A DNA stretch of 64,000 bases from Pelagomonas calceolata. Taxonomy: Eukaryota. Below the pieces are notes generated by a model that saw only the letters and a list, made by a program, of their open reading frames with translations, did not search any database and was not told the DNA's origin. The position numbers were made by a program, and so were the translations under genes. Below are positions 1 to 64,000 of this stretch, one piece after another (the first letter of the stretch is position 1; each line of letters starts with the position of its first letter). Where the stretch lies: positions 5,084,001-5,148,000 of the forward strand of contig CAKKNE010000005.1 of NCBI GenBank assembly GCA_918797485.1, in the 5' to 3' direction.

Positions 1-3000
1 GGCGGCAGCGCGGGACCGCGAGGCACTTTCGCGCCGCGTCGCCACCCTCGAGAACGACCAGACCCAGGAAGCCGCCGACTTGCGTAGGAAGGTAAGCGCG
101 CTTGAGGGCGAGCTCACCAACGCGGCGGCCGCCGCGCAGACGCAGCTCGCGGCCGCGACCCGCCGCGCCGCCGCCCTCGAGAGCGACGTCGAGGCCCAGA
201 CCCAGGCGGCCGCCGGCCTCCGCCGGAAAATAAGCGCGCTCGAGGGCGAGAAGGGCGCGCTCGGCGTCGCCGCCGAGGCGCGGCTCACCAAGCTCGCTTC
301 GGAAAAGGCCGCGGCCGAGGCGCGGTGTGAAGAGTTGCGGCGCGCCGCCGAGGCCGCCGCCGCGCACACAGCGACGCACAGCGAGTTTCAGGACGCGGCG
401 ACGGCGCGGCTGGCCGAGGTCGAGCGCGCGCGGCGGGCGCTCGAGGGCGAGCGCGACCGGCTTCAGGAGGAGCAAGCGGGTGTCGACGCGGAGCTCCGGG
501 CGCGGACCGAGAGAGCTGAAGAGGCCGAGGCGCAGGCGTCGGCGCTGCGCCAGGACCTCGAGATCGTCGCCGCCGAGCGCGACGCCCTCCGGGCCGAGGC
601 GGCGGAGGCGCGGGACGCGCTCGAGCGCCGCGTCGAAGTCCTAGCCAAGGAGCGGGACGAGCTCCGGACCGCGTCGGAAGAAAGCAAGGCCAAGCACGAG
701 GCGCAACAAAAAGCGCTGGGCGTCGCGTCCGAGGCGCGCCTCGCCCAGCTCGACGCGAGGCGGAGCAAGGCCGAGGCGGACTGCGAGCGGCTCCGCCGCG
801 ACCGCGCGGCCGCCGACGAGCGGGCGCGCGCGGCGCTCGACGAGGCCGACGCGCGCCTCGCGGAGCTCGGCCGCCGCGTCGCGCAGCTCACGCACGAGAA
901 CGGCGACCTGCAGACGGCCGCCGCCGCGGCGCAGCGGCGGCTCCGGGCCCTCGAGGGCGAGGTTACATTACTTGGAGACGGCCCGCGCGAGGTCCAGGAG
1001 TTGAGGAAGGAGCTCCGGACCTTGAACGACGAGCGCGACGCGGAGGTGGCCCAGGTGCGCCGCGAGCTCGGCGCGATGACGCGCGCGCGCGACGAGGCGC
1101 GGGAGACGGGGGACGAGGCGCGGGCGGCGCTGCGGCGCAAACTCGGCGTGGCCGAGGCGGAGGCCGAGAGTGCAATCGCCACGATATCGGCGCTGCGCGG
1201 CGAGGCGAGTGAAAACGAGGCGGCCCTGGCGCAGCTGCGCCGGGAGCTCGCCGATGCGACGCGGGCGCGCGAGGAGGGCGAGGCGGCCCTTTCTGCGGCC
1301 CGCGCGGACGCCGCCGCTTTGGTCGACGAGCGCGACGAGCTAGCGAGGCACATCGACGACGCCGACGCCGTCGCGGCGACGCTGCGGCGCCAGGTCGCGG
1401 ACCTGGGGACCGAGCGCGACGCGCATGAACTCGATGCGAAGAAGTCGGGCCGCCGCGTGCGGGAGCTCGAGCGCGAGGCCGAGGCTGCGGTCGACTTGAA
1501 GCGCCAGCTCGTCTCCCTAAAAACGGACCGCGACGACCTGCAGACGATGAGCGACGCGCGGAGCGCGGCGCTGCACCGGCGCATCTCGACGCTGGAAGCG
1601 GAACTCACGGAAGCCTCGCAGCGGCTCCCGCCCCTGCGGGCCGAGGTCGCGGCCGCCGAGGACGCGGCGCGCGAGGCCCGCCGGGCGCGCGACGACGACG
1701 CGAGCGCGTTCCGACGCCAGGTTGCCGCGCTCGAGGCGCGCCTGGCGGAGGCGGAGCGGCCTGCCGTCGCGACGCCCCAGCGCCCCGACCGGGACCAGTT
1801 GCTCGAGGACGCCGAGGGTCGCGTTCAAACCCAGCGGCGGGCGCTCCTCTCCGCGACGCACGAGCGCGACGAAGCCATGGCGCAGTACGACGTTTTGAGA
1901 AGACGCATCGCGTCGCTGGAAGCGGCGCTCCAGGAGCAGCGGGACGCGGCCGACCGCACGACGCAGCAATTGCGGAGCGAAAAACGAGATTTGGAGAGCG
2001 AGCGCGACGAGATGATGAGGCAGAAGGACCACGAGTGCGGCGCGCTGATCGACGAGCGGGACCAGTTACTCGTGGACACGGACGCGCGCATGCTCGCGCT
2101 GACCGCGACGGACGAGCAATTGCGGCGACGGGTCCACGAGCTGGAAAGTGCCCTCGCGCAAGCGGTCGCGGACCCGGTGCGCGAAAAGGCCGAGGCCGCG
2201 CAGCTCCAGGCCCTGGCCGCGGCGACGGAGGCGAGCGAGGCGGCGTTGCTGCGTCTGAAGAAGGATAAGCGGGACCTGCTTGGCGAACTGGAGGCGCAGA
2301 CGGCGCAGTCCAGCGACCTCCGCCGCCAGCTCGCCGAGGCCGAGGCCACGTCCAGTACCTTGTACGCGCGCCTGAAGACCATGTCCGAGGAGCGCGACGA
2401 CCTCGTGCAGGCGTCCGACCGGGCGGCGGCGCTCCACACGAAGAGAACGGCCGAGCTTGAAAACGCATTGCACGCGACGCCGCGCCACGTGCTCGAGGAG
2501 ATCGCTTCCCTACGGGAGGCGACCAACGCCCTCAAAGCCGACAAGGAGGCCCAGGAGGCGGCCCTGGCCCAGATGGAAGAGGTCCACAAGGATCGCGTCG
2601 CCGCCCTCGAGGCGGCGCGCGACGACCTGACCGAGCGGCTGGCCGACGTGCAGGAGGGCCCCTGCGCGCACTGCTACGCCGTCGCCGACGAGCGCGACCA
2701 GCTTTTGAACGACGCGGACTCCGTCGTCAACGAGCTGCACGCACGCGTCGCATCTCTAGAAACGGAGCGCGACGACGCTTTGAAAACGGGCCACGACACC
2801 TCATCTACGCTCCGCGCGACCGTGGAGCGTTTAGAAGCGGAAGCCGAGCAGCTCAACGACAAGTGCGACGCCGCGGACCAGCGGAGCGCCTCCCTGAAGG
2901 CGCAGCTCGCGTCCCTGGCCGAGGCCCGCGACGAGGCCGACCAGGCGCAGGAGGTCACGGCTCGCGCGCTGCGGCGGCGCGTGTCCGAGCTCGAGGCGGC

Positions 3001-6000
3001 GGCCGAGGTCGACGCCCACGAGGCCGAGGAGAAACTGCGGCGCATCGCGGAGCTGGAACAGAATCAATCGGCCGTTGTGCGCACGCCGCCGCGCGCGCGG
3101 GGCCCGTCGCCGGAGACCGTCGCGCCCGTGAACACGCCGACGCGCACGGCCATCGAGGCGCTGGTCGACGCGGAGACGGCGGCGTCGCAGCGCGTCCGGG
3201 ACCTGCAGATTGAACTAAGGAGCCGCGACGACGACGCCTTCCGTTTACGAAGGGAGCTCGAGGCGGCGCGAGCGGACGCGGAGCGCGCGAGAAGTGACGC
3301 GGAGCGCGACTGCGAGCGGACGATGACCGCCCTGAGAAGGGAGGCCGCCGCGGCCAAGGACGAGCGCGTCCAGGCGGAGGAGGCGCACCGGGTCACGAGG
3401 AGACGGCTCGAGGAGGCCGAAGCGCACACGCCTCAGGACGACGTTAAGGCTCTACTCGCGTCGGAGCGCATCCAGCGCCTCGAGGCCGACCTCGCGCTGA
3501 AGACGCGCGCGAGCGAAAAGACCGTGGCCCAGGCGTCGCTGCGCGAGCAGGGCGCGACCGTGCACGCCCACGCCGCAAAGGCAGCCCTCGCCGAGGCGGG
3601 CGCGCGCCTCCAGCGCTTCGCGACGCGCGTCCAGGAGCTCGTGGACTTGGAAGTGGCGTCCGGCAAAGGGCAATCCTCGCCGGAGGGTCGGACGGAGCTC
3701 CGCGAGGTCGTCTGGGCCTTCGACGACGGGGCCCTGCGGGCCGAGGAGGGTCCGCTGACGACGGCGCTCGAGCGCGCCCGGAGCCGCGCGCTGGCCGAGG
3801 CCTCGAAGGCCTGCGACGCCGTTGCCGCGCCGTCCGTCAAGGCGCTGACGGAGCTCGTGTGCCGGACGCTGCCGGCGAGAAGGCGGAACGTGAAGTCCGA
3901 CCGGGTCCCGGAGCTCGAGCGGGCGCTGGCCGCGGCGAAGGAGCGGTACGCGCAGCATGCGATCGACATGGCCGATGCCCAGGCTCAGTTAGCTGAATTG
4001 AAGGACGGCTTGACGCAACTCCATGCCCAAAACTCCACATTGAGTGAGCAGCTCGACGAGAAGACGCGCGTGGCCGAGGCGGCGCGGCGCGAGGCGGTGG
4101 ATGCCGTCAAGCTCGCCCGGGAGGGCTCGCACACGGCGCTACGCGACGTCGACGCCGCGCGCGTCACTCTGGAGGCCGAGGCGGAGCTCCGGAACCGGGA
4201 GCACGCGGCGGAGGTCGAGCAGCTCACTCAGGAAGCCGAAACGCACAAAGCGCGGGCGGAGAGCAGCGCCCAAGAGGCGGCGACGGCATTGGCCCAAGTG
4301 GCTCATCTCGAGGGCGAAGTTGAAAATCTCCAGCAAGGAGAAGAGACGCTCCAGGCCCAGGTCGCGCACCTCGAGGGAGAGCTAGAAGCGTTACACGACG
4401 ACGCCGAGCGCGCCGAGCGGCTCCTGCTCGTCCGGTGCCATGCTTCCAAGAAGCGGGCGGTCGCGCGGGCCCTGAGGTATGCGGAAGCGACCGTATCGGC
4501 GGCCGTCGAACGACTAAGGCGCGCGACGCCGCCGTCGGAAGTAAAACTTCCGGAGAGCGGGATGATCGCGGTCCTCGCCGCGGCCGAGATCGACCGGCCC
4601 GTGCTGGACTTCGACAAAGTGACCCTCGCACCACGTGTGGTGGAGGTGCCCGAGATTACTCTCCCGGACGTCTTTGCGCGGCTCAACGTCGCATCGCTCG
4701 AGAACGCGTCCGTTATCGTCGACCCCGCCGCGCTCGCGGACGCGGCGCGCGCGACCGACGAAGTCCTGCGCGCCGCGCTGTCGGCGCCCACGCGAGCGGC
4801 CACGAGAAGCAGCCCCCACCTCGACGACGACGCCACGTTGAAGGTCATCGAGGAGTTGAGGCTCGCGGCGACGGCGCTCGGCGACAAGTACGAGACGCGC
4901 CTCCACGAGGTCACTAGCTCCCGCGACGCCGCCGTGGCGCGTACCGGCGAGCTGGCGGCGGCGCTGTCGGAAGAGCGAGGCCTTGCGGCCGAGTGCGACG
5001 CGCGCGTCGCGGCGCTCGAGGATTCTCTCGACCAACAGGCGCAGGACCACGCCACGGAGATGCAGCAGCGCGAGCACCAATTGCGCCTCGACGCGGACGA
5101 GGCGCTCCAGCGCGGCGTGCAACTCGCGGCGGAACAAGCGGCGACGGCGCGCGACGCCCACTGGGAGCGACGATGGGAGGTTGCCGCCGCCGAGCAGGCG
5201 GCGAAGAACGGCGAGCTCGTTCGACGGCTCCACTCGTCGGTGAAGGAGCGGAACGAGGCCGTCGCGCAGGTGCGAGACGCTCTCAGGGCCGCCCGGGCCG
5301 CGCAGCAAGCTGTGGACGAGGTGTCTATTGGACCGTCCGAGGACGTCGCCGCCGAGCTCGCCAAGGCCACTTCTGAGTTAGCGGACGCGAAGGCCGCGGC
5401 CGTCGCGGCGTCGAAGGCGGCGGCGCGCGAGCGCGACGACGGCCAGAAACGCTTGGAGGCGGCGGAGCAACGGCGCGTCCGGGAGCTCTCAAAGCTGGAG
5501 GACGAGTGGCGCGCGAAATGCGCGGAGCAGGTCAAACGGGCGGAAGGTGTCGGCGAGGACCGGCTGGAGAGGCGGATGAGGCAAGCCCAGGAGGACCTCG
5601 AGGCGGCGCGGGCGTCGTCGACCGAGGCCATCGCCGCGGCGCACGGCCGCAGCGACGAGCGGCTGGCGCGCGAGCGGTCCATGCGGCTCGCCGCCGAGAC
5701 GGAACTCACGGAGGTCGAGCGGGCGAAGAGCGACGCCGAGCGCTTGCTGGCGAAGGGTCTCGAGGATTTGGAGGCCGTCATCCAGGACCGGGACGCGCGG
5801 CTCTTGCGGGCGTCCGAGGCGTCGCGCGAGGCGGCCGCCGACTTCGAGGAGAGGTTGGCCAACGGCGCGGCGGCGGCCGAGGCGGCCGAATCTAGCTTGC
5901 GCGAGGACTTCGAGGGGCGCGTCGCCAAGCTGAACGAGGAGCTCGCATCGAAGACCGCCGAACACGCGCATCTGCAGGACGTGGCGCGCACGACAGAGGA

Positions 6001-9000
6001 GCAGCTCCGCCAGGTCTTGGACCGGGACGTCACGCACCGCGGGACGCAGAGCGTAGAGGTACACCGCGTCGACCGGCCGGCGCAGACGCAGATCTATGGG
6101 CTGGAGGTCGTGCCCGACAAGCCCCGCCGGAGGAAGAAGGACACGTCCGCGGTGGACCGGCGCTTCGAGGACGCGGCGGCGGCGCGGGCCGCCGCCGAGG
6201 CCAAGGCCGCGTTAGATTTACGGGCGACGGAGGCGCGGTTCGCGGAGCAGTTGGCGGCTCTGCGGTCCGAGCGCGACGAGGTGGCGACGCTGAAGGCCGA
6301 GCTCGCGACGCGGACGCTTCAGAACCAGGACGAGGTCGAGGAACTCCAAAAGCGCCTGAGCGAGGCGACGGCCGAGGGCCAGCAAGTGATGGCGCTGCAA
6401 CAGCAGCTGGAAGAGGCCTCGACCGAGCTCAAGCAAGCAAAGGCTGACGCTGTCAAACGCGGCGAGGGCCTCGCGGACACATTGAAGGCCCTCGAGGCGC
6501 GCCTGGTCGAGACCGAGGAGAGCCGGTCGAAGCTCGAGCTCCAGGCCGAAGAGACGCAGTCGCAGAACGAGCACCTCCAGCTGAATTTGAGCGTGGCCCG
6601 GCGCGACGCCGAGGCCAGGCGCCAGGTCCACGACAAGAATTTGACTGATCTCCAGCTTTCATTGCGAGAGTGCCGCCAGGAGCTCCAGGGCTCGTTACAG
6701 GCGGAGAAGGGGCTCCGGCAGACGGTGGCTCTCCTCGAGGGTGAAGCCGAGGCGAGGAAGCGATTGGAGGCGGAGGTGACCGAGTTGCGGTCCAAGGCGG
6801 AAGCCGATGCGTCATCAACCGGACGTGAACTGGCCGAGCTCAAGCGAGACCTCGCCCAGGCGCAATCGGAACTCGCCGTGTCGTCCCAAGTTGTTCCCGA
6901 GTCGCCGATGGTAAAACGGCGCCTCGCGCGCCTCGAGGGCGAGCTCGCCGAGGCGTTGGATGGCATCGAAACGGCGAGGGATGAGCTCAATGAGGCCAAG
7001 CGACGATTTAAGAAGGCGCTCGACGCGGCCCAGGCCGAACGCGACGCGCTGGAGCGCGACGCCGAGGAGACGGTGAAGAAAGCGCGCGCGACGGCCGAGG
7101 CGTCGGTCGCGAGCGCGCGCGCCGAGGCGGCGGACGCCGTGCGCCTCGCGCGTGGATCGGCCGAGCAGGCGTCGCGCGACGTCGACGCTGCGCGCGTGAC
7201 ATTGGACGCCGAGGCGGCGGAAAGGCACCAGGCGCACCAGCGGGAGCTCGCCGAGATTGCTGGCGCTCGCGACGCCGCGCTGGCGGCGGCGGCGTCTGCG
7301 ACCGACGAGGCGGCGCGGCTCCGGGAGGCGCTCGACTCGTCCGAGGCGCTCCGGGCCATCGACGCGACGCCGCCGCGGCGCGTGCGCTTCGAGGCGGGCT
7401 CGGACGGGTCGGGCTGGCGCGGCACGTCGGACGACGAGTCGCCGGTCTGGCGCGGCGACGAGAGCGCCGTCGTCGCGGGGCTGCGACGGGAGCTTGCGGC
7501 GGCGAGGGCGGCGGCGTCGCCCGCGGCCGTGGCGTCGGATGACGAGGAGAGCCCCGCCGTCGCTTCACTCAAGAGGGAGCTTGAGGCGGCGCGGGCGGCC
7601 TTGACTGATCAACGGTTACGGGGCGACCCGGCCGAGGACGACGCCGTGGCGCGGCTGAGGGAGGCTCTAGGTAGAAAGGACGACCAGTTGGAAGTCCTGG
7701 AAGACGAGGTGTCGCGCTGCCGGGCGGACGTCGAGCGGCGGCGCGGCGTCGAGGAGGAACTGCGGCGCGAGCTCCTCGCGAAGACGAGCTCGACGCCGCC
7801 GTCCGGCGCCAAACTGCTCCGGACGCTGGCGCATGGCGACGAGGAGAGCGCTGACATCGAGGCGCTCGCGCGTGACCTGGAAGAGGCACAGGAGACCATC
7901 TCATCCCTCGAAGAGGCTGCCGACGAAGCTCAGCGGACCATCGAAACTCTGGAGACGGCGGCGGCCCAGGACGAGGCGGCGCTCGAGGCCTACGACTGGA
8001 AGCTGGAAGAAGCCCAGGACCGCGCTGCCGCGCTAGAGGACGAAATAAGGGCGGCGCGCGACGCCGCCGCCGAAGCACGGCGGCGCGCCTCCGCGCTCGA
8101 TGATGAGATAAAGGCGATGCGCGAGACCGTCGCCGAGACCGCCACGCTCCGCGGGGAGCGGGACGAGGCGCGACGCGCTCTCGACGAGTCCCAGGCGCTC
8201 CTTGGGACTTCGCGAGGCGCTGAAGCGAAGGCGACGGACGACCTCGCGGCCCTACGTAAAGCTCATGAGGACGCCGTCGCCGCGCAGGCGACGGACTCAT
8301 TACGCGTCGGGCGCCTCGAGGCCGCGCTCGAGCAGCATGGCACCGACCTCGTGGCGGCGACCGCGGCGGCGGCTCGCGCGGAAGGAGCCCTATCCCGTAA
8401 GGCGGACGAGGTGAAACGGCTCGAGGCGATAATCCAACAGAAGGAGCAGGACACCGTCGAGGCGAGCCGCAAAAGAGATGCTGATGACCACGCGGCGGTG
8501 GAACGCCTCCAGGCGTGCTTGAAAGATCGGGAGACCGAGACGGCCCGCGTGTTGGACCAAGCTAAGGCAAACGCGGTGGCTTGCATGGCGAAGTATCAGT
8601 TGTTGGAAGCGTCGTCTGCGACGAGCAGCGCGCGAGTGCGGGCGCTTGAGGAGCGCATGGCGGGTCCGCGGCCGGTGTCCGTCCGTCTCCGTAGTGTTTT
8701 TTACCAACCGTACGCCATCGACGCGACGCCTCACCCGTCGTCCCGCGCAGCTCAAACCGCCGCTGTCGCCATTTTGAATGATGAGAGAGATAAGGAGCTG
8801 CGCAAATTAAGGGATGCTGCCCTCGAGGCTACGCCACTAGCTTTAGCAGGCTCCAGGCGAGATAATGCGTCGCTGCGGCGGGCCCTCCAACAAGCTCGCG
8901 CCGAAGTCCAGTCGCTACGACGCCTTCCTCCTCGTATCTCCGACGCATCACGAAAAGCAGCGGAGGCGCTAAAGCATGAGCTCAATCCAAATACGACGCC

Positions 9001-9307
9001 GCAACGCGTCGACGCCCTGAAGGAAAGGATTGTCCGGCTCGAGGCCGAGCGCGACGCGCTCCGAAACAAGCTATCAAAGATTCCAAACGCGAGCGTGGAA
9101 TTGAATGCGTTGCGCGCCGAGGTCCAGGCCGCGCGCGACGAGGCCCTGCGCGCGCGGACGGACCTCGCGGCCGGGGGCGACCTCAGCGGACGGCTCGCGG
9201 CGGCCGAGGACCGCGCGGCGACGCTGACGTCGCTGAATGCCGGACTCGTGCGGAAGTGCGAGCGGCTCCTGGCGGAGAGCGGTCGTCCGCCGGCTTCTTC
9301 TTTGTAA
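1..9307 (+). CDS. Giant coiled-coil protein (>3000 aa, probably 5'-truncated by the window edge); possibly centrosomal/cytoskeletal
   Basis: 3075-aa open frame rich in A/E/R/L heptads, with no recognisable globular domain. Internal repeat DVDAARVTL[E/D]AEA at ~4140 and ~7180. Probable in-frame 87-nt intron at 8664-8750. Confidence 0.85.
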   Translation, partial: AAARDREALSRRVATLENDQTQEAADLRRKVSALEGELTNAAAAAQTQLAAATRRAAALESDVEAQTQAAAGLRRKISALEGEKGALGVAAEARLTKLASEKAAAEARCEELRRAAEAAAAHTATHSEFQDAATARLAEVERARRALEGERDRLQEEQAGVDAELRARTERAEEAEAQASALRQDLEIVAAERDALRAEAAEARDALERRVEVLAKERDELRTASEESKAKHEAQQKALGVASEARLAQLDARRSKAEADCERLRRDRAAADERARAALDEADARLAELGRRVAQLTHENGDLQTAAAAAQRRLRALEGEVTLLGDGPREVQELRKELRTLNDERDAEVAQVRRELGAMTRARDEARETGDEARAALRRKLGVAEAEAESAIATISALRGEASENEAALAQLRRELADATRAREEGEAALSAARADAAALVDERDELARHIDDADAVAATLRRQVADLGTERDAHELDAKKSGRRVRELEREAEAAVDLKRQLVSLKTDRDDLQTMSDARSAALHRRISTLEAELTEASQRLPPLRAEVAAAEDAAREARRARDDDASAFRRQVAALEARLAEAERPAVATPQRPDRDQLLEDAEGRVQTQRRALLSATHERDEAMAQYDVLRRRIASLEAALQEQRDAADRTTQQLRSEKRDLESERDEMMRQKDHECGALIDERDQLLVDTDARMLALTATDEQLRRRVHELESALAQAVADPVREKAEAAQLQALAAATEASEAALLRLKKDKRDLLGELEAQTAQSSDLRRQLAEAEATSSTLYARLKTMSEERDDLVQASDRAAALHTKRTAELENALHATPRHVLEEIASLREATNALKADKEAQEAALAQMEEVHKDRVAALEAARDDLTERLADVQEGPCAHCYAVADERDQLLNDADSVVNELHARVASLETERDDALKTGHDTSSTLRATVERLEAEAEQLNDKCDAADQRSASLKAQLASLAEARDEADQAQEVTARALRRRVSELEAAAEVDAHEAEEKLRRIAELEQNQSAVVRTPPRARGPSPETVAPVNTPTRTAIEALVDAETAASQRVRDLQIELRSRDDDAFRLRRELEAARADAERARSDAERDCERTMTALRREAAAAKDERVQAEEAHRVTRRRLEEAEAHTPQDDVKALLASERIQRLEADLALKTRASEKTVAQASLREQGATVHAHAAKAALAEAGARLQRFATRVQELVDLEVASGKGQSSPEGRTELREVVWAFDDGALRAEEGPLTTALERARSRALAEASKACDAVAAPSVKALTELVCRTLPARRRNVKSDRVPELERALAAAKERYAQHAIDMADAQAQLAELKDGLTQLHAQNSTLSEQLDEKTRVAEAARREAVDAVKLAREGSHTALRDVDAARVTLEAEAELRNREHAAEVEQLTQEAETHKARAESSAQEAATALAQVAHLEGEVENLQQGEETLQAQVAHLEGELEALHDDAERAERLLLVRCHASKKRAVARALRYAEATVSAAVERLRRATPPSEVKLPESGMIAVLAAAEIDRPVLDFDKVTLAPRVVEVPEITLPDVFARLNVASLENASVIVDPAALADAARATDEVLRAALSAPTRAATRSSPHLDDDATLKVIEELRLAATALGDKYETRLHEVTSSRDAAVARTGELAAALSEERGLAAECDARVAALEDSLDQQAQDHATEMQQREHQLRLDADEALQRGVQLAAEQAATARDAHWERRWEVAAAEQAAKNGELVRRLHSSVKERNEAVAQVRDALRAARAAQQAVDEVSIGPSEDVAAELAKATSELADAKAAAVAASKAAARERDDGQKRLEAAEQRRVRELSKLEDEWRAKCAEQVKRAEGVGEDRLERRMRQAQEDLEAARASSTEAIAAAHGRSDERLARERSMRLAAETELTEVERAKSDAERLLAKGLEDLEAVIQDRDARLLRASEASREAAADFEERLANGAAAAEAAESSLREDFEGRVAKLNEELASKTAEHAHLQDVARTTEEQLRQVLDRDVTHRGTQSVEVHRVDRPAQTQIYGLEVVPDKPRRRKKDTSAVDRRFEDAAAARAAAEAKAALDLRATEARFAEQLAALRSERDEVATLKAELATRTLQNQDEVEELQKRLSEATAEGQQVMALQQQLEEASTELKQAKADAVKRGEGLADTLKALEARLVETEESRSKLELQAEETQSQNEHLQLNLSVARRDAEARRQVHDKNLTDLQLSLRECRQELQGSLQAEKGLRQTVALLEGEAEARKRLEAEVTELRSKAEADASSTGRELAELKRDLAQAQSELAVSSQVVPESPMVKRRLARLEGELAEALDGIETARDELNEAKRRFKKALDAAQAERDALERDAEETVKKARATAEASVASARAEAADAVRLARGSAEQASRDVDAARVTLDAEAAERHQAHQRELAEIAGARDAALAAAASATDEAARLREALDSSEALRAIDATPPRRVRFEAGSDGSGWRGTSDDESPVWRGDESAVVAGLRRELAAARAAASPAAVASDDEESPAVASLKRELEAARAALTDQRLRGDPAEDDAVARLREALGRKDDQLEVLEDEVSRCRADVERRRGVEEELRRELLAKTSSTPPSGAKLLRTLAHGDEESADIEALARDLEEAQETISSLEEAADEAQRTIETLETAAAQDEAALEAYDWKLEEAQDRAAALEDEIRAARDAAAEARRRASALDDEIKAMRETVAETATLRGERDEARRALDESQALLGTSRGAEAKATDDLAALRKAHEDAVAAQATDSLRVGRLEAALEQHGTDLVAATAAAARAEGALSRKADEVKRLEAIIQQKEQDTVEASRKRDADDHAAVERLQACLKDRETETARVLDQAKANAVACMAKYQLLEASSATSSARVRALEERMAGPRPVSVRLRSVFYQPYAIDATPHPSSRAAQTAAVAILNDERDKELRKLRDAALEATPLALAGSRRDNASLRRALQQARAEVQSLRRLPPRISDASRKAAEALKHELNPNTTPQRVDALKERIVRLEAERDALRNKLSKIPNASVELNALRAEVQAARDEALRARTDLAAGGDLSGRLAAAEDRAATLTSLNAGLVRKCERLLAESGRPPASSL

Positions 9308-9786
9308 GTTATTTTTGTGTCAGACCGTGTGATCCCGGATGTGTTCTCGCGTCCGCCGGGAAGCGGAGGCTCCATCGACGGGGAACTCGATGAAAGTGTT
9401 GTTATCGTGCGGGTTTTTGCCACGGTCTACTTTGCGACTTCTCTGTCGGTCAGCCTCGCCCCAGAAGACTGCGGGCACGACCTATTCGGAACTTGAGTCT
9501 GTCTCGTGGCGTTTTTGACAGCCCAAGCTGGCTTTACCGCGGCGCCATAGAACACGCCGCGGCGCCCCGGAACGACCGAAGAGGCGACAGGCGCTGGCGT
9601 AGCTGACCCTAAGCCTAGCCCAGCCGAAACCGCGGCCGCCGGAGATACGGCGAGGCCGCTACGAACGTACTAACCTCAAATTAGAAAGTGGAAGAGACCG
9701 GGCGCGGCGGCCTCCCCCGGCCTCCCGTGACGCGCCGTGCGGACTGCCCAGCCGACCGCGCGGCCAGTGAACCCCAAGAAAAAATC

Positions 9787-11271
9787 ATGGAGCCCCTCGG
9801 CTCGCCCCCAACTCAGCCGGGCTCGCCGGCGCACATCGAGGAGCCGGCCCTGCGGACCGTGGCGAGCCTCGCGGACCTGCCGCTGCGAAGAGGCAAGTGG
9901 ACGCCGGAAGAACAAAACTTCTCCGAGGTCCTGATCCAGGCGTTCCTCGCGGGCCTCGTGCCCGACTGCGCCGATGGCACGACTCTGAGGGCCTTTCTGT
10001 CGAGGCGCCTCCACTGCGCGCCCATGCGCATCACCAAGAAGTTCGCCGGCGCCACTTTGGGCAAGTCCATCTTCTCGCGGACCGGACAGCTCGACGCCGG
10101 CGACGCTGCGAACCTTAGAAGGCTCGAGAGTTTGTTCGTGCGGGCCGAGGAGACGAACTCCGCGGAAGCCGTCTTCTTCGCGATGAGAGGCAGGGCTCAT
10201 CGGGACGGCGCGCCGCCGGCCGGGAGGGCCGCTCGGGCCGCCCGGCGCGCCCGAGGGCCTGATGCTCTGCGCGCCGCGGAGGACGATGCGCTGGCCGGCG
10301 TGCGGCGCGATGCCGCCGCCGCGCGGAGCGCTCTGGCCGCGTCGCAAAGCCTCCCCCACGCGACGTCGACGTCTTCGCTGTCGAGCCTCGCGCCAGGCGC
10401 GTCGGCGTCGTCCCAGCATTCCTGGGCCGCGCGCGTGGCCGAGTGTGCCGCCCAGACGACGGCGGCTAGAAGGGATGCCGAGCTACGGGCCGCCCGAGCG
10501 ACGTTCGGCGACTCCGAGCCGCGGAGCGTGCTGCCGCCTCCTTCGATAGATGAAAGTCCGAGAACGTCGCTGATGCGCAGCCTGGACTCCATCTCCGCCG
10601 CGAGCGCGCCGCCGCCGCGCCGGACGCCGTTGATGATGCAGGCGCCTCCGCGGCCTCCGCGCGGTCCCGGCTACGACAAGTCCTTGGGCGCCGGTTTGGC
10701 CGCCAGAGATCTCCACGCCGCCGCTGCGGCCGCCCGCAGTGCGGCTGTCGGCCGAAGCGGCCAGTCGCGCGACGGTTTGTACGGCGAGCTCTACGGCTGG
10801 GTGCCGCGTGACCTTGGGGTGAACAAGTCGCCCGCGACGCTCGCACGCGTGCTGGGTTGCCCCGAGCCGCCGCGCGGCCCGCCGCGGCCCGCGCTGCCGC
10901 CCGCGCCCGCCGCCGACGCGGACCGAGACCGAGCCGCGCCCGCGCCTGCTGCCGACGCGGCGCCGGCGCCGGCGCGCGCGCGAGCGCCAGCGCCGGCACC
11001 CGGACCCGCGTGCCTGTCCGGGCCGCCGGGCCTCTCGCACAAGCGCGCCGCGTCGCCGGGCCGCCTCGTCGTCCAGGACGACGCCAAGGCGGCGCGCCAG
11101 GCGGGCCACCCGTCGCCGCGCCGCGCCGACCCGATGGGCGCGTCGCCGCTCTTTGGCCTCAGCTACCGGAAGCTGATGGTCGGCCCGCCCCCTCCTCCTG
11201 GGCCGGCACCGGCGCCGGCGACCGAGACGGTCGCGGCCCGCTCCTCTACAACCGTGCCCCTGCGCCCGTGA
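9787..11271 (+). CDS. Stramenopile-type Myb-like putative transcription factor with low-complexity tail
   Basis: LRRGKWTPEE...LIQAFLAG...GTTLRAFLSRRLHCAPMRITKKFAG..LGK block, recalled from an uncharacterised diatom/oomycete family. Exon structure of the tail is uncertain. Confidence 0.65.
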   Translation: MEPLGSPPTQPGSPAHIEEPALRTVASLADLPLRRGKWTPEEQNFSEVLIQAFLAGLVPDCADGTTLRAFLSRRLHCAPMRITKKFAGATLGKSIFSRTGQLDAGDAANLRRLESLFVRAEETNSAEAVFFAMRGRAHRDGAPPAGRAARAARRARGPDALRAAEDDALAGVRRDAAAARSALAASQSLPHATSTSSLSSLAPGASASSQHSWAARVAECAAQTTAARRDAELRAARATFGDSEPRSVLPPPSIDESPRTSLMRSLDSISAASAPPPRRTPLMMQAPPRPPRGPGYDKSLGAGLAARDLHAAAAAARSAAVGRSGQSRDGLYGELYGWVPRDLGVNKSPATLARVLGCPEPPRGPPRPALPPAPAADADRDRAAPAPAADAAPAPARARAPAPAPGPACLSGPPGLSHKRAASPGRLVVQDDAKAARQAGHPSPRRADPMGASPLFGLSYRKLMVGPPPPPGPAPAPATETVAARSSTTVPLRP

Positions 11272-11443
11272 TACGGCGCAGTGCACGCTCCCTTTCGTCC
11301 GTCCCCACCCCTTTGCCTGCACATTATTGGGAACTCCCTATAACGTATAAATTGTCAACTGGATTGAGTCTACCTAGGTCGTCTTCCCGACGGCGTAGTA
11401 CGATTGATAAATTACAAGGAACTACTAAGGGACTGAAACCACG

Positions 11444-12331
11444 TCAGATGCGCCAGGACAGTTGCTCGAGAGGAGGCTGGAACCTCTTCTTCTTGTAGCG
11501 ATACGTGCTCTTGAACGCCGTTCTCTGGTGGGTGGTGGCGATTTTGGGTGGTTTCAAGATGGGGTCGTAATAATCTTGGGGCTTCCGGACCTTCGTTTGG
11601 CCCATGAATCTGGCAGGCATATCGTCGTAGTAGTGGAAGTGGTCCCGCCGATCGCGCCGGACCGGGGCCTTGATTTTGACGACGGGCGAATGCTTCGCGA
11701 CGGGATGCTTCGCGCCCATGGGTCGCTGGCCTTCGTTGTGGCCCGCGGCAGCGCCGTCCCGATTTTTCGTCAGTGGCCAGTAGCGCTCGGGCTGCGTGCG
11801 CTCGTCGGCCTTCCCGAACTTCGTGCGACCCGCGGTCGGATTCCTTGACTCTCTCTGGGTTCCGAAGCCTGAGGGTAAGGACTGCCTCGGCGCCGTGGCC
11901 GGCCGGCGGCGCGGATAAGCTGGCGGCGGCTTTTCCTCCTCGTAGTCGACGATGGACTTCGGCGATCGCTCGCGGGCCGTCGCGGGCCGCTCGCTCTTCG
12001 TCGGCGACCGCTCCGCGCCGCGGCGGGCGCCTCGCCGCGCCAGCATGCCCTCGATGTCGCGCATGCGGCCCTCCGCCGTGCCCAGCCGACTACGTAGCGC
12101 CTCGCGCTCTTTTTCCAACTCGGGCCGCACGTCCACGGGCCATGCGCAGCCCAGGTTGCCGTTCGACACGCGATAGGTCTCGACCCTCGTCGTGGCCTCG
12201 TCCCGCCGCGGATTCCAGGTCAGGAGCGCGCCGCGGTGGGCTGGTTTGTACGCTTCGATGCGTCTGGGTCCACCCAGGAAGCCCTCGGTGTCGGGATCGT
12301 ACATCCCTGTGTATAAGGGCAGGCTGCCCAT
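11444..12331 (-). CDS. Hypothetical protein
   Basis: ~295-aa ORF with plausible composition, a short coiled coil and RPATA motifs; no family recognised. Confidence 0.6.
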   Translation of the reverse strand: MGSLPLYTGMYDPDTEGFLGGPRRIEAYKPAHRGALLTWNPRRDEATTRVETYRVSNGNLGCAWPVDVRPELEKEREALRSRLGTAEGRMRDIEGMLARRGARRGAERSPTKSERPATARERSPKSIVDYEEEKPPPAYPRRRPATAPRQSLPSGFGTQRESRNPTAGRTKFGKADERTQPERYWPLTKNRDGAAAGHNEGQRPMGAKHPVAKHSPVVKIKAPVRRDRRDHFHYYDDMPARFMGQTKVRKPQDYYDPILKPPKIATTHQRTAFKSTYRYKKKRFQPPLEQLSWRI

Positions 12332-12830
12332 CTTTACTGCAGGGCCTTGATGGAGCAAGCCCAGCCCGGGGCGACTACAGATGGGCTCGATGGGAGCGGA
12401 CCCGGCCTTTTGGTGTACTGGGTGCAGCCGCTGGCTGCGCGGGCAGCGCGGGAGCCGACGAGGCTGATGGCGCTGCCTCCGCCTCGCCCCGACAAAAACT
12501 TGAAACGCAGCCCTATCCGCAGGACGGCCACACGGGTCGGAGGCGACGCTTCGCGGACGGTTCCGCGGATCGGAGCCGGCGGCTCTAGGTTCGGATGTTC
12601 GGCGCCATGAGAGAGATGTGGTCCATGGGATGATTTGTCTCTCTTGACGAGGACAGACGCAATATACGTCGAAGCGCTGCCGTAGGGGTCATCCCTTTTG
12701 AGCCGTGGTAGCGCTGCGGGCTGCCCTTTGCGCCTCTCCCGCCGGCCTGCAGACAATCCAGACCCATAGAGCTAATATCGGCAGAGTGCAGACTACGTTC
12801 GGCCTCACGCCGTCGCGCATACACACCAAG

Positions 12831-14180
12831 ATGACGACGACCTGGGACCACGTCCTGCGCACGGCCCTGATTAACTTGCACGCCTTCGAGTTCGGCTACA
12901 CCGTCGCGTTCACGGGCGCGACGCTCCAGTCGATGATCGACGCCGTCGACCTCTGCGGCGGCGCGGACCTCTGCGCCGAGGCGTCGTTCGTGGCCTCGGC
13001 GGCGCCACTGGGCGCGCTGCTCGCCGCGGCGGTCGCCGGGCGCCTGCTGGATAGCTATGGACGCCGGACGTTCCTGATCGCCGTGAGCGGGCTCTGGGTG
13101 GTCGGCTACGTCGTCGTCGCCTGCGCGTCGTCGCTGCTCGGCTTCGCGGCGGGCCGCGCGGTCGCGGGCGCGGCCATGGGCGCGACGTCCGTGGCGGTGC
13201 CCGTTTACGCCGCGGAACTCGCGCCGCCGAGGCTGCGCGGCCCGCTGGGCGGCCTCTTCAACGTGTTTATCTCTGCGGGTATTTTGGCGGTGTTCGCGCT
13301 CGGCGCGCGGGGCACGGACGACGGCGTCTGGCGGTGGATGGCTATAGCGGCCGTCGCGCCCGCGCTCGCGGTCGGCCTGGGCCTGCACCGCGGCTGGGTG
13401 CCCGAGTCGCCGCGGTGGCTCGCGCAGCAGGGGCGCGCGGCCGAGGCGAAGGAGGCGGCCGAGCATTTGTTCGGCCGCGGCGCCGCGGCGGACGAGGCCT
13501 GCGCCGTCCCGGAGCCCGCGAAGCGGCGCGCGTCACAGCGGTCCGTGGCGGTGGGGGTTGGTGTTGTGGGCTGCTTCGCGTTTTGCGGGAACAGCTGCAT
13601 CCAGGCCTACATGAGCGTCGTGCTCGAGGGCGCCGGGCTGTCCGAGGCGAGCGCGCGGGCGGGCGCCATCACCTACGCGTCGACGCAGTTTGTCTTCGCG
13701 GTCCTGATGGCCCTCTACGGCGTGGCGCGCTTCGGCCGACGGCCCCTGCTCATTGCCTCGGCGATGGGCGCCACGGCTGCTCTGACCGCCATGAGCACCT
13801 TCACCGAAACGCAGGAAGGGCTCTCGGCGTCGTTGGCCGCCGACGCGTACATCGCGGCGGTCACGCTCGGCCTGTCCACGCTCTCCTGGGTCTACTGCGC
13901 AGAAGTGCTGCCCGATGGCGAGCGGGGCCGGGGTATGGCCTACGCGACGTGCTTGTTCTGGGCCACTACGTTCGCGTCGTTGCAACTCTTCGACGTGGCT
14001 GTCGCCACGCTCACCGTCGCCGGAGTCCTCGGGCTCTTCGCGCTCTTCTCCGCGGGCGGCGCCCTGTTCTGCTACGCGTTCGTCGTGGAGACGCGGGGCG
14101 CGGCGTTATCCGACGTGCAGCGGCTCTTCTCCGACCAGCCTCCGTCGGAGGGGGACGCGCTGCTGGCGCCGAGGGTGTAA
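12831..14180 (+). CDS. MFS sugar porter family transporter
   Basis: About 12 hydrophobic segments; motifs DSYGRR, VPVYAAELAPPRLRG, PESPRWL, RFGRRPLL, AEVLP, VETRG. Confidence 0.92.
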   Translation: MTTTWDHVLRTALINLHAFEFGYTVAFTGATLQSMIDAVDLCGGADLCAEASFVASAAPLGALLAAAVAGRLLDSYGRRTFLIAVSGLWVVGYVVVACASSLLGFAAGRAVAGAAMGATSVAVPVYAAELAPPRLRGPLGGLFNVFISAGILAVFALGARGTDDGVWRWMAIAAVAPALAVGLGLHRGWVPESPRWLAQQGRAAEAKEAAEHLFGRGAAADEACAVPEPAKRRASQRSVAVGVGVVGCFAFCGNSCIQAYMSVVLEGAGLSEASARAGAITYASTQFVFAVLMALYGVARFGRRPLLIASAMGATAALTAMSTFTETQEGLSASLAADAYIAAVTLGLSTLSWVYCAEVLPDGERGRGMAYATCLFWATTFASLQLFDVAVATLTVAGVLGLFALFSAGGALFCYAFVVETRGAALSDVQRLFSDQPPSEGDALLAPRV

Positions 14181-14182
14181 GG

Positions 14183-14301
14183 TTTGCTTGTTGTGTACCC
14201 TTCACGCACCACTGCGCGTCCACTAAGCGGCGGCCGCGACCCCTTTGCTTTTTGTGTACCTTTACGCACCACTAAGCGTCCACTAGGCGGCTACCGCGAC
14301 C
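14183..14301. repeat. Imperfect tandem duplication, ~60 bp x2, just after the transporter stop
   Basis: tttgct(tg/tt)tgtgtacc..acgcaccact..gcgtccacta..gcgg..ccgcgacc at ~14183 and ~14244. Confidence 0.8.
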
Positions 14302-15023
14302 GCCGACGGGCCGCGGTGGGGTTTGTGGAGCGCGGCGAGGCCGGACCTTGTCCTGAGGCGTCAGCGGGGAGGTTCCTGCGCCTCAACACGTGTCCATACT
14401 GGTGTTTTTTTCGTGTTGTCAGGTTGCCGTACCAGGCGCCCCGTACTATTGAGCTCGGTACCGGAGCCGCGGCCGCTAAGAACGCTGTGATCCGCGCCCC
14501 TAGACCGTCTGGCCGGAAAAGGGTGCTCCCCGTAGCATCATCTGTAAACACCCCAGCTGCGCCCAAACTCCCTCGCACACCTGCGGCGTTATTGCGGCAC
14601 AGGCGAGGAGGCCTGCAAACCTATCTTCAAGGTTTTAACCGTATTGCGCGTCCTCCCGCGTCACGAAACTGCCATCACACGCCGCGGAGATCTCTTGCAG
14701 AGCAAGGGGTGTGGTTTTCCGCAACCTCTCTCCGCAGCTGCGTCCGTCCGATCGGCCGTCGTCCGGCTGTGCAGAACAGCCGTCCCACGCGCGACGCGCC
14801 GCGCCGCCGACCGGCACAGACCCTTGGAACTAAGCCGCGATCGACCTCGCAGGCCGAAGGACTGTCCCAATCACCCTAGGCGCCCCGATTCAGAATACTT
14901 GCACTCAACATTGAACCTGCTTTTTCCCCCTTTTCGGCGGCGAGCGACTTTGTTTTTGCATCGACCATCGACTAGGGGACCACTCCGCGCCTCTAACCCC
15001 AAAGCGGAGCCGAAACGATCGCT

Positions 15024-15121
15024 TGACTGTGAAACGCGGGCGTCAACCGAGGGGCGGCGCGTTCGACGGCCACCGCGTGACTGTAAACGCGGGCGTCAAC
15101 CGAGAGGCGCGTTCGACGGCC
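15024..15121. repeat. Imperfect tandem duplication, ~45-50 bp x2, upstream of the MYB start
   Basis: tgactgt(g)aaacgcgggcgtcaaccgag..ggcgcgttcgacggcc at 15024 and 15078. Confidence 0.85.
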
Positions 15122-15134
15122 CGTACGCAAAGCC

Positions 15135-15946
15135 ATGACGCGCAGCGGCGGTGCCGGCCGGGCCAAGCCGCCCGCCGCCCGGGCCAAGCCGCCCAAGACG
15201 AAAACCAACGAGGGCCGCTGGACGGACGAGGAACACCGCAAGTTCCTCGAAGCGTACGAGGCGATGGTCGCGGTCGACCCGGCGCGCCGCCGCTGGCCGA
15301 ACGTGGCCGCGGCCGTCGGTGTGGAAATCAACGAGTGTCGAGCAGGCATTGCGTCGATGGCGCGGATTCGATGCGAACGCCGTCAAGGATTATCTACACA
15401 GGCGGCCGTCGGCACGCGCTCGACGACCCAATGCCGCTCCCACGCGCAAAAGTACTTCAATGTGCGGAAATCAAACGTTCGGGCGAGTAAGCCTAAGACG
15501 CCTCGTGCGAGGACGCCAAGCACTCTCGCGCTGCGTCGAGGCCGCCAGAATAGTAGATAATACCTCCAGGCCGGCCTGACGCACTGGTTCCGCACAGGTA
15601 CTTCAAAAAATTGCGAAGGGCGGCGAAGAAACGCAGGGCTGTGCCAGCCGCGCCGGCGCCGCCGGTCGTCGTCACGGACTCGGACAGCTCGCTGGACGTG
15701 TCGTCGACCTCGCGCTCGCCGCGCGCGGCCGCCGCGCCGCCGCAAGCCGACTACGCAGCCGTCCCCACGCCGCCCGTGCAGCCGCGCGAGGGCTCCTTCG
15801 ACGACAGCCTCTCGCCGACGAGCGCTTTGCTCCGCGAGCCCATCGTGGACGACCGGGCGCTGACCGTCGACGACGCGCCGCACCTGACGGGGCCGATCTC
15901 CTCCTGGGCCTCCCTCTCCATGCTCGACCCAGGCTTCACCGCCTGA
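15135..15946 (+). CDS. SHAQKYF-class single-repeat MYB transcription factor (exons 15135-15308, 15402-15451, 15598-15946; ~190 aa)
   Basis: GRWTDEEHRKFLEA...W..VAAAVGTRSTTQCRSHAQKYFKK is restored once two introner introns are removed; frames are consistent. Confidence 0.9.
15309..15401 (+). mobile_element. Introner intron 1 (GC-AG; element 15317-15401)
   Basis: TSD gcggccgt at 15309-15316 and 15402-15409; ends cggtgtggaaatcaa / ttatctacacag. Its 93 nt interrupt the MYB domain in frame. Confidence 0.85.
15452..15597 (+). mobile_element. Introner intron 2 (GT-AG; element 15460-15597)
   Basis: TSD gtacttca on both sides; ends atgtgcggaaatcaa / ggttccgcacag. Close sequence sibling of the element at 35862-36003. 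Confidence 0.92.
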
Positions 15947-15999
15947 CGCTTCCTCTCTAACGCTTATTCTCTAGACACGATACAGAATTACACATAAGA

Positions 16000-16788
16000 C
16001 TACTCCGCACCACGCGCGCACCGCAGCGTGAACGACACGCGCTCCCCCGCGCGGCCCACGACGTCGCCGACGCGCGCGTTTGCGGCGTCGAGGTTCACAC
16101 AACACAAACCGATCGTGTCCGGAGCCGCCCCGATCTCGTGCGTGCACTCGGTATACGCCTCGCGGGAGAACGCCAGGAGCGACCGCCGTCGCAGCAGCAC
16201 CTCGCAGCGCGTCGCCGCCGCGCGGACGCCGATGTCGCTCGTTTTCAGGCGCTCCTTGAAGACGACGACGGCATCGGCGCCGCACGACAACGTGAACGTC
16301 CGATCGTCGTACGCGGGCCCGTCCGTGTGCGGCAGCACGTACGACTCCTTCGCGAAATCGTACGCGTTGACCAAAACGTGGTTCGGCGCCGGCCTTGACG
16401 ACGTGTCGCTCGCCGCGGCCGCGGCGCAGGCGTCGCGCGCCCACCGCGGGAGCGGCTCCGGCGCGAAGCTGGCCTCCCCCGCCGGGCCGCCCAGCCGTCT
16501 CAGTCGTCGGCCGCGCACAGTGACCCAGTCGTCGCCGCGCTTCGCCGCAGCCACGATCGCCGCCTCCTCGGCCTCGCTGATCCAGTCCGCCGCGTAGGCG
16601 ATGGTCGGCGGCGCGCCGGGCAGGGTTTGCAGCGGCGGTCGTTGTGTTGACGGGTCGAGGGCCGCGGTGGCGGCGTCGGGCGGCGGCCGGCGCTGCTGCT
16701 GTGGCTTGGGTGCCGGCTTTGCTACGGCTCCGCTCCTCGCTTTGCGCTTTTCGGCTCGCAGCATTGCTGCGAAATCGAGTGCAGACAT
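16000..16788 (-). CDS. AlkB-family 2OG-Fe(II) dioxygenase (ALKBH6-like)
   Basis: GRRL...GG, PNHVLVNAY, LPHTDGPAY (HxD), RRSLL, THEI, RVSFTLR. Confidence 0.85.
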   Translation of the reverse strand: MSALDFAAMLRAEKRKARSGAVAKPAPKPQQQRRPPPDAATAALDPSTQRPPLQTLPGAPPTIAYAADWISEAEEAAIVAAAKRGDDWVTVRGRRLRRLGGPAGEASFAPEPLPRWARDACAAAAASDTSSRPAPNHVLVNAYDFAKESYVLPHTDGPAYDDRTFTLSCGADAVVVFKERLKTSDIGVRAAATRCEVLLRRRSLLAFSREAYTECTHEIGAAPDTIGLCCVNLDAANARVGDVVGRAGERVSFTLRCARGAE

Positions 16789-17112
16789 CCGACGAGCTAC
16801 TCACGATCCTCAAACGATGCGTTCGCGTGTGTTAAGGGCGTGATGAAGCTGTGGTTGCTGCTAGTATGTTACTACACTAGCACCACCCATCCTCCAACTT
16901 TTTTGGCTGGGAAGAGCCGTTGCTTGCAGTGGTGATTAAGCTTCATCATTTCAACACCTGACGAAATTCGCAACGCATCGCTTGCGACAGCTGAAACCCC
17001 AGGACTCACCCGAGCCCCTGGTGGGCCTGGTGCAGCACAGCAGCCAGCCAAGGAGTAAAAACATTGAGACCAGCCGGTCGTCAGAGCAAGCAAGCAGGAG
17101 AACGTACAACTG

Positions 17113-18517
17113 ATGGCTGGCCGCGAGACGGTCGACGCGCACGGCTGGCACGCCCAGTAAGGCTCCCGTCTCAAAGACGAAGACATCGTACCACTGAGAA
17201 TCTCCTCGTAGGTATCACGGCCACCCTGTGCACGCCCTCGAGGTCGTCGAGCGGCAGCTGCGCGCGCAGGACAAGCCGAACCTCGTGTTCTTCGCCGGCG
17301 ACTCGAGCCTGGACAACAAATTCTGGTTCGAGAACCGCGCGAGGGCCGCGAACGGCTACGAGCACATTTTGCGGCCGCCTGAGAGCAAATTGGATGTGGC
17401 CTACCACGTCAACAAACTACTCGAGGCGCGGAATCCGCGCTGGGCCTGCGTCAACACGGCCGTCGAGGCGACGAGTCTGAATGATCGGGCGTTCGGCAGA
17501 CTGCTCGAGCAGGATCAGTTCCTGCGGGATTCGGTGCGCGAGACGGACGCCGTCGTGATCAGCGTCGGCGGGAACGATATCGCGCTCGCTCCCCTATTGT
17601 GCACGTGCTGCAACGTGGCGCCGCTACTCTGCATCGGAGGCCTCTGCGGCGACGCGATCGACCGCTGCGCCTGCGCGTGCCCGCCGGACGTCTACACGCC
17701 CTGCGGGGGCGCCACGGACTGCGGCTGCTGCCTGTGCGGGCTGCCCGGCTGCCTGACGGGGTTGTGTGGGTTCCCTCCGGGCCTGGGGTATTTCGTGGAC
17801 TTATTTGGAAATCGGGTGAGGGCGTACGCTTCAAATTTGGTGGCGAAGAAGAAGCCGCGCGTCGTCGTGATATGCATGATCTACTACCTGGATGTAAATG
17901 GGCGCGGCTCGTGGGCCGACGCGACCCTGCAGTTGCTCGGCTACAACTATGCGCCGGGCGTCTTGCAGCGGGGGATCCGGCAGGTCTATCGGAACGCGAC
18001 GAAGCGGATACGCCTGAATGGCGTTCCTGTTGTTGCTTTGCCGTTGTTCGAGGTCTTGGACGGCTCCGACACGCGCGACTACGTCCAGCGCGTCGAGCCG
18101 TCGCCGACCGGGGGCGCAAAGCTCGCAAAGGCCATCGTCGACGCCGTCCTCGACGCGACCGACGCGGAGGACCGGTCTAGGAATCCTATAACCACAAAAG
18201 AACAGTCTACAACCCTGGCGCCGGATACAGAGCGCTCCACCCCAGCTTCCTCGCCTGAAAAAGCGCCAGCGCCCGCCGCTCCTCCTCGCTCAGGTCGGGA
18301 TGCCAGACGTCCACGAGCAACACGTACGCGTGGCGGTTGGCGCGGCGGTTGTACGCCGTGTGGGGGAACGACGTGTCGACCAGCGTCGGCGGAAGCGGCC
18401 GGCCCGTCGCGTCGTGCCATTGAGCGACGGCCCGGAGACCGCCAACGGGCTCGGCGAGCGCATCATCGAGGTCCGCGAAGGCCAGCCCCGCGCCGTCACT
18501 CGGCAAGTCTAGCTTAA
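17113..18517 (+). CDS. SGNH/GDSL hydrolase-like protein with Cys-rich insert (exon 17113-17156, GT-AG intron 17157-17211, exon from 17212; 3' end uncertain)
   Basis: FFAGDSSLDN block I, VISVGGNDIA block III, and DYVQRVEPS..GG. The intron phase fits. The frame runs ~310 nt into the convergent gene. Confidence 0.75.
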
Positions 18518-19799
18518 AGTCGAGGCGAAACGCGAGCTCTTCGGCGTCCGGCGCCGGTGCCGCGTCGTCCTCGTGCAGTAGATCAAGCGGCACGTGGGCC
18601 GTGAGCACGTAGGTCGCCTTGTCGCTGTGGACGGGTAGCGCCGAGTCCGGCCGCTGACGACCGAAGCCGACGATCCGCGGGCCGTCCGGGACTTCAAGGG
18701 AGTCGAGCAGCGCCGTCGTGGCGGGAAAGCTCGCGGCGCGCCGCGCCGACGCCGCGGTCCGCACCTCGAAGAGCTCGAAATTGCGATACCCCGCCGCGCC
18801 GCCGTACAGGAAGCCGTCGCGCCAGGCGCCGCCCTCCGCCCGCAGCCGCGCGCGCTCGAAGAGCACCTCGCTCATCTCGTCGGCGATTTGCGGTGCCTGC
18901 AGTCGCAGCCCGAAGAGCCACTTCGGCGGCGCGTCCCAGACCGGATGGGCCGCGAGCCCGGGGTAGTGGCCGTCGCGCGCGACGACCTGGCCCGAGGAAA
19001 GTCTGCGGAGCGCCGGTCCCTGGTCGCGGCAATTCGCGCAGAACTCGTCAAAACGCGGCAGCGCCGCTTGCTGGCCGTCGTAGACCGCCTCGCATAGACC
19101 GCGCCAGAAGTCCGCGTCGTCGAGGGCGTCGCGGCGCGGCGTTGCGACCGCTGCCGCCGGCCGAATTGCGCCTCGACGAGTCGGCCGTTTAGTGGTTCCG
19201 GGCGCGAGGGCGCTCGCGCCGACGAGCGTGGCGGCGGCGACGAGGCGGCGCGCGGCGGCGGGCGTCGCGGCGCGCCCGCGGCCCTGGCGCCGGCGCGGAG
19301 CTGTCCGCGGCCGTAGGATGAGCGTCGCCGACGCGGCGCCGGACGCGTAGGCGGCGAGACCCGCGTAGGCGGGCACCGACGCTGCGCCAAGCGTGGCCAA
19401 GAGCACGAGCGCCGCCGGCACGAACCGGGACGGCCGCTGGTGGTGCGCGAGCCAGGTCCACGCCGCGCCGCCCATCAATCCGACCGTCAAGACACCGGCC
19501 GGCGCCGTCGCGCCGCGCAGCCGCAGCGCCACGACGCACACCTCGACGAGGCCCGCGCCGCGGTGCACCCAGAGCGGGTGGCCGAGGTCGCCCTCGACGA
19601 GTCGTAAGTAGGCGCGCGGCGCGACGCCTTGCACCGCAGCCAGGCTGAACACCGTCACGAGATACGCCTCGCACCACAAGACGTGATTCCAGTCGGCTTG
19701 GCTCGCAGCGATGGTAGCACTGAAGGCTGGGATGAGTACTAATGCAACGAAGAACAGCGGCCCGTCCCCGGCTCTTGGGAGCGGCTTGCTTCTCGCCAT
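18207..19799 (-). CDS. Aspartyl/asparaginyl beta-hydroxylase domain protein with N-terminal hydrophobic region (may be two adjacent genes)
   Basis: LPVHSD...LTAHVPL...VDTSFPHTAYN...VLLVDVWHPDLSEEERRAL matches the Asp_Arg_Hydrox pattern. Confidence 0.75.
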   Translation of the reverse strand: MARSKPLPRAGDGPLFFVALVLIPAFSATIAASQADWNHVLWCEAYLVTVFSLAAVQGVAPRAYLRLVEGDLGHPLWVHRGAGLVEVCVVALRLRGATAPAGVLTVGLMGGAAWTWLAHHQRPSRFVPAALVLLATLGAASVPAYAGLAAYASGAASATLILRPRTAPRRRQGRGRAATPAAARRLVAAATLVGASALAPGTTKRPTRRGAIRPAAAVATPRRDALDDADFWRGLCEAVYDGQQAALPRFDEFCANCRDQGPALRRLSSGQVVARDGHYPGLAAHPVWDAPPKWLFGLRLQAPQIADEMSEVLFERARLRAEGGAWRDGFLYGGAAGYRNFELFEVRTAASARRAASFPATTALLDSLEVPDGPRIVGFGRQRPDSALPVHSDKATYVLTAHVPLDLLHEDDAAPAPDAEELAFRLDFKLDLPSDGAGLAFADLDDALAEPVGGLRAVAQWHDATGRPLPPTLVDTSFPHTAYNRRANRHAYVLLVDVWHPDLSEEERRALALFQARKLGWSALYPAPGL

Positions 19800-19961
19800 G
19801 TTTTTTTGCAGGCTGCAGGCTGGCTGCTGGCTGGCGGCGCTAGTGCTGCAGCTCGCTGGCGGAAGTGGTGATTATTTTTCTCCGCAGGATCTTATGCTCG
19901 CTCGAAGAGCAATACTGATGCCTTGCGCGCCGCGACGCGGGCTGCTGCTGCGAGCCTGAAG

Positions 19962-19984
19962 CTAGTATGTCGGTACACTAGCAC
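19962..19984. promoter_or_regulatory. Representative copy of dispersed motif B, CTAGTATGTnnnTACRCTAGCAC
   Basis: Other copies at 16861 and 57765; all upstream of gene starts. Regulatory role inferred. Confidence 0.5.
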
Positions 19985-20114
19985 TATGCGGGTCTTGTCC
20001 CTCCGCAGCCCTGGACAGGGGCTCCGCCAACTAGTCCCAGCACCGTAATAACACCGATGCGAGTACTTTTTATTAGGGGTCGGAGCGCGGCCTAGGTGCC
20101 GTCGACGCGACGTC

Positions 20115-20516
20115 TCACGCGACCCCGACGTAGGGCGACGCCTGGACGCCCGGCGGCCCGTCGTAGGCGTCGTCGTGGCGGAAGCGCGCTCGCAGCGCCG
20201 CGCCGGTCACGAGGAAGGCCACGACCAGGGCGATGGCCAGCTGCACGGAGTCGTTCGCCAGGCACGCCGGCAGGCCCGCCGCCGCCTGAATCTGGGGCTC
20301 GTCGGCGTCGGCTATAAGGTTCGTCCAGTTCCTCGTTTGCGCCGAGAAGGCCCAGACGTCGTTGAGCCTTGCATATTTTTTTTTGCCGCTCTTCCGGGAC
20401 TTGATGTGCTCGCCCCCAAATAAAACGATGGCGTGGCCCCCGGGCCAGGCCGCCATGGCGGCGCACGCGGTGAGCAGCAACGCGGCGGCGAGCCTCAGGG
20501 CGTGGCGTTGCCTCAT
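20115..20516 (-). CDS. Small signal-peptide/TM protein containing one Kelch blade (possibly an internally deleted Kelch gene)
   Basis: Hydrophobic N-terminus, IVLFGG...LNDVWAFS..TRNWT, then a C-terminal TM segment. Confidence 0.5.
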   Translation of the reverse strand: MRQRHALRLAAALLLTACAAMAAWPGGHAIVLFGGEHIKSRKSGKKKYARLNDVWAFSAQTRNWTNLIADADEPQIQAAAGLPACLANDSVQLAIALVVAFLVTGAALRARFRHDDAYDGPPGVQASPYVGVA

Positions 20517-20774
20517 GGCGCGTCGGTGGCGCTTATTGGGCGTCTCCGCCTTCTTAAGGAACGCCCCGAGCACTGATATCGTAGGCAACAAGCGCGTATG
20601 CCTTGCCTGAATCTCGGGTGAAGTCACTGAAATGTTGCACCCACGAGCGAGAGATGCTCAAAGCTCTTCGGTGGGTTCGTACGTGATGAAAGGATCACGA
20701 AAAGGCGCCGTGGGTCCCCCGTGTATGCAAGTAGTAGGCGCACACTCCTGGGTGGTGGTTTGGGCTTTTTGCTT

Positions 20775-20798
20775 GCTAGTGTCTTACAGGCCGCTAGC
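20775..20798. promoter_or_regulatory. Representative copy of dispersed motif A, GCTAGTGTCTTACAGGCCGCTAGC
   Basis: Other copies at 21042, 31189, 45020(rc), 46683(rc), 49834(rc), 56009; all intergenic. Regulatory role inferred. Confidence 0.55.
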
Positions 20799-21091
20799 CC
20801 ACCTAAGCGCGGGAGCCCTGGAAGCCGCGCCCCGGGGACGGGATCTCCTCAAACTGGCTCATTGCCGAACTGACTCATCGCCGGGCACGCGGACTAAAAC
20901 TTCAATATAGAAGTTGACCGCGGGCCGACACCCACGTCCCATTGAGGCTTGGCGCTTTGGCGCCGTGGGGTGGCGGAACGGACGCATGAGGTCTTGGCCC
21001 CACCGCCGAAAGACCAATCTTGGGGCCCCGCTTGCTTGCTTGCTAGTGTCTTACAGGCCGCTAGCTCATAAAAAAAAACAAAAGGTATAGC

Positions 21092-21823
21092 TTAGTCATA
21101 CGTCTGCCGCATGCGCATCTCCTCCTCCGACCGCCAGACCCGAAAGTGGTCGCCGATGCCCGACTGGCCGTTGAGGCGCTGCTGCTTGACGCGCTCCTTG
21201 CCCGTCGGCTTGGCGCTGCGGTCGCCGCTCCCGCGCTTCGCCGCCGGTTTGGGCGGCGGCGGCGGCGCCGCGCGCTGTTGCGGAGGCGGCCGCCGGCCGG
21301 CCGCGGCGAGGTGCGTGCCGTAGCCGCGCAGGTCGTCGTGCTCGATGTTCGACGCCTGCTTGCCGACCCAGCCCCGGGCGGGGTCGTAGCGTTCGTACAT
21401 GTCGTGGCCGTACTCGCCCTCCTGCGCCTCGCGCGCCGCGCCGGCCGCCGCGGCCGCGCGGGCCGCGACCGCCGCGGACGGCCGCGCCGGGACCGGGTCG
21501 GGCTCGCGCGGCGCCGCGGCCCAGGCGGGCTTGGCGAGCCACGCCGCCGTGCCGCCGCCGTCGAGCAGGCTCGCGGCCGACGGCAGGCCGCTCGTGGAAA
21601 CGGCGGCGGGCGCGGCGGCCTCGGCTTCGTCCTCGGACTCCGACTCCCCTAACAATCCTTCGTCGTGCCGCGCCATCGGCGTGGGAGCTGCAGCAGGCGC
21701 CGGGGATGACCCGTCGTCGTGCCGCGCCGTCGGCGTCGAGGCTGCGGCGGGCGCCGGGGGTGCCGCAGCTGGCGCGTCGGCGTCCGAATCACTGGAGCTG
21801 CCGTAGCCGGCCAAGGCATTCAT
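21092..21823 (-). CDS. Conserved hypothetical nuclear-type protein
   Basis: Starts with LAGYGSSSDSD; ends KERVKQQRLNGQSG...WRSEEEMRMRQTYD, a tail recalled from uncharacterised eukaryotic proteins. Confidence 0.75.
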   Translation of the reverse strand: MNALAGYGSSSDSDADAPAAAPPAPAAASTPTARHDDGSSPAPAAAPTPMARHDEGLLGESESEDEAEAAAPAAVSTSGLPSAASLLDGGGTAAWLAKPAWAAAPREPDPVPARPSAAVAARAAAAAGAAREAQEGEYGHDMYERYDPARGWVGKQASNIEHDDLRGYGTHLAAAGRRPPPQQRAAPPPPPKPAAKRGSGDRSAKPTGKERVKQQRLNGQSGIGDHFRVWRSEEEMRMRQTYD

Positions 21824-22107
21824 GGTTTTGCAGTGCGCTGCTGCAGAAGGCGCAAGTTTGCGCGTTTGATAGTATGGAGCCGATGCGGCGCTTTGGATGA
21901 TGATAGGATGATAGACACACTAGACTCAAAACCGCGGGAAAGATACAGGGAGGGATCCGCCCCGACAATGCCCTCGCTAGGACCCCTAGTACGGTTCACA
22001 CAGCCGCCTCATGTCGTGGTGCGCGCTCTCCGGCGCTAGACAGGAGAGCGCAGCAAGACGCTGCCCAACAAAGGGGAAAGTACGCACATCGACTGGAAAA
22101 CGGCGGC

Positions 22108-24912
22108 ATGGCAGCGCCCTCGCAGCGCATGGCCAGCCAGGCCTCGCCCAAGGCCGCCGTGCGCGACGCCAAGGAGGCGCGCAACGCGCGCATCCGCCGC
22201 TCCGCGTCGTTCCGGTCGAGCATCACGGAAACGCTCTCTCCCCTAGAACAGCTGCACCTGCCCATCGGCTTCGCGTCCGTCCCGCCGGACCACCACAGCA
22301 AGCGCGATAGTCGGAATAGCCTCGACGACGACGTCGAGGTCCACGTCGAACCGCGGAAGATCGTCGTCTCGGACTGCGTGGCCCACGGCGTGCGGGCGCC
22401 GGGCGCGCGCGACGGCATGGTGCTCGTGGCGGACGGCTCGAGGTCGCCGCGGGCGATGAAGCTGTTTCGCGTGATGCGCGGCGACTACTTGAAGCGGCCC
22501 TGGGACGCGGCGCCGCACCTGCTGCCGGACCTGATCAAGCAGGACCGCGAGCCGTGGGAGGACCGCGTAGCACAATGTGTGAAACGGCGGCGCGAGTTGG
22601 AAAGGGCGTTCCGGGCGAAGACGCTGCACGAGCTGGGGCGGGACGACCGCCGGCGCGCGCGCGCGGCGCGGGCGCACAAGGACGCGGCGCTCCTCCGCAT
22701 GGTCGCGCTGGGGGCGCGCGCCGAGTTGATGAAGGGCGAGCTCCTGCGGGACCGCCGCGAGGCCGCCGAGGAGGAGGATGACGACCACGAGGAACAAGCG
22801 GTCGCGGCGACGCCGTCGCCGAAGCAGCGGTCGCGGAGACGCGACCGGCGCAGGGCCGCCGAAGCTTTAACGGGAGAATCGTCGACGAAAATAGGTCGGT
22901 GGTGGCTCGGGCTCAAGATACGGTGGCTCCTCAACGGCATAAGCATCGCGCGGCGCGTCCGCGTCACGCTCACGGTGACCAAGATCACGCAACAGATCAT
23001 AGCCAAGTACCGGAACCGCGTCTATCGACGGAGCGCGGACATCATCCACCACTTCCTGGCCAAGGCCGAGAAGTGCCAGGGCAAGCGCGGCATGAAGTTA
23101 CTCGTGAGGAAGATCAAGCTCGCGCAGCGCATGGTGCGCGGCTGGGTCGCGACGCGGCAGGCGCGGATCGCGGCGTTGCACCGCGCCTTTGCGCTCGCGG
23201 AGATCGACTTCCAGCACGAGCTCGACAGAAGGCGCGTCGAGGTCGAGGTCCACGCTATCCGACGGACATCGCATCCGGACTCCATGTTCTACGCTGTGTG
23301 GAAATCAACCAGTGTGTCGGTTCAGCAAGAAGGCGCCGTGAAATTTTGATTTCCACACAGGTTCTACGACCGCGCCCAGGCTCTGGCTACGGCGGACCAC
23401 CGGCTGCAGGCGATCTTGCCCATCGAGGGCAATAGTCTCGTGGCGCAGGTCTTGCGGAGGGCCGAAATCCGGAGCCGGGATCCGGAACGGGCGTCGCGGG
23501 AGCTTCGGGAAGAGGTCATCGTCGACGACCCGTACCACCACGCGGTGTTCAGTCGCAAAGAGCGGACGAGGACCGTGGAGGAGGTCTTACGAAGAGTGCG
23601 CCGATGGCACGGCACGCACGCCGTCGAGGCCTACGAAAAGTATTTACAGAAGTGCCACGAGGTCCGCGCCGACGACGTCCGCGCCCGTGTAGAAATCAAA
23701 TTTGTCGCGACGCGTCTCCGCTTATGGTTGAATCATAAATTCCACGCCATCGACGCGGCACCTTCTCGACGGCATGGCGGTGTGGGTTTTACACTCGCCC
23801 CTCGCGCTGCGCGGCGCCGTGACGAACGAGCCCGGCGCTCGTGCTCCGCTACGAGCGCGCCGGCGACGAGGCGGTCGAGGACGCGCCCGCGTGGCTGCAA
23901 AGCGCCCCGGTCGTCGTCGAGGTGACCGCAGCAGCAAACCAACAATTGGCGGTCACCGAGGCGCCGGACGTGGTCGGCGTCGTGCGTTTTGAGGGCGTGG
24001 CCGTGGCGCCCGTGCCAGCCAGCACGGGCACGTCGTCGCCGAGAATGACTCTGCGATGCACCCGACTTACTGGTTGATTCATGCACAGGTGCGGATCATG
24101 CTCGCGAAGCCCGGGCGCCTCACACGGCAGGACACGCTCGACGTCCTGCAGCGGCCCGCGGACAAGGTGTCGCGGTACCCCATGTTTCGGCCGCTCACAG
24201 GGCCGCACAACGTTCTCGAGGAGATGCGCGTCGAGCTGGAACCTGTGTGGAAATTTACGGCGCGTTCGTCCTGAATCGCCGCGTATCTAGACCTCCACGC
24301 CATCGCCGCGACGCCTGCTCAATACGTGGCGGTGTCGGTTCCTCACAACTCGACTCAGCCAGCACGGGCACGACGACAAACTGGTTGATTTGATTTCCAC
24401 ACAGGCTGGAACGGGTGCACGCGTGGCGCCACCCGCCGCGCAAGGAGCGGTCGAAGCGCAAGCGCGCGGCGCGCGTCATTCAGGCGCGGTGGCGCGGGAC
24501 CCCGCTGAAGCCCGAGGTGGACCGCGACGCGCTCGAGGCGATCTTCACGGAGTTCTGCCGGGTCTACCGCATGGCCGACATGAACAACACGATCTGGGCC
24601 AAGCTCTGTAGGGAGACGAAGGGGCTGCTGGACGACAAGTTCACGCGCGACTCGGGCATCGACATGATCTGGACGCGCTGCGCGAAGACGAACAAGACCG
24701 TCGGCTTCCCCGTCTTCGAGGCCATGCTGCGCGAGGTCGCGGCCCTGAAGGGCATGGATCTGTTTCAGCTCGAGTCGTTGGTCGTCGAAAACGCGAAAGT
24801 GAAGCAGTCCGGCACCAAAGCCCAGAACGTCAAGTTCTACGAGGTGCCCAAGCCGAAGACGACGAAGGGCGACCAGATCGACCTCGCGTCGATGACGAAC
24901 ACGGGGCGATAA
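22108..24912 (+). CDS. IQ-motif protein with C-terminal p25-alpha/TPPP-like domain (exons 22108-23285, 23361-23676, 24089-24234, 24405-24912; ~715 aa)
   Basis: Four ORF pieces join in frame after removing three introner introns. IQ motifs AQRMVRGW and IQARWRG. LEAIFTEFC...MNNTIWAKLCRE...IDMIW...F..ML.EVA..KG...SGTKAQNVKF resembles TPPP. Confidence 0.75.
23286..23360 (+). mobile_element. Introner intron 3 (GT-AG; element 23294-23360)
   Basis: Perfect TSD gttctacg and perfect 15-bp TIR ctgtgtggaaatcaa / ttgatttccacacag. Confidence 0.95.
23677..24088 (+). mobile_element. Introner intron 4 (GT-AG; element 23685-24088) with ~220-bp internal insertion
   Basis: Ends ccgtgtagaaatcaa / ttgattcatgcacag; TSD diverged (gtccgcgc / gtgcggat). 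Both flanks align with the elements at 36332 and 24243. The phase-0 join fits. Confidence 0.75.
24235..24404 (+). mobile_element. Introner intron 5 (GC-AG; element 24243-24404)
   Basis: Perfect TSD gctggaac; ends ctgtgtggaaattta / ttgatttccacacag. Confidence 0.92.
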
Positions 24913-24927
24913 GACCAAGATAGCTAC

Positions 24928-26355
24928 TCACGTATTATTAGGGTCCCCGCCGCGGGCCGGCGCTGGCGCGGCGCCCGGCTGGTGGTAGTACGCGGGGTAA
25001 CCGTGCACCTGCAGGGGCGACAGGGGGAGCATCTGCGGCGGCGCGTCGGCCGCGGCCGGTGCTCCTGTCGGCGAGCTTGGCAATCCTGTCGGCACGCTCG
25101 CGACGCGGTCGAACAGCTCGTCCACGGCGCACGCCGGGTCCACCGCCGGGAACGCCGCGACGGCCGCGCGCGCGAGGGCCCGCCCCAGCCGCGCCTCGTT
25201 CAGGCCCGCCACGCCCGTCAGCTCCAGCTTGCATAGACGCGCGCAGTCCCGCCGATCGAGCAGGTCCGGACACAGTCGCTTGTCGCGGCACAGCCGCAGG
25301 AAGCCAGCCGGCGACACGTGGCCCACGCCAGTACCTTCCTTGTACGCGTCGAACAGCGCGCGCAACTGGGGCTTCTGCTCCGCCGCCACATCACCGTCGG
25401 AGCGCGGCGGCGGCGCCGGCTTCCGCAGGTCCACTATCTTGGTCTGCTTCAGGGGCGTCTCGAGGGGCACCTCGCTGTGGCGTTGGTCGTCATTTAAAAC
25501 AGAGGGTGATGCCCAGTCCGTGGCCTCGAACTCGTTGCCCTGGCGGGTGTGCATCGGGGTCGCGTGGCGCGCGACGACTTGCGAGACGGCGGCGCAGAGG
25601 TCGGACCAATCTAGGGTTTTGCGCTGAAGCCTAACGACCAATCTAGGTTCCAAGGCTCGCTTCAGGTCGTTCTCCACGTCGTCCGCGGCCTCGGCGTCGT
25701 CCTCCCAGAACGTCTCCGAGGGCGGCGTCAGGAGCACGCCACCTACGACGGGCTGGAGCGCCTGCGCCAGGGCGTCGTTCAGCTCGCGAAGCGACTGCGT
25801 CGTCGCGTCGCGGAACTCCGCTGCCTTCTGTCTTTCTTCTGCCAGCGACGCCTCCGCCGCCTCGGCGCGCCGCTCGAGCAAGAGGACGGTCCGCAGCGCC
25901 ATGTCTTCCTCGTCGTCCGGCGAGTCTTCCTCGTCGTCCGGCGAGTCTTCCACGAAGTCGCCCTCCGGCGCCTCCTCGACAAAAACGGCGTCCTCGCCCC
26001 CCTGGCCCGCGGCCGCGGCGAACAGCGCCTCCTTGCCCGGGCTCGGCGCCAGCTCCGTCGTCCGGCCTTCCACGAGCGACTCCGCGAGCGGCTCGCGCAG
26101 CACGACGGGCCGCGGCGCGTCCTCCGGCAGCTCCTCGACGTACGCGCCCGGAAACAACCCGCCCCGCGGCCGCTCGCCGTCGACGACGACGCCGAACCAC
26201 CACCCGTCGTCCTGCTTCTGGTGGCACTGGACCTCGTCCCCCGCTCTTAGTGACAACTCCTCGGGGCCCTCGGCCACGAAATCGTAGATGGCGCGACACA
26301 GCAGCGTCGGCTCGCCGCGCCGCTCGCGCGCCGCTTTGCGGACGGCTTTGAGCAT
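24928..26355 (-). CDS. SH3-domain protein with coiled coil and C-terminal EF-hand-like region
   Basis: CRAIYDFVAEGPEELSLRAGDEV...DDGWWFG...GLFPGAYVE is a canonical SH3; LRALFDAY...VSPAGFLRLC follows. Confidence 0.85.
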   Translation of the reverse strand: MLKAVRKAARERRGEPTLLCRAIYDFVAEGPEELSLRAGDEVQCHQKQDDGWWFGVVVDGERPRGGLFPGAYVEELPEDAPRPVVLREPLAESLVEGRTTELAPSPGKEALFAAAAGQGGEDAVFVEEAPEGDFVEDSPDDEEDSPDDEEDMALRTVLLLERRAEAAEASLAEERQKAAEFRDATTQSLRELNDALAQALQPVVGGVLLTPPSETFWEDDAEAADDVENDLKRALEPRLVVRLQRKTLDWSDLCAAVSQVVARHATPMHTRQGNEFEATDWASPSVLNDDQRHSEVPLETPLKQTKIVDLRKPAPPPRSDGDVAAEQKPQLRALFDAYKEGTGVGHVSPAGFLRLCRDKRLCPDLLDRRDCARLCKLELTGVAGLNEARLGRALARAAVAAFPAVDPACAVDELFDRVASVPTGLPSSPTGAPAAADAPPQMLPLSPLQVHGYPAYYHQPGAAPAPARGGDPNNT

Positions 26356-26914
26356 TGCGGTTTGCCTGTCGGCCTCCCTTTGTCACCTTATGTGCAGTGT
26401 GCGCGGGCTCTGTCGCCTAATGTACGCGGAATGTACGCGGGCAGCGTCCTGGATGGGCTGCAGCTGCTTGCCTTGGACTATTGCTGGCTGCAGCTGCCTG
26501 GATGGGCAGCGCGTTAGCGGATGGTCTGCTGGCGGCGGTGCTTCGTTGCGGTCAGAGTTGCCCGCGCGTTTCCTCCTCTGTAATTAGCGCGCTCTCCCAG
26601 CTGCAGGCCTGGTGAGACAAACCCCGCCCGCTTAATATTGCACCTGGCCAGTAGGGAGAGGTATACTTGCCGCCGACGTATCCCTGTAGCGCTCGGGCCG
26701 TCCTCTGTTTTCCGTGGCGGCGCCACTGGCCGCGCCGCGGGCAGTCCCCGGTTGGCGCACTCGGTACCGTCTATCACCGACACCACTGGCGCGAAGGCTG
26801 CCCCATAGGATCGTGGGACCCGCCACCGCTCGGTACAGGACGGCTGAGGCGTGACGGCTGCTTGACGCCCGAGAATCTGGAGCCAGTGCCAGCAGGCTGC
26901 CACAGCACGCCATC

Positions 26915-29111
26915 GATGAGACCGCGCGCGCGCCAAATGGACCGCGCCAAGGTCCGCGAGGTCATGGACCTCACGCTCTGCACGGAGGCCCGCGCGCGCG
27001 CCGCCCTCGCCGCGGCCAACGGCGACCAGCGGGCCGCCGTCAACGAGGTCCTGTCGCCCACAACACCAAGCCTCCACGAGCGGACGCTCCAGGAGACACT
27101 GCGACGGCGCGGCCAGACCGCCGATGAGGCCTTTGCGGACCGGGACCTGCGCGAGGCGATGCAGAGAAGCCTAGGGTCCGGCCGGTCGGCCATAGAAGAG
27201 AGGGAGATGGTCGAGCGCTTGAGGTTGCACACGGACACGACGAGGGTCGAGGCGCGAGCGGCGCTTGTGGCCTGCGGCTGGCACGAGGGCCGCGCCGCGG
27301 AACAGTTGCTGCCGGCACAGATATACCTGAGCCCGCAGGACCGCCGGGCCGAGAAGATCCGCCAGGTGCGTGAGATCGCCCGCGTGGACGCGCGCTGGGC
27401 CGAGCTCGCGCTCGACGCGTGCGACGGCGACGCGGAGGCAGCTGTCGCGTTCGTCTGCGGCGGCATGTCGCCGCCATCCCAGCGCGCAGCGACGGCTTTG
27501 GACGAGTCGTCGTCCGTTCTGGCCGCTGCGCGGCGGGCGCGGGCCACGCCGCTCCCGGACCACGACGACCGCCCGGCGCCGCTCGCGACGCCCGCGTCGC
27601 CGGTCGTGAGGACAGCTCCCCCAACAACGGAACAGAACCTCGTGTCGCCCAAGGCCCTGGACGCCATTCCCGACGCCGACGTCGTCGCCCAGGCAGCCGC
27701 GGATTTGGAGCGGGCGCTGCGCGAGGCCGAGGGCCGCAAGCGCCGGCGCTCGCTCCCGTCGCCGGTGACGCCGCTGTCGCCCGAGCGCCGCGCCGCCTCG
27801 CTCGCGGCGGCCTCGACGACGCTCGCGGCGGCCTCGCTCGAAATGCAGCAGCGCCTTGACGCCGCGGCGGCGCGCGACGCCGCGAACGAGGCGCTCCAGG
27901 CGGAGCGGGACCGCAACCGCCGGGCGGCGCTCGCGGCTGCGGAACAACGGGCTAGGGAGGCGGCGGAAAAGCGCGTTGCGGCAGCTTTGCAGGTGCAGGC
28001 GGCGCACCGCGGTCGCAACGGTCGCGCTGCGTGTGTTGCGCGGCGCGAGGCCGCGGCGCTGCTCCTGGCTTGTGCACGACGCCGCCTGGACCGTGTGACT
28101 GCGCAAGCCGAGGCGGAGATGCGACGGGACGCTGGTGCGACTCTACGAGCGTGTGCGAGGCGGCGGCAGGATCGTTTGACCGCACGAGCCGAATTGTCGG
28201 CGCGGCGCGACGCGACCTTGATGTTGAGCTCCTGTGCGCGGCGGCACCAAGATCGTTTGACAGCGCGATTCGAAGCGGAGAGGCGACGTGACGCGGGCGA
28301 GACGTTAAGGGGATGCGCGAGGCGACGTCAGGATCGTTTAGCTGCGCAAGCGGAGGCCGAGAAGCGGCGGGGTGCAGCGGCGACGTTGGGCGCGTCCATG
28401 AGACAACGCCAAGCGCGCCTCGCCGCGCAAGCCGAGGCGGACAGGCGGCGCGAGGCTGCGTCGGCGCTCGGCGGCGGCGCGAAGTGCGCGCTCGCACGAC
28501 GGCGCGTCGCTGCCGAAAGGGAGCGGGCACTGGAGCGGCTCCGCCGGGAGGCGGACGCGGCCGCCGATCGGGCGCGGCGAGAGAACGCGGCGCGGGCTCG
28601 TGCTCTCGAGGCGGCCGTCGTCGTGGAGGCGCCACCAGCGAAGCCTGCCGTGGTAGTTGTGGAGACTCCTGCGGTGGAGACCGTCGTCCAGCCGGTCGAA
28701 CCGCCCCCACTCGTCGAGGAGACAACGACGCCCACGATCGAGGAGACGCCTATCGCCGTTGCGCCTGCCGAGCCTGTCGTGGAGCCGCGACCCGCGAAAG
28801 CGCCGCACCAGCTTGTGGAGCGCGTCCTGACGCAGCTGGCCAAGCCGGCGGTGTATCCGGGCAAAAAGACCGAGCCAGCCGCCGTCCCGAAGCAGCGGAG
28901 ACCGACGAACCCCCGCGGCCGCACCGTCGAGGCGCGGACCACTGCGCGGGAGCTCGACCCGTTGGAGCGGCTGCGACGCGCGGCGCGAAACGCGGCGCGC
29001 GAGAAGCGGGCCGCCGCGGGCTCGGCGCTCGTCGCCGTCCGCATGAGCTCGTCGCTCGACGGACGGTTCTCGGGCGATTTCGGCGGCCGCGTACCGATGC
29101 GCAAACTTTAG
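26915..29111 (+). CDS. Protein with three UBA-like helical repeats, an IQ motif and ~26-aa tandem repeats
   Basis: ARAALAAANGDQRAAVNEVL, ARAALVACGWHEGRAAEQLL, AELALDACDGDAEAAVAFV; LQVQAAHRGRNGR; RRDAGATLRACARRRQDRL repeated about 5 times. Confidence 0.7.
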
Positions 29112-29143
29112 TAGTGTGTTAAAATTTTCCAGACAGTCACGGT

Positions 29144-29299
29144 ATATGTATATGATTATTCCGAGGATGCGGGTCGACGGGAAGGGGAGGGTAGGACCGC
29201 ACCTTAGCCGAAGGAGCCGCGCCGCCGCTTCGCCAGGCGCCGCGCGATCGCCTCCTTGTGGCGCGCGGCGCTGTCGGCGCGGCTCTGCGTCCGCGCCGC
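29144..29299. repeat. Direct-repeat copy A (~155 bp) of 33276-33429
   Basis: atatgtatatgattattccgaggatgcgggtcgacgggaaggggaggg...ttagccgaaggagccgcg...ctctgcgtccgcgccgc is near-identical at both sites. Confidence 0.95.
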
Positions 29300-29352
29300 C
29301 GCTTCCCGGTGTTTCTGCTACTTCAGAATAGTACTTACTCGAGTAACCCCGC

Positions 29353-29960
29353 TCAGTCGTCGAGGAACATCATCTCGAACTCGCCGGCCTTGCTCTCGAG
29401 GCCCCCTTGATCAAGCGTCTCGAAGCGCGGCTCCGACCAATTGGGGTCGATGAAGACGAGCTGGCGGATATGGGGCGCGTCGAGCGCCCCCACGACCACG
29501 CGAACGTGGTCGCCGCAGACGAGCAAACCGGGCATGCGGTTCGGGACGCTGTAGTACTCGACTACGTCGTGCAGCACGTCGGACGCCGCGTCTACCCCTT
29601 CGTAAGAAAAGGTCGACGCCTCGATGCCCGCGTGGCCGAAGAGCACCTTCGCCTCGGGCGCGCCCAAGGACGCCAGCCGACCGCGGCGCCCGACCAACGG
29701 CTTGGGCGACCGCCCCACGATGAAGTCCTGTCCGTCGGGATCGAGACCGTCACCCCAGGCCGCCACTAGCGCCGCCTGTAGGTCCCTGATCGATGCGGCG
29801 TCGCCGTCCTCATCGACCAGGTGACGAGATCGTAGCGCCGCCTCGTGCGCTTCGCCGCGGTTCGCGACCGCGACCAGGACCATTTGGATCGCCGCATAAG
29901 AACAGCTCCACCAGTAGCGCTGGTGATATAGCGGAACCACGCCTGCGCATAGGAGAACGC
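29353..29960 (-). pseudogene. ZUP1/Mug105-like peptidase C78 domain, lacking a clear ATG (fragment or gene with unresolved 5' exon)
   Basis: YHQ..WWSCSYAAIQM, SIRDLQAALVAAW..GLDPDG, LGAPEA, GDHVRVVVG, VFIDP parallel the C78 Cys/His/Asp motifs. Confidence 0.6.
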
Positions 29961-29974
29961 CGGCGTGTAGCCTC

Positions 29975-30341
29975 GGGTCATCTCGCACTCTCCCTCGCAC
30001 GATTTGGGAAGTACGTCTCGGACCTCCCGGGCCAGCTCACGGTCGGCGAGAAGTTCCGAGACGCCCTCCGCGCTGCCGAGGGCAAGGCCTTCCCGCCTGC
30101 GACCGCGGACTACGATCCCCTCGCGAGACACGTCGCCGAGAGCATCGCCAACTACCTCCGGAACCCCATCAGAATGACCTCGACCGGCAACCTCGAGCAG
30201 TACGAGCTCGTCATCAACGAGCTCTTCGACTTCGCGAAGTACATCGTCGAAGAGTCCGCGAGACACACCCCTGTGGACCCCCCTCTCAATTTTGACGAGA
30301 CGATGTGGGACAGCCGCGACCACATCCTGGAGGACGGGTAA
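29975..30341 (+). pseudogene. Coding-like fragment of unknown family, back-to-back with the C78 fragment
   Basis: Strong GC3 codon pattern and natural composition (…NYLRNPIRMTSTGNLEQYELVINELFDFAKYI…), but no start codon or promoter space. Confidence 0.4.
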
Positions 30342-31286
30342 TTTTAATTTTTTGTCCTGGGCAGCGCACGAGCGTGTCGACGGGGAGGCGGGCGGTCGCC
30401 GCTTCGGCCGCGCGTCGCACCGGGCGTGACGACGAGAGGCGGTGTCGCGGCCCCGCGGTCCGACGAACCATCTATGTCTGGCCGCGACGCGGTCGACGCC
30501 AGGTCCCGCGCGGCGACCGCCGACGCTCGCGTAGGAACCGCACCGCGTCGCTTCGATCAGAAGCGGTCGCGTCCCGCCGCTCCAGGGCTTGGCGAAGGCT
30601 TCGGTGGCGCTCATCTATCGCTCTGGATGGCCGCGACGCGATCGACGATACGTCTTGCACGGCGGCTGGCGCTTTTCTCGGACGACACACATAGCATCAC
30701 GTCGAAGCAGACTGGAAGCCGTCAGGCGCGGCCTCGGCCTTCCACGGCCCCACGAATGCTATGGCGGTGCCCGAGCGCGTTCAGGGACACGTCGTCCTGA
30801 CGCACGGGCCAGCGCAGGCGCTCGTCGGCATCGCGCCGCACAGGCCGCGGGTCTAGGTATGCGCCGCGCCGGTCAGTCGATCGCTGCTCTCGGCGCCAGC
30901 GAGCGATGCGCACCGCGCGACACGGCGGTTTCGCGGACGAGTCCGCGCGTGGTAGTAATTGTCGAGGCGCCAGCGCGCAGCACGCTGGGACCTCTGCGCT
31001 GACGCAACCGATCGCTAAGCCGCCGCGGTGGCTGGGCTGCTGTGGCGTGCTGTTCAATCTCGCCAGCGCGGCAGCAGCGCTCGTCGCGACTGCGCGACGA
31101 GCTCAAGACCGAGCCGGAGCAGTGCTGGCTTGCGTTTTTTGAGAGATAATTGCACGAGTGTGGCGAGCACGGCCGCGAGAGCTTGCTGGCTAGTGTCTTT
31201 ACAGCACGCTAGCCCTGCTCCGGCGCAAGTTTCAGCTCTCGCGGAGTTTTGAGGGCATTCGAACAACAGTGGTAGCAGTTAACATT

Positions 31287-33208
31287 ATGGATCGCATCCG
31301 AGGCTGGTTCGGCGGCAAGCGCGGCGTCGACACCGAGGCGCCCACGCCGCCGCCCAAGCGCAAGGCCAAGGAGGCACCCAAGCCGGCGGAGCGGCACAAC
31401 ACGTTAGCCGCGTGCGTCGCCAAGGGGCCCGACGCCTACACCGTAACATTAGAAAACGGCACCATCGGCGGCGTCGGCGAGAAGGGCGGTCTGTCGGACG
31501 AGAAGCTGCGGCAAGAAGCGACCCGCTCGCGCGACGCGCCGGTGCCCACGACAAAAAGTCCGGTAGTCGACGCGAGCTGGGAGCAGCAGCCGCGCGTGCT
31601 GAACCCGGCCCTGCTCGGAGAAGGCCTGCCGGTCCCGGAGGGCACGTTCGCCGGCAAGAAATGGTACGAAAATCGCTGGTTGCCGTGGCAGTGGACCATC
31701 TACCTCCAAATGATGTACTGGGTGCAAAAGGCGCGCGGTGTCGTGCCCCAGTGCTGTTTATGTTTGGGCTTCATTAGCTTTTGTACTGCGGACGCGCTGG
31801 TGCGGTCGGTGCTTCGCTGCGCCTTTGGGACGCCGTTTCTATCTAACAATAGCGTCGTGCGGGTGGCTTGCCGGTGTCCCGCGCAACCGCCCGACGCGCC
31901 CATCACGCCGCCGCGCGCAGGTCGACCGTAGGTTGATGGAAGCGGCCGCAGATCGGGCCTGGGAGATGCGAAAGAAGTTTGATTTGAGGCCGGGCGTTAT
32001 TGTTAATGTTACTACTCCGGAGACGGCGGAAAAAGGCGTGTGGGTGGGGGAAGGTGGTGCGGGCAAGGCCGATTGCTACTCCTCTTATTGCACGGGCGAG
32101 GCCAAGCATACCCGCAATCACCTTAAAAGTCTACAATCGAAGGGCCTCGGCGGCATGGTTTATACCGACCTCATTGCGTCTCTGCAACGCGAAGGGGGCA
32201 CTGATGAAAAGTCAGCGCGCTTTGGCAATTTCGTCAAAGAGTGCGGCGCCTCGGAGATCTTCTGCGCCGACGACGTTGATGCAGAAGATGTTAGCTTAGC
32301 TTTGTGCGACGATGGAGCTGCCGGCGACGACGGTGTGGTCCAGCTCGTCCTGCCCGTGTGGTGTTCAGCGGCCGGCATGGAGGTCACGATGCGACTCACG
32401 ACCTGCGAGACGGCGGCGTCCTCCTATTTCACTTGTTTTTGTCGACATTTTTGTGATAGGTCGCGGGCTGGCCGACACGGTCGAGGAGCCGGACGCGGAG
32501 TACTGCGAAAGGATGTGCGCGGCCGTCGACGATATGATTGGGGGACGGGGGAGTCTCGCAGATAGGTACCGTCGGACGGGCCTGATCTACAACGAGAAAG
32601 ATCCCTCATCTAACGGCGAGCTTTCTTGGATTCTTGCCGCCTCCTATAGCTCGAAGAAGGACATGGGAGCATATGTTATCGCCTTAAATAGGGCGCGGAA
32701 CGGTTCACGAGCGCTGGTCGAGCAGACGAACGCGGCGTTGGAGGAGGTCGCCGCGGTGCAGGGCACCAATCTAGAGGCGCTGCGGGCCGACGCCCGCAAG
32801 AGAGAGATAGTAGTGAAGGAGGTGCGGCGCGTCGGCTTTGGCAACGTACCGAAGCAGGCCGGCTTCGGCAAAGATTTGAAAAGGGGCTTCAAGCGCTTCC
32901 TCGGGGATGTGACGAAGCGGCTGCGGTTGACTGGGTGCATGGGGTCCGCCAACACGACGGCCCACCATCCTCAGATCTTCACGGGGACCGCGGGGACCGC
33001 GCCGATGCCCCCGGCGGGGCCGCCGCCGGGATACGCGCTTCCGCCCGCGCCTGCCGCGGCGCCCGCGCCCGCGGCGCCTCAGACGCCGGGTCCGGGGGGT
33101 CCGCGGCGCTTCTCCACGCCGATGGGGCAGGACGCGGTCGACAACCAGCGGGGCCCGCCGCGGAACGCTCCGCCGTCGGCGCAGCGCAGCGCGTTCCAGA
33201 CGCCGTAG
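31287..33208 (+). CDS. Hypothetical multi-exon protein (probable introns ~31731-31920 GC-AG and ending ~32459)
   Basis: Three consecutive coding-like ORF segments separated by intron-like stretches; lower GC3 than neighbours. The second donor is unresolved. Confidence 0.5.
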
Positions 33209-33275
33209 TAGGCCGCTGAGAGATCGCCTGGGGCGTCGCCCTGTTGTAGTTAACTACTGTAAGCTCATGCCAGTG

Positions 33276-33429
33276 ATATGTATATGATTATTCCGAGGAT
33301 GCGGGTCGACGGGAAGGGGAGGGACCACGCACCTTAGCCGAAGGAGCCGCGCCGCCGCTTCGCCAGGCGCCGCGCAATCGCCTCCTTGTGGCGCGCGGCG
33401 CTATCGGCGCGGCTCTGCGTCCGCGCCGC
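33276..33429. repeat. Direct-repeat copy B: last codons, stop and 3' flank of the receptor gene
   Basis: See 29144-29299. Confidence 0.95.
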
Positions 33430-36400
33430 AGCCGCGCCGCGTTCCGCGGCGAGGAGCGTCTCGTAGGTCGCGTCGTCGTCGCCCGGAGCAGCTGCGGCCG
33501 CGGTTTCCTGGGGCGCGACCTTCCGTTCCTTTCGTTTCGGGAAGAGCCGCATGAGCAGCGAGACGCGGCGGCCGGTGTTGCGCACGGAGAAGTTCCTGTG
33601 CAGCGCCTTCAGCGCCCGGCTGCTGCTGATCTTTGCCGTTCGCAGCATGTGGCGCTGGGACCGCTGCTTCATGAGTTTGGAATGCGTCATCGTGTGATGG
33701 GCCTCGACTTTATGTAGCTTCTCGCTCGAGACGGCCCGGAAGATCTGGTAGAAGCGTTGTTGGGCCGCGGACGCCTTCCTGACTTCGGTATCGTGTATTT
33801 GTATCTCTACCAGAATGGAGACCTGTGCATGAATCAACCGGTGAGGCGTCGATGGCGTGGAGGTCATGATTGAGCCGTGGTGGAGACGCGGCGCGACAAT
33901 TTGATTTATGCACTGATCGAGACGTCGTTGCTCGACGGCTTGAACTCGTAGACGGCGTGTAGGTTAAAGGGGACCTGGCGCCGACAGATCTTGTTCTTAA
34001 GTTTTTTTAGCGTGAAGAGCGGGCTTGCCTATGCGCAAATCAATCAATGAGTCGGGTGCCGAGGAACCGGCACCGACGCCATCGAGCTGGCGTCGCGTCG
34101 ACGGCGCGGAGGCCACGATTCAGCAGACGCGCCGCAATGCTTTGGTTTGGGCACTGGGGCTCGCATCGAACGCCGCCTTGACGTCGCACATGGCCTGGGC
34201 CCCGGGGCACACGACCGTCGCGCGCAGCGCGTCGCGCACGAGCGCGCTGACGGGCTGCCACCCGGCGCCCTCCTCAGCCTGATGTTTCTTGGCAATTTCC
34301 GACTTCATCGCCTCGACCATGCGCTCGGCAGTCTTAATGGAGCCCTCCTCACTCACGACCTGTGCGCAAATCAACCAGTGAGTCGGCAATTCTTCACATG
34401 AGAATTTGATTTATGCACTGCTCGCGACGACCACAGCGCCCTCCACCTGCTTGGCGACGTCGGAGAGCGCCGCCGTCAGTGCAGGTAGGCAGGTAGCAGC
34501 GAAGATGCGGAGCAGGGGGGGCAGCACCGTCTGGTCGAGCGCGAGCTTGCCCTTGACGAGGATCTCGGCGTCGGCCTTGAGCGTCGCCTCAGAGGCGCAC
34601 GATTTCATCTGTGTGTGCAAACGAACCGGTCGCTTTCGAGAAGAGAGGGCTGAATCATTGATATAGGGCACTGGCCTCGACGGCAGCCACAACAGCCTCC
34701 GTGAGGTTGGTCCCGGCGCCGCCGCGCCAGATCAATCGCTGCTGAGGCTGTGGGTCGCTTCTCTCCGGGTTGAGCTCTTTGACCTGCCTCAGCACGTCAA
34801 GCAGATCCGGCGACAGCAGCTCCTCGGTGATGTAGTCTTCGAGCTCGTCCGCGCGCGCCTGCGCCTCGCACCGTAGCCAGGCCCAACGCGTCGGAACGAA
34901 GTCCTTGGCCTTTGCCCATTCCTCGTCGTCAACCTCGTCGTCGGCATCGTCGCCAGCTGCGTCGGGCGCAGGGCCGCGCGCGAGCTTGAACCGAGCCGGC
35001 CGTGGCGGCGCCGCGGCTTCGTCGACGTTGGCGGCTGCGTCAGGCGCTGACGGCGCGTCGGCCTCCGGCGCGGGCGCGAGCTTAAAGCGCGCTGGGCGCT
35101 GTGGCGCCCCGGCCGGCGCAGCGGCGACGGCTGCGCCTGGCGCGAGGAAGGCCGAGGCTCGTTCCACGCGGCGCTGCGCATCGCTTTTCGCCCGGGCGGC
35201 GACTCTGCGGTACCAGTGGCGGATGCGGTGCTGCTCGTGCGCTTCGATAAGCGGCTCGCGCCAGAATGTGTGCAAGGAACAAATTTGGCTCCGAAATATA
35301 CCCCACTGCGTATCAGCCTGTGTGAAACTCAACCACTGAGTCGGGTGCAACACCGCCCGCCATCGAGGAGACATTGCGTTGATGGCGTCGAGATCGACGC
35401 GATGATTCGAGACCAAGGCTCCGTGAAATTCAATTTATGCACTGGTATCAGCATTTGTGTCGCTCCAGGCGAAGTCCCCGAGATAGCCGTCGACGATGGC
35501 TTCGAAGGTCGCACTCTCGAGCAGGTGCCTGCGTAGGAAAACACCAACGTATATACCGAACGATTGTCAGCAAATCGAAACAAGTCGAAGGCTTTATCTT
35601 CTGCACCGGAAAGTGCTCGCCGCCCTCCGTGCACAACGTCTCGAACTCGAATCGGAAATTCTCCGTGCGCAGGCGGCGCCTGTGCGCAAATCAATCAGTG
35701 AGTTGGGTGCACGTCGATGGCGAGACGCGCCGCGACGATTTGATGTATGCGCTGGGCGGCGCCGAATGCGCGCGCAGAGCGTCCGGATCGGCTTCTCGTA
35801 GGCGTAGCGGCGCACCGCCAGGACCAGCACGAAAACCTGGGCCGCGACGAGCGCACCCGACCTATGCGGAAATCAAACGTTCGGGTGAATAAGCCCAAGA
35901 CGCCTCGTGCGAGGACGACAAGCACTCTCGTGCTGCATCAAGGCTGCCAGAATAATAAATAATACCTCCAGGCCGGCCTGACGCACTGTTGATTTCCGCA
36001 CTGCACCCGACACGATGCGGAGCTGCTCGAGCTTCAGTGTCTTCTGCGTGCAGCAGAGCGCCATGAAGAACGTCGACGTGACGAAGAACCAGGACGTGTG
36101 CGCGACCGTGTTCACCGCTGGCGACTGGAAAGGCTCGCCGTCGGCCTGTGTGGAAATCAAATTTTACCGCGCATTCGTGCTGAATCATCCGACGCACTGG
36201 TTGATTTCCACACAGCCGTCGACGATGGCCAGCGCATAGAGCAGCGAGATGACGAACGAGAGCACGAGTCGCATGCGCCGCGCCCCGGGCAGACAGACGA
36301 GGAGGAAGCCGCTCAGCGAAGTGCGCACGACCTGTGCATAAATCAAATTCTTGCGGCGCGTCTCCGCCACTGCTGAATCATGGCCTCAACGCCATCGACG

Positions 36401-39400
36401 CGACGCCAGCTCCATGGCGTGGCGGTGTGGGTCCTACACCACTCGATTCAGTCATCAAGGTCGCGTTGTCGCATCAAGGTCGCGTTGTCGCATCAAGGTC
36501 GCGTTGTCGCCGAGAAACGACTTAGTGAAGAATGATCGGGTGCATGCGACTCACTGCTTGATTTTCACACAGCGCACGACCATGGAGAGCGGCTCGGCGA
36601 ACCAGGCGCCCTTGCGGTAGGGCCGGACGAGGGGCGTCGGCCGCAGGATGTCGCTGAGCGCCTCGCAGTCGACGCAGCTGCCGAACGTCGCGCGCCGCTG
36701 GCGGATTTGCTCGAGGAGGAGCACGGCGAAGAAGAGGCCTGTGTGGAAATCAACCGGTGGGTCGGGTGCACCCGACAATTCTTCAATCAGTCGTTTCTTG
36801 GCGCTGACGCGGCCGTCCTGGCTCGATCGAGCGGCGAGGAATCGACATCGCCACGCCATCGAGCAGGCGGCGCGTCGATGGCGTGGAGGACGACGCGACG
36901 GTTCAGGACGAACGCGCCGTAAAATTTTGATTTCCACACAGGAAGAGGCCCGGCAGGCCGACGACGTAGATGAGGCAACACAGGATGGCGTAAGCCCGGT
37001 AGGCCTGGTACCTGTGCGAATATCAACCAGTGTGTCGGGTGCACCATCGAGCAGGCGTCGCGTCGATGGCGTAGAGGTCGACGCGGCGATTCAGGACGAA
37101 CGCGCAGTGAATTTGATTTTCACACAGCCTGGTACCGCTTGGACGACGCCCGGATGGTGTAGTCCCGCGCGAGGTAGAGCTCGCGCTCCGTCGCCGACGT
37201 CCGGAAGCCGCGCTCGTCGGCCGTGTGGTACTCGACGCCGTCCAGGTGGAAGAACTCGAAGAGGACCGAGCAGACCGTCGCGTGGCACATGATGAGGAGC
37301 ACGGCGAGCCGCCGGCAGGCGCGCCGCTTCGCGTCGGGGTCGCGCGAGCAGAGCGACACGAGCGCGACGACGAGGACGAGGTAGAGGGGCAGGAGCGTCG
37401 CCATGAGCAGCGTGTGGTAGTACGACCAGCCCGCGCAGGGCGTCGGCAGCCAGGCGGCGAGGTCGAAGGTCACGAGCGCGTAGATGCGCATGAGCCACTT
37501 GAACGCCCCCGGGTAGTCGACGTCCTCGACGCTCGAGAAGCGCACGAGGACCGCGAGCGAGTGCCAGATCGCGAGCGCGCACGTGCTCGTCAGGAAGCTC
37601 CAGACCTCGCGCTTCGCCGCGCGCCAGACGCGCACCGCGCGCCAGCCCTCGCACGAGAGGGCCGCCGGCCAGCGGCAGCCGCAGAGCGCCCCGAGCGACG
37701 CCGCCGCGGACCACGCGACCGCGCCGACGAGCGCCAGGGCGACGATCATGGCGACGGCGTAGACGACCCGCAGGAAGACCGACGGCCTGGCGCCGCACCG
37801 CTTGCACCGGCGCAGGACGGGCTCGAGGTAGTAGCCGTCGTCGCAGAGCTGGCAGAGCGGCCCGCGGTGGTGCTTGGCGCAGAGCGCGTTGCCGCTCGAG
37901 TTGCCGCTGGCGCAGCCCTCGTTGCGCTTGCCTGTGTGGAAATCAACCAGTGAGTTAGGTTAGACCTTTGTGAACCTCCACGCCATCGAGCCGACGCGGC
38001 CACGGGGACAACGTCGCGTCGATGGCCTGGAAATTCCACGCCATCGAGCAGACGCAGCTACAGAGACAAGTGGGGCGCCCGAAATTCGATTTCCACACAG
38101 GCGCCTGCAGCGGTAGATGGCCGGCGTGTCCATCGAGAAGCGGTAGAAGCCCGCGCGCACGCCCCAGGGGCTGCCGAGCGTCGAGCCCTGCGGGCACGTC
38201 GCCGACCAGGGGCAGCCGTGGCACGTCCGGTTGTCGTAGTAGTAGTCGCGCTCGCACACGTCGCAGGCCGCGGCGCCCGGCGCGCTCCAGCGCCCGGCGC
38301 CCTCGGTGCGGCAGCTCTCGCAGAAGGTCTGGCCGGCGCTCCGCGCGAAGCGCCCCGCCGCGCACGCCTCGCACGCCGCGCGGCCCGACTCGGGCTGGTT
38401 CCGGCCGGCCTCGCACGCGAGGCAGACGCGCGCGCCGGCGGCGCTGACCTTGCCCGCGTCGCAGGCGTCGCACTGGACGTTCAGCGGGCTGGCCGCCGTC
38501 AGCTCGGCGGCGCGGCCCGCCTCGCAGGCCTCGCAGCGCTGCTGCCCGGGCGCGGACTGGTAGCGGCCGTTCGGGCACTTGGCGCACGCCGTCGCGCCGT
38601 CGGCGTCGCTGTACGTGCCCGGCGCGCACGGCAGGCACGTCGCGCGGTCGGGCGAGTACGAGCCCGCGGGGCACGTCGCGCAGTAGAGGCCCAGCGGCGA
38701 GTAGCTGCCGGGGTCGCAGTCGACGCAGGCGATGGTCCCGCCGGGCAGCGGGCTCTCGCGCTGGCCCCGGGCGCAGCGCGAGCAGCTCTGCGAGCCCGTC
38801 GCCGCGAACTTGCCCGCCTCGCAGGGGAGGCAGCTGCCCGAGCCGGGCGCCGTGTTGAAGGTGTCGAGCCCGCACGGCCGGCAGCTCTCCTGCCGGTGGT
38901 CGGGCTGGAAGTAGCCCGCGGCGCAGGGCGTGCAGGGCGCGACGCCGCCCGCGCCGTACGTGCCGGCGCGGCAGTAGCGGTCGGACTCCCGCGTCGGCGC
39001 GAGCGTCGGGTCCGACGACGGCGCCGGCGTCGGCCGCGGCGTCGGCCGCGGCGACGGCGCGGGCGTCGGCCGCCGCGACGGCAGGGGCGTCGTGGGGCCC
39101 GGCGTGGGGCCCGGCGACGGGCCCGGCGTCGGCCGCGGCGAGGGCGCGGGCGTCGGCGCGACGGAGGGTGCCGGCGTGGGCTTCGGCGACGGCTTCGGCG
39201 TCGGCGCGGGCGTCGGGTTTGGCGTCGGCTTCGCTGTTGGTCTTGGCGTCGGCGCGAAGACCGGCGCGGCCGTGGGATCGCCGGGCACGGGCGTCGGGTC
39301 CGGCGTCGGTTTCGGGGTCGGGCGTGGCGAGGGCGAGGGCGTCGGCTTCGGCGTGGGTACCGGCGACGGTCGGGGCGTCGGGGTCGGGGTCGGCCGCGCG

Positions 39401-42400
39401 CTGGGCGCCGGCGTCGGCCGCGACGACGGGGGCGCGCTGGGCGCCGGCGTCGGCCGGACGGACGGCGCGGGCGTCGGCCGGGGCGACGGCTGGGCGCTCG
39501 GGCGAGGCGTCGGCGGCGGCGACGGCGCCGGCGACGGCTGGGGCGTCGGCGCCGGGACGAAGGCGTAGGCCGCGCCCGCGTTGTCGGCGAGCTCGTCCTC
39601 GTTGGGCGCGCCGGAGACGACGCGGTCGCCGGACAGCGCCACCGAGTAGCCGAGGACGTTCCCGGCCGCGGCGTCGCCGGAGGTGACCTCGTCGTACTGG
39701 GCCCACGTCGTGCCGTCCGTGCGGAAGAGGTAGACCGAGCCCGCGGCCCCGTCGTCGCCCATGGCCCCGACGGCGAGGCCGTCGCCGGACAGGGAAAGAG
39801 AGTAGCCGAACAGGTCGCCCGCGGCCGCGTCGGCCGCCGCGAGCTTCGCCGTTTCGGTCCACGTCGCCGTGTCGTACAGGTAGACGGCGCCCGCGTTGCT
39901 GCCGTCGCCGCGGGCCCCGATCGCGACGGTGCTGCCCTCGATCGCCACGGAGTAGCCGAACATGTCGCCCGTCGCGGCGTCGGCGGCCGTGAGCTTGGCC
40001 AGCTGGGCGCCGTCGCTCGCGCGGAAGACGTAGACCGCGCCCACGGCGCCGACCGGATTGTTCTGCCCGTCCGACCCGGCGTTTCCGTCGCCGTAGGCCC
40101 CGGTCACGACGGTGGCGCCGTCCGTCGCCACGGAGATGCCGAACATGTCGTAGGCGGCGGCGTCGGTGGCCTTGAGCTTCGCGGTCTGGGCCCACGTCGC
40201 GCCGTTGTCGCTCGTCGCGAAGAGGTAGACGGCCCCGGACTGGAGGCCGCCGCCGCCGTCGTCGTGGGGCGCCCCGACGGCGACGACGGTGCCGGCGGCG
40301 GCCACGGCGGAGCCGAAGCGCGTGTCCGGCCCCGCGTCGGCCGCCGTCAGCGTCGCGAGGTGCGTCCACGACGCGCCGTTGTCCGCCGTGCGGAAGACGA
40401 TGGCGGCGTTGGCGTAGTCGCACACGCCCATGATCCACCAGGGCGGGCACCCGGCGCCGACGACGAGGCGGTCGCCGGCCAGCGCCACGGACCAGCCGAA
40501 GAGGTACCCGGCGCCGCACGAGCAGCCCGAGCAGTCGCAGCCGTAGGTGCCCTCGAGCGTCGCGCAGGCGTAGCCGGAGTTGAACAAGGTGTCGCACGAG
40601 TATTCGAAACAGGTCGCCGCGCAGGCCCCGTCGGCGATCGCCGGGTGCGCCACCTTGGCCACCTGGCCGTAGGTGACGCCGCCGTCGCTCGTCCGGAAGA
40701 CGTAGACCGCGCCGGCGTAGGTCTTGTGCCTCGGCGCCCCGAGCGCGACGAGGTCGCCGGCGGCGGCCACGGAGACGCCGAACCAGTCGCTCGCGGCGCC
40801 GTCGCTCGCCAGCATCTTGTCCGTCTCCGCGTGGAGCGGCCAGGCGGTCGGCGCGACGGTCGGCGCGGGCGACGAGGCGGGGAGGGCGAAGATGTAGGCC
40901 GAGCCGGAGTTGGAGCCGGCGTCGTCGTCCCAGTAGGCCCCGACCACGACCTTTTGGCCGTCGGTCGCCACGGAGTAGCCGAAGTAGTCGCCCGCGGCGG
41001 CGTCGGCGGCCGTCAGCTTGGCCACCTGGCCGTACGTGGCGCCGCCGTCGGTCGTGCGGAAGACGTAGGCCGCGCCCGCGTTGCTGGCAATACTGTCGTC
41101 ATAGAAGGCCCCAGCCACGACGACATCACCGGAGATCGCCACACGATAGATAGAAACGCCATCGCTAGTCACGAGCTTCGCAACTTGGGACCAAGTTCCG
41201 CCGTCGTCGGTCGTGCGGAAGATGTATACGGAACCATCACCACGGATTGCTACGGTGTCGCCGTCGATCGCCACGGACTCGCCGAAGGAGTCGTACGTCG
41301 CGGCGTCGTCAGCTGTCAGCTTGGCCACCTGGCCATACGTGGCGCCGCCGTCGCTTGTGCGAAAGACGTAAACCGAGCCCCAGCCAGAACCACCATAAAA
41401 ATTCGTTGCATCGGCACCGACTACGATGGTGTCGCCGTCGATGGCCACGGAGAGGCCGAAGTCGTCGCCCGACGAGGCGTCGCTTGCAATCAGCTTGGCC
41501 ACCTGGTCGTACGTGGTGCCGCCGTCGGTCGTGCGGAAGACGTAAACTGCGCCCGAGGCGGAGCCGGCATCATCATCGCCGTAGGCCCCGACCACGACGG
41601 TGTTGCCGTCGATCGCCACGGAGTAGCCGAAGTAGTCGCTCGCCGCGGCGTCGGCGGCCGTCAGCTTGGCCACCTGGGCGTAGGTGGCGCCGCCGTCGCT
41701 CGTGATGAAGACGTAGAGTGCGCCGCCGGTGCCAGCTTTGTAGGCACCGACCACGACGGTGTCCCCGTCGATCGCCACGGAGTAGCCGAAGTAGTCGCCC
41801 GACGCGGCGTCGGAGGCCGTCAGCTTGGCCACTTCGACATATGTGGCGCCGCCGTCGCTCGTGCGGTAGACGTAGACCGCGCCTCTTTGGCTGTGTTCGT
41901 AGTAGGCACCAACCACGACGGTGTCCCCGTCGACCGCCACGGAGCCGCCGAAGCGGTCGCCCGACGCGGCGTCGCCGGCCACGAGCTTCGCGAGCTGCGC
42001 GTAGTCGGTCGACGGCAGGGCGAAGACGTAGGCCGAGCCCGAGTCGGAGCCGGTGTCGTCGTCTTTCCAGGCCCCGACCACGACAGTTCCATCGCTGATC
42101 GCCACGGACATGCCGAACTCGTCGCCCGACGCGGCGTCGGCGGCCGTCAGCTTGGCCACCTGGCCGTACGTGGCGCCGCCGTCGGTTGTGCGGAGGACGT
42201 AGGCGGCTTCCCCGTAGCGGGTCCCGATCACAACGGTATCCCCGTCGATCGCCACGGACCAACCGAACCCGTTGCTCGCCGTGGCGTCGTCGGCCGTCAG
42301 CTTGGCCACCCGGCCGTAGGTGGCGCCGCCGTCGGTCGTGAGGAAGACGTAGGCCGAGCCCGAGTTGGAGCCGCCGTCGTCGTCGTACGGGGACCCAATC

Positions 42401-43359
42401 ACGACGGTGTCTCCGTCGATGGCCACTGAGAAGCCAGACTCGTCGCTAGCAGCGGCGTCGGCGGCCGTCAGCTTGGCCACCTGGCCGTACGTCGCGCCGC
42501 CATCGCTCGTGCGGAAGACATAGGCCGAGCCCGATTTGGAGCCGGCGTCGTCGTCTTTGAATGCACCAACCACGACGGTGCCACCGTCGATGGCCACGGA
42601 CCAGCCGAACTCGTCGTACGACGCGGCGTCGCTTGCAGTCAACTTGGCCACCTGGCTGTACGTGGCGCCGCCGTCGCTCGTGCGGAAGACGTAGGCTGCG
42701 CCTGAGCCGCCGTTACCCCACTGGTTTGCGCCGACCACGACGGTGCTGCCATCGATCGCCACGGAGAAGCCGAAGCGATCGCCCACCGCGGCGTCGGAAG
42801 CTGTCAGCTTGGCCACTTCGACGTATGTGGCGCCGCCGTCGCTCGTGCGGAAGACGTAGACTGAGCCCGAACTGGAGCCGCCGTCGTCGTCTTGCCTGGC
42901 CCCGACCACGACGGTGTCACCGTTGATGGCCACGGACCAGCCGAAGTAGTCGTCCGCCGCGGCGTCGGAGGCCATGAGCTTGGCCAGCTGGACGCCATCG
43001 CTCGCACGTAGGATGTAGGCTACTCCTGGGCCGGCCCCGTAGGCCCCGATCACGACGGTGTCACCGTCGATCGCCAAGGAGAAGCCGAAGTAATCGCCCG
43101 ACGCGGCGTCGCCGGCCACGAGCTTAGCGAGCTGCGCGTAGTCGGCGGTTGTCAGCCGCCGCTCCCGGGCGACCACCAGCGCGCGCGACGTCGCTCCCAT
43201 CGCGCCGGGCGGCGCGAGCGAGTCGTGTGCGGCGGCGTTGGTCGCCGCGAGGAGCTTGGGGAGTGGCTGCTTAGGCAGCCCCGCCGGCCCGGCGCCGGCC
43301 GGCAGCGCCGCCAGCGCGCTCAGCACGAGGACCCGCGCGCGGGCGCCGGCCGGGACCAT
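33334..43359 (-). CDS. Receptor-like membrane protein, ~2783 aa, 14 exons: signal peptide, 21 FG-GAP blades, Pro/Thr stalk, Cys-rich repeats, multi-pass TM domain, cytoplasmic RelA/SpoT-like nucleotidyltransferase domain
   Basis: Exons 43359-38109, 37931-37136, 37011-36950, 36738-36581, 36331-36224, 36145-36012, 35861-35763, 35679-35617, 35528-35453, 35317-34682, 34608-34429, 34359-34165, 34028-33924, 33822-33334. All 13 junctions are phase-compatible (8352 nt total). Confidence 0.85.
33823..33923 (-). mobile_element. Introner intron 6 (GT-AG; element 33823-33915)
   Basis: TSD atggagac / atcgagac; ends ctgtgcatgaatcaa / ttgatttatgcactg. Confidence 0.9.
34029..34164 (-). mobile_element. Introner intron 7 (GC-AG; element 34029-34156)
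   Basis: TSD gggcttgc / gggctcgc; ends ctatgcgcaaatcaa / ttggtttgggcactg. Confidence 0.88.
34360..34428 (-). mobile_element. Introner intron 8 (GT-AG; element 34360-34420)
   Basis: TSD ctcacgac / ctcgcgac; ends ctgtgcgcaaatcaa / ttgatttatgcactg. Confidence 0.9.
34609..34681 (-). mobile_element. Introner intron 9, degenerate (GT-AG; element ~34609-34673)
   Basis: Ends ctgtgtgtgcaaacgaacc / ttgatatagggcactg; TSD largely eroded. A donor 8 nt outside the TIR gives the required phase-0 join. Confidence 0.65.
35318..35452 (-). mobile_element. Introner intron 10 (GC-AG; element 35318-35444)
   Basis: Perfect TSD gtatcagc; ends ctgtgtgaaactcaa / ttcaatttatgcactg. Confidence 0.9.
35529..35616 (-). 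mobile_element. Introner intron 11, degenerate (GC-AG; element ~35529-35608)
   Basis: TSD gcaggtgc / gaaagtgc (6/8); eroded TIRs ctgcgtaggaaaaca / ttatcttctgcaccg. Removal restores the frame (GGE-HLLES). Confidence 0.65.
35680..35762 (-). mobile_element. Introner intron 12 (GC-AG; element 35680-35754)
   Basis: Perfect TSD ggcggcgc; ends ctgtgcgcaaatcaa / ttgatgtatgcgctg. Confidence 0.88.
35862..36011 (-). mobile_element. Introner intron 13 (GT-AG; element 35862-36003)
   Basis: Perfect TSD cacccgac; ends ctatgcggaaatcaa / ttgatttccgcactg. Sibling of 15460-15597. Confidence 0.92.
36146..36223 (-). mobile_element. Introner intron 14 (GT-AG; element 36146-36215)
   Basis: TSD ccgtcggc / ccgtcgac; perfect 15-bp TIR. 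Confidence 0.93.
36332..36580 (-). mobile_element. Introner intron 15 (GT-AG; element 36332-36572) with internal 19-bp x3 tandem repeat
   Basis: Perfect TSD cgcacgac; atcaaggtcgcgttgtcgc x3 at 36454-36510. Confidence 0.93.
36739..36949 (-). mobile_element. Introner intron 16 (GC-AG; element 36739-36941)
   Basis: Perfect TSD gaagaggc and perfect 15-bp TIR. Confidence 0.95.
37012..37135 (-). mobile_element. Introner intron 17 (GT-AG; element 37012-37127)
   Basis: Perfect TSD cctggtac; ends ctgtgcgaatatcaa / ttgattttcacacag. Confidence 0.93.
37932..38108 (-). mobile_element. Introner intron 18 (GC-AG; element 37932-38100)
   Basis: TSD gcgcttgc / gcgcctgc; ends ctgtgtggaaatcaa / tcgatttccacacag. 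Confidence 0.92.
38990..39555 (-). repeat. Coding Pro/Thr-rich PT-repeat stalk
   Basis: PTPAPS / PTPRPT / PTPKPT units. Confidence 0.9.
39560..43145 (-). repeat. Coding FG-GAP repeat array, 3 x 7 blades
   Basis: ~55-aa unit QVAKLTA.DAA.GD.FG.SVAIDGDTVVVGA..DDD.GS.SGSAYVF; 21 units counted in three groups of seven. Confidence 0.9.
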
Positions 43360-43593
43360 CCTCGCGCAGCTGCAGCCCCCCCTCCCGAGCCGCAGTTCGC
43401 GTGTGGGTCGTTCACTGCTGCTCCGCTTGCTGCTACCCCCCCTCCGCTTCATGAATTCAAGGGCGCGAAAGAAGCGCGGGGACGCCGCAGGCACGGGTAC
43501 CTACGCATCCCCGGAGCCAAGGGGCCAATGAATGAGGTTGTCTCGCGCGCGCGGCCGCGAGACGCCGTCGCCCTAGGATCGGACAGAGAAAGC

Positions 43594-44799
43594 TTACAAC
43601 TCCCCCGCCGCCGGCGCATCGTGCCCGCGCCGCATCTTCCCGAAGAGCAGCGTGAGGTTGATCCGTCGGTTCTCGTAGCCCTCCCGGAACCGGAACGAGT
43701 CCGTCTTGTGGTACAGCGCGCTGTCGAAGACGACGATCCGGTTCTGGCGGTAGGGGATCGTGACGTTCTCGTAGTCCGTCGACCGCAGCAGCTCGTCCGC
43801 GAACTCGGCGCCGCGCTGGTTGTACTCCTCGGCCGTCGCGGTCGCGGGCGGCTTCGCCGTGTAGACCACGAGGCCGCCGCTCGCCGGGTCCAGGTTGGCG
43901 TCGTCCGGCGTCAGCCAGATGTTCAGGTTCACGGCGGCCTCGTCGGCGTGCACGCTAATGCCCTCGTACTGCGAATCGTACTTGTAGCACCAGAGGTAGG
44001 CCAGCGGGTGGTCGCCCAGCGTCTCGGGCATGGCCCGTCGCAGCGCGTCGGCGAGCTCCAGCAGCGCGCGCGCGTGCAAGCCGTCCTCGACGATGGCGCC
44101 GACGTACCCGCCGAACACGGCCGGCATCTTGGTTTCGAAGAAGACCGTCGATTCCAACAATAGCGAGCGGATCTGGTCCAGTGCGGCGGGCGTCAACGCA
44201 TCGTCGATTGCGAAGGGGCCCGCCCGGTACCGCGCGTCGGCGTCCGCGAAGGATTTCGCGTTGAGCATGGGGGTCACTGGCTGCGGGTCGGGCACGTGGA
44301 TGGCCCGGTTGTAAAAGTCGCCGATGTCCGCCGTGTCCTCGGGCCGGAACGCCCAGAGACCATTGGTCCTTTGTAGTTGGTCCAAAGGAGGAATGCGGCG
44401 CCGCACGCGCTGGAACCGTTCTATAACGGCATGTTCGTTCAGATAGGCGGCTATTGAGGCGTTGCGCGCTGCGACGTACTGCAGCTGCTCGACGTCGTGC
44501 TGGAGCTTGTAGGCCGACGAGTAGTGCGCCCCGGCGCCCTTGGCGACGAGCGCGTCGCGCAGCGGCAGCTTCCCGTCGAGCGGCCCGGGCTGCCGCGCCG
44601 TCCGCGAGAAGTGGTCGCGCAGCGCGGCGCACAGGCCGTCGAGGTCGTTTCGCGCAAAGTAGCGCGACACGTCCTCGGACGTCACGGGCTGGAGCTGCGG
44701 CCGCGTCGCGTTCCGCTGCTTGCGCTTGTGGGCGCGTCTGACCCAGCCGCTGCCCGTCGCGGACGCGAAGCAGGCCACGAGGAGTGTCTTGCGGATCAT
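43594..44799 (-). CDS. Signal-peptide-bearing 2OG-Fe(II) oxygenase (prolyl-hydroxylase-like fold)
   Basis: WCYKYD..GISVHADEAAVNLNIWLTPDDAN..SGGLVVY...IPYRQNR.VVFDSALYHKTD...RRINLTLLFG (HxD...H...R). Confidence 0.8.
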   Translation of the reverse strand: MIRKTLLVACFASATGSGWVRRAHKRKQRNATRPQLQPVTSEDVSRYFARNDLDGLCAALRDHFSRTARQPGPLDGKLPLRDALVAKGAGAHYSSAYKLQHDVEQLQYVAARNASIAAYLNEHAVIERFQRVRRRIPPLDQLQRTNGLWAFRPEDTADIGDFYNRAIHVPDPQPVTPMLNAKSFADADARYRAGPFAIDDALTPAALDQIRSLLLESTVFFETKMPAVFGGYVGAIVEDGLHARALLELADALRRAMPETLGDHPLAYLWCYKYDSQYEGISVHADEAAVNLNIWLTPDDANLDPASGGLVVYTAKPPATATAEEYNQRGAEFADELLRSTDYENVTIPYRQNRIVVFDSALYHKTDSFRFREGYENRRINLTLLFGKMRRGHDAPAAGEL

Positions 44800-45206
44800 C
44801 GCATTGCTGCTCCTATCAGGCAGCTCTACGCTGTCGTGCGCCCAAATCGCCGGCAAATGCAGGCAGCACCAAGTCTTGGTGCATGAACTATCAGGCAGCT
44901 GCAGCACGCTGTCGTGCGCCCGCAAAAAAATGCCAGCAAATGCAAAAAGCACTTGGTTCGAGACAAATGCAGCGCGAACGGCCAGGAACAGACGCGTGCG
45001 CAAAAGTTGAAGCCGCCTTGCTAGCGGCATGTAAGACACTAGCGCTGCTGCGAGCTTACGTACACGTCGGGAGGTTGACGAGCGTAGCGTCCGCATCCAG
45101 GTGATAAGCTTGGTTTGACGCGTGCTTGGCTGCCTCCACCCGCCCGCGCAGCGAGGCGACAAAAGCAGCCCTTGCTGACACTCGAGCACATTGCTCCAGG
45201 GGCAAG

Positions 45207-46589
45207 ATGCGTCGCCTCGCCGTCGCGCTCGCATTGCAGACCACAACCGCCCTCCAGACACCAACAAAAAAACCACTGCCGCTAAGGATCGACGGCGAAT
45301 GGTACGACGCGCGCCACTACGCCGAGACGACGCACGCCGGCGGCCGGTGGCTCGTCGAGTACGCCCGCGGGCGCGACGTGTCCTTCCTCTTCAAGTCCAT
45401 CCATTCTTTGAACGAGGAGAAGGCGCGGAACGCGCTCCGGAAGCTGCCGAAGATCGACGAGCCCCGCGACGCGGCGCCGTACGGCTTCGCGCTGGGCGAG
45501 GAACCGGACGAGGTCGAGATCGACTCGCCGTTACGGAAGGAGCTCCGCGCGCTCGTCCGACGGAGGTTCGGCACGGACCCCGACGCGGCGAAGGCGACGC
45601 CTGGGCAATGGCTGCGCATCGGCCTCTTCGGCGCGCTGACGGCGTCGGCGTGGCTGCGGTGGCTGCAGGGTTCCGTCCTCGCGACGCTCGTCCTGCCCTT
45701 CGCGGCCTGGCTGCTCGTGGCCCACACCGCGCACGACGCCACCCACGGTAGTCTCTCGAAGCGGCCCTGGGTGAACTACTGGCTCCAGTTCACGGCGCAC
45801 CCGCTCTTCTTCAACGTCTTCGTGTGGATCCCGCAGCACCTGCACAGCCACCACCAGTTCACGAACGAGCACGACTTCGACGTGGACCTGCACCACTTCG
45901 CGCCGGCGGCGCTGTCGCCCGAGACGCCGATTAACGACAAGTTCAACGAGGCCTGGACCTTCTGCTGGAAGGGGTGTTTGACGACGCTCGGCACGTCGCT
46001 GCTCCAGCCGCTGCGGACGCTGCTCGACAAGCCGACGCCGAACTTCGACGTGAACATCACGCCCGTGCCCGACGACGTTTCCAAAAAACAGCTCTGGCTC
46101 TCCGTGGCGCCGACGATCTTTTGCCTCGTGTATCCGCTGCTGGCGTTCGGCGTCGGAAGGGGGAATTGGGGCTTGGCGGTACTCGAGAGCCTGTACCCGT
46201 TCGTGGGGGCGTCGCTGATCTGGACGGCGATGACGCAGACGAGCCACGTCCAGGACGACTGCCACCAGCCCGTCGCCGAGGACGACTGCTGGACCGCGCG
46301 GCAGATCGCGCACTCCTACGACTACTCGGTGCACAATCCAAGAGAGCGGGAGCTCGTTGCCATGCTGACCGCGGGCCTCAACATGCAGTCCCTGCACCAC
46401 GCGATACCGACTGTGGCGCAATCGCGCCTGGCGGGCCTCTACGAGGAGTACGCCGAGATCGCGGCGCGCCACGGCGCGGCGCCGCGGACGTCGCGCAACA
46501 TCCTGACGGCGTCGCGCGAGCTCCTCGAGTACCTCTTCGAGAACAACGCGCCCGTGCGCGCCGCGGAGGCGGTGCCCGTGGCGAGGTAA
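45207..46589 (+). CDS. Cytochrome-b5-fused front-end-type fatty acid desaturase, possibly plastid/ER targeted
   Basis: IDGEWYD...HAGG b5 domain; His boxes HDATH, HLHSHH, QSLHH; N-terminal signal peptide. Confidence 0.88.
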   Translation: MRRLAVALALQTTTALQTPTKKPLPLRIDGEWYDARHYAETTHAGGRWLVEYARGRDVSFLFKSIHSLNEEKARNALRKLPKIDEPRDAAPYGFALGEEPDEVEIDSPLRKELRALVRRRFGTDPDAAKATPGQWLRIGLFGALTASAWLRWLQGSVLATLVLPFAAWLLVAHTAHDATHGSLSKRPWVNYWLQFTAHPLFFNVFVWIPQHLHSHHQFTNEHDFDVDLHHFAPAALSPETPINDKFNEAWTFCWKGCLTTLGTSLLQPLRTLLDKPTPNFDVNITPVPDDVSKKQLWLSVAPTIFCLVYPLLAFGVGRGNWGLAVLESLYPFVGASLIWTAMTQTSHVQDDCHQPVAEDDCWTARQIAHSYDYSVHNPRERELVAMLTAGLNMQSLHHAIPTVAQSRLAGLYEEYAEIAARHGAAPRTSRNILTASRELLEYLFENNAPVRAAEAVPVAR

Positions 46590-46903
46590 TGTTAGTTTAT
46601 TTATCTAGAGGTCGACGCATCAGTGGCCCGGGCACGTCGTGGGCCGGCGGCGGCGCAGGCGGCGCGATTTTTGAGGTTGACGGCTAGCGGCTGTAAGACA
46701 CTAGGAAAATGGGCTGTGGGTCCAATTTGGTGCGCAGCTACGCTTGCGCTGCGCACGCCTGCAAGGGCCGCCGGCTGTGCCTCCTCAGGCTACCGCGGCG
46801 CTCGCATCTCTGCGGCGCGAGCATCGCTGCGGCGCGCGCGCGAGCTTGAATAATAGCGAAGCACCGCCGCCGCCGCCTGCGCGCGCGGGCGCGGCGCAAC
46901 GTC

Positions 46904-48313
46904 ATGGCCCTCGTCCAGCAGCAGGCGCCGACGCTCTTCCTGAGCTTCGAGGCGACCCAGACGTTACGGGACTGCCACCGCGTCGCGCCGAAGGACAACG
47001 GCACGCTGCTGCGCGACGCGGTGGCGGCGGCGCGGTCCTACGCGCTCTGGGACTACGCGGGCCTCGCGACGCGCGACCGGAAGGCCCTCGAGGCGCGGCT
47101 CGAGGAGCTCCAGCGGTGCGACCCGGGCGCGAAGGTCTCCGAGGACGCGTTCGTCGCCGCCGTGATCCACGGCGCGCGGGTCGGCGTGCCGCCGCGGCCG
47201 CGGCCGAAGCGGCTCGTCGACGCCGACGCGTCCTGGGAGGCGTACCGCGCGCGCCTCGAGAAGCTGAGCCTGGGGAGCACGCGCTACGACGTCGCGCCGG
47301 GCACGCCGCGCGCGCCGTCGCCGCCGCCGCCCCTGGACGCGGCCGCGCGCCGGCTGCCGGCGGCCGAGCTCGCCGCCTTCTCGCCGCGGGCCGCGCGGGC
47401 GAAGGAGGAGCGGGGCTGGGAGCGGCGCAAGGCGGCGCGCGAGGCTCACGTCGAGAAGCGGCGCCAGGACCATTTGCAGCGCATCCGCGCCGAGCAGGAG
47501 GCCGAGGAGCGGCGGCGCGCGGCGGCGGCGGGGCCCGCGCGCCTGCTCGCGCTGGCGAACCGGGCCAAGGACCCGATCGGCGACGACGACCGGCGGAAGG
47601 CGCACCGCGCGATCCGCGCGCCGGACCGCCAGCTCGTCGCGGAGATGCTGGGGAAGAACTCGCCGGTCGAGGTCCTGCGCTTCGTCAACGCCGAGGTCTT
47701 CGGCGAGCACACGCAGCGCCTGAGCCCGTCGGGCTGGCTCGTCGACGAGGTCGTCAACTACTACATGTTCCTGCTGCAGGAGCGCGACGCCCTCGTCTGC
47801 GCGTCCGACGGTAGCCGGAAGCCGTGCCACTTCTTCAACAGCTTCTTCTTCACGAAGCTCCTGGAGAACGGCAGCTACAACTACCGCCAGGTCAAGCGCT
47901 GGACGAAGCGCTTCGACCTCTTCTCGCGGTCCAAGGTCTTCGCGCCCGTGAACGTGGGCAACATGCACTGGTGCATGGTCATGGTCGACGTGGCGCGCAA
48001 GGAGGTGCGCTACTTCGACTCCATGGGCGCCGGCGGCGAGCCCTACCTCAAAGCGATGAAGCGCTACCTCGAGGACGAGCACCGCACGAAGAAGGGCTCG
48101 GAGCTCGAGGGCGGCTGGACGCTCACGCGGACGACGCGCGACACGCCGCGGCAGACGAACGGCTACGACTGCGGCGTCTTCGCGTCGTTCTGCGCGCACT
48201 ACATGTCGCTCACGGAGCAGCTCGACTTCTCGCAGGACGACATCCAGCACTTTCGCATCCGCATGATGGTGGACATCCTCAACAAGCGGATCCACACGGG
48301 GGGCGATGTGTAG
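46904..48313 (+). CDS. Ulp1/SENP SUMO protease (peptidase C48)
   Basis: WLVDEVVNYY, FNSFFFTKL, VKRWT, HW, YFDSM, PRQTNGYDCGVF. Confidence 0.95.
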   Translation: MALVQQQAPTLFLSFEATQTLRDCHRVAPKDNGTLLRDAVAAARSYALWDYAGLATRDRKALEARLEELQRCDPGAKVSEDAFVAAVIHGARVGVPPRPRPKRLVDADASWEAYRARLEKLSLGSTRYDVAPGTPRAPSPPPPLDAAARRLPAAELAAFSPRAARAKEERGWERRKAAREAHVEKRRQDHLQRIRAEQEAEERRRAAAAGPARLLALANRAKDPIGDDDRRKAHRAIRAPDRQLVAEMLGKNSPVEVLRFVNAEVFGEHTQRLSPSGWLVDEVVNYYMFLLQERDALVCASDGSRKPCHFFNSFFFTKLLENGSYNYRQVKRWTKRFDLFSRSKVFAPVNVGNMHWCMVMVDVARKEVRYFDSMGAGGEPYLKAMKRYLEDEHRTKKGSELEGGWTLTRTTRDTPRQTNGYDCGVFASFCAHYMSLTEQLDFSQDDIQHFRIRMMVDILNKRIHTGGDV

Positions 48314-48470
48314 TATAAGTTTCTCTTTATCGTAGTCTGCTTTGCTTAGAGCTCGGCCGCCTCCACGACCCGCCGCGGGCGCTGCGTGACCGAACGCCCG
48401 CCCCGCCGCCCCCGCGGGCTCTCGTACGCCGCCCAGTCCCTCGCTTTTTTCGGAAGACACACAACCGTTA

Positions 48471-49640
48471 CTACGAATCTAGAGCCCGCACGCACCATCT
48501 CAGTTTGCAGCACCCGCTCCGCGAGTTTGACCTCCGTTCCTGCGGCGACGGCCGGACGGGCCGCCGCGCAGCGTCCGTGTAGATTCCAGAAGCGATGCCC
48601 TTTTTGAAGGACTTCTTCACGCGTCGGTCCTCGCCTGAATGAAAGGTCAAGAAAACCGCGCGGCCGCCGGGCGCCAGAATGTCTGGCAACGAAGCAAGGA
48701 GTTCCTCAAGCGCAGCGAACTCGCCATTCACTACAATCCGTAGGGCTTGCATCGCTCGCTTCACGGCGTCGTCGCCGGTGCAGTCCTCCTCCTCGAGGCG
48801 GACCGCGCGTACGCGGTCGGCGAGTAGGGTCGTCGTCGCCGGCACCGATTCTTTCAATATTGCGACGGCGATCTCGCGCGCGTCGCGACGGGAGAAGTCC
48901 GCGCCATCCCGCAGTGCCGCTGACAGTTCCTTGATCGACGCGCGGCCCAGCCAGTCCGCCGCGGTGGCCTCGGCCAGGCCCATGCGCATGTCCAATGGAC
49001 CGTCCCTTTTGAAAGTAAACCCCCGCTCCGGGTCGTCGATCTGCATCGACGAGCAGCCCAGGTCCGCCAGGAGGCAGGACGCCCTCACATGGCGTTGCGC
49101 CAGCTCGGCGCCGACGCGCGCGTAGTTCGCGTGGACCGCTTCCAGTTCTACGTTGCCGTCGGAGGCCAGCGGCGCCAGGCGCTTTGATGTCCTCGCGAGC
49201 TCGACGCCGTCGCGGTCGAAGCACAGCAGGCGCGCGTTGGGTGGCAGCGCCGCGATCAGTGCGGAAGAATGGCCGCCATAGCCCAGCGTGCAGTCAACGG
49301 CAACGTCGGCGCCGGTCGCGTTTAGGTGCTCGAGGCACTCGCTTACCATTATTGGGACATGCGTGCCGGCGGGCGTGCCGCCCTTCTCCAGGACCCGCTT
49401 GACGGTCGCCTCGTCGCCCGCTTGTTCCTTATACCGCTCGCTGAAGTTCCGCGGGTACCTTCCAGCGTAGCGCTTGCGACGCGTGTGGGGCGCGGCGGCT
49501 GGCGTCGCAGCTGGCGTCGCAGCGTCAGCAGCGTTGGAAGCACCCGACGCGGCAGCATGCCGCTGCACGGTGCAGCGTTGCCTCGCGTCGAAACGGAAGC
49601 TCTGGACGACTGCAGCGCACCATAATAGAACCCGGAGCAT
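48471..49640 (-). CDS. rsmH: 16S rRNA m4C1402 methyltransferase RsmH/MraW, organelle-targeted
   Basis: HVPIMV.E, VDCTLGYGGHS, LADLGCSSMQID...RGF...GPLDMRM, QALRI.VN.E, LTFHSGEDRRVKK. Confidence 0.93.
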   Translation of the reverse strand: MLRVLLWCAAVVQSFRFDARQRCTVQRHAAASGASNAADAATPAATPAAAPHTRRKRYAGRYPRNFSERYKEQAGDEATVKRVLEKGGTPAGTHVPIMVSECLEHLNATGADVAVDCTLGYGGHSSALIAALPPNARLLCFDRDGVELARTSKRLAPLASDGNVELEAVHANYARVGAELAQRHVRASCLLADLGCSSMQIDDPERGFTFKRDGPLDMRMGLAEATAADWLGRASIKELSAALRDGADFSRRDAREIAVAILKESVPATTTLLADRVRAVRLEEEDCTGDDAVKRAMQALRIVVNGEFAALEELLASLPDILAPGGRAVFLTFHSGEDRRVKKSFKKGIASGIYTDAARRPVRPSPQERRSNSRSGCCKLRWCVRALDS

Positions 49641-49985
49641 CGCTACGACGCTCTGCAGGCACGATCGGTATCAGCTTGTGCACACTGCAGGCTCGGGCAC
49701 CTGCACAGGCACGAATGACAACGACGGTCCCTAAGCGCTTCAGCTGCGCCGTGGACGTTCAGAAAACGCCGCGACGCCCTTCCCAAACTTTCTTGCTCAG
49801 CCCAGAGCCTGCTTATTTCACCGAGGCCTCAGGGCTAGCGGACTGTAAGACACTAGCTTTTTCACCAGGGCTGCCGCGTCGTACAAAACGAGCGATAATC
49901 GCGTACGGGGTGTTGTTAAAGCGCTCGAATCGCTGTCAAACGTCCACGCCTGCCTCCTGCAGCATCACTAAAACGCAGCGAGAAG

Positions 49986-50103
49986 AGCAGCACTGAAAAA
50001 CAGGCGGACGCAGTCGCACAGTCGACGCCAGGCGCAGCGCGAGGAAAGCAGCACTGAAAACAGGCGCAGCAGTCGCACAGTCAACGCGAGGCGCAGCGCG
50101 AAG
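49986..50103. repeat. Imperfect tandem duplication, ~60 bp x2, directly upstream of the helicase ATG
   Basis: agcagcactgaaaa(a)caggcg..gcagtcgcacagtc.acgc.aggcgcagcgcga occurs twice. Confidence 0.85.
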
Positions 50104-50104
50104 A

Positions 50105-53100
50105 ATGGCCTGGCGCGGCCGAGGCCGAAGCTACGGCAAAGGTAAAGGTTATGGACGAGGCGGCAAGGGCAAGGGCCGCGGGCGCGGGAGAGGCCGCGGG
50201 CGCGGCGCCACCAGGACCTGGACGCGCGACAAGACGGCCGCGGACCGGCGCGAGGCCCTGCCGGTGACGCAATTTAAAAAACAGATCGTCGAGCTGGTCG
50301 CGGCGAACCGGGCCGTCGTCATCACGGGCGAGGCCGGCTGCGGCAAGTCGACGCAAGTGCCCCAATATATTATTGATGCGCCGCGGCCGGAAAACGAACG
50401 GGAGCCGCGCGTGCTCGTGACGCAGCCGCGGCGCGTCGCGGCCGTGAGCGTCGCGCGGCGCGTCGCGGCGGAGCGCGGCGAGGCCATCGGCCAGTCCGTG
50501 GGCTACCACGTCGCGGGCGACCGGCGCGGCGCGCCGGCCGCGGGCGAGGTCGACGAGGCCGCTTTGGACGAGGAGCTCGACGCCTACCAGCGCGAAGGGA
50601 AAGATGAGGACGACGACGACGAGGAGCTCCGGGCCGTGCCCGCGGCGCAGGGATCGGTCAACAAACCGGCGAAGTGCGTCTACATGACGACCGGGGTGCT
50701 CTTGCAGTTACTCACCCATCATAGAGACGACACGGCCATGAACTACTCCCACATTTTGATCGACGAGGCGCACGAGCGCGACGTCGACATGGATCTCGTG
50801 CTGGTCACATTAAGGCGGATGGTCATCGACGGGCGCACCTCATCGAAACGCGTCCCGAAGGTCATCATCATGTCGGCGACCGTCGACGCGCAGCGGTTGT
50901 GTGGCTTCTTCGGCGACCGGACGCCGCATTTGCACGTCGGCACGCGGCCCTACCCCGTGCGCGTCCACGACCTCGAGGAGGTCATCCAGAAGTCGCGGTC
51001 GACGGAGTTCCGCATCGAGCCCTGGAGCGAGTACGTGCCCAAGGACACGCAGAACGCGCGGTTCGAGCGCGAGGCGTCGCGGGCCTGCGTCAGCGTGCTC
51101 AAGGCCCTCATGGACGCGGACTTCGAGGCGAGCCTCCTGCCGCCCGACACCGAGTCGAGCACGCGCAAGGACGTCCTCGTCTTCGCCCCGGGCGTCGCGG
51201 AAATCGAGGAGCTCGAGAACTTGTGTCGGAAGGAGGGCGTCCAGCGGCTCTACGACGTGTTGCCTTTACATGGAGCTCTCGACGACGAGCAGCAGCGCCA
51301 CGCGCTCACGACGCCCGAACATTCCGAGAAAAGGCGCTGCGTCATCACGACGAATGTCGCCGAGAGTTCCGTGACGGTGCCCGGCGTGCGCTTCGTGATT
51401 GATTTTGGTCTTGAAAAATTGCCGGTCTATGATCCGCGGACGCGGACGCAAGCTTTGCTGACGAGACACTGCTCCCGGGCGTCGTGCGCGCAACGAGCGG
51501 GCCGCTGCGGCCGCGTCGCGCCGGGCGCCTGCATCCGGCTCTACAGCCAGAAGATCTATGGGTCCATGCCGCCGTACATCCCTCCGGAAATTGTGCGCGC
51601 GCCCCTGCCGACGGTGGCCCTCAAGGCGTTGTTGTTGGATGACCAGCCGGCGCAGCTATTGGCCGAGGCCCTCGACGCGCCGCAGCGGCGCGACGTGTTG
51701 GACGCTCTACAATCGCTCGTGAAGATCGGGGCGATTCGGAGAATTGGAGAGGACTTCGAGGTCGAGCCCCTCGGCGAGTTGGTGGCTCGCTTGGAGGTCG
51801 ACGCGAACATTGGGAGGCTCGTGGCCTTCGGGGCGGCCCTGGGGTGCTTGGACGACATGTGCGTCGTCGCCGCGGCCGTGTCGCTGAGGGACGTCTTCCT
51901 GCAGCCCTTCGAGGCCGGCAAGAAGAAGGCCGAGGAAGCGACGGAGGGCGACCCCTTGGCTCTAACCTTAGACCAGGGCCGGCAGGAGGTGGCCCACTTC
52001 CTCCCTCGGCGACGGATCACGGAACAACAACAATTCTCCGACGCTCTCGCGACAGTCGCTATTTTAAGGGAGTTCAAACGGCGACTAAGGACGCAGTCCC
52101 GAGATGATGCGGCCAGATACGCGCGCCAGAACCACGCCTCGTTTAAACGCCTGGTGGAAGTGGACGCGTTGTCTCGGAGGTTGGGCGACACGTACGATCG
52201 ACTCATCGCAAGACGACAAAAAAGACCGAGAGGCGCCCTGCAACGATTAAGACGCGCGCGGAACGGTCTGCAGCACCTCCTGAAAAAACAACCTGCTTTA
52301 ATTACGACGGCAAAAAAATTCGCCCTCTTATGTTGCTTCGCGCCGTTGGTCGCGGTCTCGGACGGCTGCGAGCAGTCGACGGAGCAGAGGGGTATATTGC
52401 GGTTCCGCGTCGAGCCCGCGCGGCCCCGGGAATCATTCACAGAGGACGCGAAGAAGGCGCGCCAGGCCTTCGACAAGTGCGGCGCGACGGACGCGCGCCT
52501 GTATCGGGAGGGCGAGGAGGACCGGATGGAGGAGGAGGCACCGCCCGCGCCCGCGCCGGCGCCCGCGCCCACCGAAACGACGACCACCCAACCGCTGGAC
52601 ATCGAGGGCCTGAGCGGCAACGAGGACGACGAGGACGCGGAGCAAAAGGCCCGCGACGCGGATTTTGATGCCGTCTACGAGGGCCTGGACACGAAGCCCG
52701 ACGCCATGGAGACGGACGAAACGCCCGTGTATTTAGAGCTGACGACGCGGTCGGCGCAGGACGCGGTCGCGTGCGCGCGCATGGCCGGCGTGCGCGGGTC
52801 GTTAAGGTTGCCTCTAGGTCGGGACGGGTCCTTGCACCTGCGCGACCCGCAGCTCAAGGCGGCGACGCTCCAGTTCCGACGACCGGGCGCGTCGGCGCAC
52901 GTCGAGCCGACGTGGTCGTCGCCGAACGCGCGCTTCTTCGTGGACCCCTACGGGTCTGCGGCCACGCGGCGGCGGTGGCTCGTCGCGCCGTGCTTCTCGT
53001 CGCGCGGCGCGTCGAAGACGCGGCAGCTCGCGCACTCGCCGACGTTGCTCCCGGCGGAGCCGCGCGGCGCGGCGGAGTTATTATTACTGGCCTGCTCGCG

Positions 53101-53542
53101 CGACGTGCGGTGGCTGCTGGATGATGATAGGATCGTGGGCGTCGAGCTGTTCGGGACGCAGGCGCCGGACTCGTTGATTGTGCCGCTCGTGACCAATATT
53201 GACGCGAAGGACGTGCGCCTCCTGAACAAAGTCCGGGAGGCCCTATCCAAAAGTTGCCGGGACCCCGACGGCGCGCCGGGCGCGGCCGTGCAGCCGCTAG
53301 TGGACCTGCTGGACCGTGCGGACCGGGAGCCGTTCGAGGGGCTTGATAGTTTCGCCGAGGCGCAACTGCTGCCGGGCGTCGACGAGGAGGAGGTGTTGCT
53401 GGCGCCGCTGTCGCGCGTGGGTATGGCGGCGCTCGAGGAAATTGAGGACAACGGCAAGCGGGAGCGCGACGACGACGAAGCCGTCGAGGAGGAGGCGGCG
53501 CCGACCCAGGATCTCAAACGTGCTCGGTTGGCGGACTACTGA
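50105..53542 (+). CDS. DEAH/RHA-family RNA helicase with N-terminal RG-rich tail
   Basis: GEAGCGKSTQVPQY, TQPRRVAA, DEAHER, MSAT, TNVAESSVT, QRAGRCGR, HA2 region. Confidence 0.95.
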   Translation: MAWRGRGRSYGKGKGYGRGGKGKGRGRGRGRGRGATRTWTRDKTAADRREALPVTQFKKQIVELVAANRAVVITGEAGCGKSTQVPQYIIDAPRPENEREPRVLVTQPRRVAAVSVARRVAAERGEAIGQSVGYHVAGDRRGAPAAGEVDEAALDEELDAYQREGKDEDDDDEELRAVPAAQGSVNKPAKCVYMTTGVLLQLLTHHRDDTAMNYSHILIDEAHERDVDMDLVLVTLRRMVIDGRTSSKRVPKVIIMSATVDAQRLCGFFGDRTPHLHVGTRPYPVRVHDLEEVIQKSRSTEFRIEPWSEYVPKDTQNARFEREASRACVSVLKALMDADFEASLLPPDTESSTRKDVLVFAPGVAEIEELENLCRKEGVQRLYDVLPLHGALDDEQQRHALTTPEHSEKRRCVITTNVAESSVTVPGVRFVIDFGLEKLPVYDPRTRTQALLTRHCSRASCAQRAGRCGRVAPGACIRLYSQKIYGSMPPYIPPEIVRAPLPTVALKALLLDDQPAQLLAEALDAPQRRDVLDALQSLVKIGAIRRIGEDFEVEPLGELVARLEVDANIGRLVAFGAALGCLDDMCVVAAAVSLRDVFLQPFEAGKKKAEEATEGDPLALTLDQGRQEVAHFLPRRRITEQQQFSDALATVAILREFKRRLRTQSRDDAARYARQNHASFKRLVEVDALSRRLGDTYDRLIARRQKRPRGALQRLRRARNGLQHLLKKQPALITTAKKFALLCCFAPLVAVSDGCEQSTEQRGILRFRVEPARPRESFTEDAKKARQAFDKCGATDARLYREGEEDRMEEEAPPAPAPAPAPTETTTTQPLDIEGLSGNEDDEDAEQKARDADFDAVYEGLDTKPDAMETDETPVYLELTTRSAQDAVACARMAGVRGSLRLPLGRDGSLHLRDPQLKAATLQFRRPGASAHVEPTWSSPNARFFVDPYGSAATRRRWLVAPCFSSRGASKTRQLAHSPTLLPAEPRGAAELLLLACSRDVRWLLDDDRIVGVELFGTQAPDSLIVPLVTNIDAKDVRLLNKVREALSKSCRDPDGAPGAAVQPLVDLLDRADREPFEGLDSFAEAQLLPGVDEEEVLLAPLSRVGMAALEEIEDNGKRERDDDEAVEEEAAPTQDLKRARLADY

Positions 53543-53651
53543 TAATGGCTTGTTTACTAGTTCTCTTCCTAGATATCAGCTTCCCCATTTAAGACTACAT
53601 GATTGATTAGGCCTCGCCTAGCCGTCGCCCGTCGCCGATCCGCGGACGACC

Positions 53652-54464
53652 TCAGATAGTCGTACCCGGGACTTCCGGTACGCTTTCGTCGTCTTGATCC
53701 TCGTCGCTTTCCATGGGCGCGGGTGCGCTCTCCATGGCGGAATCCGAGGCGGTGGCCATCTGGTCCGCGGGCGGCGGCGGAGGAGCCGCGGGTGGCACCT
53801 CCGGAGCGGGCGGCGGCGGAGGACCCGCGGACGCGTCCGCGGCGCGTTCCAGCTCGTTCGGCACGAACTTACGCGGTACTGCGTCGTCCGCCGGGCTGTC
53901 CTGGCCGTCGTCCTCGTCGGGCTCGTCCGGGAAGTTCAGGTGCGAATGCACGAGCTCGGGCATGTACCTCCGGACGAAGGCGTCGACGGCGCGCGCCGCC
54001 TGCTTTTCCTGCGCGCGACGAAACCGTCACGGACTCACGGTAGCCTCTGGCGAGCCTTCGAACGAACGAGCGAGGCTTCGGACGCCGACCCACGCATGAT
54101 CAAACAGGCCGATGTTGTAGACTTGGCCCTCGTAACCTAATCGTTTTGCGAGGCGGACGGCCGCCCGCCAGCGGCCCTTCTTGCGGTCCCAGGTGACGCC
54201 GTAGAAGCTCGATTGAAGCGGGCCGAAGTCGTGCTCGTTGCCGGTGTCGTCGTCGGACTCCGAGTAATCCTCTTCATCGTCGTCCGACGCGGGCGGCGGG
54301 GGTGGCGCGGCCGGCTCGTTCGCGGCGCCGCTCGCGAGCCACAAATCGTAGAGCGCCAGCGTGTCCGGGTGGATCGGTGGCCGCGTGGGGTCCGCCGAGG
54401 CATCGATTGTTGCGAGTAGGTTTTGAGCGAGGGCTCCCGCCGGGATGGAGGCTTTTGCGGTCAT
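53652..54464 (-). CDS. AP2-domain transcription factor (exons 54464-54096, 54008-53652; GC-AG intron; ~241 aa)
   Basis: SSFYGVTWDRKKGRWRA...IGLFDH|EKQAARAVDAF...LNFP completes the AP2 domain across a phase-0 intron. Confidence 0.8.
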
Positions 54465-54750
54465 CGCGCAGTGACCAAGACTTTTGACCTGCCTTCACAA
54501 AATTCGATTCCCGAGCCTCCAGAGATGCTGTCTCCGCGCTTGTGACTGCTCCTCTGTGATTGTGTATTGTCCCTGCGTCTCTCAACTCTCCTTGTCGCTC
54601 GACGAGCTCGCAAAGGCAAAAAAAAATGGCCCTGAAAAACCCGTTTTTTAGGCCGACGCCTGAGCGAGGCTGACCGGCCCACGCCGTCGCCGCGAACCAT
54701 CATCCACGATATAGTATGCACTTAGACGGGGGCCGGGGGAAACGAAATAT

Positions 54751-55836
54751 CTAGGCCACGCCGTACATCTTCCGCTCCGTCGTACGAGAAACCGCGGCGA
54801 CAATGTCCTCGACTTGCGGTAAAGACATCTTTTCGAGGGGAATGGCGTAGGCCATCGGCACGTCGGCGCCCGTCACGCGCTCCACCGGCGCGTCGAGGTA
54901 GTCGAAGGCGTCCGACTCCATGACGACCGCGCAGATCTCCGCCGCGATGCCGCACTGCGGCCAGCCCTCCTCGACGGCCACGAGGCGATTCGTCTTCTTG
55001 ACGGAGTTGATGATGGCGTCCCGGTCCAACGGTCTCAAGCTTCTTAAATTGAGCACCTCCGCGCTGATCCCTTGCGCTGCTAATTCTTCAGCCGCATCCA
55101 AACAGTAGCCGACCATCTTGCTGAACGTTACTAATGTAACATCAGTACCTTCCCTTTCGATGTGCGCCTTACCTAACGGCAACACGAAATCTTTGGATTG
55201 AGCCTCGTCCGACAGGGGGAAGGACGTGCCATACAATAACTCGTTCTCCAGAAACACGACCGGATTCGGGTCCCGGATCGCGGCCTTGAGCAACCCCTTG
55301 GCGTCCTCGGCGTTGTAGGGCGCCACCACCTTCAACCCGGGGCACTGGCTGAACCAACTCGCGAAGCACTGCGAGTGCTGCGCCGCGACGCCCGCCGCCG
55401 CGCCGTTCGGGCCCCGGAAGACGATCGGCACGTTCATGTCGCCGTTGCTCATGTAGGCCTGCTTCGCCGCGGAGTTGACGATCTGGTCGATCGCCTGCAT
55501 CGCGAAATTGAACGTCATGAACTCGCAGACCGGCTTGAGGTCCTTGTAGGCCGCGCCCGTGCAGATGCCCGCGAAGCCCATCTCCGTGATTGGGGTATCA
55601 ATAACTCTGCGCTCCCCGTATTTCTGAAACAAACCCTTCGTGACCTTGTAGGCGCCCTGGTACTGGGCCACTTCTTCGCCCATCACAAACACGGCGTCGT
55701 CGGCCTCCATTTCTTCGTCCATGGCCATGTTCAGCGCTTCTCTGATCGTGACGTCGACCGAGGCGAAGCGGCGCGCGGCCGTGCCGGGGCGCGCTCGCAG
55801 CGCCGTCGTGCGCGCGGCGCGGAGCAGTGATGCCAT
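54751..55836 (-). CDS. PDHB: Pyruvate dehydrogenase E1 beta subunit, mitochondrial
   Basis: [50 protein letters not shown]; Arg/Ala-rich presequence. Confidence 0.98.
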
Positions 55837-56172
55837 GGTCAGGGGTCTTCTTTACTTAAGCACAAGGTTTGACTCGTTCCGCTGCAGTTTCGCGGCGACG
55901 AAGCCTTCTTAGCTACAAAAGGAGCTTACGCGACGGTAAATTGATTGCTGCGAGCAACCAGGAACCACAAGGCAGCGCCGCAAAGGCTGAATGGCCGCGA
56001 AGGTGCTTCTAGTGTCTTACCTGAAGTACAGGCCGCTAGCGAAACTTTGCTGCGCACGCGTCTACAAAAACCGTCGCAGAGACTCCTCCAGACGGCCTGA
56101 GGACCCCTGCAATGCGCGAGCATGAAAAAGTTTGAGCAGCAGCCCATTTGAGTGCAGCCTTTGGCGCCGCCC

Positions 56173-57561
56173 ATGCGCCACAGCCGCGGGACCATGGCTC
56201 GTCCCAACACGTGTTTCCTGTACGTTTTCATGGCAACAATCAGGAGCGGTACTGCCAGCTCGTCGCACGCCGCACGCATGGCGTTACTTGGTGCCACAGC
56301 TAGCCATGCTCTGCGCGCCGCGCCGACGCGCGGCACGACCCTCGTCGGCCGCGACTGGCGCATCCCCCAGCTGCGACCGAAACGGCCACCGCCACCGAAG
56401 AACGGCACCCTCGCAACGCTGAGACACACGCTCCTCGCGCCCGTGCGCGCCATCCGCTACTGTTATGAACGGTGGTCGCCCACCTTGACACGAACGGTAA
56501 TCACGTGTTCGTGCGGGTACTGCGCCTGGGTCGCCTACCTCCATGACCGGGACATGAAAAATATGAAGAAGAGCCTGTCGAACTGGAAGGGGGTACCTAC
56601 CGCAACCGTCAAAACCTTAAAACCCGCTTTGCAGCAGACGACGAACGCGGCGTTAGTGGTAGGCAAGAAGACGCGGACGGACTTGGTGCCTGCCTTAGGC
56701 CAGGCCTGGACCGCGGCCGAGCCCTTCGTGCGACGCGCGGGAACTGCCGTCGTCGGCTTGATGGCCGACGGCGCGGCCTTTGCGATTGATGCGATGGAGG
56801 ATTTTCGGGATGCTATTAAAAGGAAGCGCGCCAAGCGCAAGAAGCTGCTGGGGTTGCCGTTTTCCCATCCCGCCCGCAAACAAAGACGGTCGCGCTACGA
56901 TAGAGCCGCGGAGATCAGCGAGAAGATCACGGACGGCGCCGAGATTGCGGGTGCGGTCGCGCTGAACACGTCGAAGGTCGCGACGCGCTGGCTGGGCAAG
57001 GCCGGCAAGGCCGTTGGGAAAGCCGCGGGCGGAGTGGCGGCCATGGCGCGCAACCACACTGTTGCTGACGAAGGTGGGGAGGAGGTCGTCGACGATGAGG
57101 TCGTTGTGGAGGACGAGGACGCGGAGGAGCTTGCGGAGGCGCCGGCCGAGGAGGAGGAGGTGGTGGTCGCACCATCTGCGCCGGAGCCGGAGGTGGCGCC
57201 GCGGCGGCGCGGCCTCTTCCCCTGGCGGCGGCGGCGGCCGCGGGAGGACGATGCCGTCGCGGCGGAGCCCGAGCCCGAGCCCGATGTAGTCGACGAGGAC
57301 GACGACCGGGGTGAGCCCGAGGCCGAGGCCGAGGCTGACGAGGAGGAGGTCGTCGAGGAGGAGGAGTCTGAAGAGGAGGCCGGGGAGATTTACTCCTCGG
57401 ACTCCTCGGCGAGCCTCGCGACGCCGTTCCTCGCGCAGATCCGGGTCCTCAAGGAGATCATCCAGCTCACGACGGCGCCGCCGTCGCCCGCGCCGCCGCC
57501 GGACGCTCCGACGCTGGCCGAGCGGGCGAGTAGCGAGCCCGCCGAGGTATACTTTGTTTGA
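56173..57561 (+). CDS. Hypothetical protein with TM segment and acidic C-terminus (start uncertain)
   Basis: ~460-aa ORF; no family recognised. Confidence 0.6.
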   Translation: MRHSRGTMARPNTCFLYVFMATIRSGTASSSHAARMALLGATASHALRAAPTRGTTLVGRDWRIPQLRPKRPPPPKNGTLATLRHTLLAPVRAIRYCYERWSPTLTRTVITCSCGYCAWVAYLHDRDMKNMKKSLSNWKGVPTATVKTLKPALQQTTNAALVVGKKTRTDLVPALGQAWTAAEPFVRRAGTAVVGLMADGAAFAIDAMEDFRDAIKRKRAKRKKLLGLPFSHPARKQRRSRYDRAAEISEKITDGAEIAGAVALNTSKVATRWLGKAGKAVGKAAGGVAAMARNHTVADEGGEEVVDDEVVVEDEDAEELAEAPAEEEEVVVAPSAPEPEVAPRRRGLFPWRRRRPREDDAVAAEPEPEPDVVDEDDDRGEPEAEAEADEEEVVEEEESEEEAGEIYSSDSSASLATPFLAQIRVLKEIIQLTTAPPSPAPPPDAPTLAERASSEPAEVYFV

Positions 57562-57882
57562 ATTTCCTTTTGCAGAAACGCGCGCCTGAGGGCGGCGAGC
57601 CACTCGCCCATGTCCACGCGGTCGATCGCGGCCAGCTAAAGCTCGTCTCCGTTGGAATTGCGGACGCGGGACGCGTTGCGCACGTTGCGAAAGAAGAGAC
57701 TTGCCGCGCCTCAGGAGGACGCCAACGGAAGCTTTCCACGGCTTACTGAGTTGCTTACTGCCTTCTAGTATGTCGATACGCTAGCACACAGCACCTCTTT
57801 AAATTTTTGTGTGCGTCGAGCGCATGCGCACGCAGCCCTTGCATGGGAGATCGGGAGGCAGCCGAATGCCAACCATGCACCG

Positions 57883-58758
57883 ATGATGCGGCTGCTCGCC
57901 GTCGTCGCACTCACAGCCGCAGAACTCTGCCCGCCCTGCTTCCGCCTGCAAAACGCTCTGCACGGCAACCGCACGCGACAATCATTAAGGTGGCTCCACG
58001 TGCCGAAGACCGGCAGCACGTTCCAGAATACTGTGTTTCATTGGGCCTGCCCCGGCCTGCCCCATCGGGCGGGCTACGGGCCCGGCGCTACTCCAATCCG
58101 GTTCGCCAAGCTCTACGACGGCTCCCAGCTCAACCGGACGTTGTGTGATAGAGATGTCGATCAGACGCTGCCCGGCCACAAGCCAGCATCAATGGACCGC
58201 GTCGACGACACGGTGGCCATGTTCCGGCGGCCGGCGCAGCGTATTCTCTCGGCGTTTAGGGACCGCAAGCACGCCGACGGGTTTCAAGATAGGGACAAGG
58301 CGCCGAACTGGCGCGACTTGAACGCGTCGGGCTACGCGCGGCATCCCGGCATCGCGGGCTGCACCACGAGGATGCTCTTGGGCGCGAAGTGCGCGCACGT
58401 GCACCAGAAGAGCGAGGAGACGGCGCGCGCGACGAACGAGGCCGCGCGCGGCGGCGGCCTGCCCGTCGCCAAGGCGACGGCCGTCGTGCGGCGCCTCGCC
58501 TTTGTGGGTTTGCAGGAGCGCTGGGCCGACTCCATCTGCCTGTTCCACGCCATGCTCGGCGGCGCGCCGCGGAAAATCGAGTTCGTCGTCGCGCACTCGC
58601 GGCGGCGGCGGGGGCGCGACGCGCCGCTCGTGCCCGCCCCCTACGACGAGGGGCGGCTCGACGGTTTTGTTGATGCGGCGGACGAGGCCGTCTACGCCGA
58701 GGCGGCGCGCGTCTTCGAGGCGAACCTGCGGCGGTTCGCGCCGGACTGTGTAAGTTAA
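57883..58758 (+). CDS. Golgi-type sulfotransferase-like protein
   Basis: Signal anchor; WLHVPKTGSTF (5'-PSB), MFRRPAQRILSAF (3'-PB), FVGLQE, DEAVYAEA. Confidence 0.8.
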   Translation: MMRLLAVVALTAAELCPPCFRLQNALHGNRTRQSLRWLHVPKTGSTFQNTVFHWACPGLPHRAGYGPGATPIRFAKLYDGSQLNRTLCDRDVDQTLPGHKPASMDRVDDTVAMFRRPAQRILSAFRDRKHADGFQDRDKAPNWRDLNASGYARHPGIAGCTTRMLLGAKCAHVHQKSEETARATNEAARGGGLPVAKATAVVRRLAFVGLQERWADSICLFHAMLGGAPRKIEFVVAHSRRRRGRDAPLVPAPYDEGRLDGFVDAADEAVYAEAARVFEANLRRFAPDCVS

Positions 58759-58765
58759 GTGTAGT

Positions 58766-59761
58766 TTACCCGTTCACGGCGAGCGCCGCGTCCTTCGGAG
58801 GGCCGCCCCGCGCGAGGTCCCAGCAGTGGCCGCCCGCGCAGGGGAGCGGCGCCAACGCCGGCACCGGAGCCGACTGCGTCCGGCGCCAGTGGTCCCCGCT
58901 CTGCGCGTCCATCCGCCTCGAGGCCCGCGCGTAGAGTTCTTGGTCCAGACTGTTGCGCCGCGCCAAGTCCTCGAGCCGCGGCCGCGCCGCCCGCCAGAAC
59001 TCCGCAGATTCGTAGGAGTCCCGCCGGAACTCCTCAAAAACTTTCTTCCCGCCGCGCCGCCGCCGCGTCCGGACGAAGGACGGCCACTTGCCGCTCACGA
59101 CGCCGGCGACGTGCGAGAAGCACATGACGTCGCCGAGCCAGGCAATTGTCCTAGGGCTCTCGAGCCACTCGGCGATGACGACGCGGTCGAAGCCCTGAAG
59201 TTGGCGGTCCGCCCGTTCCAGCGCGTCCGGGGGCAGCGGGCCGCGCCGGTCGTCGTGGGCCGAGAACAGCTTCGTGTACAGGTTCTCCAGTTCCAACCAT
59301 AACCTAGTCGAGCCGTCGTAGCCGCGCCGCTGCTTCGCCAGCGCCTTCGTCGACCACGCGTCCAAGTCCGCGTTCATTTGGGTGGCGAAATAATGAGCAA
59401 CTACCCTATCGACCGGGTGGCGCAGCACCGTGATGGTAACCCAACGCGATCGCTGGGCGCTCGCCAGTAGGCGTGCGGTCTTCCCATGCCCGAGGGTGGT
59501 GCTCTCGATCCAGGTGATGTTGCCCGTCGGCCATAAAGGATTGAAGACGTTTTTGCCCATGACGTAGCCGGCGCATTGTTTGCAGTACATGTGATAAATG
59601 CCCGCGGGTCGTCGACACGTGGCCGGCGGCGGCGAGCAGACTTTTGAGGGGTCTTTGCCATTGCTCACGTAGCCCTTCAGTGTCAAGCGGAACGCTGCGG
59701 CGCACGTGTTCGTGATGTCGTTCGCGCGAGCGGTGCATAAGATGAGCCAGAAGAGCAGCAT
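58766..59761 (-). CDS. Divergent sulfotransferase-like protein
   Basis: Signal peptide; ITVLRHPVDRVVAHYF (3'-PB), FDRVVIAE, NSLDQELYARA. The 5'-PSB is atypical (HMYCKQCAG). Confidence 0.65.
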   Translation of the reverse strand: MLLFWLILCTARANDITNTCAAAFRLTLKGYVSNGKDPSKVCSPPPATCRRPAGIYHMYCKQCAGYVMGKNVFNPLWPTGNITWIESTTLGHGKTARLLASAQRSRWVTITVLRHPVDRVVAHYFATQMNADLDAWSTKALAKQRRGYDGSTRLWLELENLYTKLFSAHDDRRGPLPPDALERADRQLQGFDRVVIAEWLESPRTIAWLGDVMCFSHVAGVVSGKWPSFVRTRRRRGGKKVFEEFRRDSYESAEFWRAARPRLEDLARRNSLDQELYARASRRMDAQSGDHWRRTQSAPVPALAPLPCAGGHCWDLARGGPPKDAALAVNG

Positions 59762-60049
59762 GCCGCAGTGAGTGCGCATCAAGTTTTTGCGCATCAATAC
59801 GTCGCGTTGGTGGCGTCGTTGTCGAGATCGGTGCAGGTGGGGCAGCTGTACCAAAGTGGATGCTGGAATCGCATCAGTGCTCTGTGGTCGTTTGTTGGGC
59901 CTCGTCGCATCGATGCGCGTGCTGGTGGCCGCAATGCGATGCTTGGCCACGAAATCAAGCGCCGCGTTCACTCGTTTTGCGGCTGCCCCGGCCGCGAACC
60001 CGGCCCAAAACCCGAATAGAAAGGGAGCTACAAGTGACTGCAGCATAAC

Positions 60050-63000
60050 TTATTTCTCGCCGCGCCGCGCGCGCTTAGACGTCGCGTGCACCGCGTTCTC
60101 CTGGTCGAACCGCGCCTTCGCGTATTCGTACCGCGCCGCGTCGTCGTCCAGATCCGGCAGCTTCACGAGCAAGTCCGGGAGGTACTTCTCGCACTCGGCG
60201 CGGATGAAGCCCATCGAGAGGGGGCGGTCGTCGGCGTGCAGGGCCGCGAGGTCGGCCGTCGCGAAGCAGTTGTAGCCCAGCACGAGTTTGCTCGGCCGCA
60301 CCCCCGGCCGCTTCCACACCTGCGTCACGGCGGGCCGCGCCCGCTGGATGTAGTCCGGCGCCATAATGTGCGACCAGCCCTGGGCCTTCAGCTCCGCGCG
60401 CACGTCTTGCGTGTCCCCAAGCGACTCCGGGATCTCGCGCGCGCGCTTCTTCTCGCGTGCATTGGGCGGTTCGTCGTCGTCGCTCGACGGCGGCGGCCGG
60501 GCCTTGGCCTTCTTCTTCTTCTTCCGCGCGGGAGGAGCCGCGACGACGACGCCCGTCGGCCAGAGGTCGTGCGCGTCGGCGTAGACCCAGAGGTCCTCGA
60601 CGCCGAAGTAGTCGACGTTGTGCTCCAGGTCCGTGATCCGCCCCTTCACGCCGGGTCTCAAGTACCAGAAATTGTCCGTGAGGCCCGTGCCCTTGCGCCA
60701 CGTCCAGCCCTCGCTCCGCAGCTTGTGCCACAGCGCGGTCTGGTTCCGCTTCTGCTCTTCGGGAGGCAGGTCCGCCTGCGAGCACGGCACGGGCGCGTCC
60801 TCCTCCTCCTCGTCGGACGAGGGCGCCGCGCGCCGCGCGCGCGGCCGCTTCCGCGGCGCCGGCGCCTCGTCCTCTGACGACGATGACGACGGTGACGGCG
60901 AGGGCGCCCGCCGCGCCCGCCGCGCCGGCGGCGCCTTGGGCACGCTGGGGAGCTTGGGCGCCGCCGGGCTCGCCGCCGTGCAGAGCTCGCTGAGGACGGC
61001 GTGCAGGTCGCCGCGCGCCTTCTGGTCCGTCGACGACCGCCGCGACGCGTCGATGAGGCGCTCGCCCGCGGCCATGAGGCGGTCGCGGTAGCCGTCGAGC
61101 GCGCGCGCCGACGCGGCGTGCGCGGCCTGGACGCCGCGCGCCGCGTCCTGGAGCGACTTCCGGCACTTCTCGAGCGCCGGGCCCGCGTCGTCGGCGGCGG
61201 CGGAAGGCCGCGCGCGACGCTTCTTGCGCGGCGGCGCGTCGCGCTTCGGCGCTGGCTTGCGCGTCTTCGGCGGCGGCGGCGCGGGCGCCGCGTCGTCGTC
61301 GGACGAGGAATCGGCCGCGCGGCGCTTCGGCGCGGGCGCGGGCTTGCGGGCCTTCGGCGGCGGCGCGCGCGGCGACGCGGGCGACTCGTCGTCGTCCGAC
61401 TCCGACGAGGACTCGGCCGCCCGGCGCTTCGGCGTGGGCTTGCGCGCGGGCCGCTTTTTGGGTGAGGGCCGCGCGGGCTGGTGCGACCGCGGCGACCGGC
61501 GCTTGCGCGCGGGCGGCGCCGCCTCGACGTCGGCGCCGTCGTCGAACTCGAACTCGTCGTCGTCGTCGCGCGCGGGCGGCGGCGGCGCGCCCGAGTTGCG
61601 GCGCAGGCGGCCGCCGCCGCCCGAGTCGCGCGGCAGCGCGAAGGCCCGCGACGACCGCGGCGGCGGCGCGCCGCGGCCGAGCCAGGGGCTGATCTTGCGG
61701 CCCGCCGGCGCCTCGTCCTGCTCCGAATCGTCCTCGTCGTCGTCCTCATCATCACTGCTCGCGGGCGGCGGCGGCGCGGGCGGCGCGGCCGCGCCGCGCC
61801 CCACGAGCCAGCTCCCCTCGCGCGGCTGCGACGCGGGCCGTGGTGCCGCCGGCGCCGGCGCCGGCGCCGCGTCGTCGTCCGTGGGCAGGCGGAAGGCCGG
61901 CGAGCGCGGCGGGTAGCCCGACGTCGACGGCTGCGTCAAGGGCGACGGCGGCGGCTGGAGCGGCTCGAAGTAGCGCTCGAAATGTATCAAGACCGCGGCC
62001 TCGTCGAGCTGCGCCGCGTCGCTTCTGATTTTAGATGCGGCCGTGCACTCGCCGCCTTCCAAAAACGTCACCGCGACGACGAGGGGCGACGACCGTTGGC
62101 CGACCATGAGCGTGCAGTCGAAGAAGGTCTGGGCCCCGGGGCCTTGGCGCGCCGCGCCGACGACCCAGACCGGCGACGCTTTGAGCGTGGACCGCTTGAC
62201 GCGCGCGATCGACGTCGGCGAGCCGCTCCCGATCGAGCTGACGGACGGGTGCGACTGGGGCTGGTCCGACGCGCCGCCGAGGGCCACGGCGCAGCAGGGG
62301 AAGCGGTCTCGTAATCTAGCGGCGATTCTCGCGCGGCAGTCCCGGATCGTGGAGGCTTCGGAGCCTCTCTGCGCGAGGTCGTCCGCGAGGATGTCGACGT
62401 CAATGTCGCCCGGCGGGACGTGGATCAGGCGTGCGGGGCCGTCCGTGCGCGCGTCCCTCGCCGCGCCCTCGTCCGGCGGCGGCCAGGCGTCGTCGTTGTC
62501 CTCATCTAACGCGATCGCTCGGTACTGGTCGCTCGCGGACCGGCGCTTCGTCGTGCCCTGGCTCGGCTGCGAGGGCTGCGACGCGAAGGCGAGCTGCGAG
62601 CACGGCTGCGACTCGGCGACTTGCGACGGCTCGGCGACGGACAGCTGCGACGCCGGTGCGTCTGCCGGCGCCGGCGCGGCCGCGGCGGCGTCCCAGTCCT
62701 CCGCCGGCGCCGGCTGGGACTGCGACGCGTCCTTTCGGGGCGGCGCTGCCGCGGGCTCCGGCTGGGACTGCGACGCGTCGTCGTAGAGCACGGTCGCGGT
62801 CGCGGGCGACTTGCCCTGCGCTTTTGCCGGCGCGGGCCGCGGGCTCGCCGCCTGGACCGAGGGCGGCTGGGTCTGGGAGTCGTCGTAGAGCACCGTGGCG
62901 CCGGCCGGCGACGGCACCGCGGGCGCAGGCGCCGCGGCTGCCTCGTCGACGTCCATCGGCGCCGCCGCGCTGCCGGCCGGCGGCCGCGGCTGCGAGTCGA

Positions 63001-63979
63001 CGTCCATCGCGTCGCCGTCGCCAGCCACGCTGCCTTCGCGGGCGGCCGGCGCCGGCGCGGCCGGCGCCGGCCGCGGCTGCGAGTCGTCGTAGAGCGCGGT
63101 CGCGCCGCCCGGCGAATCCGCGGCCGGCGGCTCCGCGACCAGCTCCGGCTGCGTGCCGCCGGCCGTCGCCGCGCGCGACGCGTCCGAGGCCGGCTCCTCC
63201 TCCTCGGCCGGCGGCGGGTCCTGCGTGCGCAGGCGCCCGGCGTCGAGAATCGCGTCTACCGCGTCGGCATCCTCCTCGATCGGGTCGTCCTCGTCCGCCG
63301 CCGGCGGCGCGGCCGGCGCCTCGACCTGCGTCGCCGCGAGCGGGCCATCTTCATCGTCGTCGTCCTCAATGGGGTCGTCCTCGAGCGGGTCGGCGCCCGG
63401 CGGCGCCGCGGGGTCGACCTCCGTCGGCGCCGACTCGTAGGGCGCCGGCGCCGGCGCCGGCGCCGGCGCCCGCGGCTGGCTCGGCTCGACCTCGGTGTCC
63501 TCGTCCTGCGTCAGGTCAATGGGTTCGGGCGGCGCCGTGTCGCCGGCCGTCGCGTGCCGGGACGCGTCCGAGAGCTGGCGCTGGACCGGCGCCGTGGCGA
63601 GGACGTCCCGCAAGGCGTCCGGGGCGGCGGCGGCATCGGCCGGTGTAGTAGCGGGCGGCGGCGGTGTTGATGATTGAGACGTGTAGGAGAAGCGGGGCCG
63701 CGGCGGCGGCGGCCCGGCCGTACCGCTGGGCGTCTGGCGCGGGACGGCGGGCGTCTCCTCCTCCTCCTCTTCCTCGTTGAGCTGCGTCGGGCCCTCGTAG
63801 GCCTCGACGTCGCCGAGGATCTGCGTGCAGTCGACGTGCGCGTCGGCCGTCGTCTTGTCTGGTGGCTGCTCGGTGACCGGGGCGGCGCCGTCGGTCTCCA
63901 TGGCGGCCCGGGCGGTCTTGAAATCCGGCGTTGACGCGGTCTTGAAGCCCGTCGACACCTTCCTGGGTTTCGTCGACAT
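60050..63979 (-). CDS. Large disordered nuclear-type protein with SQ/TQ clusters and two Trp-containing C-terminal modules
   Basis: 1309-aa ORF; many SQ/TQ sites and basic NLS-like runs; LWHKLRSEGWTW...YLRPGV and LKAQGWSH...WKRPGV. Confidence 0.75.
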   Translation of the reverse strand: MSTKPRKVSTGFKTASTPDFKTARAAMETDGAAPVTEQPPDKTTADAHVDCTQILGDVEAYEGPTQLNEEEEEEETPAVPRQTPSGTAGPPPPRPRFSYTSQSSTPPPPATTPADAAAAPDALRDVLATAPVQRQLSDASRHATAGDTAPPEPIDLTQDEDTEVEPSQPRAPAPAPAPAPYESAPTEVDPAAPPGADPLEDDPIEDDDDEDGPLAATQVEAPAAPPAADEDDPIEEDADAVDAILDAGRLRTQDPPPAEEEEPASDASRAATAGGTQPELVAEPPAADSPGGATALYDDSQPRPAPAAPAPAAREGSVAGDGDAMDVDSQPRPPAGSAAAPMDVDEAAAAPAPAVPSPAGATVLYDDSQTQPPSVQAASPRPAPAKAQGKSPATATVLYDDASQSQPEPAAAPPRKDASQSQPAPAEDWDAAAAAPAPADAPASQLSVAEPSQVAESQPCSQLAFASQPSQPSQGTTKRRSASDQYRAIALDEDNDDAWPPPDEGAARDARTDGPARLIHVPPGDIDVDILADDLAQRGSEASTIRDCRARIAARLRDRFPCCAVALGGASDQPQSHPSVSSIGSGSPTSIARVKRSTLKASPVWVVGAARQGPGAQTFFDCTLMVGQRSSPLVVAVTFLEGGECTAASKIRSDAAQLDEAAVLIHFERYFEPLQPPPSPLTQPSTSGYPPRSPAFRLPTDDDAAPAPAPAAPRPASQPREGSWLVGRGAAAPPAPPPPASSDDEDDDEDDSEQDEAPAGRKISPWLGRGAPPPRSSRAFALPRDSGGGGRLRRNSGAPPPPARDDDDEFEFDDGADVEAAPPARKRRSPRSHQPARPSPKKRPARKPTPKRRAAESSSESDDDESPASPRAPPPKARKPAPAPKRRAADSSSDDDAAPAPPPPKTRKPAPKRDAPPRKKRRARPSAAADDAGPALEKCRKSLQDAARGVQAAHAASARALDGYRDRLMAAGERLIDASRRSSTDQKARGDLHAVLSELCTAASPAAPKLPSVPKAPPARRARRAPSPSPSSSSSEDEAPAPRKRPRARRAAPSSDEEEEDAPVPCSQADLPPEEQKRNQTALWHKLRSEGWTWRKGTGLTDNFWYLRPGVKGRITDLEHNVDYFGVEDLWVYADAHDLWPTGVVVAAPPARKKKKKAKARPPPSSDDDEPPNAREKKRAREIPESLGDTQDVRAELKAQGWSHIMAPDYIQRARPAVTQVWKRPGVRPSKLVLGYNCFATADLAALHADDRPLSMGFIRAECEKYLPDLLVKLPDLDDDAARYEYAKARFDQENAVHATSKRARRGEK

Positions 63980-64000
63980 TCACGGCGTCGCGCGCGCACG

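What the first reader, a model, noticed from the sequence alone, without database searches (positions are those of the whole stretch)
15309..38108. Family of 18 introner transposons that are scarlessly spliced
Seen: 18 elements of ~60-400 bp share TIRs (consensus CTGTGYGGAAATCAA) and 8-bp TSDs that start with GT (10) or GC (8) on the host strand. Splicing from the first TSD's GY to the TIR's terminal AG removes the element plus one TSD copy and restores the reading frame in every case. Established: this matches the introner mechanism described for the pelagophyte Aureococcus, and 8-bp TSDs are typical of hAT/P-type transposases. Copies range from perfect to barely recognisable, giving an age series of intron birth. 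No transposase is present in the window.
Basis: partly seen in the sequence, partly recalled or inferred. Interest (0 to 1): 0.75.

Follow-up and report, generated by a model that had tools for sequence, protein, structure and literature searches.

The report
Transposon-made introns in a marine alga
Eighteen small repeated DNA elements interrupt three genes of a marine alga, and RNA reads show that all ten tested are cut out exactly as introns; they are likely copies of a cut-and-paste jumping gene already catalogued in this species, so the kind is known, though wild relatives likely differ in which copies they carry.

Summary
Confirmed, and already known. The 18 elements (61-404 bp) have shared inverted ends and 8-bp target duplications starting GT (10) or GC (8). 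RNA reads show 10 of 10 tested junctions at the predicted positions, in two studies. A syntenic relative lacks 5 of 5 testable elements. A tool record names a window protein as Pelagomonas calceolata, where introners are published: 956 putative elements, and a 340-copy hAT-classed family that co-opts the donor and carries the acceptor.

Additions here:
- Close wild homologues appear to differ in both directions: some lack window copies, and they carry at least five copies at sites empty in the window (protein-level inference).
- Decay is an unreliable age clock.
- The 404-bp copy carries a host Clp1-kinase gene fragment, and the reference annotation misses this intron.
- Seven donor-side ends read CAG-N-G, the hAT motif, hinting that one base change created the acceptor.

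No transposase was found in the window; no genome was available. The scan noted introner-like elements in other genomes, none for this DNA.

The parts
15135..15946 (+). Host gene 1: Myb-domain protein, 190 aa after removing 2 elements
   Evidence: uninterrupted orthologue in L002
15309..15409 (+). Element 15317-15401 with both TSD copies (perfect, GC donor); predicted intron 15309-15401
   Evidence: site empty in L002; junction not tested by RNA
15452..15605 (+). Element 15460-15597 (perfect TSD, GT donor); 92% identical to element 35862, opposite orientation to its host
   Evidence: site empty in L002; junction not tested by RNA
22108..24912 (+). Host gene 2: 715-aa protein with C-terminal p25-alpha domain after removing 3 elements
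   Evidence: full-length homologues P0103 (98%), P0006/P0007 (64%)
23286..23368 (+). Element 23294-23360 (perfect TSD and TIRs, GT donor)
   Evidence: spliced in reference protein P0098; present in 5 wild homologues, absent in L001, P0099, P0103, L002
23677..24096 (+). Element 23685-24088, 404 bp, TSD copies differ at 4 of 8; GT donor; missed by the reference annotation
   Evidence: no gene-strand RNA reads at 23714-23739 in X21; absent from 9 of 9 close homologues
23798..24014 (+). Cargo inside element 23685: fragment of a host Clp1 P-loop kinase gene (residues about 23-30 and 57-118)
24235..24412 (+). Element 24243-24404 (perfect TSD, GC donor)
   Evidence: absent from 9 of 9 close homologues and L002; junction not tested by RNA
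33334..43359 (-). Host gene 3: 2783-aa FG-GAP-repeat / Pro-Thr / Cys-rich / transmembrane protein; 13 elements in its 3' part
   Evidence: transcribed from the minus strand
33815..33923 (-). Element 33823-33915; intron 33823-33923 (101 nt, GT)
   Evidence: RNA joint 167/168/104 reads and X14 contig
34021..34164 (-). Element 34029-34156; intron 34029-34164 (136 nt, GC)
   Evidence: RNA joint 54/23/23 reads; shared with P0177
34352..34428 (-). Element 34360-34420; intron 34360-34428 (69 nt, GT)
   Evidence: RNA joint 107/52/47 reads; absent in P0177
34601..34681 (-). Decayed element 34609-34673; intron 34609-34681 (73 nt, GT); TSD copies differ at 5 of 8
   Evidence: unambiguous RNA joint 100/68/74 reads; present in 4 and absent in 5 close homologues
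35310..35452 (-). Element 35318-35444; intron 35318-35452 (135 nt, GC)
   Evidence: RNA joint 36/31/27 reads
35521..35616 (-). Decayed element 35529-35608; intron 35529-35616 (88 nt, GC)
   Evidence: RNA joint 43/26/26 reads
35672..35762 (-). Element 35680-35754; intron 35680-35762 (83 nt, GC)
   Evidence: RNA joint 21/15/16 reads
35854..36011 (-). Element 35862-36003; intron 35862-36011 (150 nt, GT)
   Evidence: RNA joint 17/14/16 reads
36138..36223 (-). Element 36146-36215; intron 36146-36223 (78 nt, GT)
   Evidence: RNA joint 22/17/17 reads
36324..36580 (-). Element 36332-36572; intron 36332-36580 (249 nt, GT)
   Evidence: RNA joint 27/24/21 reads; depth 0.2-0.6 inside against about 20 in flanks
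36731..36949 (-). Element 36739-36941, 203 bp, perfect TIRs and TSD (GC donor); highest-copy type
   Evidence: junction not tested directly
37004..37135 (-). Element 37012-37127 (perfect TSD, GT donor)
   Evidence: junction not tested directly
37924..38108 (-). Element 37932-38100 (one TSD mismatch, GC donor)
   Evidence: junction not tested directly

Best explanation
These are spliceosomal-type introns (GT/GC..AG), shown spliced in 10 of 10 tested cases, that were likely made by a non-autonomous cut-and-paste DNA transposon, probably of hAT origin. Shown: each element lies between two copies of an 8-bp site beginning GT or GC; the RNA loses the first copy plus the element, from that GY to the AG that ends the element's inverted repeat, so message length is restored; both orientations occur; sites are empty in a syntenic relative. 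Inferred: a transposase encoded elsewhere (not found) binds the ends and makes the 8-bp staggered cut; insertions in exons survive only where the target starts with GY, because the element brings the acceptor but no donor; spread is recent or continuing, since close wild homologues appear to differ in both directions. More speculative: the ancestral end was the hAT-type CAGTG, and an A-to-T change at position 2 created the acceptor AG, first at one end and later at both.
For: Anatomy and chance controls. Frames. RNA: 10 of 10 joints, 14-168 reads each in three raw-read runs of one sample, all on the gene's strand, plus one contig from another study carrying all ten; unique GY..AG cut each time; nine RNA-like runs hold 0.63-0.67 of the words of 33300-39000 against 0.65 expected if all 13 are removed. 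DNA runs X2-X4 give gap-free contigs across four of the spliced elements (34357-35890), so these exist in DNA. Empty orthologous sites: 5 of 5 in the 73-kb metagenome contig L002. Two-way differences among close homologues. High copy number: depth at 36760 is about 280-1200 times single-copy depth in three DNA runs, a rough guide only. Published match: PMC9481584 suppl. note 3; PMC12130899 suppl. file 8, fam2. YARNG motif: PMC3014272; 7 of 18 donor-side ends fit it.
Against: Eight of 18 junctions were not tested directly; the first lay was swamped by reads of other copies. No cognate transposase was found, and no genome was held. Only 7 of 36 ends fit YARNG, so the hAT label leans on the 8-bp TSD and on a published RepBase match that I could not check. 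The opposite-orientation pair 15460/35862 shows a changed end on the unused side in both, which fits decay after insertion as well as an ancestral CAG end. Presence/absence among wild homologues is read from predicted proteins of unnamed contigs, not from DNA; an uninterrupted protein can come from spliced RNA (L001 is ambiguous in this way). All DNA runs whose long contigs were listed matched the window letter for letter, so they gave no empty alleles.
Confidence: 0.9

Rival explanations
1. Ordinary MITE insertions that break the genes (pseudogenes); the GY/AG ends are incidental.
For: 17 of 18 give early stops if retained; the reference protein P0098 reads into element 23685 and stops at 580 aa.
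Against: 10 of 10 tested are spliced, with little retention where measurable; 18 of 18 start GY where about 18% of positions do; no gene-strand reads at four positions inside 23685.
Confidence: 0.02
2. Old inherited introns that were lost in relatives, later homogenised by gene conversion.
For: One copy (34609) is shared with homologues about 85% identical; elements are mosaics of shared modules.
Against: Site-specific 8-bp duplications; empty sites hold a single copy; relatives carry family ends at sites empty in the window.
Confidence: 0.03
3. The introns spread through RNA (reverse splicing of the excised intron), not as DNA transposons.
For: All 18 lie in coding exons; no transposase found.
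Against: The donor-bearing 8 bases differ at each site and belong to the target, not to the element; the same subfamily lies in both orientations (15460 and 35862, 92% identical); the ends are inverted repeats.
Confidence: 0.03
4. Same introner mechanism, but mobilised by a non-hAT transposase (P, Merlin or MULE type; TSD lengths recalled).
For: 29 of 36 ends do not fit YARNG; most pelagophyte families are left 'Unknown' in PMC12130899 suppl. file 8.
Against: 8-bp TSD plus CAG-N-G in 7 ends; published hAT call for P. calceolata fam2.
Confidence: 0.2

Closest known systems
P. calceolata introner elements (Guerin et al. 2022, PMC9481584; passages of main text and supplement note 3 read)
   Same: Same species by a tool record; GT and GC donors, AG acceptor, conserved TIR, length peak near 210 bp (element 36739 gives a 211-nt intron); 956 putative copies.
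   Different: Its figure S3 and its element table could not be seen, so whether these 18 are listed is unknown.
P. calceolata introner family fam2 (Gozashti et al. 2025, PMC12130899; passages and supplement rows read)
   Same: 340 copies, TIR DNA / hAT, 202 bp, 13-bp TIR, 'co-opt 5-prime, carry 3-prime', gt 281 / gc 42.
   Different: Consensus not seen, so identity with this family is inferred from anatomy; TSD length is NA in that row; GC donors are commoner here (8 of 18).
Aureococcus anophagefferens introner elements (Huff et al. 2016; not held; details recalled, and seen only as cited in PMC9481584, PMC7789003 and 10.1101/2022.06.06.494994)
   Same: TIR plus direct repeat of constant length, canonical splice sites; donor from the TSD and acceptor from the element (recalled).
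   Different: Different species; sequence relationship not tested; nucleosome-linker preference not tested here.
Pack-type TIR transposons (Pack-MULE and kin; recalled)
   Same: Element 23685 holds a host gene fragment between family ends.
   Different: It is predicted to be a spliced intron in a coding exon; its TSD is not intact; mobility with the cargo is not shown.

Membership tests
Pelagophyte introner elements | Multi-copy family of related introns | tested here: met
   Pairwise identity 70-92% among many window copies; very high depth over copies in DNA runs
Pelagophyte introner elements | Terminal inverted repeats | tested here: met
   27 matches against 1.01 expected; position table
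Pelagophyte introner elements | 8-bp site-specific target duplication | tested here: met
   16 of 18 with at most 2 mismatches; identity drops at position 9
Pelagophyte introner elements | Donor co-opted from the TSD, acceptor carried by the element, precise splicing | tested here: met
   10 of 10 RNA joints; unique GY..AG cut; 8 untested
Pelagophyte introner elements | Lineage-specific positions (empty orthologous sites) | tested here: met
   5 of 5 empty in L002; variable among close homologues
Pelagophyte introner elements | Sequence identity with a published family consensus | not testable with these tools
   Consensus or element lists not visible
Pelagophyte introner elements | Insertion into nucleosome linkers | not tested
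   Too few copies; no chromatin data
hAT superfamily, non-autonomous | 8-bp TSD | tested here: met
   feature as stated in PMC3014272
hAT superfamily, non-autonomous | YARNG terminal motif | tested here: inconclusive
   7 of 36 ends fit (all donor side); the rest mostly read CTGTG
hAT superfamily, non-autonomous | Autonomous partner with the same ends encoding a hAT transposase | not testable with these tools
   None in the window; no genome held; the cut published gene table lists only one Tc1-like DDE row under 'transposase'
Pack-type TIR element (copy 23685 only) | Host gene fragment between the element's ends | tested here: met
   84% aa to P. calceolata Clp1-domain protein P0149 over 63 residues; flanks align to other copies
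Pack-type TIR element (copy 23685 only) | Intact TSD around the cargo-bearing copy | tested here: not met
   4 of 8 mismatches
Pack-type TIR element (copy 23685 only) | More than one copy with the same cargo | tested here: inconclusive
   Transcript-derived P0164 shares the element-to-Clp1 junction and maps by its C-terminus to another gene model on the same contig; no second DNA contig was laid at 23936

The most novel reading that the evidence does not exclude
These introners are still spreading in wild P. calceolata and act as Pack elements: one lineage captured part of the host Clp1 kinase gene, moved it into a new intron of another gene, and at a second locus supplies the start codon of a chimeric Clp1 transcript; and the family records the step by which a hAT transposon became an introner, one base change at TIR position 2 that created the acceptor, first at one end and then at both.
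Probability: 0.3. Interest if true: 0.65.

Novelty: already known. Interest (0 to 1): 0.33.

Why it matters
The core finding is a clean, RNA-verified example of a published mechanism in a species where it is already catalogued, so it changes little by itself. The side results could matter. An abundant ocean alga whose wild alleles differ in intron presence in both directions would make fixation and loss of newborn introns measurable in existing metagenomes. The position-2 asymmetry gives a testable route from hAT transposon to introner. A cargo-bearing copy links intron gain with gene-fragment movement. One reference gene model is likely truncated by a missed intron.

Tried and rejected
Genome-wide scan for TIR+TSD pairs and an autonomous element: no genome held.

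First read lay at 90% likeness: swamped by other copies, no true junction among the 15 rows shown of 636; its listed long DNA contigs were identical to the window, so no empty alleles.

Homologue search with the transmembrane exon: none. Atlas search for taxonomy: only generic eukaryotic Ulp1 clusters.

Transposase candidates in the block missing from L002: no Pfam family for 31287-31928, 31936-32562, 32312-33205 or 29793-30338; Atlas hits for 32312-33205 at 0.81 or less, leads only, none a transposase.

Virus-borne copies: 0 matches to a 21-base end motif; 113 single 15-base matches, none with a partner TIR plus TSD and none similar to an element by blastn; treated as chance.

Three-codon loss at element 34609: rejected, since uninterrupted homologues have the same length.

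Idea that TIR pairing blocks the acceptor: folding predicts the AG paired (P at least 0.9 in 6 of 7 copies with CT-starting 5' ends), yet 36146 and 36332 are spliced, so pairing is no barrier.

Literature searches found no paper on Pelagomonas introner polymorphism or on introner gene capture in the held library; subscription papers are not covered, and I saw only the listings.
Full report
Observation. The consensus CTGTGYGGAAATCAA matches 27 times with up to 3 mismatches, against 1.01 expected from shuffles, and only between 15317 and 38100. Automatic pairing found 14 elements and one spurious cross-pair. Four decayed ones were added by eye. The 18 elements are 61-404 bp. Flanking 8-mers match their own partner at 0.83-0.94 per position over positions 1-8 and at 0.39 at position 9; 15 of 18 have at most one mismatch, against 1 of 306 cross-pairs; donors are GT 10, GC 8. 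They sit in three genes: a Myb gene (2), a p25-alpha-domain gene (3) and a giant FG-GAP / Cys-rich / membrane gene (13). Removing the first TSD copy plus the element gives stop-free frames of 190, 715 and 2783 aa; 17 of 18 cause an early stop if left in. Thirteen lie within 4.3 kb, which 0 of 20,000 uniform simulations reached.

Splicing is shown. Laying three raw RNA runs of one sample and RNA-like contigs of another study on 33300-36725 gave joints of 101, 136, 69, 73, 135, 88, 83, 150, 78 and 249 bases, 10 of 10 as predicted, with 14-168 reads per run, all on the gene's strand; one contig carries all ten. Among the equivalent cuts allowed by the duplication, the predicted one is the only GY..AG cut each time. 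Depth inside element 36332 is 0.2-0.6 against about 20 beside it. DNA runs give gap-free contigs over four of these elements. The other eight were not tested directly. Indirect support: nine RNA-like runs hold 0.63-0.67 of the words of 33300-39000 against 0.65 expected with all 13 removed; no gene-strand reads cover 23714-23739; the reference protein splices 23294.

Organism and prior work. A cluster look-up names P0098 as CAH0378280.1, Pelagomonas calceolata; it is identical to the spliced gene-2 product over residues 1-500 and lies on a contig of the same length as six other window proteins. Guerin et al. 2022 (PMC9481584; passages and supplement note 3 read, figure S3 and element table not visible) report 956 putative introner elements with GT/GC donors, AG acceptors and TIRs. 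Gozashti et al. 2025 (PMC12130899; passages and supplement rows read, file 13 not searched) list 11 families for this species; fam2 has 340 copies, is classed TIR DNA / hAT, 202 bp, and co-opts the donor while carrying the acceptor. Huff et al. 2016 was not held; its details are recalled or seen through citing papers (passages only). The supplementary table of candidate mobilising elements in the 2022 preprint was not seen and may bear on the transposase question. Depth over element 36739 is roughly 280-1200 times single-copy depth in three DNA runs, in line with hundreds of copies, though the tool warns that depth is no copy number.

Gain, not loss. L002, from a 73-kb metagenome contig, is syntenic with the window and about 65% identical in protein. 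Its Myb gene and gene 2 align as single uninterrupted segments, so 5 of 5 testable sites are empty. L002 has its own 58-base insert ending in a family TIR and AG at a site empty in the window, and it lacks the whole block 29119-43594 that holds 13 of the 18 elements.

Close homologues of gene 2. I examined 37 wild proteins 94-99% identical to gene 2 (at most 15 listed per cluster, e.g. 15 of 168). Five read into element 23294, 2 read through it, and 8 begin just after it, which suggests it is present; 9 of 9 that span 23685 and 24243 lack both; 3 read into a family end at residue 324 and 5 at residue 345, both empty in the window. L001 (94.6% identical) lacks 23294 and holds one TSD copy, but could be a transcript.

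Homologues of gene 3. Among 18 hits, element 34609 is present in 4 and absent in 5; P0177 carries 34609, 34029 and an extra element but lacks 34360; further family ends appear near residues 2413, 2450 and 2502. These readings come from predicted proteins, not DNA, and one (P0004) looks chimeric at its right end. They are strongest where one protein shows an unspliced element and an empty site together (P0175, P0176, P0177).

The age series is only partly right. The most decayed copy, 34609, is old enough to be shared with homologues about 85% identical, and its TSD can be recovered from the uninterrupted V-K-A codons. But 23685, with a 4-mismatch TSD, is missing from all nine close homologues, whose sequence matches the intron-side copy; the exon side carries the change. 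The same holds at 34360 and in part at 34609. Splicing is length-neutral, but the junctions are not always sequence-neutral; why is unexplained.

Cargo. The interior of 23685 encodes a fragment 84% identical over 63 residues to the P. calceolata Clp1 P-loop protein P0149, with about 26 codons missing after the first eight. A transcript-derived protein, P0164, begins with the same 17 residues, eight from element-internal sequence and nine from Clp1, continues through about 208 Clp1 codons, and ends exactly like another P. calceolata gene model on the same contig that has no match in the window. So the element-to-Clp1 junction likely exists at two loci. Against this, no second DNA contig was laid at 23936, although RNA reads there (15 of 17) differ from the window. 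The reference model reads into this element and stops at 580 aa, whereas wild homologues give the 715-aa form.

End asymmetry. On the donor side, TIR position 2 is not T in 10 of 18 copies (A in 7), while positions 1, 3, 4 and 5 are conserved in 17-18 of 18; copies whose 5' end does not start CT have more decayed TIRs (Mann-Whitney p 0.004, post hoc). CAG-N-G is the hAT terminal motif YARNG (PMC3014272, one passage read). Six of the seven CAG ends are the same end of the element, which fits an older one-way subfamily. The 15460/35862 pair fits decay of the unused end instead. This stays a hypothesis.

Mechanism. Shown: 8-bp duplication, donor from the target, acceptor from the element, exact splicing, both orientations, empty orthologous sites. 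Inferred: cut-and-paste mobilisation by a transposase outside the window (none in 31 frames; no genome), selection for GY-starting targets in exons, recent or continuing spread, hAT ancestry (about 0.7).

Verdict. Real, RNA-verified, and already known in kind and species. Interest 0.33, carried by the apparent two-way polymorphism, the cargo copy and the end asymmetry. The scan's earlier notes hold nothing for this genome or sequence, only introner-like cases in other genomes, which I did not test and which did not change the reading.

Noticed in passing
window 29119-43594: This 14.5-kb block, with the giant FG-GAP gene and several genes without Pfam family, is replaced by about 220 bp in the syntenic relative L002; 13 of 18 elements lie in it, all in the 3' part of one gene.
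   Followed up: partly
window 29198-29313 and 33328-33443: 93%-identical direct repeat that duplicates the last codons and stop of the giant gene about 4.1 kb downstream.
   Followed up: no
window 23677-24088: Reference protein CAH0378280.1 (P0098) reads into this element and stops at 580 aa; wild homologues give the 715-aa protein, so the gene model likely misses an intron.
   Followed up: yes
window 23774-24014; P0164, P0163: Element-internal sequence fused to a Clp1 kinase fragment; the same junction starts a transcript-derived protein that maps by its C-terminus to another gene model on the same contig.
   Followed up: partly
L002 4461-4518 (window about 17769): The relative has a 58-base insert ending in a family TIR and AG where the window has none; no GY donor at the length-neutral position, so it may add codons.
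   Followed up: partly
window 24089-24096, 34352-34359, 34601-34608: In three TSD pairs that could be polarised, the exon-side copy carries amino-acid-changing differences from uninterrupted homologues; unexplained.
   Followed up: partly
window 36466-36510: Element 36332 contains a short internal tandem repeat, about three copies of 21 bases.
   Followed up: no
window 16861-16880, 19960-19983, 20775-20797, 21042-21063, 45030-45043, 46691-46704, 49843-49856: A motif like GTAAGACACTAGC, or its reverse complement, recurs between genes and may be a promoter element (seen by eye).
   Followed up: no
window 31287-33208: Transcribed plus-strand gene region with no Pfam family and only weak Atlas leads; probably holds ordinary introns without TIRs.
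   Followed up: partly

What the first reader, a model, noticed from the sequence alone, without database searches (positions are those of the whole stretch)
20775..56040. Recurrent intergenic motif A: GCTAGTGTCTTACAGGCCGCTAGC
Seen: seven copies, at 20775, 21042, 31189, 45020(rc), 46683(rc), 49834(rc) and 56009. All are intergenic, mostly 70-280 bp upstream of starts, and three sit in divergent promoters (oxygenase/desaturase, rsmH/helicase, PDHB/ORF). It is bounded by two CTAG palindromes and is AT-richer than the background, so chance recurrence seems unlikely. Inference: an undescribed core-promoter or general TF site, a nucleosome-excluding element, or the relic of a tiny mobile element.
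Basis: partly seen in the sequence, partly recalled or inferred. Interest (0 to 1): 0.7.

Follow-up and report, generated by a model that had tools for sequence, protein, structure and literature searches.

The report
Retroposon tail kept as intergenic signal
A 24-letter DNA word that recurs between genes in this marine alga is the end piece of a longer repeated element, likely a retrotransposon. Most copies have lost the rest but keep both CTAG ends almost unchanged, which suggests the host likely uses them as protein-binding signals near where genes start and stop.

Summary
All seven copies are real, and three shorter relatives lie at 16860, 19961 and 57764. A capped metagenome scan gave 126 more copies at 121 loci, none in predicted coding sequence. 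The flanks are unrelated and carry no target-site duplication.

The motif is the fixed end of a longer non-coding repeat. 10 of 138 copies carry the body, always on the same side; window 20799-21030 is one. Other copies break off at staggered 5' points. On the other strand the motif is followed by AAGC and poly(A) in two metatranscriptomes. This is non-LTR retroposon anatomy, but no reverse transcriptase was found.

Solo copies do not decay evenly. The CTAG ends change at 2 of 208 sites and the interior at 45 of 364. 19 of 21 left halves keep the right CTAG. Two RNA 5' ends lie 23-30 nt away.

Best reading (0.5): a retroposon 3' end kept as a protein-bound intergenic site. Binding is untested.

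The parts
20775..20798 (+). motif A copy 1 (exact); its reverse strand is the 3' terminus of the repeat
20766..20774 (-). AAGC plus A5 tail remnant 3' of copy 1; metatranscriptome contigs extend it by 17-21 A
   Evidence: table 7 (X15, X20)
20799..21030 (-). 5'-truncated body (E1) of the longer non-coding repeat; reads and other copies continue beyond 21030
21031..21041 (-). (AAGC)n tail of copy 2, joined head-to-tail to the truncated end of copy 1
21042..21065 (+). motif A copy 2 (exact, solo), 27 nt past the stop of the 21823-21092 gene, whose few RNA reads end near it
31189..31213 (+). motif A copy 3 (1-nt insertion, spacer GCAC)
45020..45043 (-). motif A copy 4, in the divergent gap before the desaturase
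46683..46705 (-). motif A copy 5 (1-nt deletion), between the desaturase and a Ulp1-type protease gene
49834..49857 (-). motif A copy 6, in the rsmH/helicase divergent gap
56008..56040 (+). motif A copy 7 with a 9-nt insertion that duplicates TA, upstream of PDH E1-beta
16860..16881 (+). related type-B copy (CTAG-N12-CTAG)
19961..19982 (+). related type-B copy; RNA of the 19799(-) gene fades out in the bin just before it
57764..57785 (+). related type-B copy
45073..45073 (+). pile-up of RNA 5' ends of the desaturase gene, 30 nt past copy 4
   Evidence: table 6 (10 molecules at depth 22 and 10 at depth 16; one sample)
20750..20752 (-). pile-up of RNA 5' ends of the 20516(-) gene, 23-25 nt past copy 1
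   Evidence: table 6 (11 at depth 31, 6 at depth 25; run X21 only)

Best explanation
The motif is the fixed end of a longer non-coding repeat, likely the 3' end of a non-LTR retroposon, and most copies have lost the body but keep both CTAGs, likely because a host DNA-binding protein recognises them in the gap between genes. Shown: the repeat, the one-sided attachment of the body, the poly(A) right after the AAGC tail, and the uneven conservation. Inferred from protein translations of contigs: the staggered 5' break points. Inferred: RNA ending in the reverse-strand motif, AAGC and poly(A) is reverse-transcribed into accessible intergenic DNA by a LINE enzyme that I did not find. The body is cut short at insertion or lost later. 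The CTAG-N13-15-CTAG core is then kept by selection as a bipartite site that works in either orientation and helps set where neighbouring transcripts begin (about 25-30 nt away in two cases) and perhaps where they end.
For: Body next to the motif in 10 of 138 copies, always on the same side; all 7 strong body hits had a motif within 90 nt. Window body 20799-21030 is covered by variant wild contigs, and reads run on past 21030. Frameshift-ridden ORFs without Pfam hits on ENA contigs share this 3' part and leave it at different 5' points. Two of them (P0023, P0078) read through into the motif in register, and P0078 is a head-to-tail tandem like the window's. 17-21 T precede the GCTT+motif end in 3 contigs from two studies. 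In 26 copies found without the search pattern, the CTAGs differ at 2 of 208 sites, the interior at 45 of 364 (p about 1e-7) and the outer G/C at 11 of 52. The AAGC tail is intact in only 34 of 128. 19 of 21 left halves keep the right CTAG, against 31% under geometric truncation (p 2e-8). The outer pair shows no covariation (86 vs 85.9), which points to sequence rather than RNA-stem constraint. 0 of 27 copies lie within 65 nt of an ATG, against 7.3 expected (cut-off chosen after seeing the data). The motif sits at the same site in an 86%-identical orthologous promoter (L017/L105).
Against: No reverse transcriptase, endonuclease or transposase in 150 of 152 flanking proteins scanned or among the read-through ORFs. 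No target-site duplication in 130 copies. The poly(T) contigs are tied to the motif end, not shown to carry the body, and contigs show neither strand nor RNA versus DNA; one library was oligo-dT primed. Only two 5'-end pile-ups were seen, both from one culture sample, and X22 did not list the 20750 one. There is no initiator-like CA or YR peak at a fixed distance in 128-131 flanks. Orientation relative to starts is not significant. In tandem gaps 8 of 15 copies are nearer a stop than a start. Other copies lie inside mature RNA (66, 102 and 112 reads). No binding data exist.
Confidence: 0.5

Rival explanations
1. Selfish minimal retro-unit with no host role. The reverse transcriptase needs the CTAG-bounded end and usually stops just after copying it. 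Any RNA ending in the motif is a source, so intact CTAGs reflect selection for being copied, and copies survive only in untranscribed gaps where they do no harm.
For: Sharp right edge. Recurrent spacer variants such as TGCC, CGAC and GCAC look like subfamilies. A second family shares about 200 nt of right flank only (L035/L062). The motif is in opposite orientation in an orthologous gap (L026/L053). The positional data fit tolerance as well as function.
Against: Copies would all have to be young, yet tails and outer bases are eroded while the CTAGs are not. No covariation and no folding signal above shuffles. Same-site retention at 86% flank identity.
Confidence: 0.25
2. Host site first. The motif is an older host binding or 3'-end site, and one retroposon family captured a copy at its end. 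That family explains only the roughly 7% of copies with a body; the rest arose by other duplication or by turnover.
For: 128 of 138 copies show no body, and flanks are otherwise unrelated. Type-B and intermediate variants keep only the CTAG-T-R-T and CTAG halves. A host mRNA seems to end at copy 2 (3-7 reads).
Against: The weakly constrained spacer still has one dominant ancestral state (GGCC in 43 of 97 four-base spacers). Solo copies also carry the remnant AAGC tail. Both point to common descent from the repeat.
Confidence: 0.2
3. A 14-bp DNA element or excision footprint inserted at CTAG, with the two CTAGs as its target-site duplication.
For: CTAG-duplicating events do occur at this motif (L115 versus L006). 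The G and C just outside the CTAGs are symmetric.
Against: A duplication should decay as fast as the insert, but here it is far better kept. The flanks are asymmetric, and the attached body lies outside the right CTAG. No empty-site allele was seen, though the test had little power.
Confidence: 0.05

Closest known systems
Stringent-type LINE/SINE 3' ends (Ohshima 2013, PMC3747384; passages read)
   Same: A conserved 3'-terminal sequence, 5' truncation at various positions, and a poly(A) or short-repeat tail.
   Different: That review gives truncated LINE members as 100-1,000 bp, with a stem that shows compensatory changes. Here about 93% of copies are only 24-28 nt, the stem-forming CTAGs are nearly invariant without covariation, and no partner LINE was found.
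Trypanosomatid SIDER/DIRE retroposons and the Pr77 hallmark (PMC5814959; passages read)
   Same: Degenerate non-LTR retroposons spread a short conserved hallmark, which can act as a promoter, through a protist genome (over 2000 SIDERs in Leishmania).
   Different: Pr77 is the 77-nt 5' end and includes a ribozyme. Here the kept part is the 24-nt 3' end, it lies mostly between transcripts, and Rfam finds nothing.
Sap1 sites of fission yeast and Tf1/Tf2 LTRs (PMC5371812; passages read)
   Same: A host-factor site is carried by a retroelement; the factor defines nucleosome-depleted regions and attracts insertions. Here the motif's left CTAG is a hotspot for a second insert.
   Different: An LTR element with a known factor. 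Here there is no LTR structure and the factor is unknown.
Pelagophyte introner elements (PMC9481584 section 6 and supplement note 3)
   Same: An abundant short repeat in the same kind of genome.
   Different: Introners are about 210-bp introns with splice sites and terminal inverted repeats. This motif is intergenic, 24 bp long, and no splice joint was listed at it.

Membership tests
Non-LTR retroposon (LINE or SINE) | Shared 3' end with staggered 5' truncations | tested here: met
   Break points of ENA copies are inferred from protein translations, not DNA.
Non-LTR retroposon (LINE or SINE) | Poly(A) or short tandem-repeat 3' tail | tested here: met
   17-21 T in 3 contigs from two studies; one or more AAGC units in 34 of 128 genomic copies. 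Long genomic A tails are mostly absent.
Non-LTR retroposon (LINE or SINE) | Target-site duplication | tested here: not met
   130 copies, k=3-8, observed equals shuffled. Some clades and old copies lack one (recalled), so membership is left open.
Non-LTR retroposon (LINE or SINE) | Reverse-transcriptase-encoding parent or partner with the same 3' end | tested here: inconclusive
   None; no whole genome was held.
SINE | tRNA-, 5S- or 7SL-derived head with Pol III boxes | not testable with these tools
   DNA of the 5' end could not be fetched. The window copy has no tRNA or Rfam hit.
Stringent LINE/SINE tail | 3' stem-loop with compensatory changes | tested here: inconclusive
   A 5-6 bp stem can form, but z is -0.3. 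The outer pair shows no covariation, and the CTAGs are too invariant to test.
MITE / cut-and-paste DNA transposon | Terminal inverted repeats on both ends plus a target-site duplication | tested here: not met
   No duplication; body on one side only, with variable far ends.
LTR/TRIM element with solo LTRs | Constant internal region between two direct repeats | tested here: not met
   In three tandem cases (window, L096, P0078) the far junction differs, and most body-bearing copies end in host DNA.
General-regulatory-factor or core-promoter site | Position-specific sequence constraint | tested here: met
General-regulatory-factor or core-promoter site | Fixed distance and orientation to transcription starts | tested here: inconclusive
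   Two cases at 23-30 nt. No orientation bias and no initiator peak.
General-regulatory-factor or core-promoter site | Bound by a protein, or needed for open chromatin or initiation | not testable with these tools
   Needs footprinting, pull-down or reporter tests.
Intrinsic nucleosome-excluding poly(dA:dT) element | AT-rich homopolymer tract | tested here: not met
   58% GC, equal to the local intergenic DNA.
UGUAA-type polyadenylation signal | Sense-strand enrichment downstream of stop codons | tested here: not met
   TGTAA 9 sense vs 12 antisense in 100 downstream regions. The sample is biased by motif-selected loci.

The most novel reading that the evidence does not exclude
A 24-28-nt retroposon tail has become the standard boundary element of this alga's compact genome. 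It would be present about 2,000-3,500 times, end upstream transcripts and set downstream start sites through a dedicated CTAG-pair binding protein, still be seeded into new gaps by reverse transcription, and itself be targeted by other transposons.
Probability: 0.2. Interest if true: 0.85.

Novelty: new variant of a known kind. Interest (0 to 1): 0.58.

Why it matters
I found no promoter or boundary element described for pelagophytes in the searches listed. [quoted passage not shown] The motif gives a concrete 24-bp bait for finding the factor and a candidate part for transgene promoters. It also makes testable how a gene-dense genome gains regulatory sites: by retroposition of one short RNA end, rather than by point mutation. 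If there is no host role, it would still be an unusually small self-spreading retro-unit.

Tried and rejected
No whole genome was held, and the metagenome records could not be searched further. Viral contigs had 0 hits for the motif and for two body patterns. Genome contigs had 0 hits for the body and 5 for the motif. Four of these sit in eukaryote-like pieces of marine MAG contigs, and one in a 39%-GC contig is taken as chance and dropped.

Splice-site reading (the motif contains TCTTACAG and GTAAG): rejected, since copies are intergenic and no joint was listed at them (one search hid 139 joint rows). Helitron or CACTA end: rejected from the sequence layout (family features recalled). Small RNA: only an E 0.99 Rfam hit elsewhere, and no tRNA. 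A coding body: rejected, since frames shift between copies and there is no Pfam hit. Walking to an RT ORF failed. An empty-site allele was not found, but the test had little power. Functional bias of neighbouring genes: none evident among 150 Pfam-scanned proteins (read by eye). L035/L062 first looked orthologous but share only the right flank. Five look-ups of earlier findings gave nothing relevant. The introner paper PMC5684705 was not held.
Full report
Observation. The seven copies are present: two exact, two with one substitution and three with indels. Four ungapped matches compare with none in 100 shuffles. Of 13 CTAG pairs within 40 nt in the window, 9 have spacing 16-19, and all 9 belong to this family: six type A and three shorter type B. 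A tenth pair is copy 7 with its insertion. Type B has 3 window matches against 0 by chance, and none in 126 loci; L019 and L125 hold intermediates. The motif is 58% GC, like its intergenic setting. The host is a GC-rich, gene-dense cultured marine eukaryote with a chromosome-scale contig.

It is genome-wide. DNA contigs from other loci match only 45020-45043, with unrelated flanks (18 and 15 contigs, agreement about 0.4). The scan pattern fixed 18 positions, so these copies cannot be used for conservation inside them. None lay in predicted coding sequence (my own Markov model trained on window ORFs, and 44 of the 126 are in loci too short to call genes well). The density is 7 per 64 kb here and 20 unselected copies in 302 kb of flanks. 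That extrapolates to roughly 2,000-3,500 in a 32-Mb genome with 16,667 genes (size and gene count from PMC9481584; inference). Neighbouring genes are diverse, with no RT or transposase in 150 of 152 proteins. There is no external target-site duplication in 130 copies.

Position. Nearest starts are 67-382 nt away on either side. 0 of 27 copies with genes on both sides lie within 65 nt of an ATG, against 7.3 expected (post-hoc cut-off, 5 of the 27 from the window). 58 of 81 sides face a start, against 63% (window) or 59% (loci) for random intergenic bases (p 0.066 and 0.013). Left and right do not differ (p 0.22). In tandem gaps 8 of 15 copies are nearer the stop. RNA 5' ends pile up 30 nt past copy 4 and 23-25 nt past copy 1 (one of two runs), both from one culture sample. 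The motif thus sits mostly in the untranscribed middle of gaps, which fits either function or tolerance. Some copies elsewhere are inside mature RNA.

Origin. 10 of 138 copies continue on the right into a shared body, E1. All 7 strong body hits had a motif within 90 nt on the same side (the loci were chosen for the motif, but four of the ten are secondary copies). Apart from this family and one pair (L035/L062), flanks are unrelated. Window 20799-21030 is a long piece of the body: wild metatranscriptome contigs tile it with variants, and reads in X21, X15 and X20 run on past 21030 into sequence the window lacks. Searching with its reverse-strand frames found 12, then 14, then 23 partly overlapping ORFs (the first two sets are from ENA contigs, and P0073 is unrelated low complexity). 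They shift frame between copies, have no Pfam hit and leave the shared sequence at different 5' points. Several run straight into host coding sequence (P0011, P0064, P0065). They imply at least about 0.6 kb of body, probably 0.9-1.1 kb (inferred from translations). P0023 reads through a variant motif in register. P0078 reads the motif and then a truncated body, the same head-to-tail join as copies 2 and 1 in the window and as L096. Three contigs from two studies carry 17-21 T before the GCTT at 20766-20774, so the reverse strand reads motif, AAGC, poly(A); these contigs are not shown to hold the body. A fixed 3' end, a tail, staggered 5' ends and tandem joins are what non-LTR retroposition gives (PMC3747384, passages). 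The missing items are a target-site duplication and an RT (one search also negative), so I say it works like a non-LTR retroposon and leave membership open.

Constraint. I took 26 copies found by edit distance of 5 or less after dropping the match that brought in each locus; 6 are from the window, and copy 7 and type B are not included. The two CTAGs differ at 2 of 208 sites, TGTCTTACA at 19 of 234, the GGCC spacer at 25 of 104 and the outer G and C at 11 of 52 (p about 1e-7). The AAGC tail is intact in 34 of 128. 19 of 21 unselected left halves keep the right CTAG. A geometric truncation model fitted to the 7% body-bearing share predicts 31% (a crude model). The outer pair does not covary, and folding is no better than shuffles. 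The motif is at the same site in an 86%-identical orthologous promoter (L017/L105) and in opposite orientation in a more distant orthologous gap (L026/L053). This pattern suits a two-half-site protein contact with a loose spacer. Selection for being copied by the RT could mimic part of it, which is the main rival.

Mechanism and odds. Retroposon-seeded and host-retained binding site, 0.5. Selfish minimal retro-unit without host role, 0.25. Host site captured by one retroposon family, 0.2. CTAG-duplicating DNA element, 0.05. Shown: repeat nature, one-sided body, tail, uneven conservation and position. Inferred: the staggered break points (from translations), reverse transcription, selection by the host and protein binding. 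A UGUAA poly(A) signal role was not supported, although the UAA triplet dominant in diatoms (PMC6413133, passages) lies about 13 nt before the tail.

Literature. Full-text searches for both strands of the core gave one unrelated paper and none. Topic searches (listings and abstract starts only) showed no description of this motif or repeat. In PMC9481584 I read passages, section 6, a search of four supplements and the first of two parts of supplement 2; one file and the figure pages had no text. In bioRxiv 10.1101/2024.10.30.620910 I read passages; it reports about 6% mostly unclassified repeats in P. calceolata, and I did not see its supplements, which may list this family. PMC5814959, PMC5371812, PMC3747384 and PMC6413133 were read as passages. 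Subscription papers and repeat databases were not searchable, so novelty is provisional.

Verdict. A real, abundant and apparently undescribed element. It is a new variant of a known kind (transposon-derived cis-element), unusual in that a 24-28-nt 3' terminus is what persists. Interest 0.58.

Noticed in passing
L037, L038, L041, L070, L073, L074, L099, L115 (left CTAG of the motif); L006 lacks it: A 6-7-nt insert (GGATGC or its reverse complement), sometimes with CTAG duplicated, abuts the motif's left CTAG in 8 of 139 cases. Among 1,413 other CTAGs the only 2 hits are two of these same sites read on the other strand. It is polymorphic between 98%-identical loci. Likely the footprint of a CTAG-targeting transposon that prefers this motif.
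   Followed up: partly
window 56008-56040 and L015 about 1335 (minus strand): Both carry an insertion at the same TA inside the motif, with TA duplicated and a 4- or 7-nt filler starting CCTG; this resembles Tc1/mariner footprints (recalled).
   Followed up: no
window 16860, 19961, 57764: Type-B variant (CTAG-N12-CTAG); the 19961 copy, the only one folded, forms an 8-bp hairpin (z -3.6). Three copies in the window, none in 126 motif-selected loci.
   Followed up: partly
flanks of motif copies; predicted 5' regions: The word GGGCAGCC or its reverse complement is about tenfold enriched left of the motif (20 loci vs 1.9 expected) and is scattered upstream of ATGs; a second candidate promoter word.
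   Followed up: partly
window 20016-20054; L043, L047, L057, L078, L083, L092: Another small intergenic repeat family with two CTAGs 6 nt apart, often near motif A.
   Followed up: no
L035:745-940 and L062:93-287: Two unrelated loci share about 200 nt starting exactly at the motif; possibly a second retroposed RNA with the same end.
   Followed up: partly
L020 about 4000-4100 (minus strand): Telomere-like CCCTAA repeats about 70 nt beyond a truncated body copy.
   Followed up: no
window 23330-24370 and 33850-37110: About 200-bp repeats with inverted ends, also in L006, L016, L019, L031, L032, L060 and L063; probably introner elements.
   Followed up: no
L122, L123, L125, L126: Eukaryote-like pieces with the motif sit at the ends of contigs in four marine bacterial or archaeal MAGs, probably chimeric assemblies; L125 and L126 share 765 nt at 94.6%.
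   Followed up: partly
window 57591-57670: About 100 RNA reads with fixed differences map here and run on into other sequence, so a paralogous transcribed repeat lies just left of type-B copy 57764.
   Followed up: no

Follow-up and report, generated by a model that had tools for sequence, protein, structure and literature searches.

Gene structure, transcription and introners

The gene lies on the minus strand of the window, the 64,000-nucleotide stretch of Pelagomonas calceolata DNA analysed here, and its whole coding span covers positions 33334..43359; all features described below are on the same strand. RNA joints and spliced translation define 14 exons, and removal of the 13 introns leaves 8352 nt, read from 43359 to 33334, which encode 2783 aa followed by one stop. 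With random joint phases, an open frame was found in 2 of 2000 models, and an intron-free relative (about 75% identical) keeps the same open frame. The single 2783-aa frame proposed in the initial annotation was confirmed, as was its 14-exon model, for which an RNA check had been recommended: all 13 splice joints are present in raw polyA reads of runs X21 and X24, both from one sample (8-168 and 7-73 reads per joint, respectively, counted on the sense-consistent mate), and all are also found in one assembled contig each of X1 and X5, older runs guessed to be RNA.

The RNA evidence is made up of separate pieces, none covering the whole gene. The longest listed contig, X11 (4022 nt), has its upstream end at 38996 and, because of its length, likely runs on to the 3' end, joining the cysteine repeats, the membrane module and the synthetase domain described below. 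The FG-GAP part is represented by separate RNA pieces and by same-strand reads in most bins, with almost no coverage at 43159-43532; it is assigned to the same gene because an unbroken genomic frame of 1846 codons ties it to the rest, and because the same domain order is found in the relatives L010, P0200 and P0203. Transcripts of the gene occur in several culture runs; this says nothing on the cell-suicide role considered below.

For every intron there is a placement that gives GT or GC at the donor and AG at the acceptor. They are located at 37932..38108 (intron 1, 177 nt, GC-AG), 37012..37135 (intron 2, 124 nt, GT-AG, with an equivalent GC-AG placement), 36739..36949 (intron 3, 211 nt, GC-AG), 36332..36580 (intron 4, 249 nt, GT-AG), 36146..36223 (intron 5, 78 nt, GT-AG), 35862..36011 (intron 6, 150 nt, GT-AG), 35680..35762 (intron 7, 83 nt, GC-AG), 35529..35616 (intron 8, 88 nt, GC-AG), 35318..35452 (intron 9, 135 nt, GC-AG), 34609..34681 (intron 10, 73 nt, GT-AG), 34360..34428 (intron 11, 69 nt, GT-AG), 34029..34164 (intron 12, 136 nt, GC-AG) and 33823..33923 (intron 13, 101 nt, GT-AG), the last three falling within the synthetase domain. 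Their description as defined by terminal inverted repeats (TIR) and target-site duplications (TSD) holds for most of them but not for all, because the matches are incomplete in some: the 8-bp TSD matches at 7-8 of 8 positions in 11 introns, at 6/8 in the decayed intron 8 (TIR 7/14) and at 3/8 in intron 10 (34681-34609), probably an older decayed insertion, while the TIR matches at 9-14 of 14 positions in 10 of the 13. The relatives L009 and L010 lack all 13 introns, and L011 and L012 each have a single one, inserted elsewhere. TSD, TIR, precise splicing, multiple copies and presence/absence among relatives, by which introners are recognised, were thus all found, and introns 1-7, 9 and 11-13 are reported as introners. 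In this they resemble pelagophyte introners, described as short TIR elements with an 8-bp TSD which behave as introns (PMC9860276, PMC9481584). Here the donor derives from the TSD and mRNA length is unchanged, whereas the reported Aureococcus sp. example adds 12 nt (PMC9860276); the 13 introns of this one gene contrast with a reported P. calceolata mean of 0.45 introns per gene.

Domain organization and the RelA/SpoT synthetase fold

The start codon and a predicted signal peptide (aa 1 to about 24, 43288..43359) are recognised by a hydrophobic stretch and by the same start and leader in L010; by inspection, no plastid-type Phe is present behind the likely cleavage site. An FG-GAP ectodomain follows (aa ~70-1268, 39556..43152), made up of 21 FG-GAP_2 stretches (Pfam PF14312, 987.7 bits) carrying Asp-box/BNR-like motifs, with a Cys-rich insert near aa 910-950; judging from the sequence, it may form about three 7-bladed propellers. 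A Pro/Thr/Ser-rich stalk (aa 1269-1460, 38980..39555) leads to GCC2/ephrin-receptor-like Cys repeats and a juxtamembrane disulfide domain (aa 1461-1800, 37783..38979; PF07699, E 4e-18), a region with 39 Cys and a weak DUF7630 match, inside which intron 1 falls. The AlphaFold2 model of the relative P0007, mapped onto the gene, predicts a nine-helix membrane module (aa 1801-2190, exons 2-7, 35801..37782), in which hydropathy alone gives 7 peaks. The proposed combination of FG-GAP repeats and a multi-pass membrane domain was therefore recovered. In the same model helix 9 continues unbroken into a helical coupling region, predicted to be cytosolic, that contains an Ala/Pro/acidic linker (aa 2191-2480, 34552..35800; dN/dS 0.11-0.33), after which come the RelA/SpoT synthetase-fold domain (aa 2481-2660, exons 11-14, 33706..34551) and a basic, poorly conserved C-terminal tail with the stop (aa 2661-2783, 33334..33705). 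Because nine helices come after the signal peptide and ectodomain, a topology prediction, which the initial annotation had called for, based on helix count and positive-inside pattern, places the synthetase-fold domain on the cytosolic side of the membrane.

Assignment of the domain is based on models, structure searches, a profile match and residue conservation. Folds were predicted on relatives, namely P0003, 94% identical over the domain, and part of P0007, about 76% identical overall. The AlphaFold2 model of the P0003 domain (mean pLDDT 80.2) has the SYNTH fold, a mixed beta-sheet with flanking helices, and its best Foldseek matches are RelP and RelQ (E 7e-8). In VIA-align searches with a close relative's predicted fold, ranks 1 to 11 are all occupied by RSH synthetase chains (Z 9.8-13.1; best 8acu, Z 13.1, rmsd 3.0, 136 aligned), with pol-beta and TdT ranking below them (Z 8.8 or less); an 883-aa model gives the same rank order. 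Profile-profile comparison to an alignment of 8 bacterial RSH sequences gave a match with the motifs in register (probability 75, E 2.5e-5), and 4 of 30 Atlas matches fall in clusters with 34% RelA_SpoT members (score 0.93). The six C-terminal motifs quoted in the initial annotation were located at aa 2527, 2562, 2594, 2606, 2625 and 2643 (about 34344-33736), split over several exons as stated.

Of the checks proposed for this last part, Foldseek on the AlphaFold2 model led to RSH synthetases, but Pfam RelA_SpoT (PF04607) gave no match above cut-off in the single exons of this gene or in spliced-equivalent close relatives. Among distant relatives 2 of 75 matched it, at only E 0.003, below cut-off; a sequence-profile search of PDB reached RelQ at E 0.12 only, and a narrow sequence profile found nothing there. 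One term has to be changed: solved members of the fold are described as moving pyrophosphate from ATP, not a nucleotide (PMC11782079), and, since the top 11 structural matches are all RelA/SpoT synthetases, the domain would be a pyrophosphokinase and not a nucleotidyltransferase. It is under purifying selection, its dN/dS of about 0.1 (0.094-0.106 in three pairwise comparisons) being the lowest or joint-lowest of seven regions, a value also compatible with a conserved non-catalytic domain.

Active-site residues and the receptor family

Residues K2530, R2534, D2564, R2567, K2597, N2598, H2610, E2627, Q2629, Y2646 and R2650 are kept in this copy. Among 82 non-redundant domains of the family, D2564, R2567 and N2598 are found in 82/82, E2627 in 81/81, Q2629 in 76/80 and K2530 in 78/81; in the profile alignment D2564, E2627 and Q2629 align with the RelA D and E-I-Q. 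The counterparts of the kept catalytic residues are reported as D107/E174/K80 in RelP (PMC5794853) and D121/R124/K154/E182/Q184 in SaEAS (PMC12691689). The RelP ATP-binding set, given as R78, K80, S84, K88, R91, R112 and H190 (PMC5794853), is incomplete here: K80 is kept as K2530 and an Arg is present at D+3 (R2567), but the adenine-stacking R78 is replaced family-wide by Ser, Ala or Cys, and no R91 equivalent was recognised in the profile alignment. The Arg at the S84 position, present family-wide, might replace R78. The G-loop is two residues shorter in the same alignment, family-wide, with Pro in the Tyr column and Phe one place later; position 2607 is Phe in 34, Pro in 24 and Tyr in 17 of the 82 domains. 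The guanine-stacking G-loop Tyr of (p)ppGpp synthetases is not in register in this alignment, so the acceptor is not readable from the sequence.

Two further positions set this copy apart, together with the relatives closest to it. At 2538, the counterpart of RelP K88, 78/82 relatives have Lys, where Ala is present here, and at 2643, the counterpart of H190, 73/77 have His, where Gln is present; the next residue is also Gln, against Glu in 51/77 family members. The absence of Lys after the first motif had thus been correctly noted, but it is specific to this subclade, as is the His replacement. Both are shared with relatives 25% diverged and are therefore old and stable. Such replacements of near-invariant ATP-site residues would be expected of a pseudo-enzyme, binding nucleotide or partners as a scaffold or regulating active paralogues, with catalysis left to those in which Lys and His are intact. 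Nevertheless, the two acids that bind metal are retained, as are the other basic residues, Gln could still hydrogen-bond the ribose, and K2540, two residues on, might compensate; loss of catalysis is accordingly judged rather unlikely, and the activity of this copy may instead be weakened.

The family comprises 168 clusters, whose named members are all pelagophyte proteins, and the same architecture was found, as the initial annotation had suggested searching for, in other pelagophytes. Where 500 aa or more precede the domain, the membrane module is present in 15 of 23 representatives, under ectodomains made of FG-GAP repeats, Venus flytraps (P0044, P0072), beta-helices (P0065, P0170) or cysteine repeats. 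In the paralogue P0218 another RelA/SpoT domain, unlike the first and matched by Pfam at E 7.9e-5, is inserted between helices 3 and 4, in a loop predicted to be cytosolic. In other members the domain goes together with a flytrap and a single membrane helix, or with LRR, ankyrin or Roco-like parts, the LRR and ankyrin proteins being soluble; its occurrence without this membrane module is what a portable output domain would show.

The succession of signal peptide, binding domains, Cys repeats, nine helices and cytosolic C-terminus also fits, by layout alone, the apicomplexan CRMPs, which have nine helices in Toxoplasma and Plasmodium and are reported to trigger exocytosis upon contact (PMC9670195). 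The signal might then run in reverse: the protein would resemble CRMPs and act in adhesion, exocytosis or transport through its nine-helix module, for which the best structural match, Hrd1 at Z 7.3, does not rise above noise, and its RelA/SpoT-fold domain would be a regulatory cytosolic nucleotide sensor. CRMPs, known from apicomplexans and ciliates, however, have MAR/Kringle instead of FG-GAP domains, with no enzyme domain mentioned in the cited account (PMC9670195), and both the single-pass and soluble proteins that carry the domain without the module and the family-wide invariance of the catalytic acids make this very unlikely.

Candidate function and relation to known systems

Bacterial RSH synthetases share with the domain the fold (Z 12-13), the motif order, the metal-binding Asp and Glu, the first Lys, the third-motif His and E-I-Q, but identity is only 12-18%. 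In RelP numbering, the domain differs by the lack of an R78 equivalent, Arg for S84, Arg at D+3 and not D+5, the short G-loop with Tyr out of register and, in this copy, the lack of K88 and H190 equivalents; it is fused to a eukaryotic multi-pass surface protein, and hydrolase, TGS and ACT domains are absent. The plastid RSH1-4 of plants and algae, diatom RSH among them, are likewise eukaryotic, nuclear-encoded RSH-fold enzymes (PMC10107265, PMC6881373), but are long plastid enzymes, whereas here the leader precedes an ectodomain and nine predicted helices, Pfam RelA_SpoT misses the domain, and Pfam detected no HD hydrolase domain, either in the scanned exons or in those relatives that include the cytosolic region.

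SaEAS (8vx3) and Tas1/Apk1 (6ox6) have the same fold (Z 12.4 and 10.4, respectively), and SaEAS shows the same D-x-x-R spacing (D121/R124), with Lys and E-x-Q at matching places (PMC12691689). Of the Apk1/SaEAS active-site set, D-x-x-R, Lys and E-x-Q are present, with His in place of the third-motif Asn, and the Z scores are not above those of RelP/Rel; these are secreted or injected bacterial enzymes, whereas the present domain is predicted to face the cytosol of the cell that makes it. CapRel and FaRel2 resemble it in fold (CapRel Z 11.3) and in being designed as sensor-gated RSH enzymes. By analogy, the acceptor could be an RNA 3' end (tRNA CCA) or another non-nucleotide, with translation shut-off or cell-suicide defence and no diffusible messenger as the outcome. 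Yet CapRel ranked under Rel, RelP, SaEAS and RelQ in VIA-align, FaRel2 reached only Z 6.7, and both are soluble and of the toxin-antitoxin type, with a pseudo-zinc-finger antitoxin that is not seen here; an N-terminal basic tRNA anchor, a small positive acceptor-site patch and a pZFD antitoxin are the features described for tRNA-pyrophosphorylating toxSAS (PMC11782079). Such an acceptor appears improbable.

Building on the directly established gene structure, transcription, domain order, family membership and purifying selection, a receptor-enzyme is tentatively favoured, at a little under even chances: repeats outside, nine helices and a RelA/SpoT-fold domain inside, which, on engagement of the ectodomain, would use ATP to pyrophosphorylate a purine nucleotide, yielding a messenger of the (p)ppApp/(p)ppGpp type. 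The FG-GAP propellers would pass on binding or tension through the stalk and the cysteine repeats to the bundle of nine helices, the last of which would extend into the cytosolic helical region holding the enzyme domain. The acceptor would be a free purine nucleotide, with adenosine a slightly better candidate, since SaEAS has the same D-x-x-R spacing, and this copy would be active but probably slower than its Lys/His-intact paralogues.

No description of a receptor-type protein with this architecture was found in the literature searched, and the gene is likely a member of a family of eukaryotic receptors not recognised before, which would turn an outside cue into a nucleotide signal. The family was overlooked because Pfam is blind to the domain, introners fragment the gene and the P. 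calceolata paralogue in public databases bears a name that refers to its cysteine repeats only. Possible, though doubtful, is the wider proposal that receptor alarmone synthetases form an unrecognised class in marine protists, pelagophytes among them, as the counterpart of receptor kinases and cyclases, in which the nine-helix module and RelA/SpoT-fold output under swapped ectodomains would convert contact or a small ligand into cytosolic (p)ppApp or (p)ppGpp independently of the plastid. Alarmone synthesis in eukaryotes is described as a plastid matter, and animals as having the hydrolase MESH1 and detectable (p)ppGpp with no obvious synthetase (PMC10107265); this animal gap is not answered here, since no animal member of the family was found. 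The domain, of about 200 aa, offers in this copy and its Lys/His-intact paralogues a natural pair for testing. If the proposal is true, some eukaryotes use alarmone chemistry outside the plastid, wired to outside cues.

Gene model, transcription and neighborhood

One gene with 13 introns occupies positions 43359..33334 of the window, on the minus strand. All 13 splice joints were detected in raw polyA reads (two runs of one sample), and the same 13 were present in contigs assembled from two older runs, presumed to be RNA. The spliced product is 8352 nt long and codes for 2783 aa with one stop, so that the uninterrupted 14-exon model of the initial annotation is borne out by the RNA. Artefact readings were dismissed because of the RNA joints, the dN/dS values and a random-phase control: a chance frame is ruled out by the control, in which only 2 of 2000 models were open, and retained introns or a pseudogene are ruled out by the joints and dN/dS.

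The gene is tiled by several RNA pieces, none of them full-length. The longest contig (4022 nt) extends upstream to 38996 and, judged from its length, is likely to connect the cysteine repeats with the 3' end; separate pieces tile the FG-GAP region, and the first 200 nt of the gene are scarcely covered. In the metagenomic locus L010, about 75% identical, the last 1600 codons form a single frame without introns. Its upstream part contains a leader and FG-GAP region as in this gene, but with frame breaks (between 4392 and 4458, near 4838 and near 5371), which may reflect assembly errors, small introns or decay. The gene is real, expressed and conserved.

A 159-bp copy of the last 27 codons, the stop and the start of the 3' UTR, 95.6% identical, is located on the same strand at 29144-29302, 4 kb downstream, where the rest of the gene is absent. 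Two long open frames of the window, 1076-9307 (plus strand, 2743 aa) and 60050-63979 (minus strand, 1309 aa), gave no Pfam match at E 0.001. The upstream neighbor, 43594-45234 (minus strand, 546 aa), resembles by eye a 2-oxoglutarate/Fe oxygenase and has no Pfam match; oxygenase-type genes are also found at 16000-16788 and 18207-19799 (Pfam 2OG-FeII_Oxy_2, weak, and Asp_Arg_Hydrox). Prolyl or Asp/Asn hydroxylation of the protein's stalk and repeats by these putative oxygenases is conceivable.

Introner content

The introns, described in the initial annotation as defined by terminal inverted repeats (TIR) and target-site duplications (TSD), all have GT-AG or GC-AG ends. The description holds for most of them, with a TSD matching at 7-8 of 8 positions in 11 of 13 and a TIR matching at 9-14 of 14 in 10 of 13, while the remaining introns fall short; in the 11 with a matching TSD, the donor corresponds to its first two bases. 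By these sequence features they are introner elements of the type described for pelagophytes (PMC9860276, PMC9481584). All are contained within the gene's 3' 4.3 kb (33823-38108), the first exon, of 5.25 kb, having none, and a loose pattern detected only five introner ends elsewhere in the 64-kb window (near 15317, 15460, 23294, 23685 and 24243). For P. calceolata a value of 0.45 introns per gene is reported, which the density seen here far exceeds.

Two related loci, L011 (470-563) and L012 (159-480), carry introners at places other than those of this gene, near aa 2502 and 2563. Introns 12 and 13 are absent from L012, whose identity over aa 2552-2783 is 98.7%. Several predicted relatives (P0005, P0006, P0013-P0016) read through into introner-like sequence. 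The gene looks like an introner hot spot, in which presence or absence varies among near-identical alleles.

Protein layout and fold of the last domain

The protein starts with a hydrophobic leader. This is followed by 21 FG-GAP_2 repeats, scored by Pfam at 987.7 bits, by a stalk rich in Pro and by cysteine repeats of the GCC2/ephrin-receptor-like type (Pfam E 4e-18). A nine-helix membrane module (aa 1800-2190) was mapped from an AlphaFold2 model that covers 883 residues of the relative P0007 (mean pLDDT 76.4, 32 sequences in the alignment). From its unbroken helix 9, a helical region predicted to be cytosolic extends to the last domain (aa 2481-2660), which is followed by a basic tail. The P0007 model contains nine long hydrophobic helices, seven of which are recovered by plain hydropathy of this gene. 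With nine crossings and the N-terminus outside, the C-terminus would therefore lie inside, and the last domain is predicted on the cytosolic side. Lys/Arg-rich loops follow helices 1, 3, 5 and 9, as expected for inner loops; the exceptions are the loop that follows helix 7, which is not Lys/Arg-rich, and, on the outer side, the one that follows helix 4, where basic and acidic residues are equal in number. Because of this uneven charge, the topology is proposed as a prediction.

CRMPs, cysteine-repeat proteins of apicomplexans and ciliates, are built on the same overall plan: binding domains and cysteine repeats, then nine helices and a tail in the cytosol (PMC9670195). The protein could be a contact sensor of this kind, in which the last domain merely senses a nucleotide, but the membrane module has no fold match, and this reading is judged very improbable. 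The fold search, based on the 883-aa model, too long for a fair test, returned nothing convincing (Hrd1, at Z 7.3, is within noise), and no TRP-type family was present among the 25 of 31 Pfam families listed.

For the last domain, Pfam RelA_SpoT matched neither the exons nor close relatives, PDB sequence searches gave nothing significant with phmmer (query P0003, a relative 94% identical over the domain) or with the profiles A2, A3 and A4, and the narrow profile A2 reached a probability of only 36 against bacterial RelA/SpoT homologues (RSH). Profile-profile comparison to eight bacterial RSH sequences brought the motifs into register, at a probability of 75 (E 2.5e-5). P0003 was folded from a 62-sequence alignment (mean pLDDT 80.2). 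Best Foldseek matches of the model were RelP and RelQ (E 7e-8), and VIA-align against 48,161 chains placed exclusively RSH synthetase chains at ranks 1-11: Rel (8acu, Z 13.1, rmsd 3.0, 136 aligned residues) at the top and SaEAS (Z 12.4), along with RelP, SpoT, RelQ, CapRel, Tas1 and RelA, the polymerase-beta family being lower (Z 8.8 or less). BFVD yielded phage RelA/SpoT proteins that share 11-15% identity and are no nearer than bacterial RSH. Model, fold searches and profile comparison agree on the RelA/SpoT synthetase fold of the initial annotation. Its term "nucleotidyltransferase" was abandoned, since solved members of the fold move pyrophosphate; "pyrophosphokinase" is preferred because the known enzymes transfer pyrophosphate from ATP, to the 3'-OH of GTP/GDP, ATP/ADP or tRNA (PMC11782079).

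Family, active site and proposed function

A six-sequence profile, run against 1.84 billion representatives, detected 168 proteins with an E-value of 0.001 or less. Pfam was run on 75 of the 150 matches listed among these 168, the short matches being mostly fragments. The 172 domain sequences covering 120 or more of the 178 profile positions were reduced to 82 representatives at 85% identity. At least 500 residues precede the domain in 23 of the 82, and 15 of these 23 are matched by a nine-helix-module profile, which was built from 13 family members and is not independent for those. Above the module are found FG-GAP and cysteine repeats (this gene, P0203 and P0200, i.e. P. calceolata CAH0364320.1), Venus flytrap and cysteine repeats (P0044, P0072), a beta-helix (P0065 from Chrysophaeum taylorii, P0170 from Pelagophyceae CCMP2097) or cysteine repeats (P0086 from Aureococcus, P0050, P0102). 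The remaining eight include LRR proteins, single-pass flytrap receptors, some bearing a 5'-nucleotidase domain and others not, and a Roco-like GTPase-kinase-ankyrin protein; the type with 5'-nucleotidase plus flytrap (one with EF-hands) and the Roco-like type are represented by P0141, P0149/P0172 and P0152. The paralogue P0218 is a single sequence and may be a product of assembly; between its helices 3 and 4, in a loop predicted inside, lies a second RelA/SpoT domain (about 712-860, Pfam E 7.9e-5), which differs in type from the first.

Named members are without exception pelagophytes, most matches carrying no name, and the nearest named relative of this gene is a P. calceolata protein of the paralogue cluster; look-alike Atlas clusters include diatom and bacterial ones. 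A FastTree of the 82 domains, without outgroup, places this gene in a 9-member clade (support 1.0). Scans with the A2 pattern, a weak test, revealed no relative among 71 candidate stretches of viral contigs and 390 of prokaryotic genomes. Judged from these architectures, the domain family has the behavior of an output module for receptors.

Active site residues are strongly kept among the representatives, although many of the sequences counted had also gone into the profile: D2564, R2567 and N2598 (82/82 each), E2627 (81/81), K2530 (78/81), R2534 (80/82), Q2629 (76/80), Y2646 (74/77) and R2650 (76/77). RelP contacts ATP through R78, K80, S84, K88, R91, R112 and H190, binds Mg via D107 and E174, and grips guanine with Y151 of the G-loop (PMC5794853). 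In the profile-profile alignment the family retains the equivalents of K80, K88, D107, E174 and H190, whereas R78 is missing, Arg replaces S84, and the G-loop is shortened, with no Tyr in register; the second Arg at D+3 is SaEAS-like (D121/R124; PMC12691689). On this alignment, therefore, most of the donor site is retained, and the acceptor site is remodelled. The family looks catalytic. That the domain is an RNA 3'-end modifier serving defence seems unlikely. RelA_SpoT is listed among the domains found at the N-terminus of NLRs in fungi.

In this copy and its closest relatives the K88 equivalent is Ala (Lys in 78/82 of the family) and that of H190 is Gln (His in 73/77); the paralogue CAH0364320.1 has both the Lys and the His intact. 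Domain dN/dS (Nei-Gojobori, dS near 0.95 against this gene) is 0.094-0.106, lowest or joint-lowest among seven regions in three pairwise comparisons. Catalysis by this copy is about an even bet, and a pseudo-enzyme in this copy is a rather doubtful candidate.

The enzyme fold itself is a known one. No description of a eukaryotic membrane receptor that carries a RelA/SpoT-fold domain was found in the open full-text literature, although supplements of domain surveys could mention one, and the accessible text of a diatom RSH paper lacks "transmembrane", "pelagophyte" and "Aureococcus"; as far as this literature goes, an RSH fold placed at the inner terminus of a multi-pass surface protein in a eukaryote is an undescribed receptor design.

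FG-GAP and Asp-box propellers engage glycans or surfaces. The preferred reading of this gene is a receptor pyrophosphokinase, held at somewhat less than even confidence: the propellers would be engaged outside, probably by a glycan or surface, engagement would shift the helix bundle, and the shifted bundle would free the cytosolic domain for synthesis of a (p)ppApp- or (p)ppGpp-type nucleotide.
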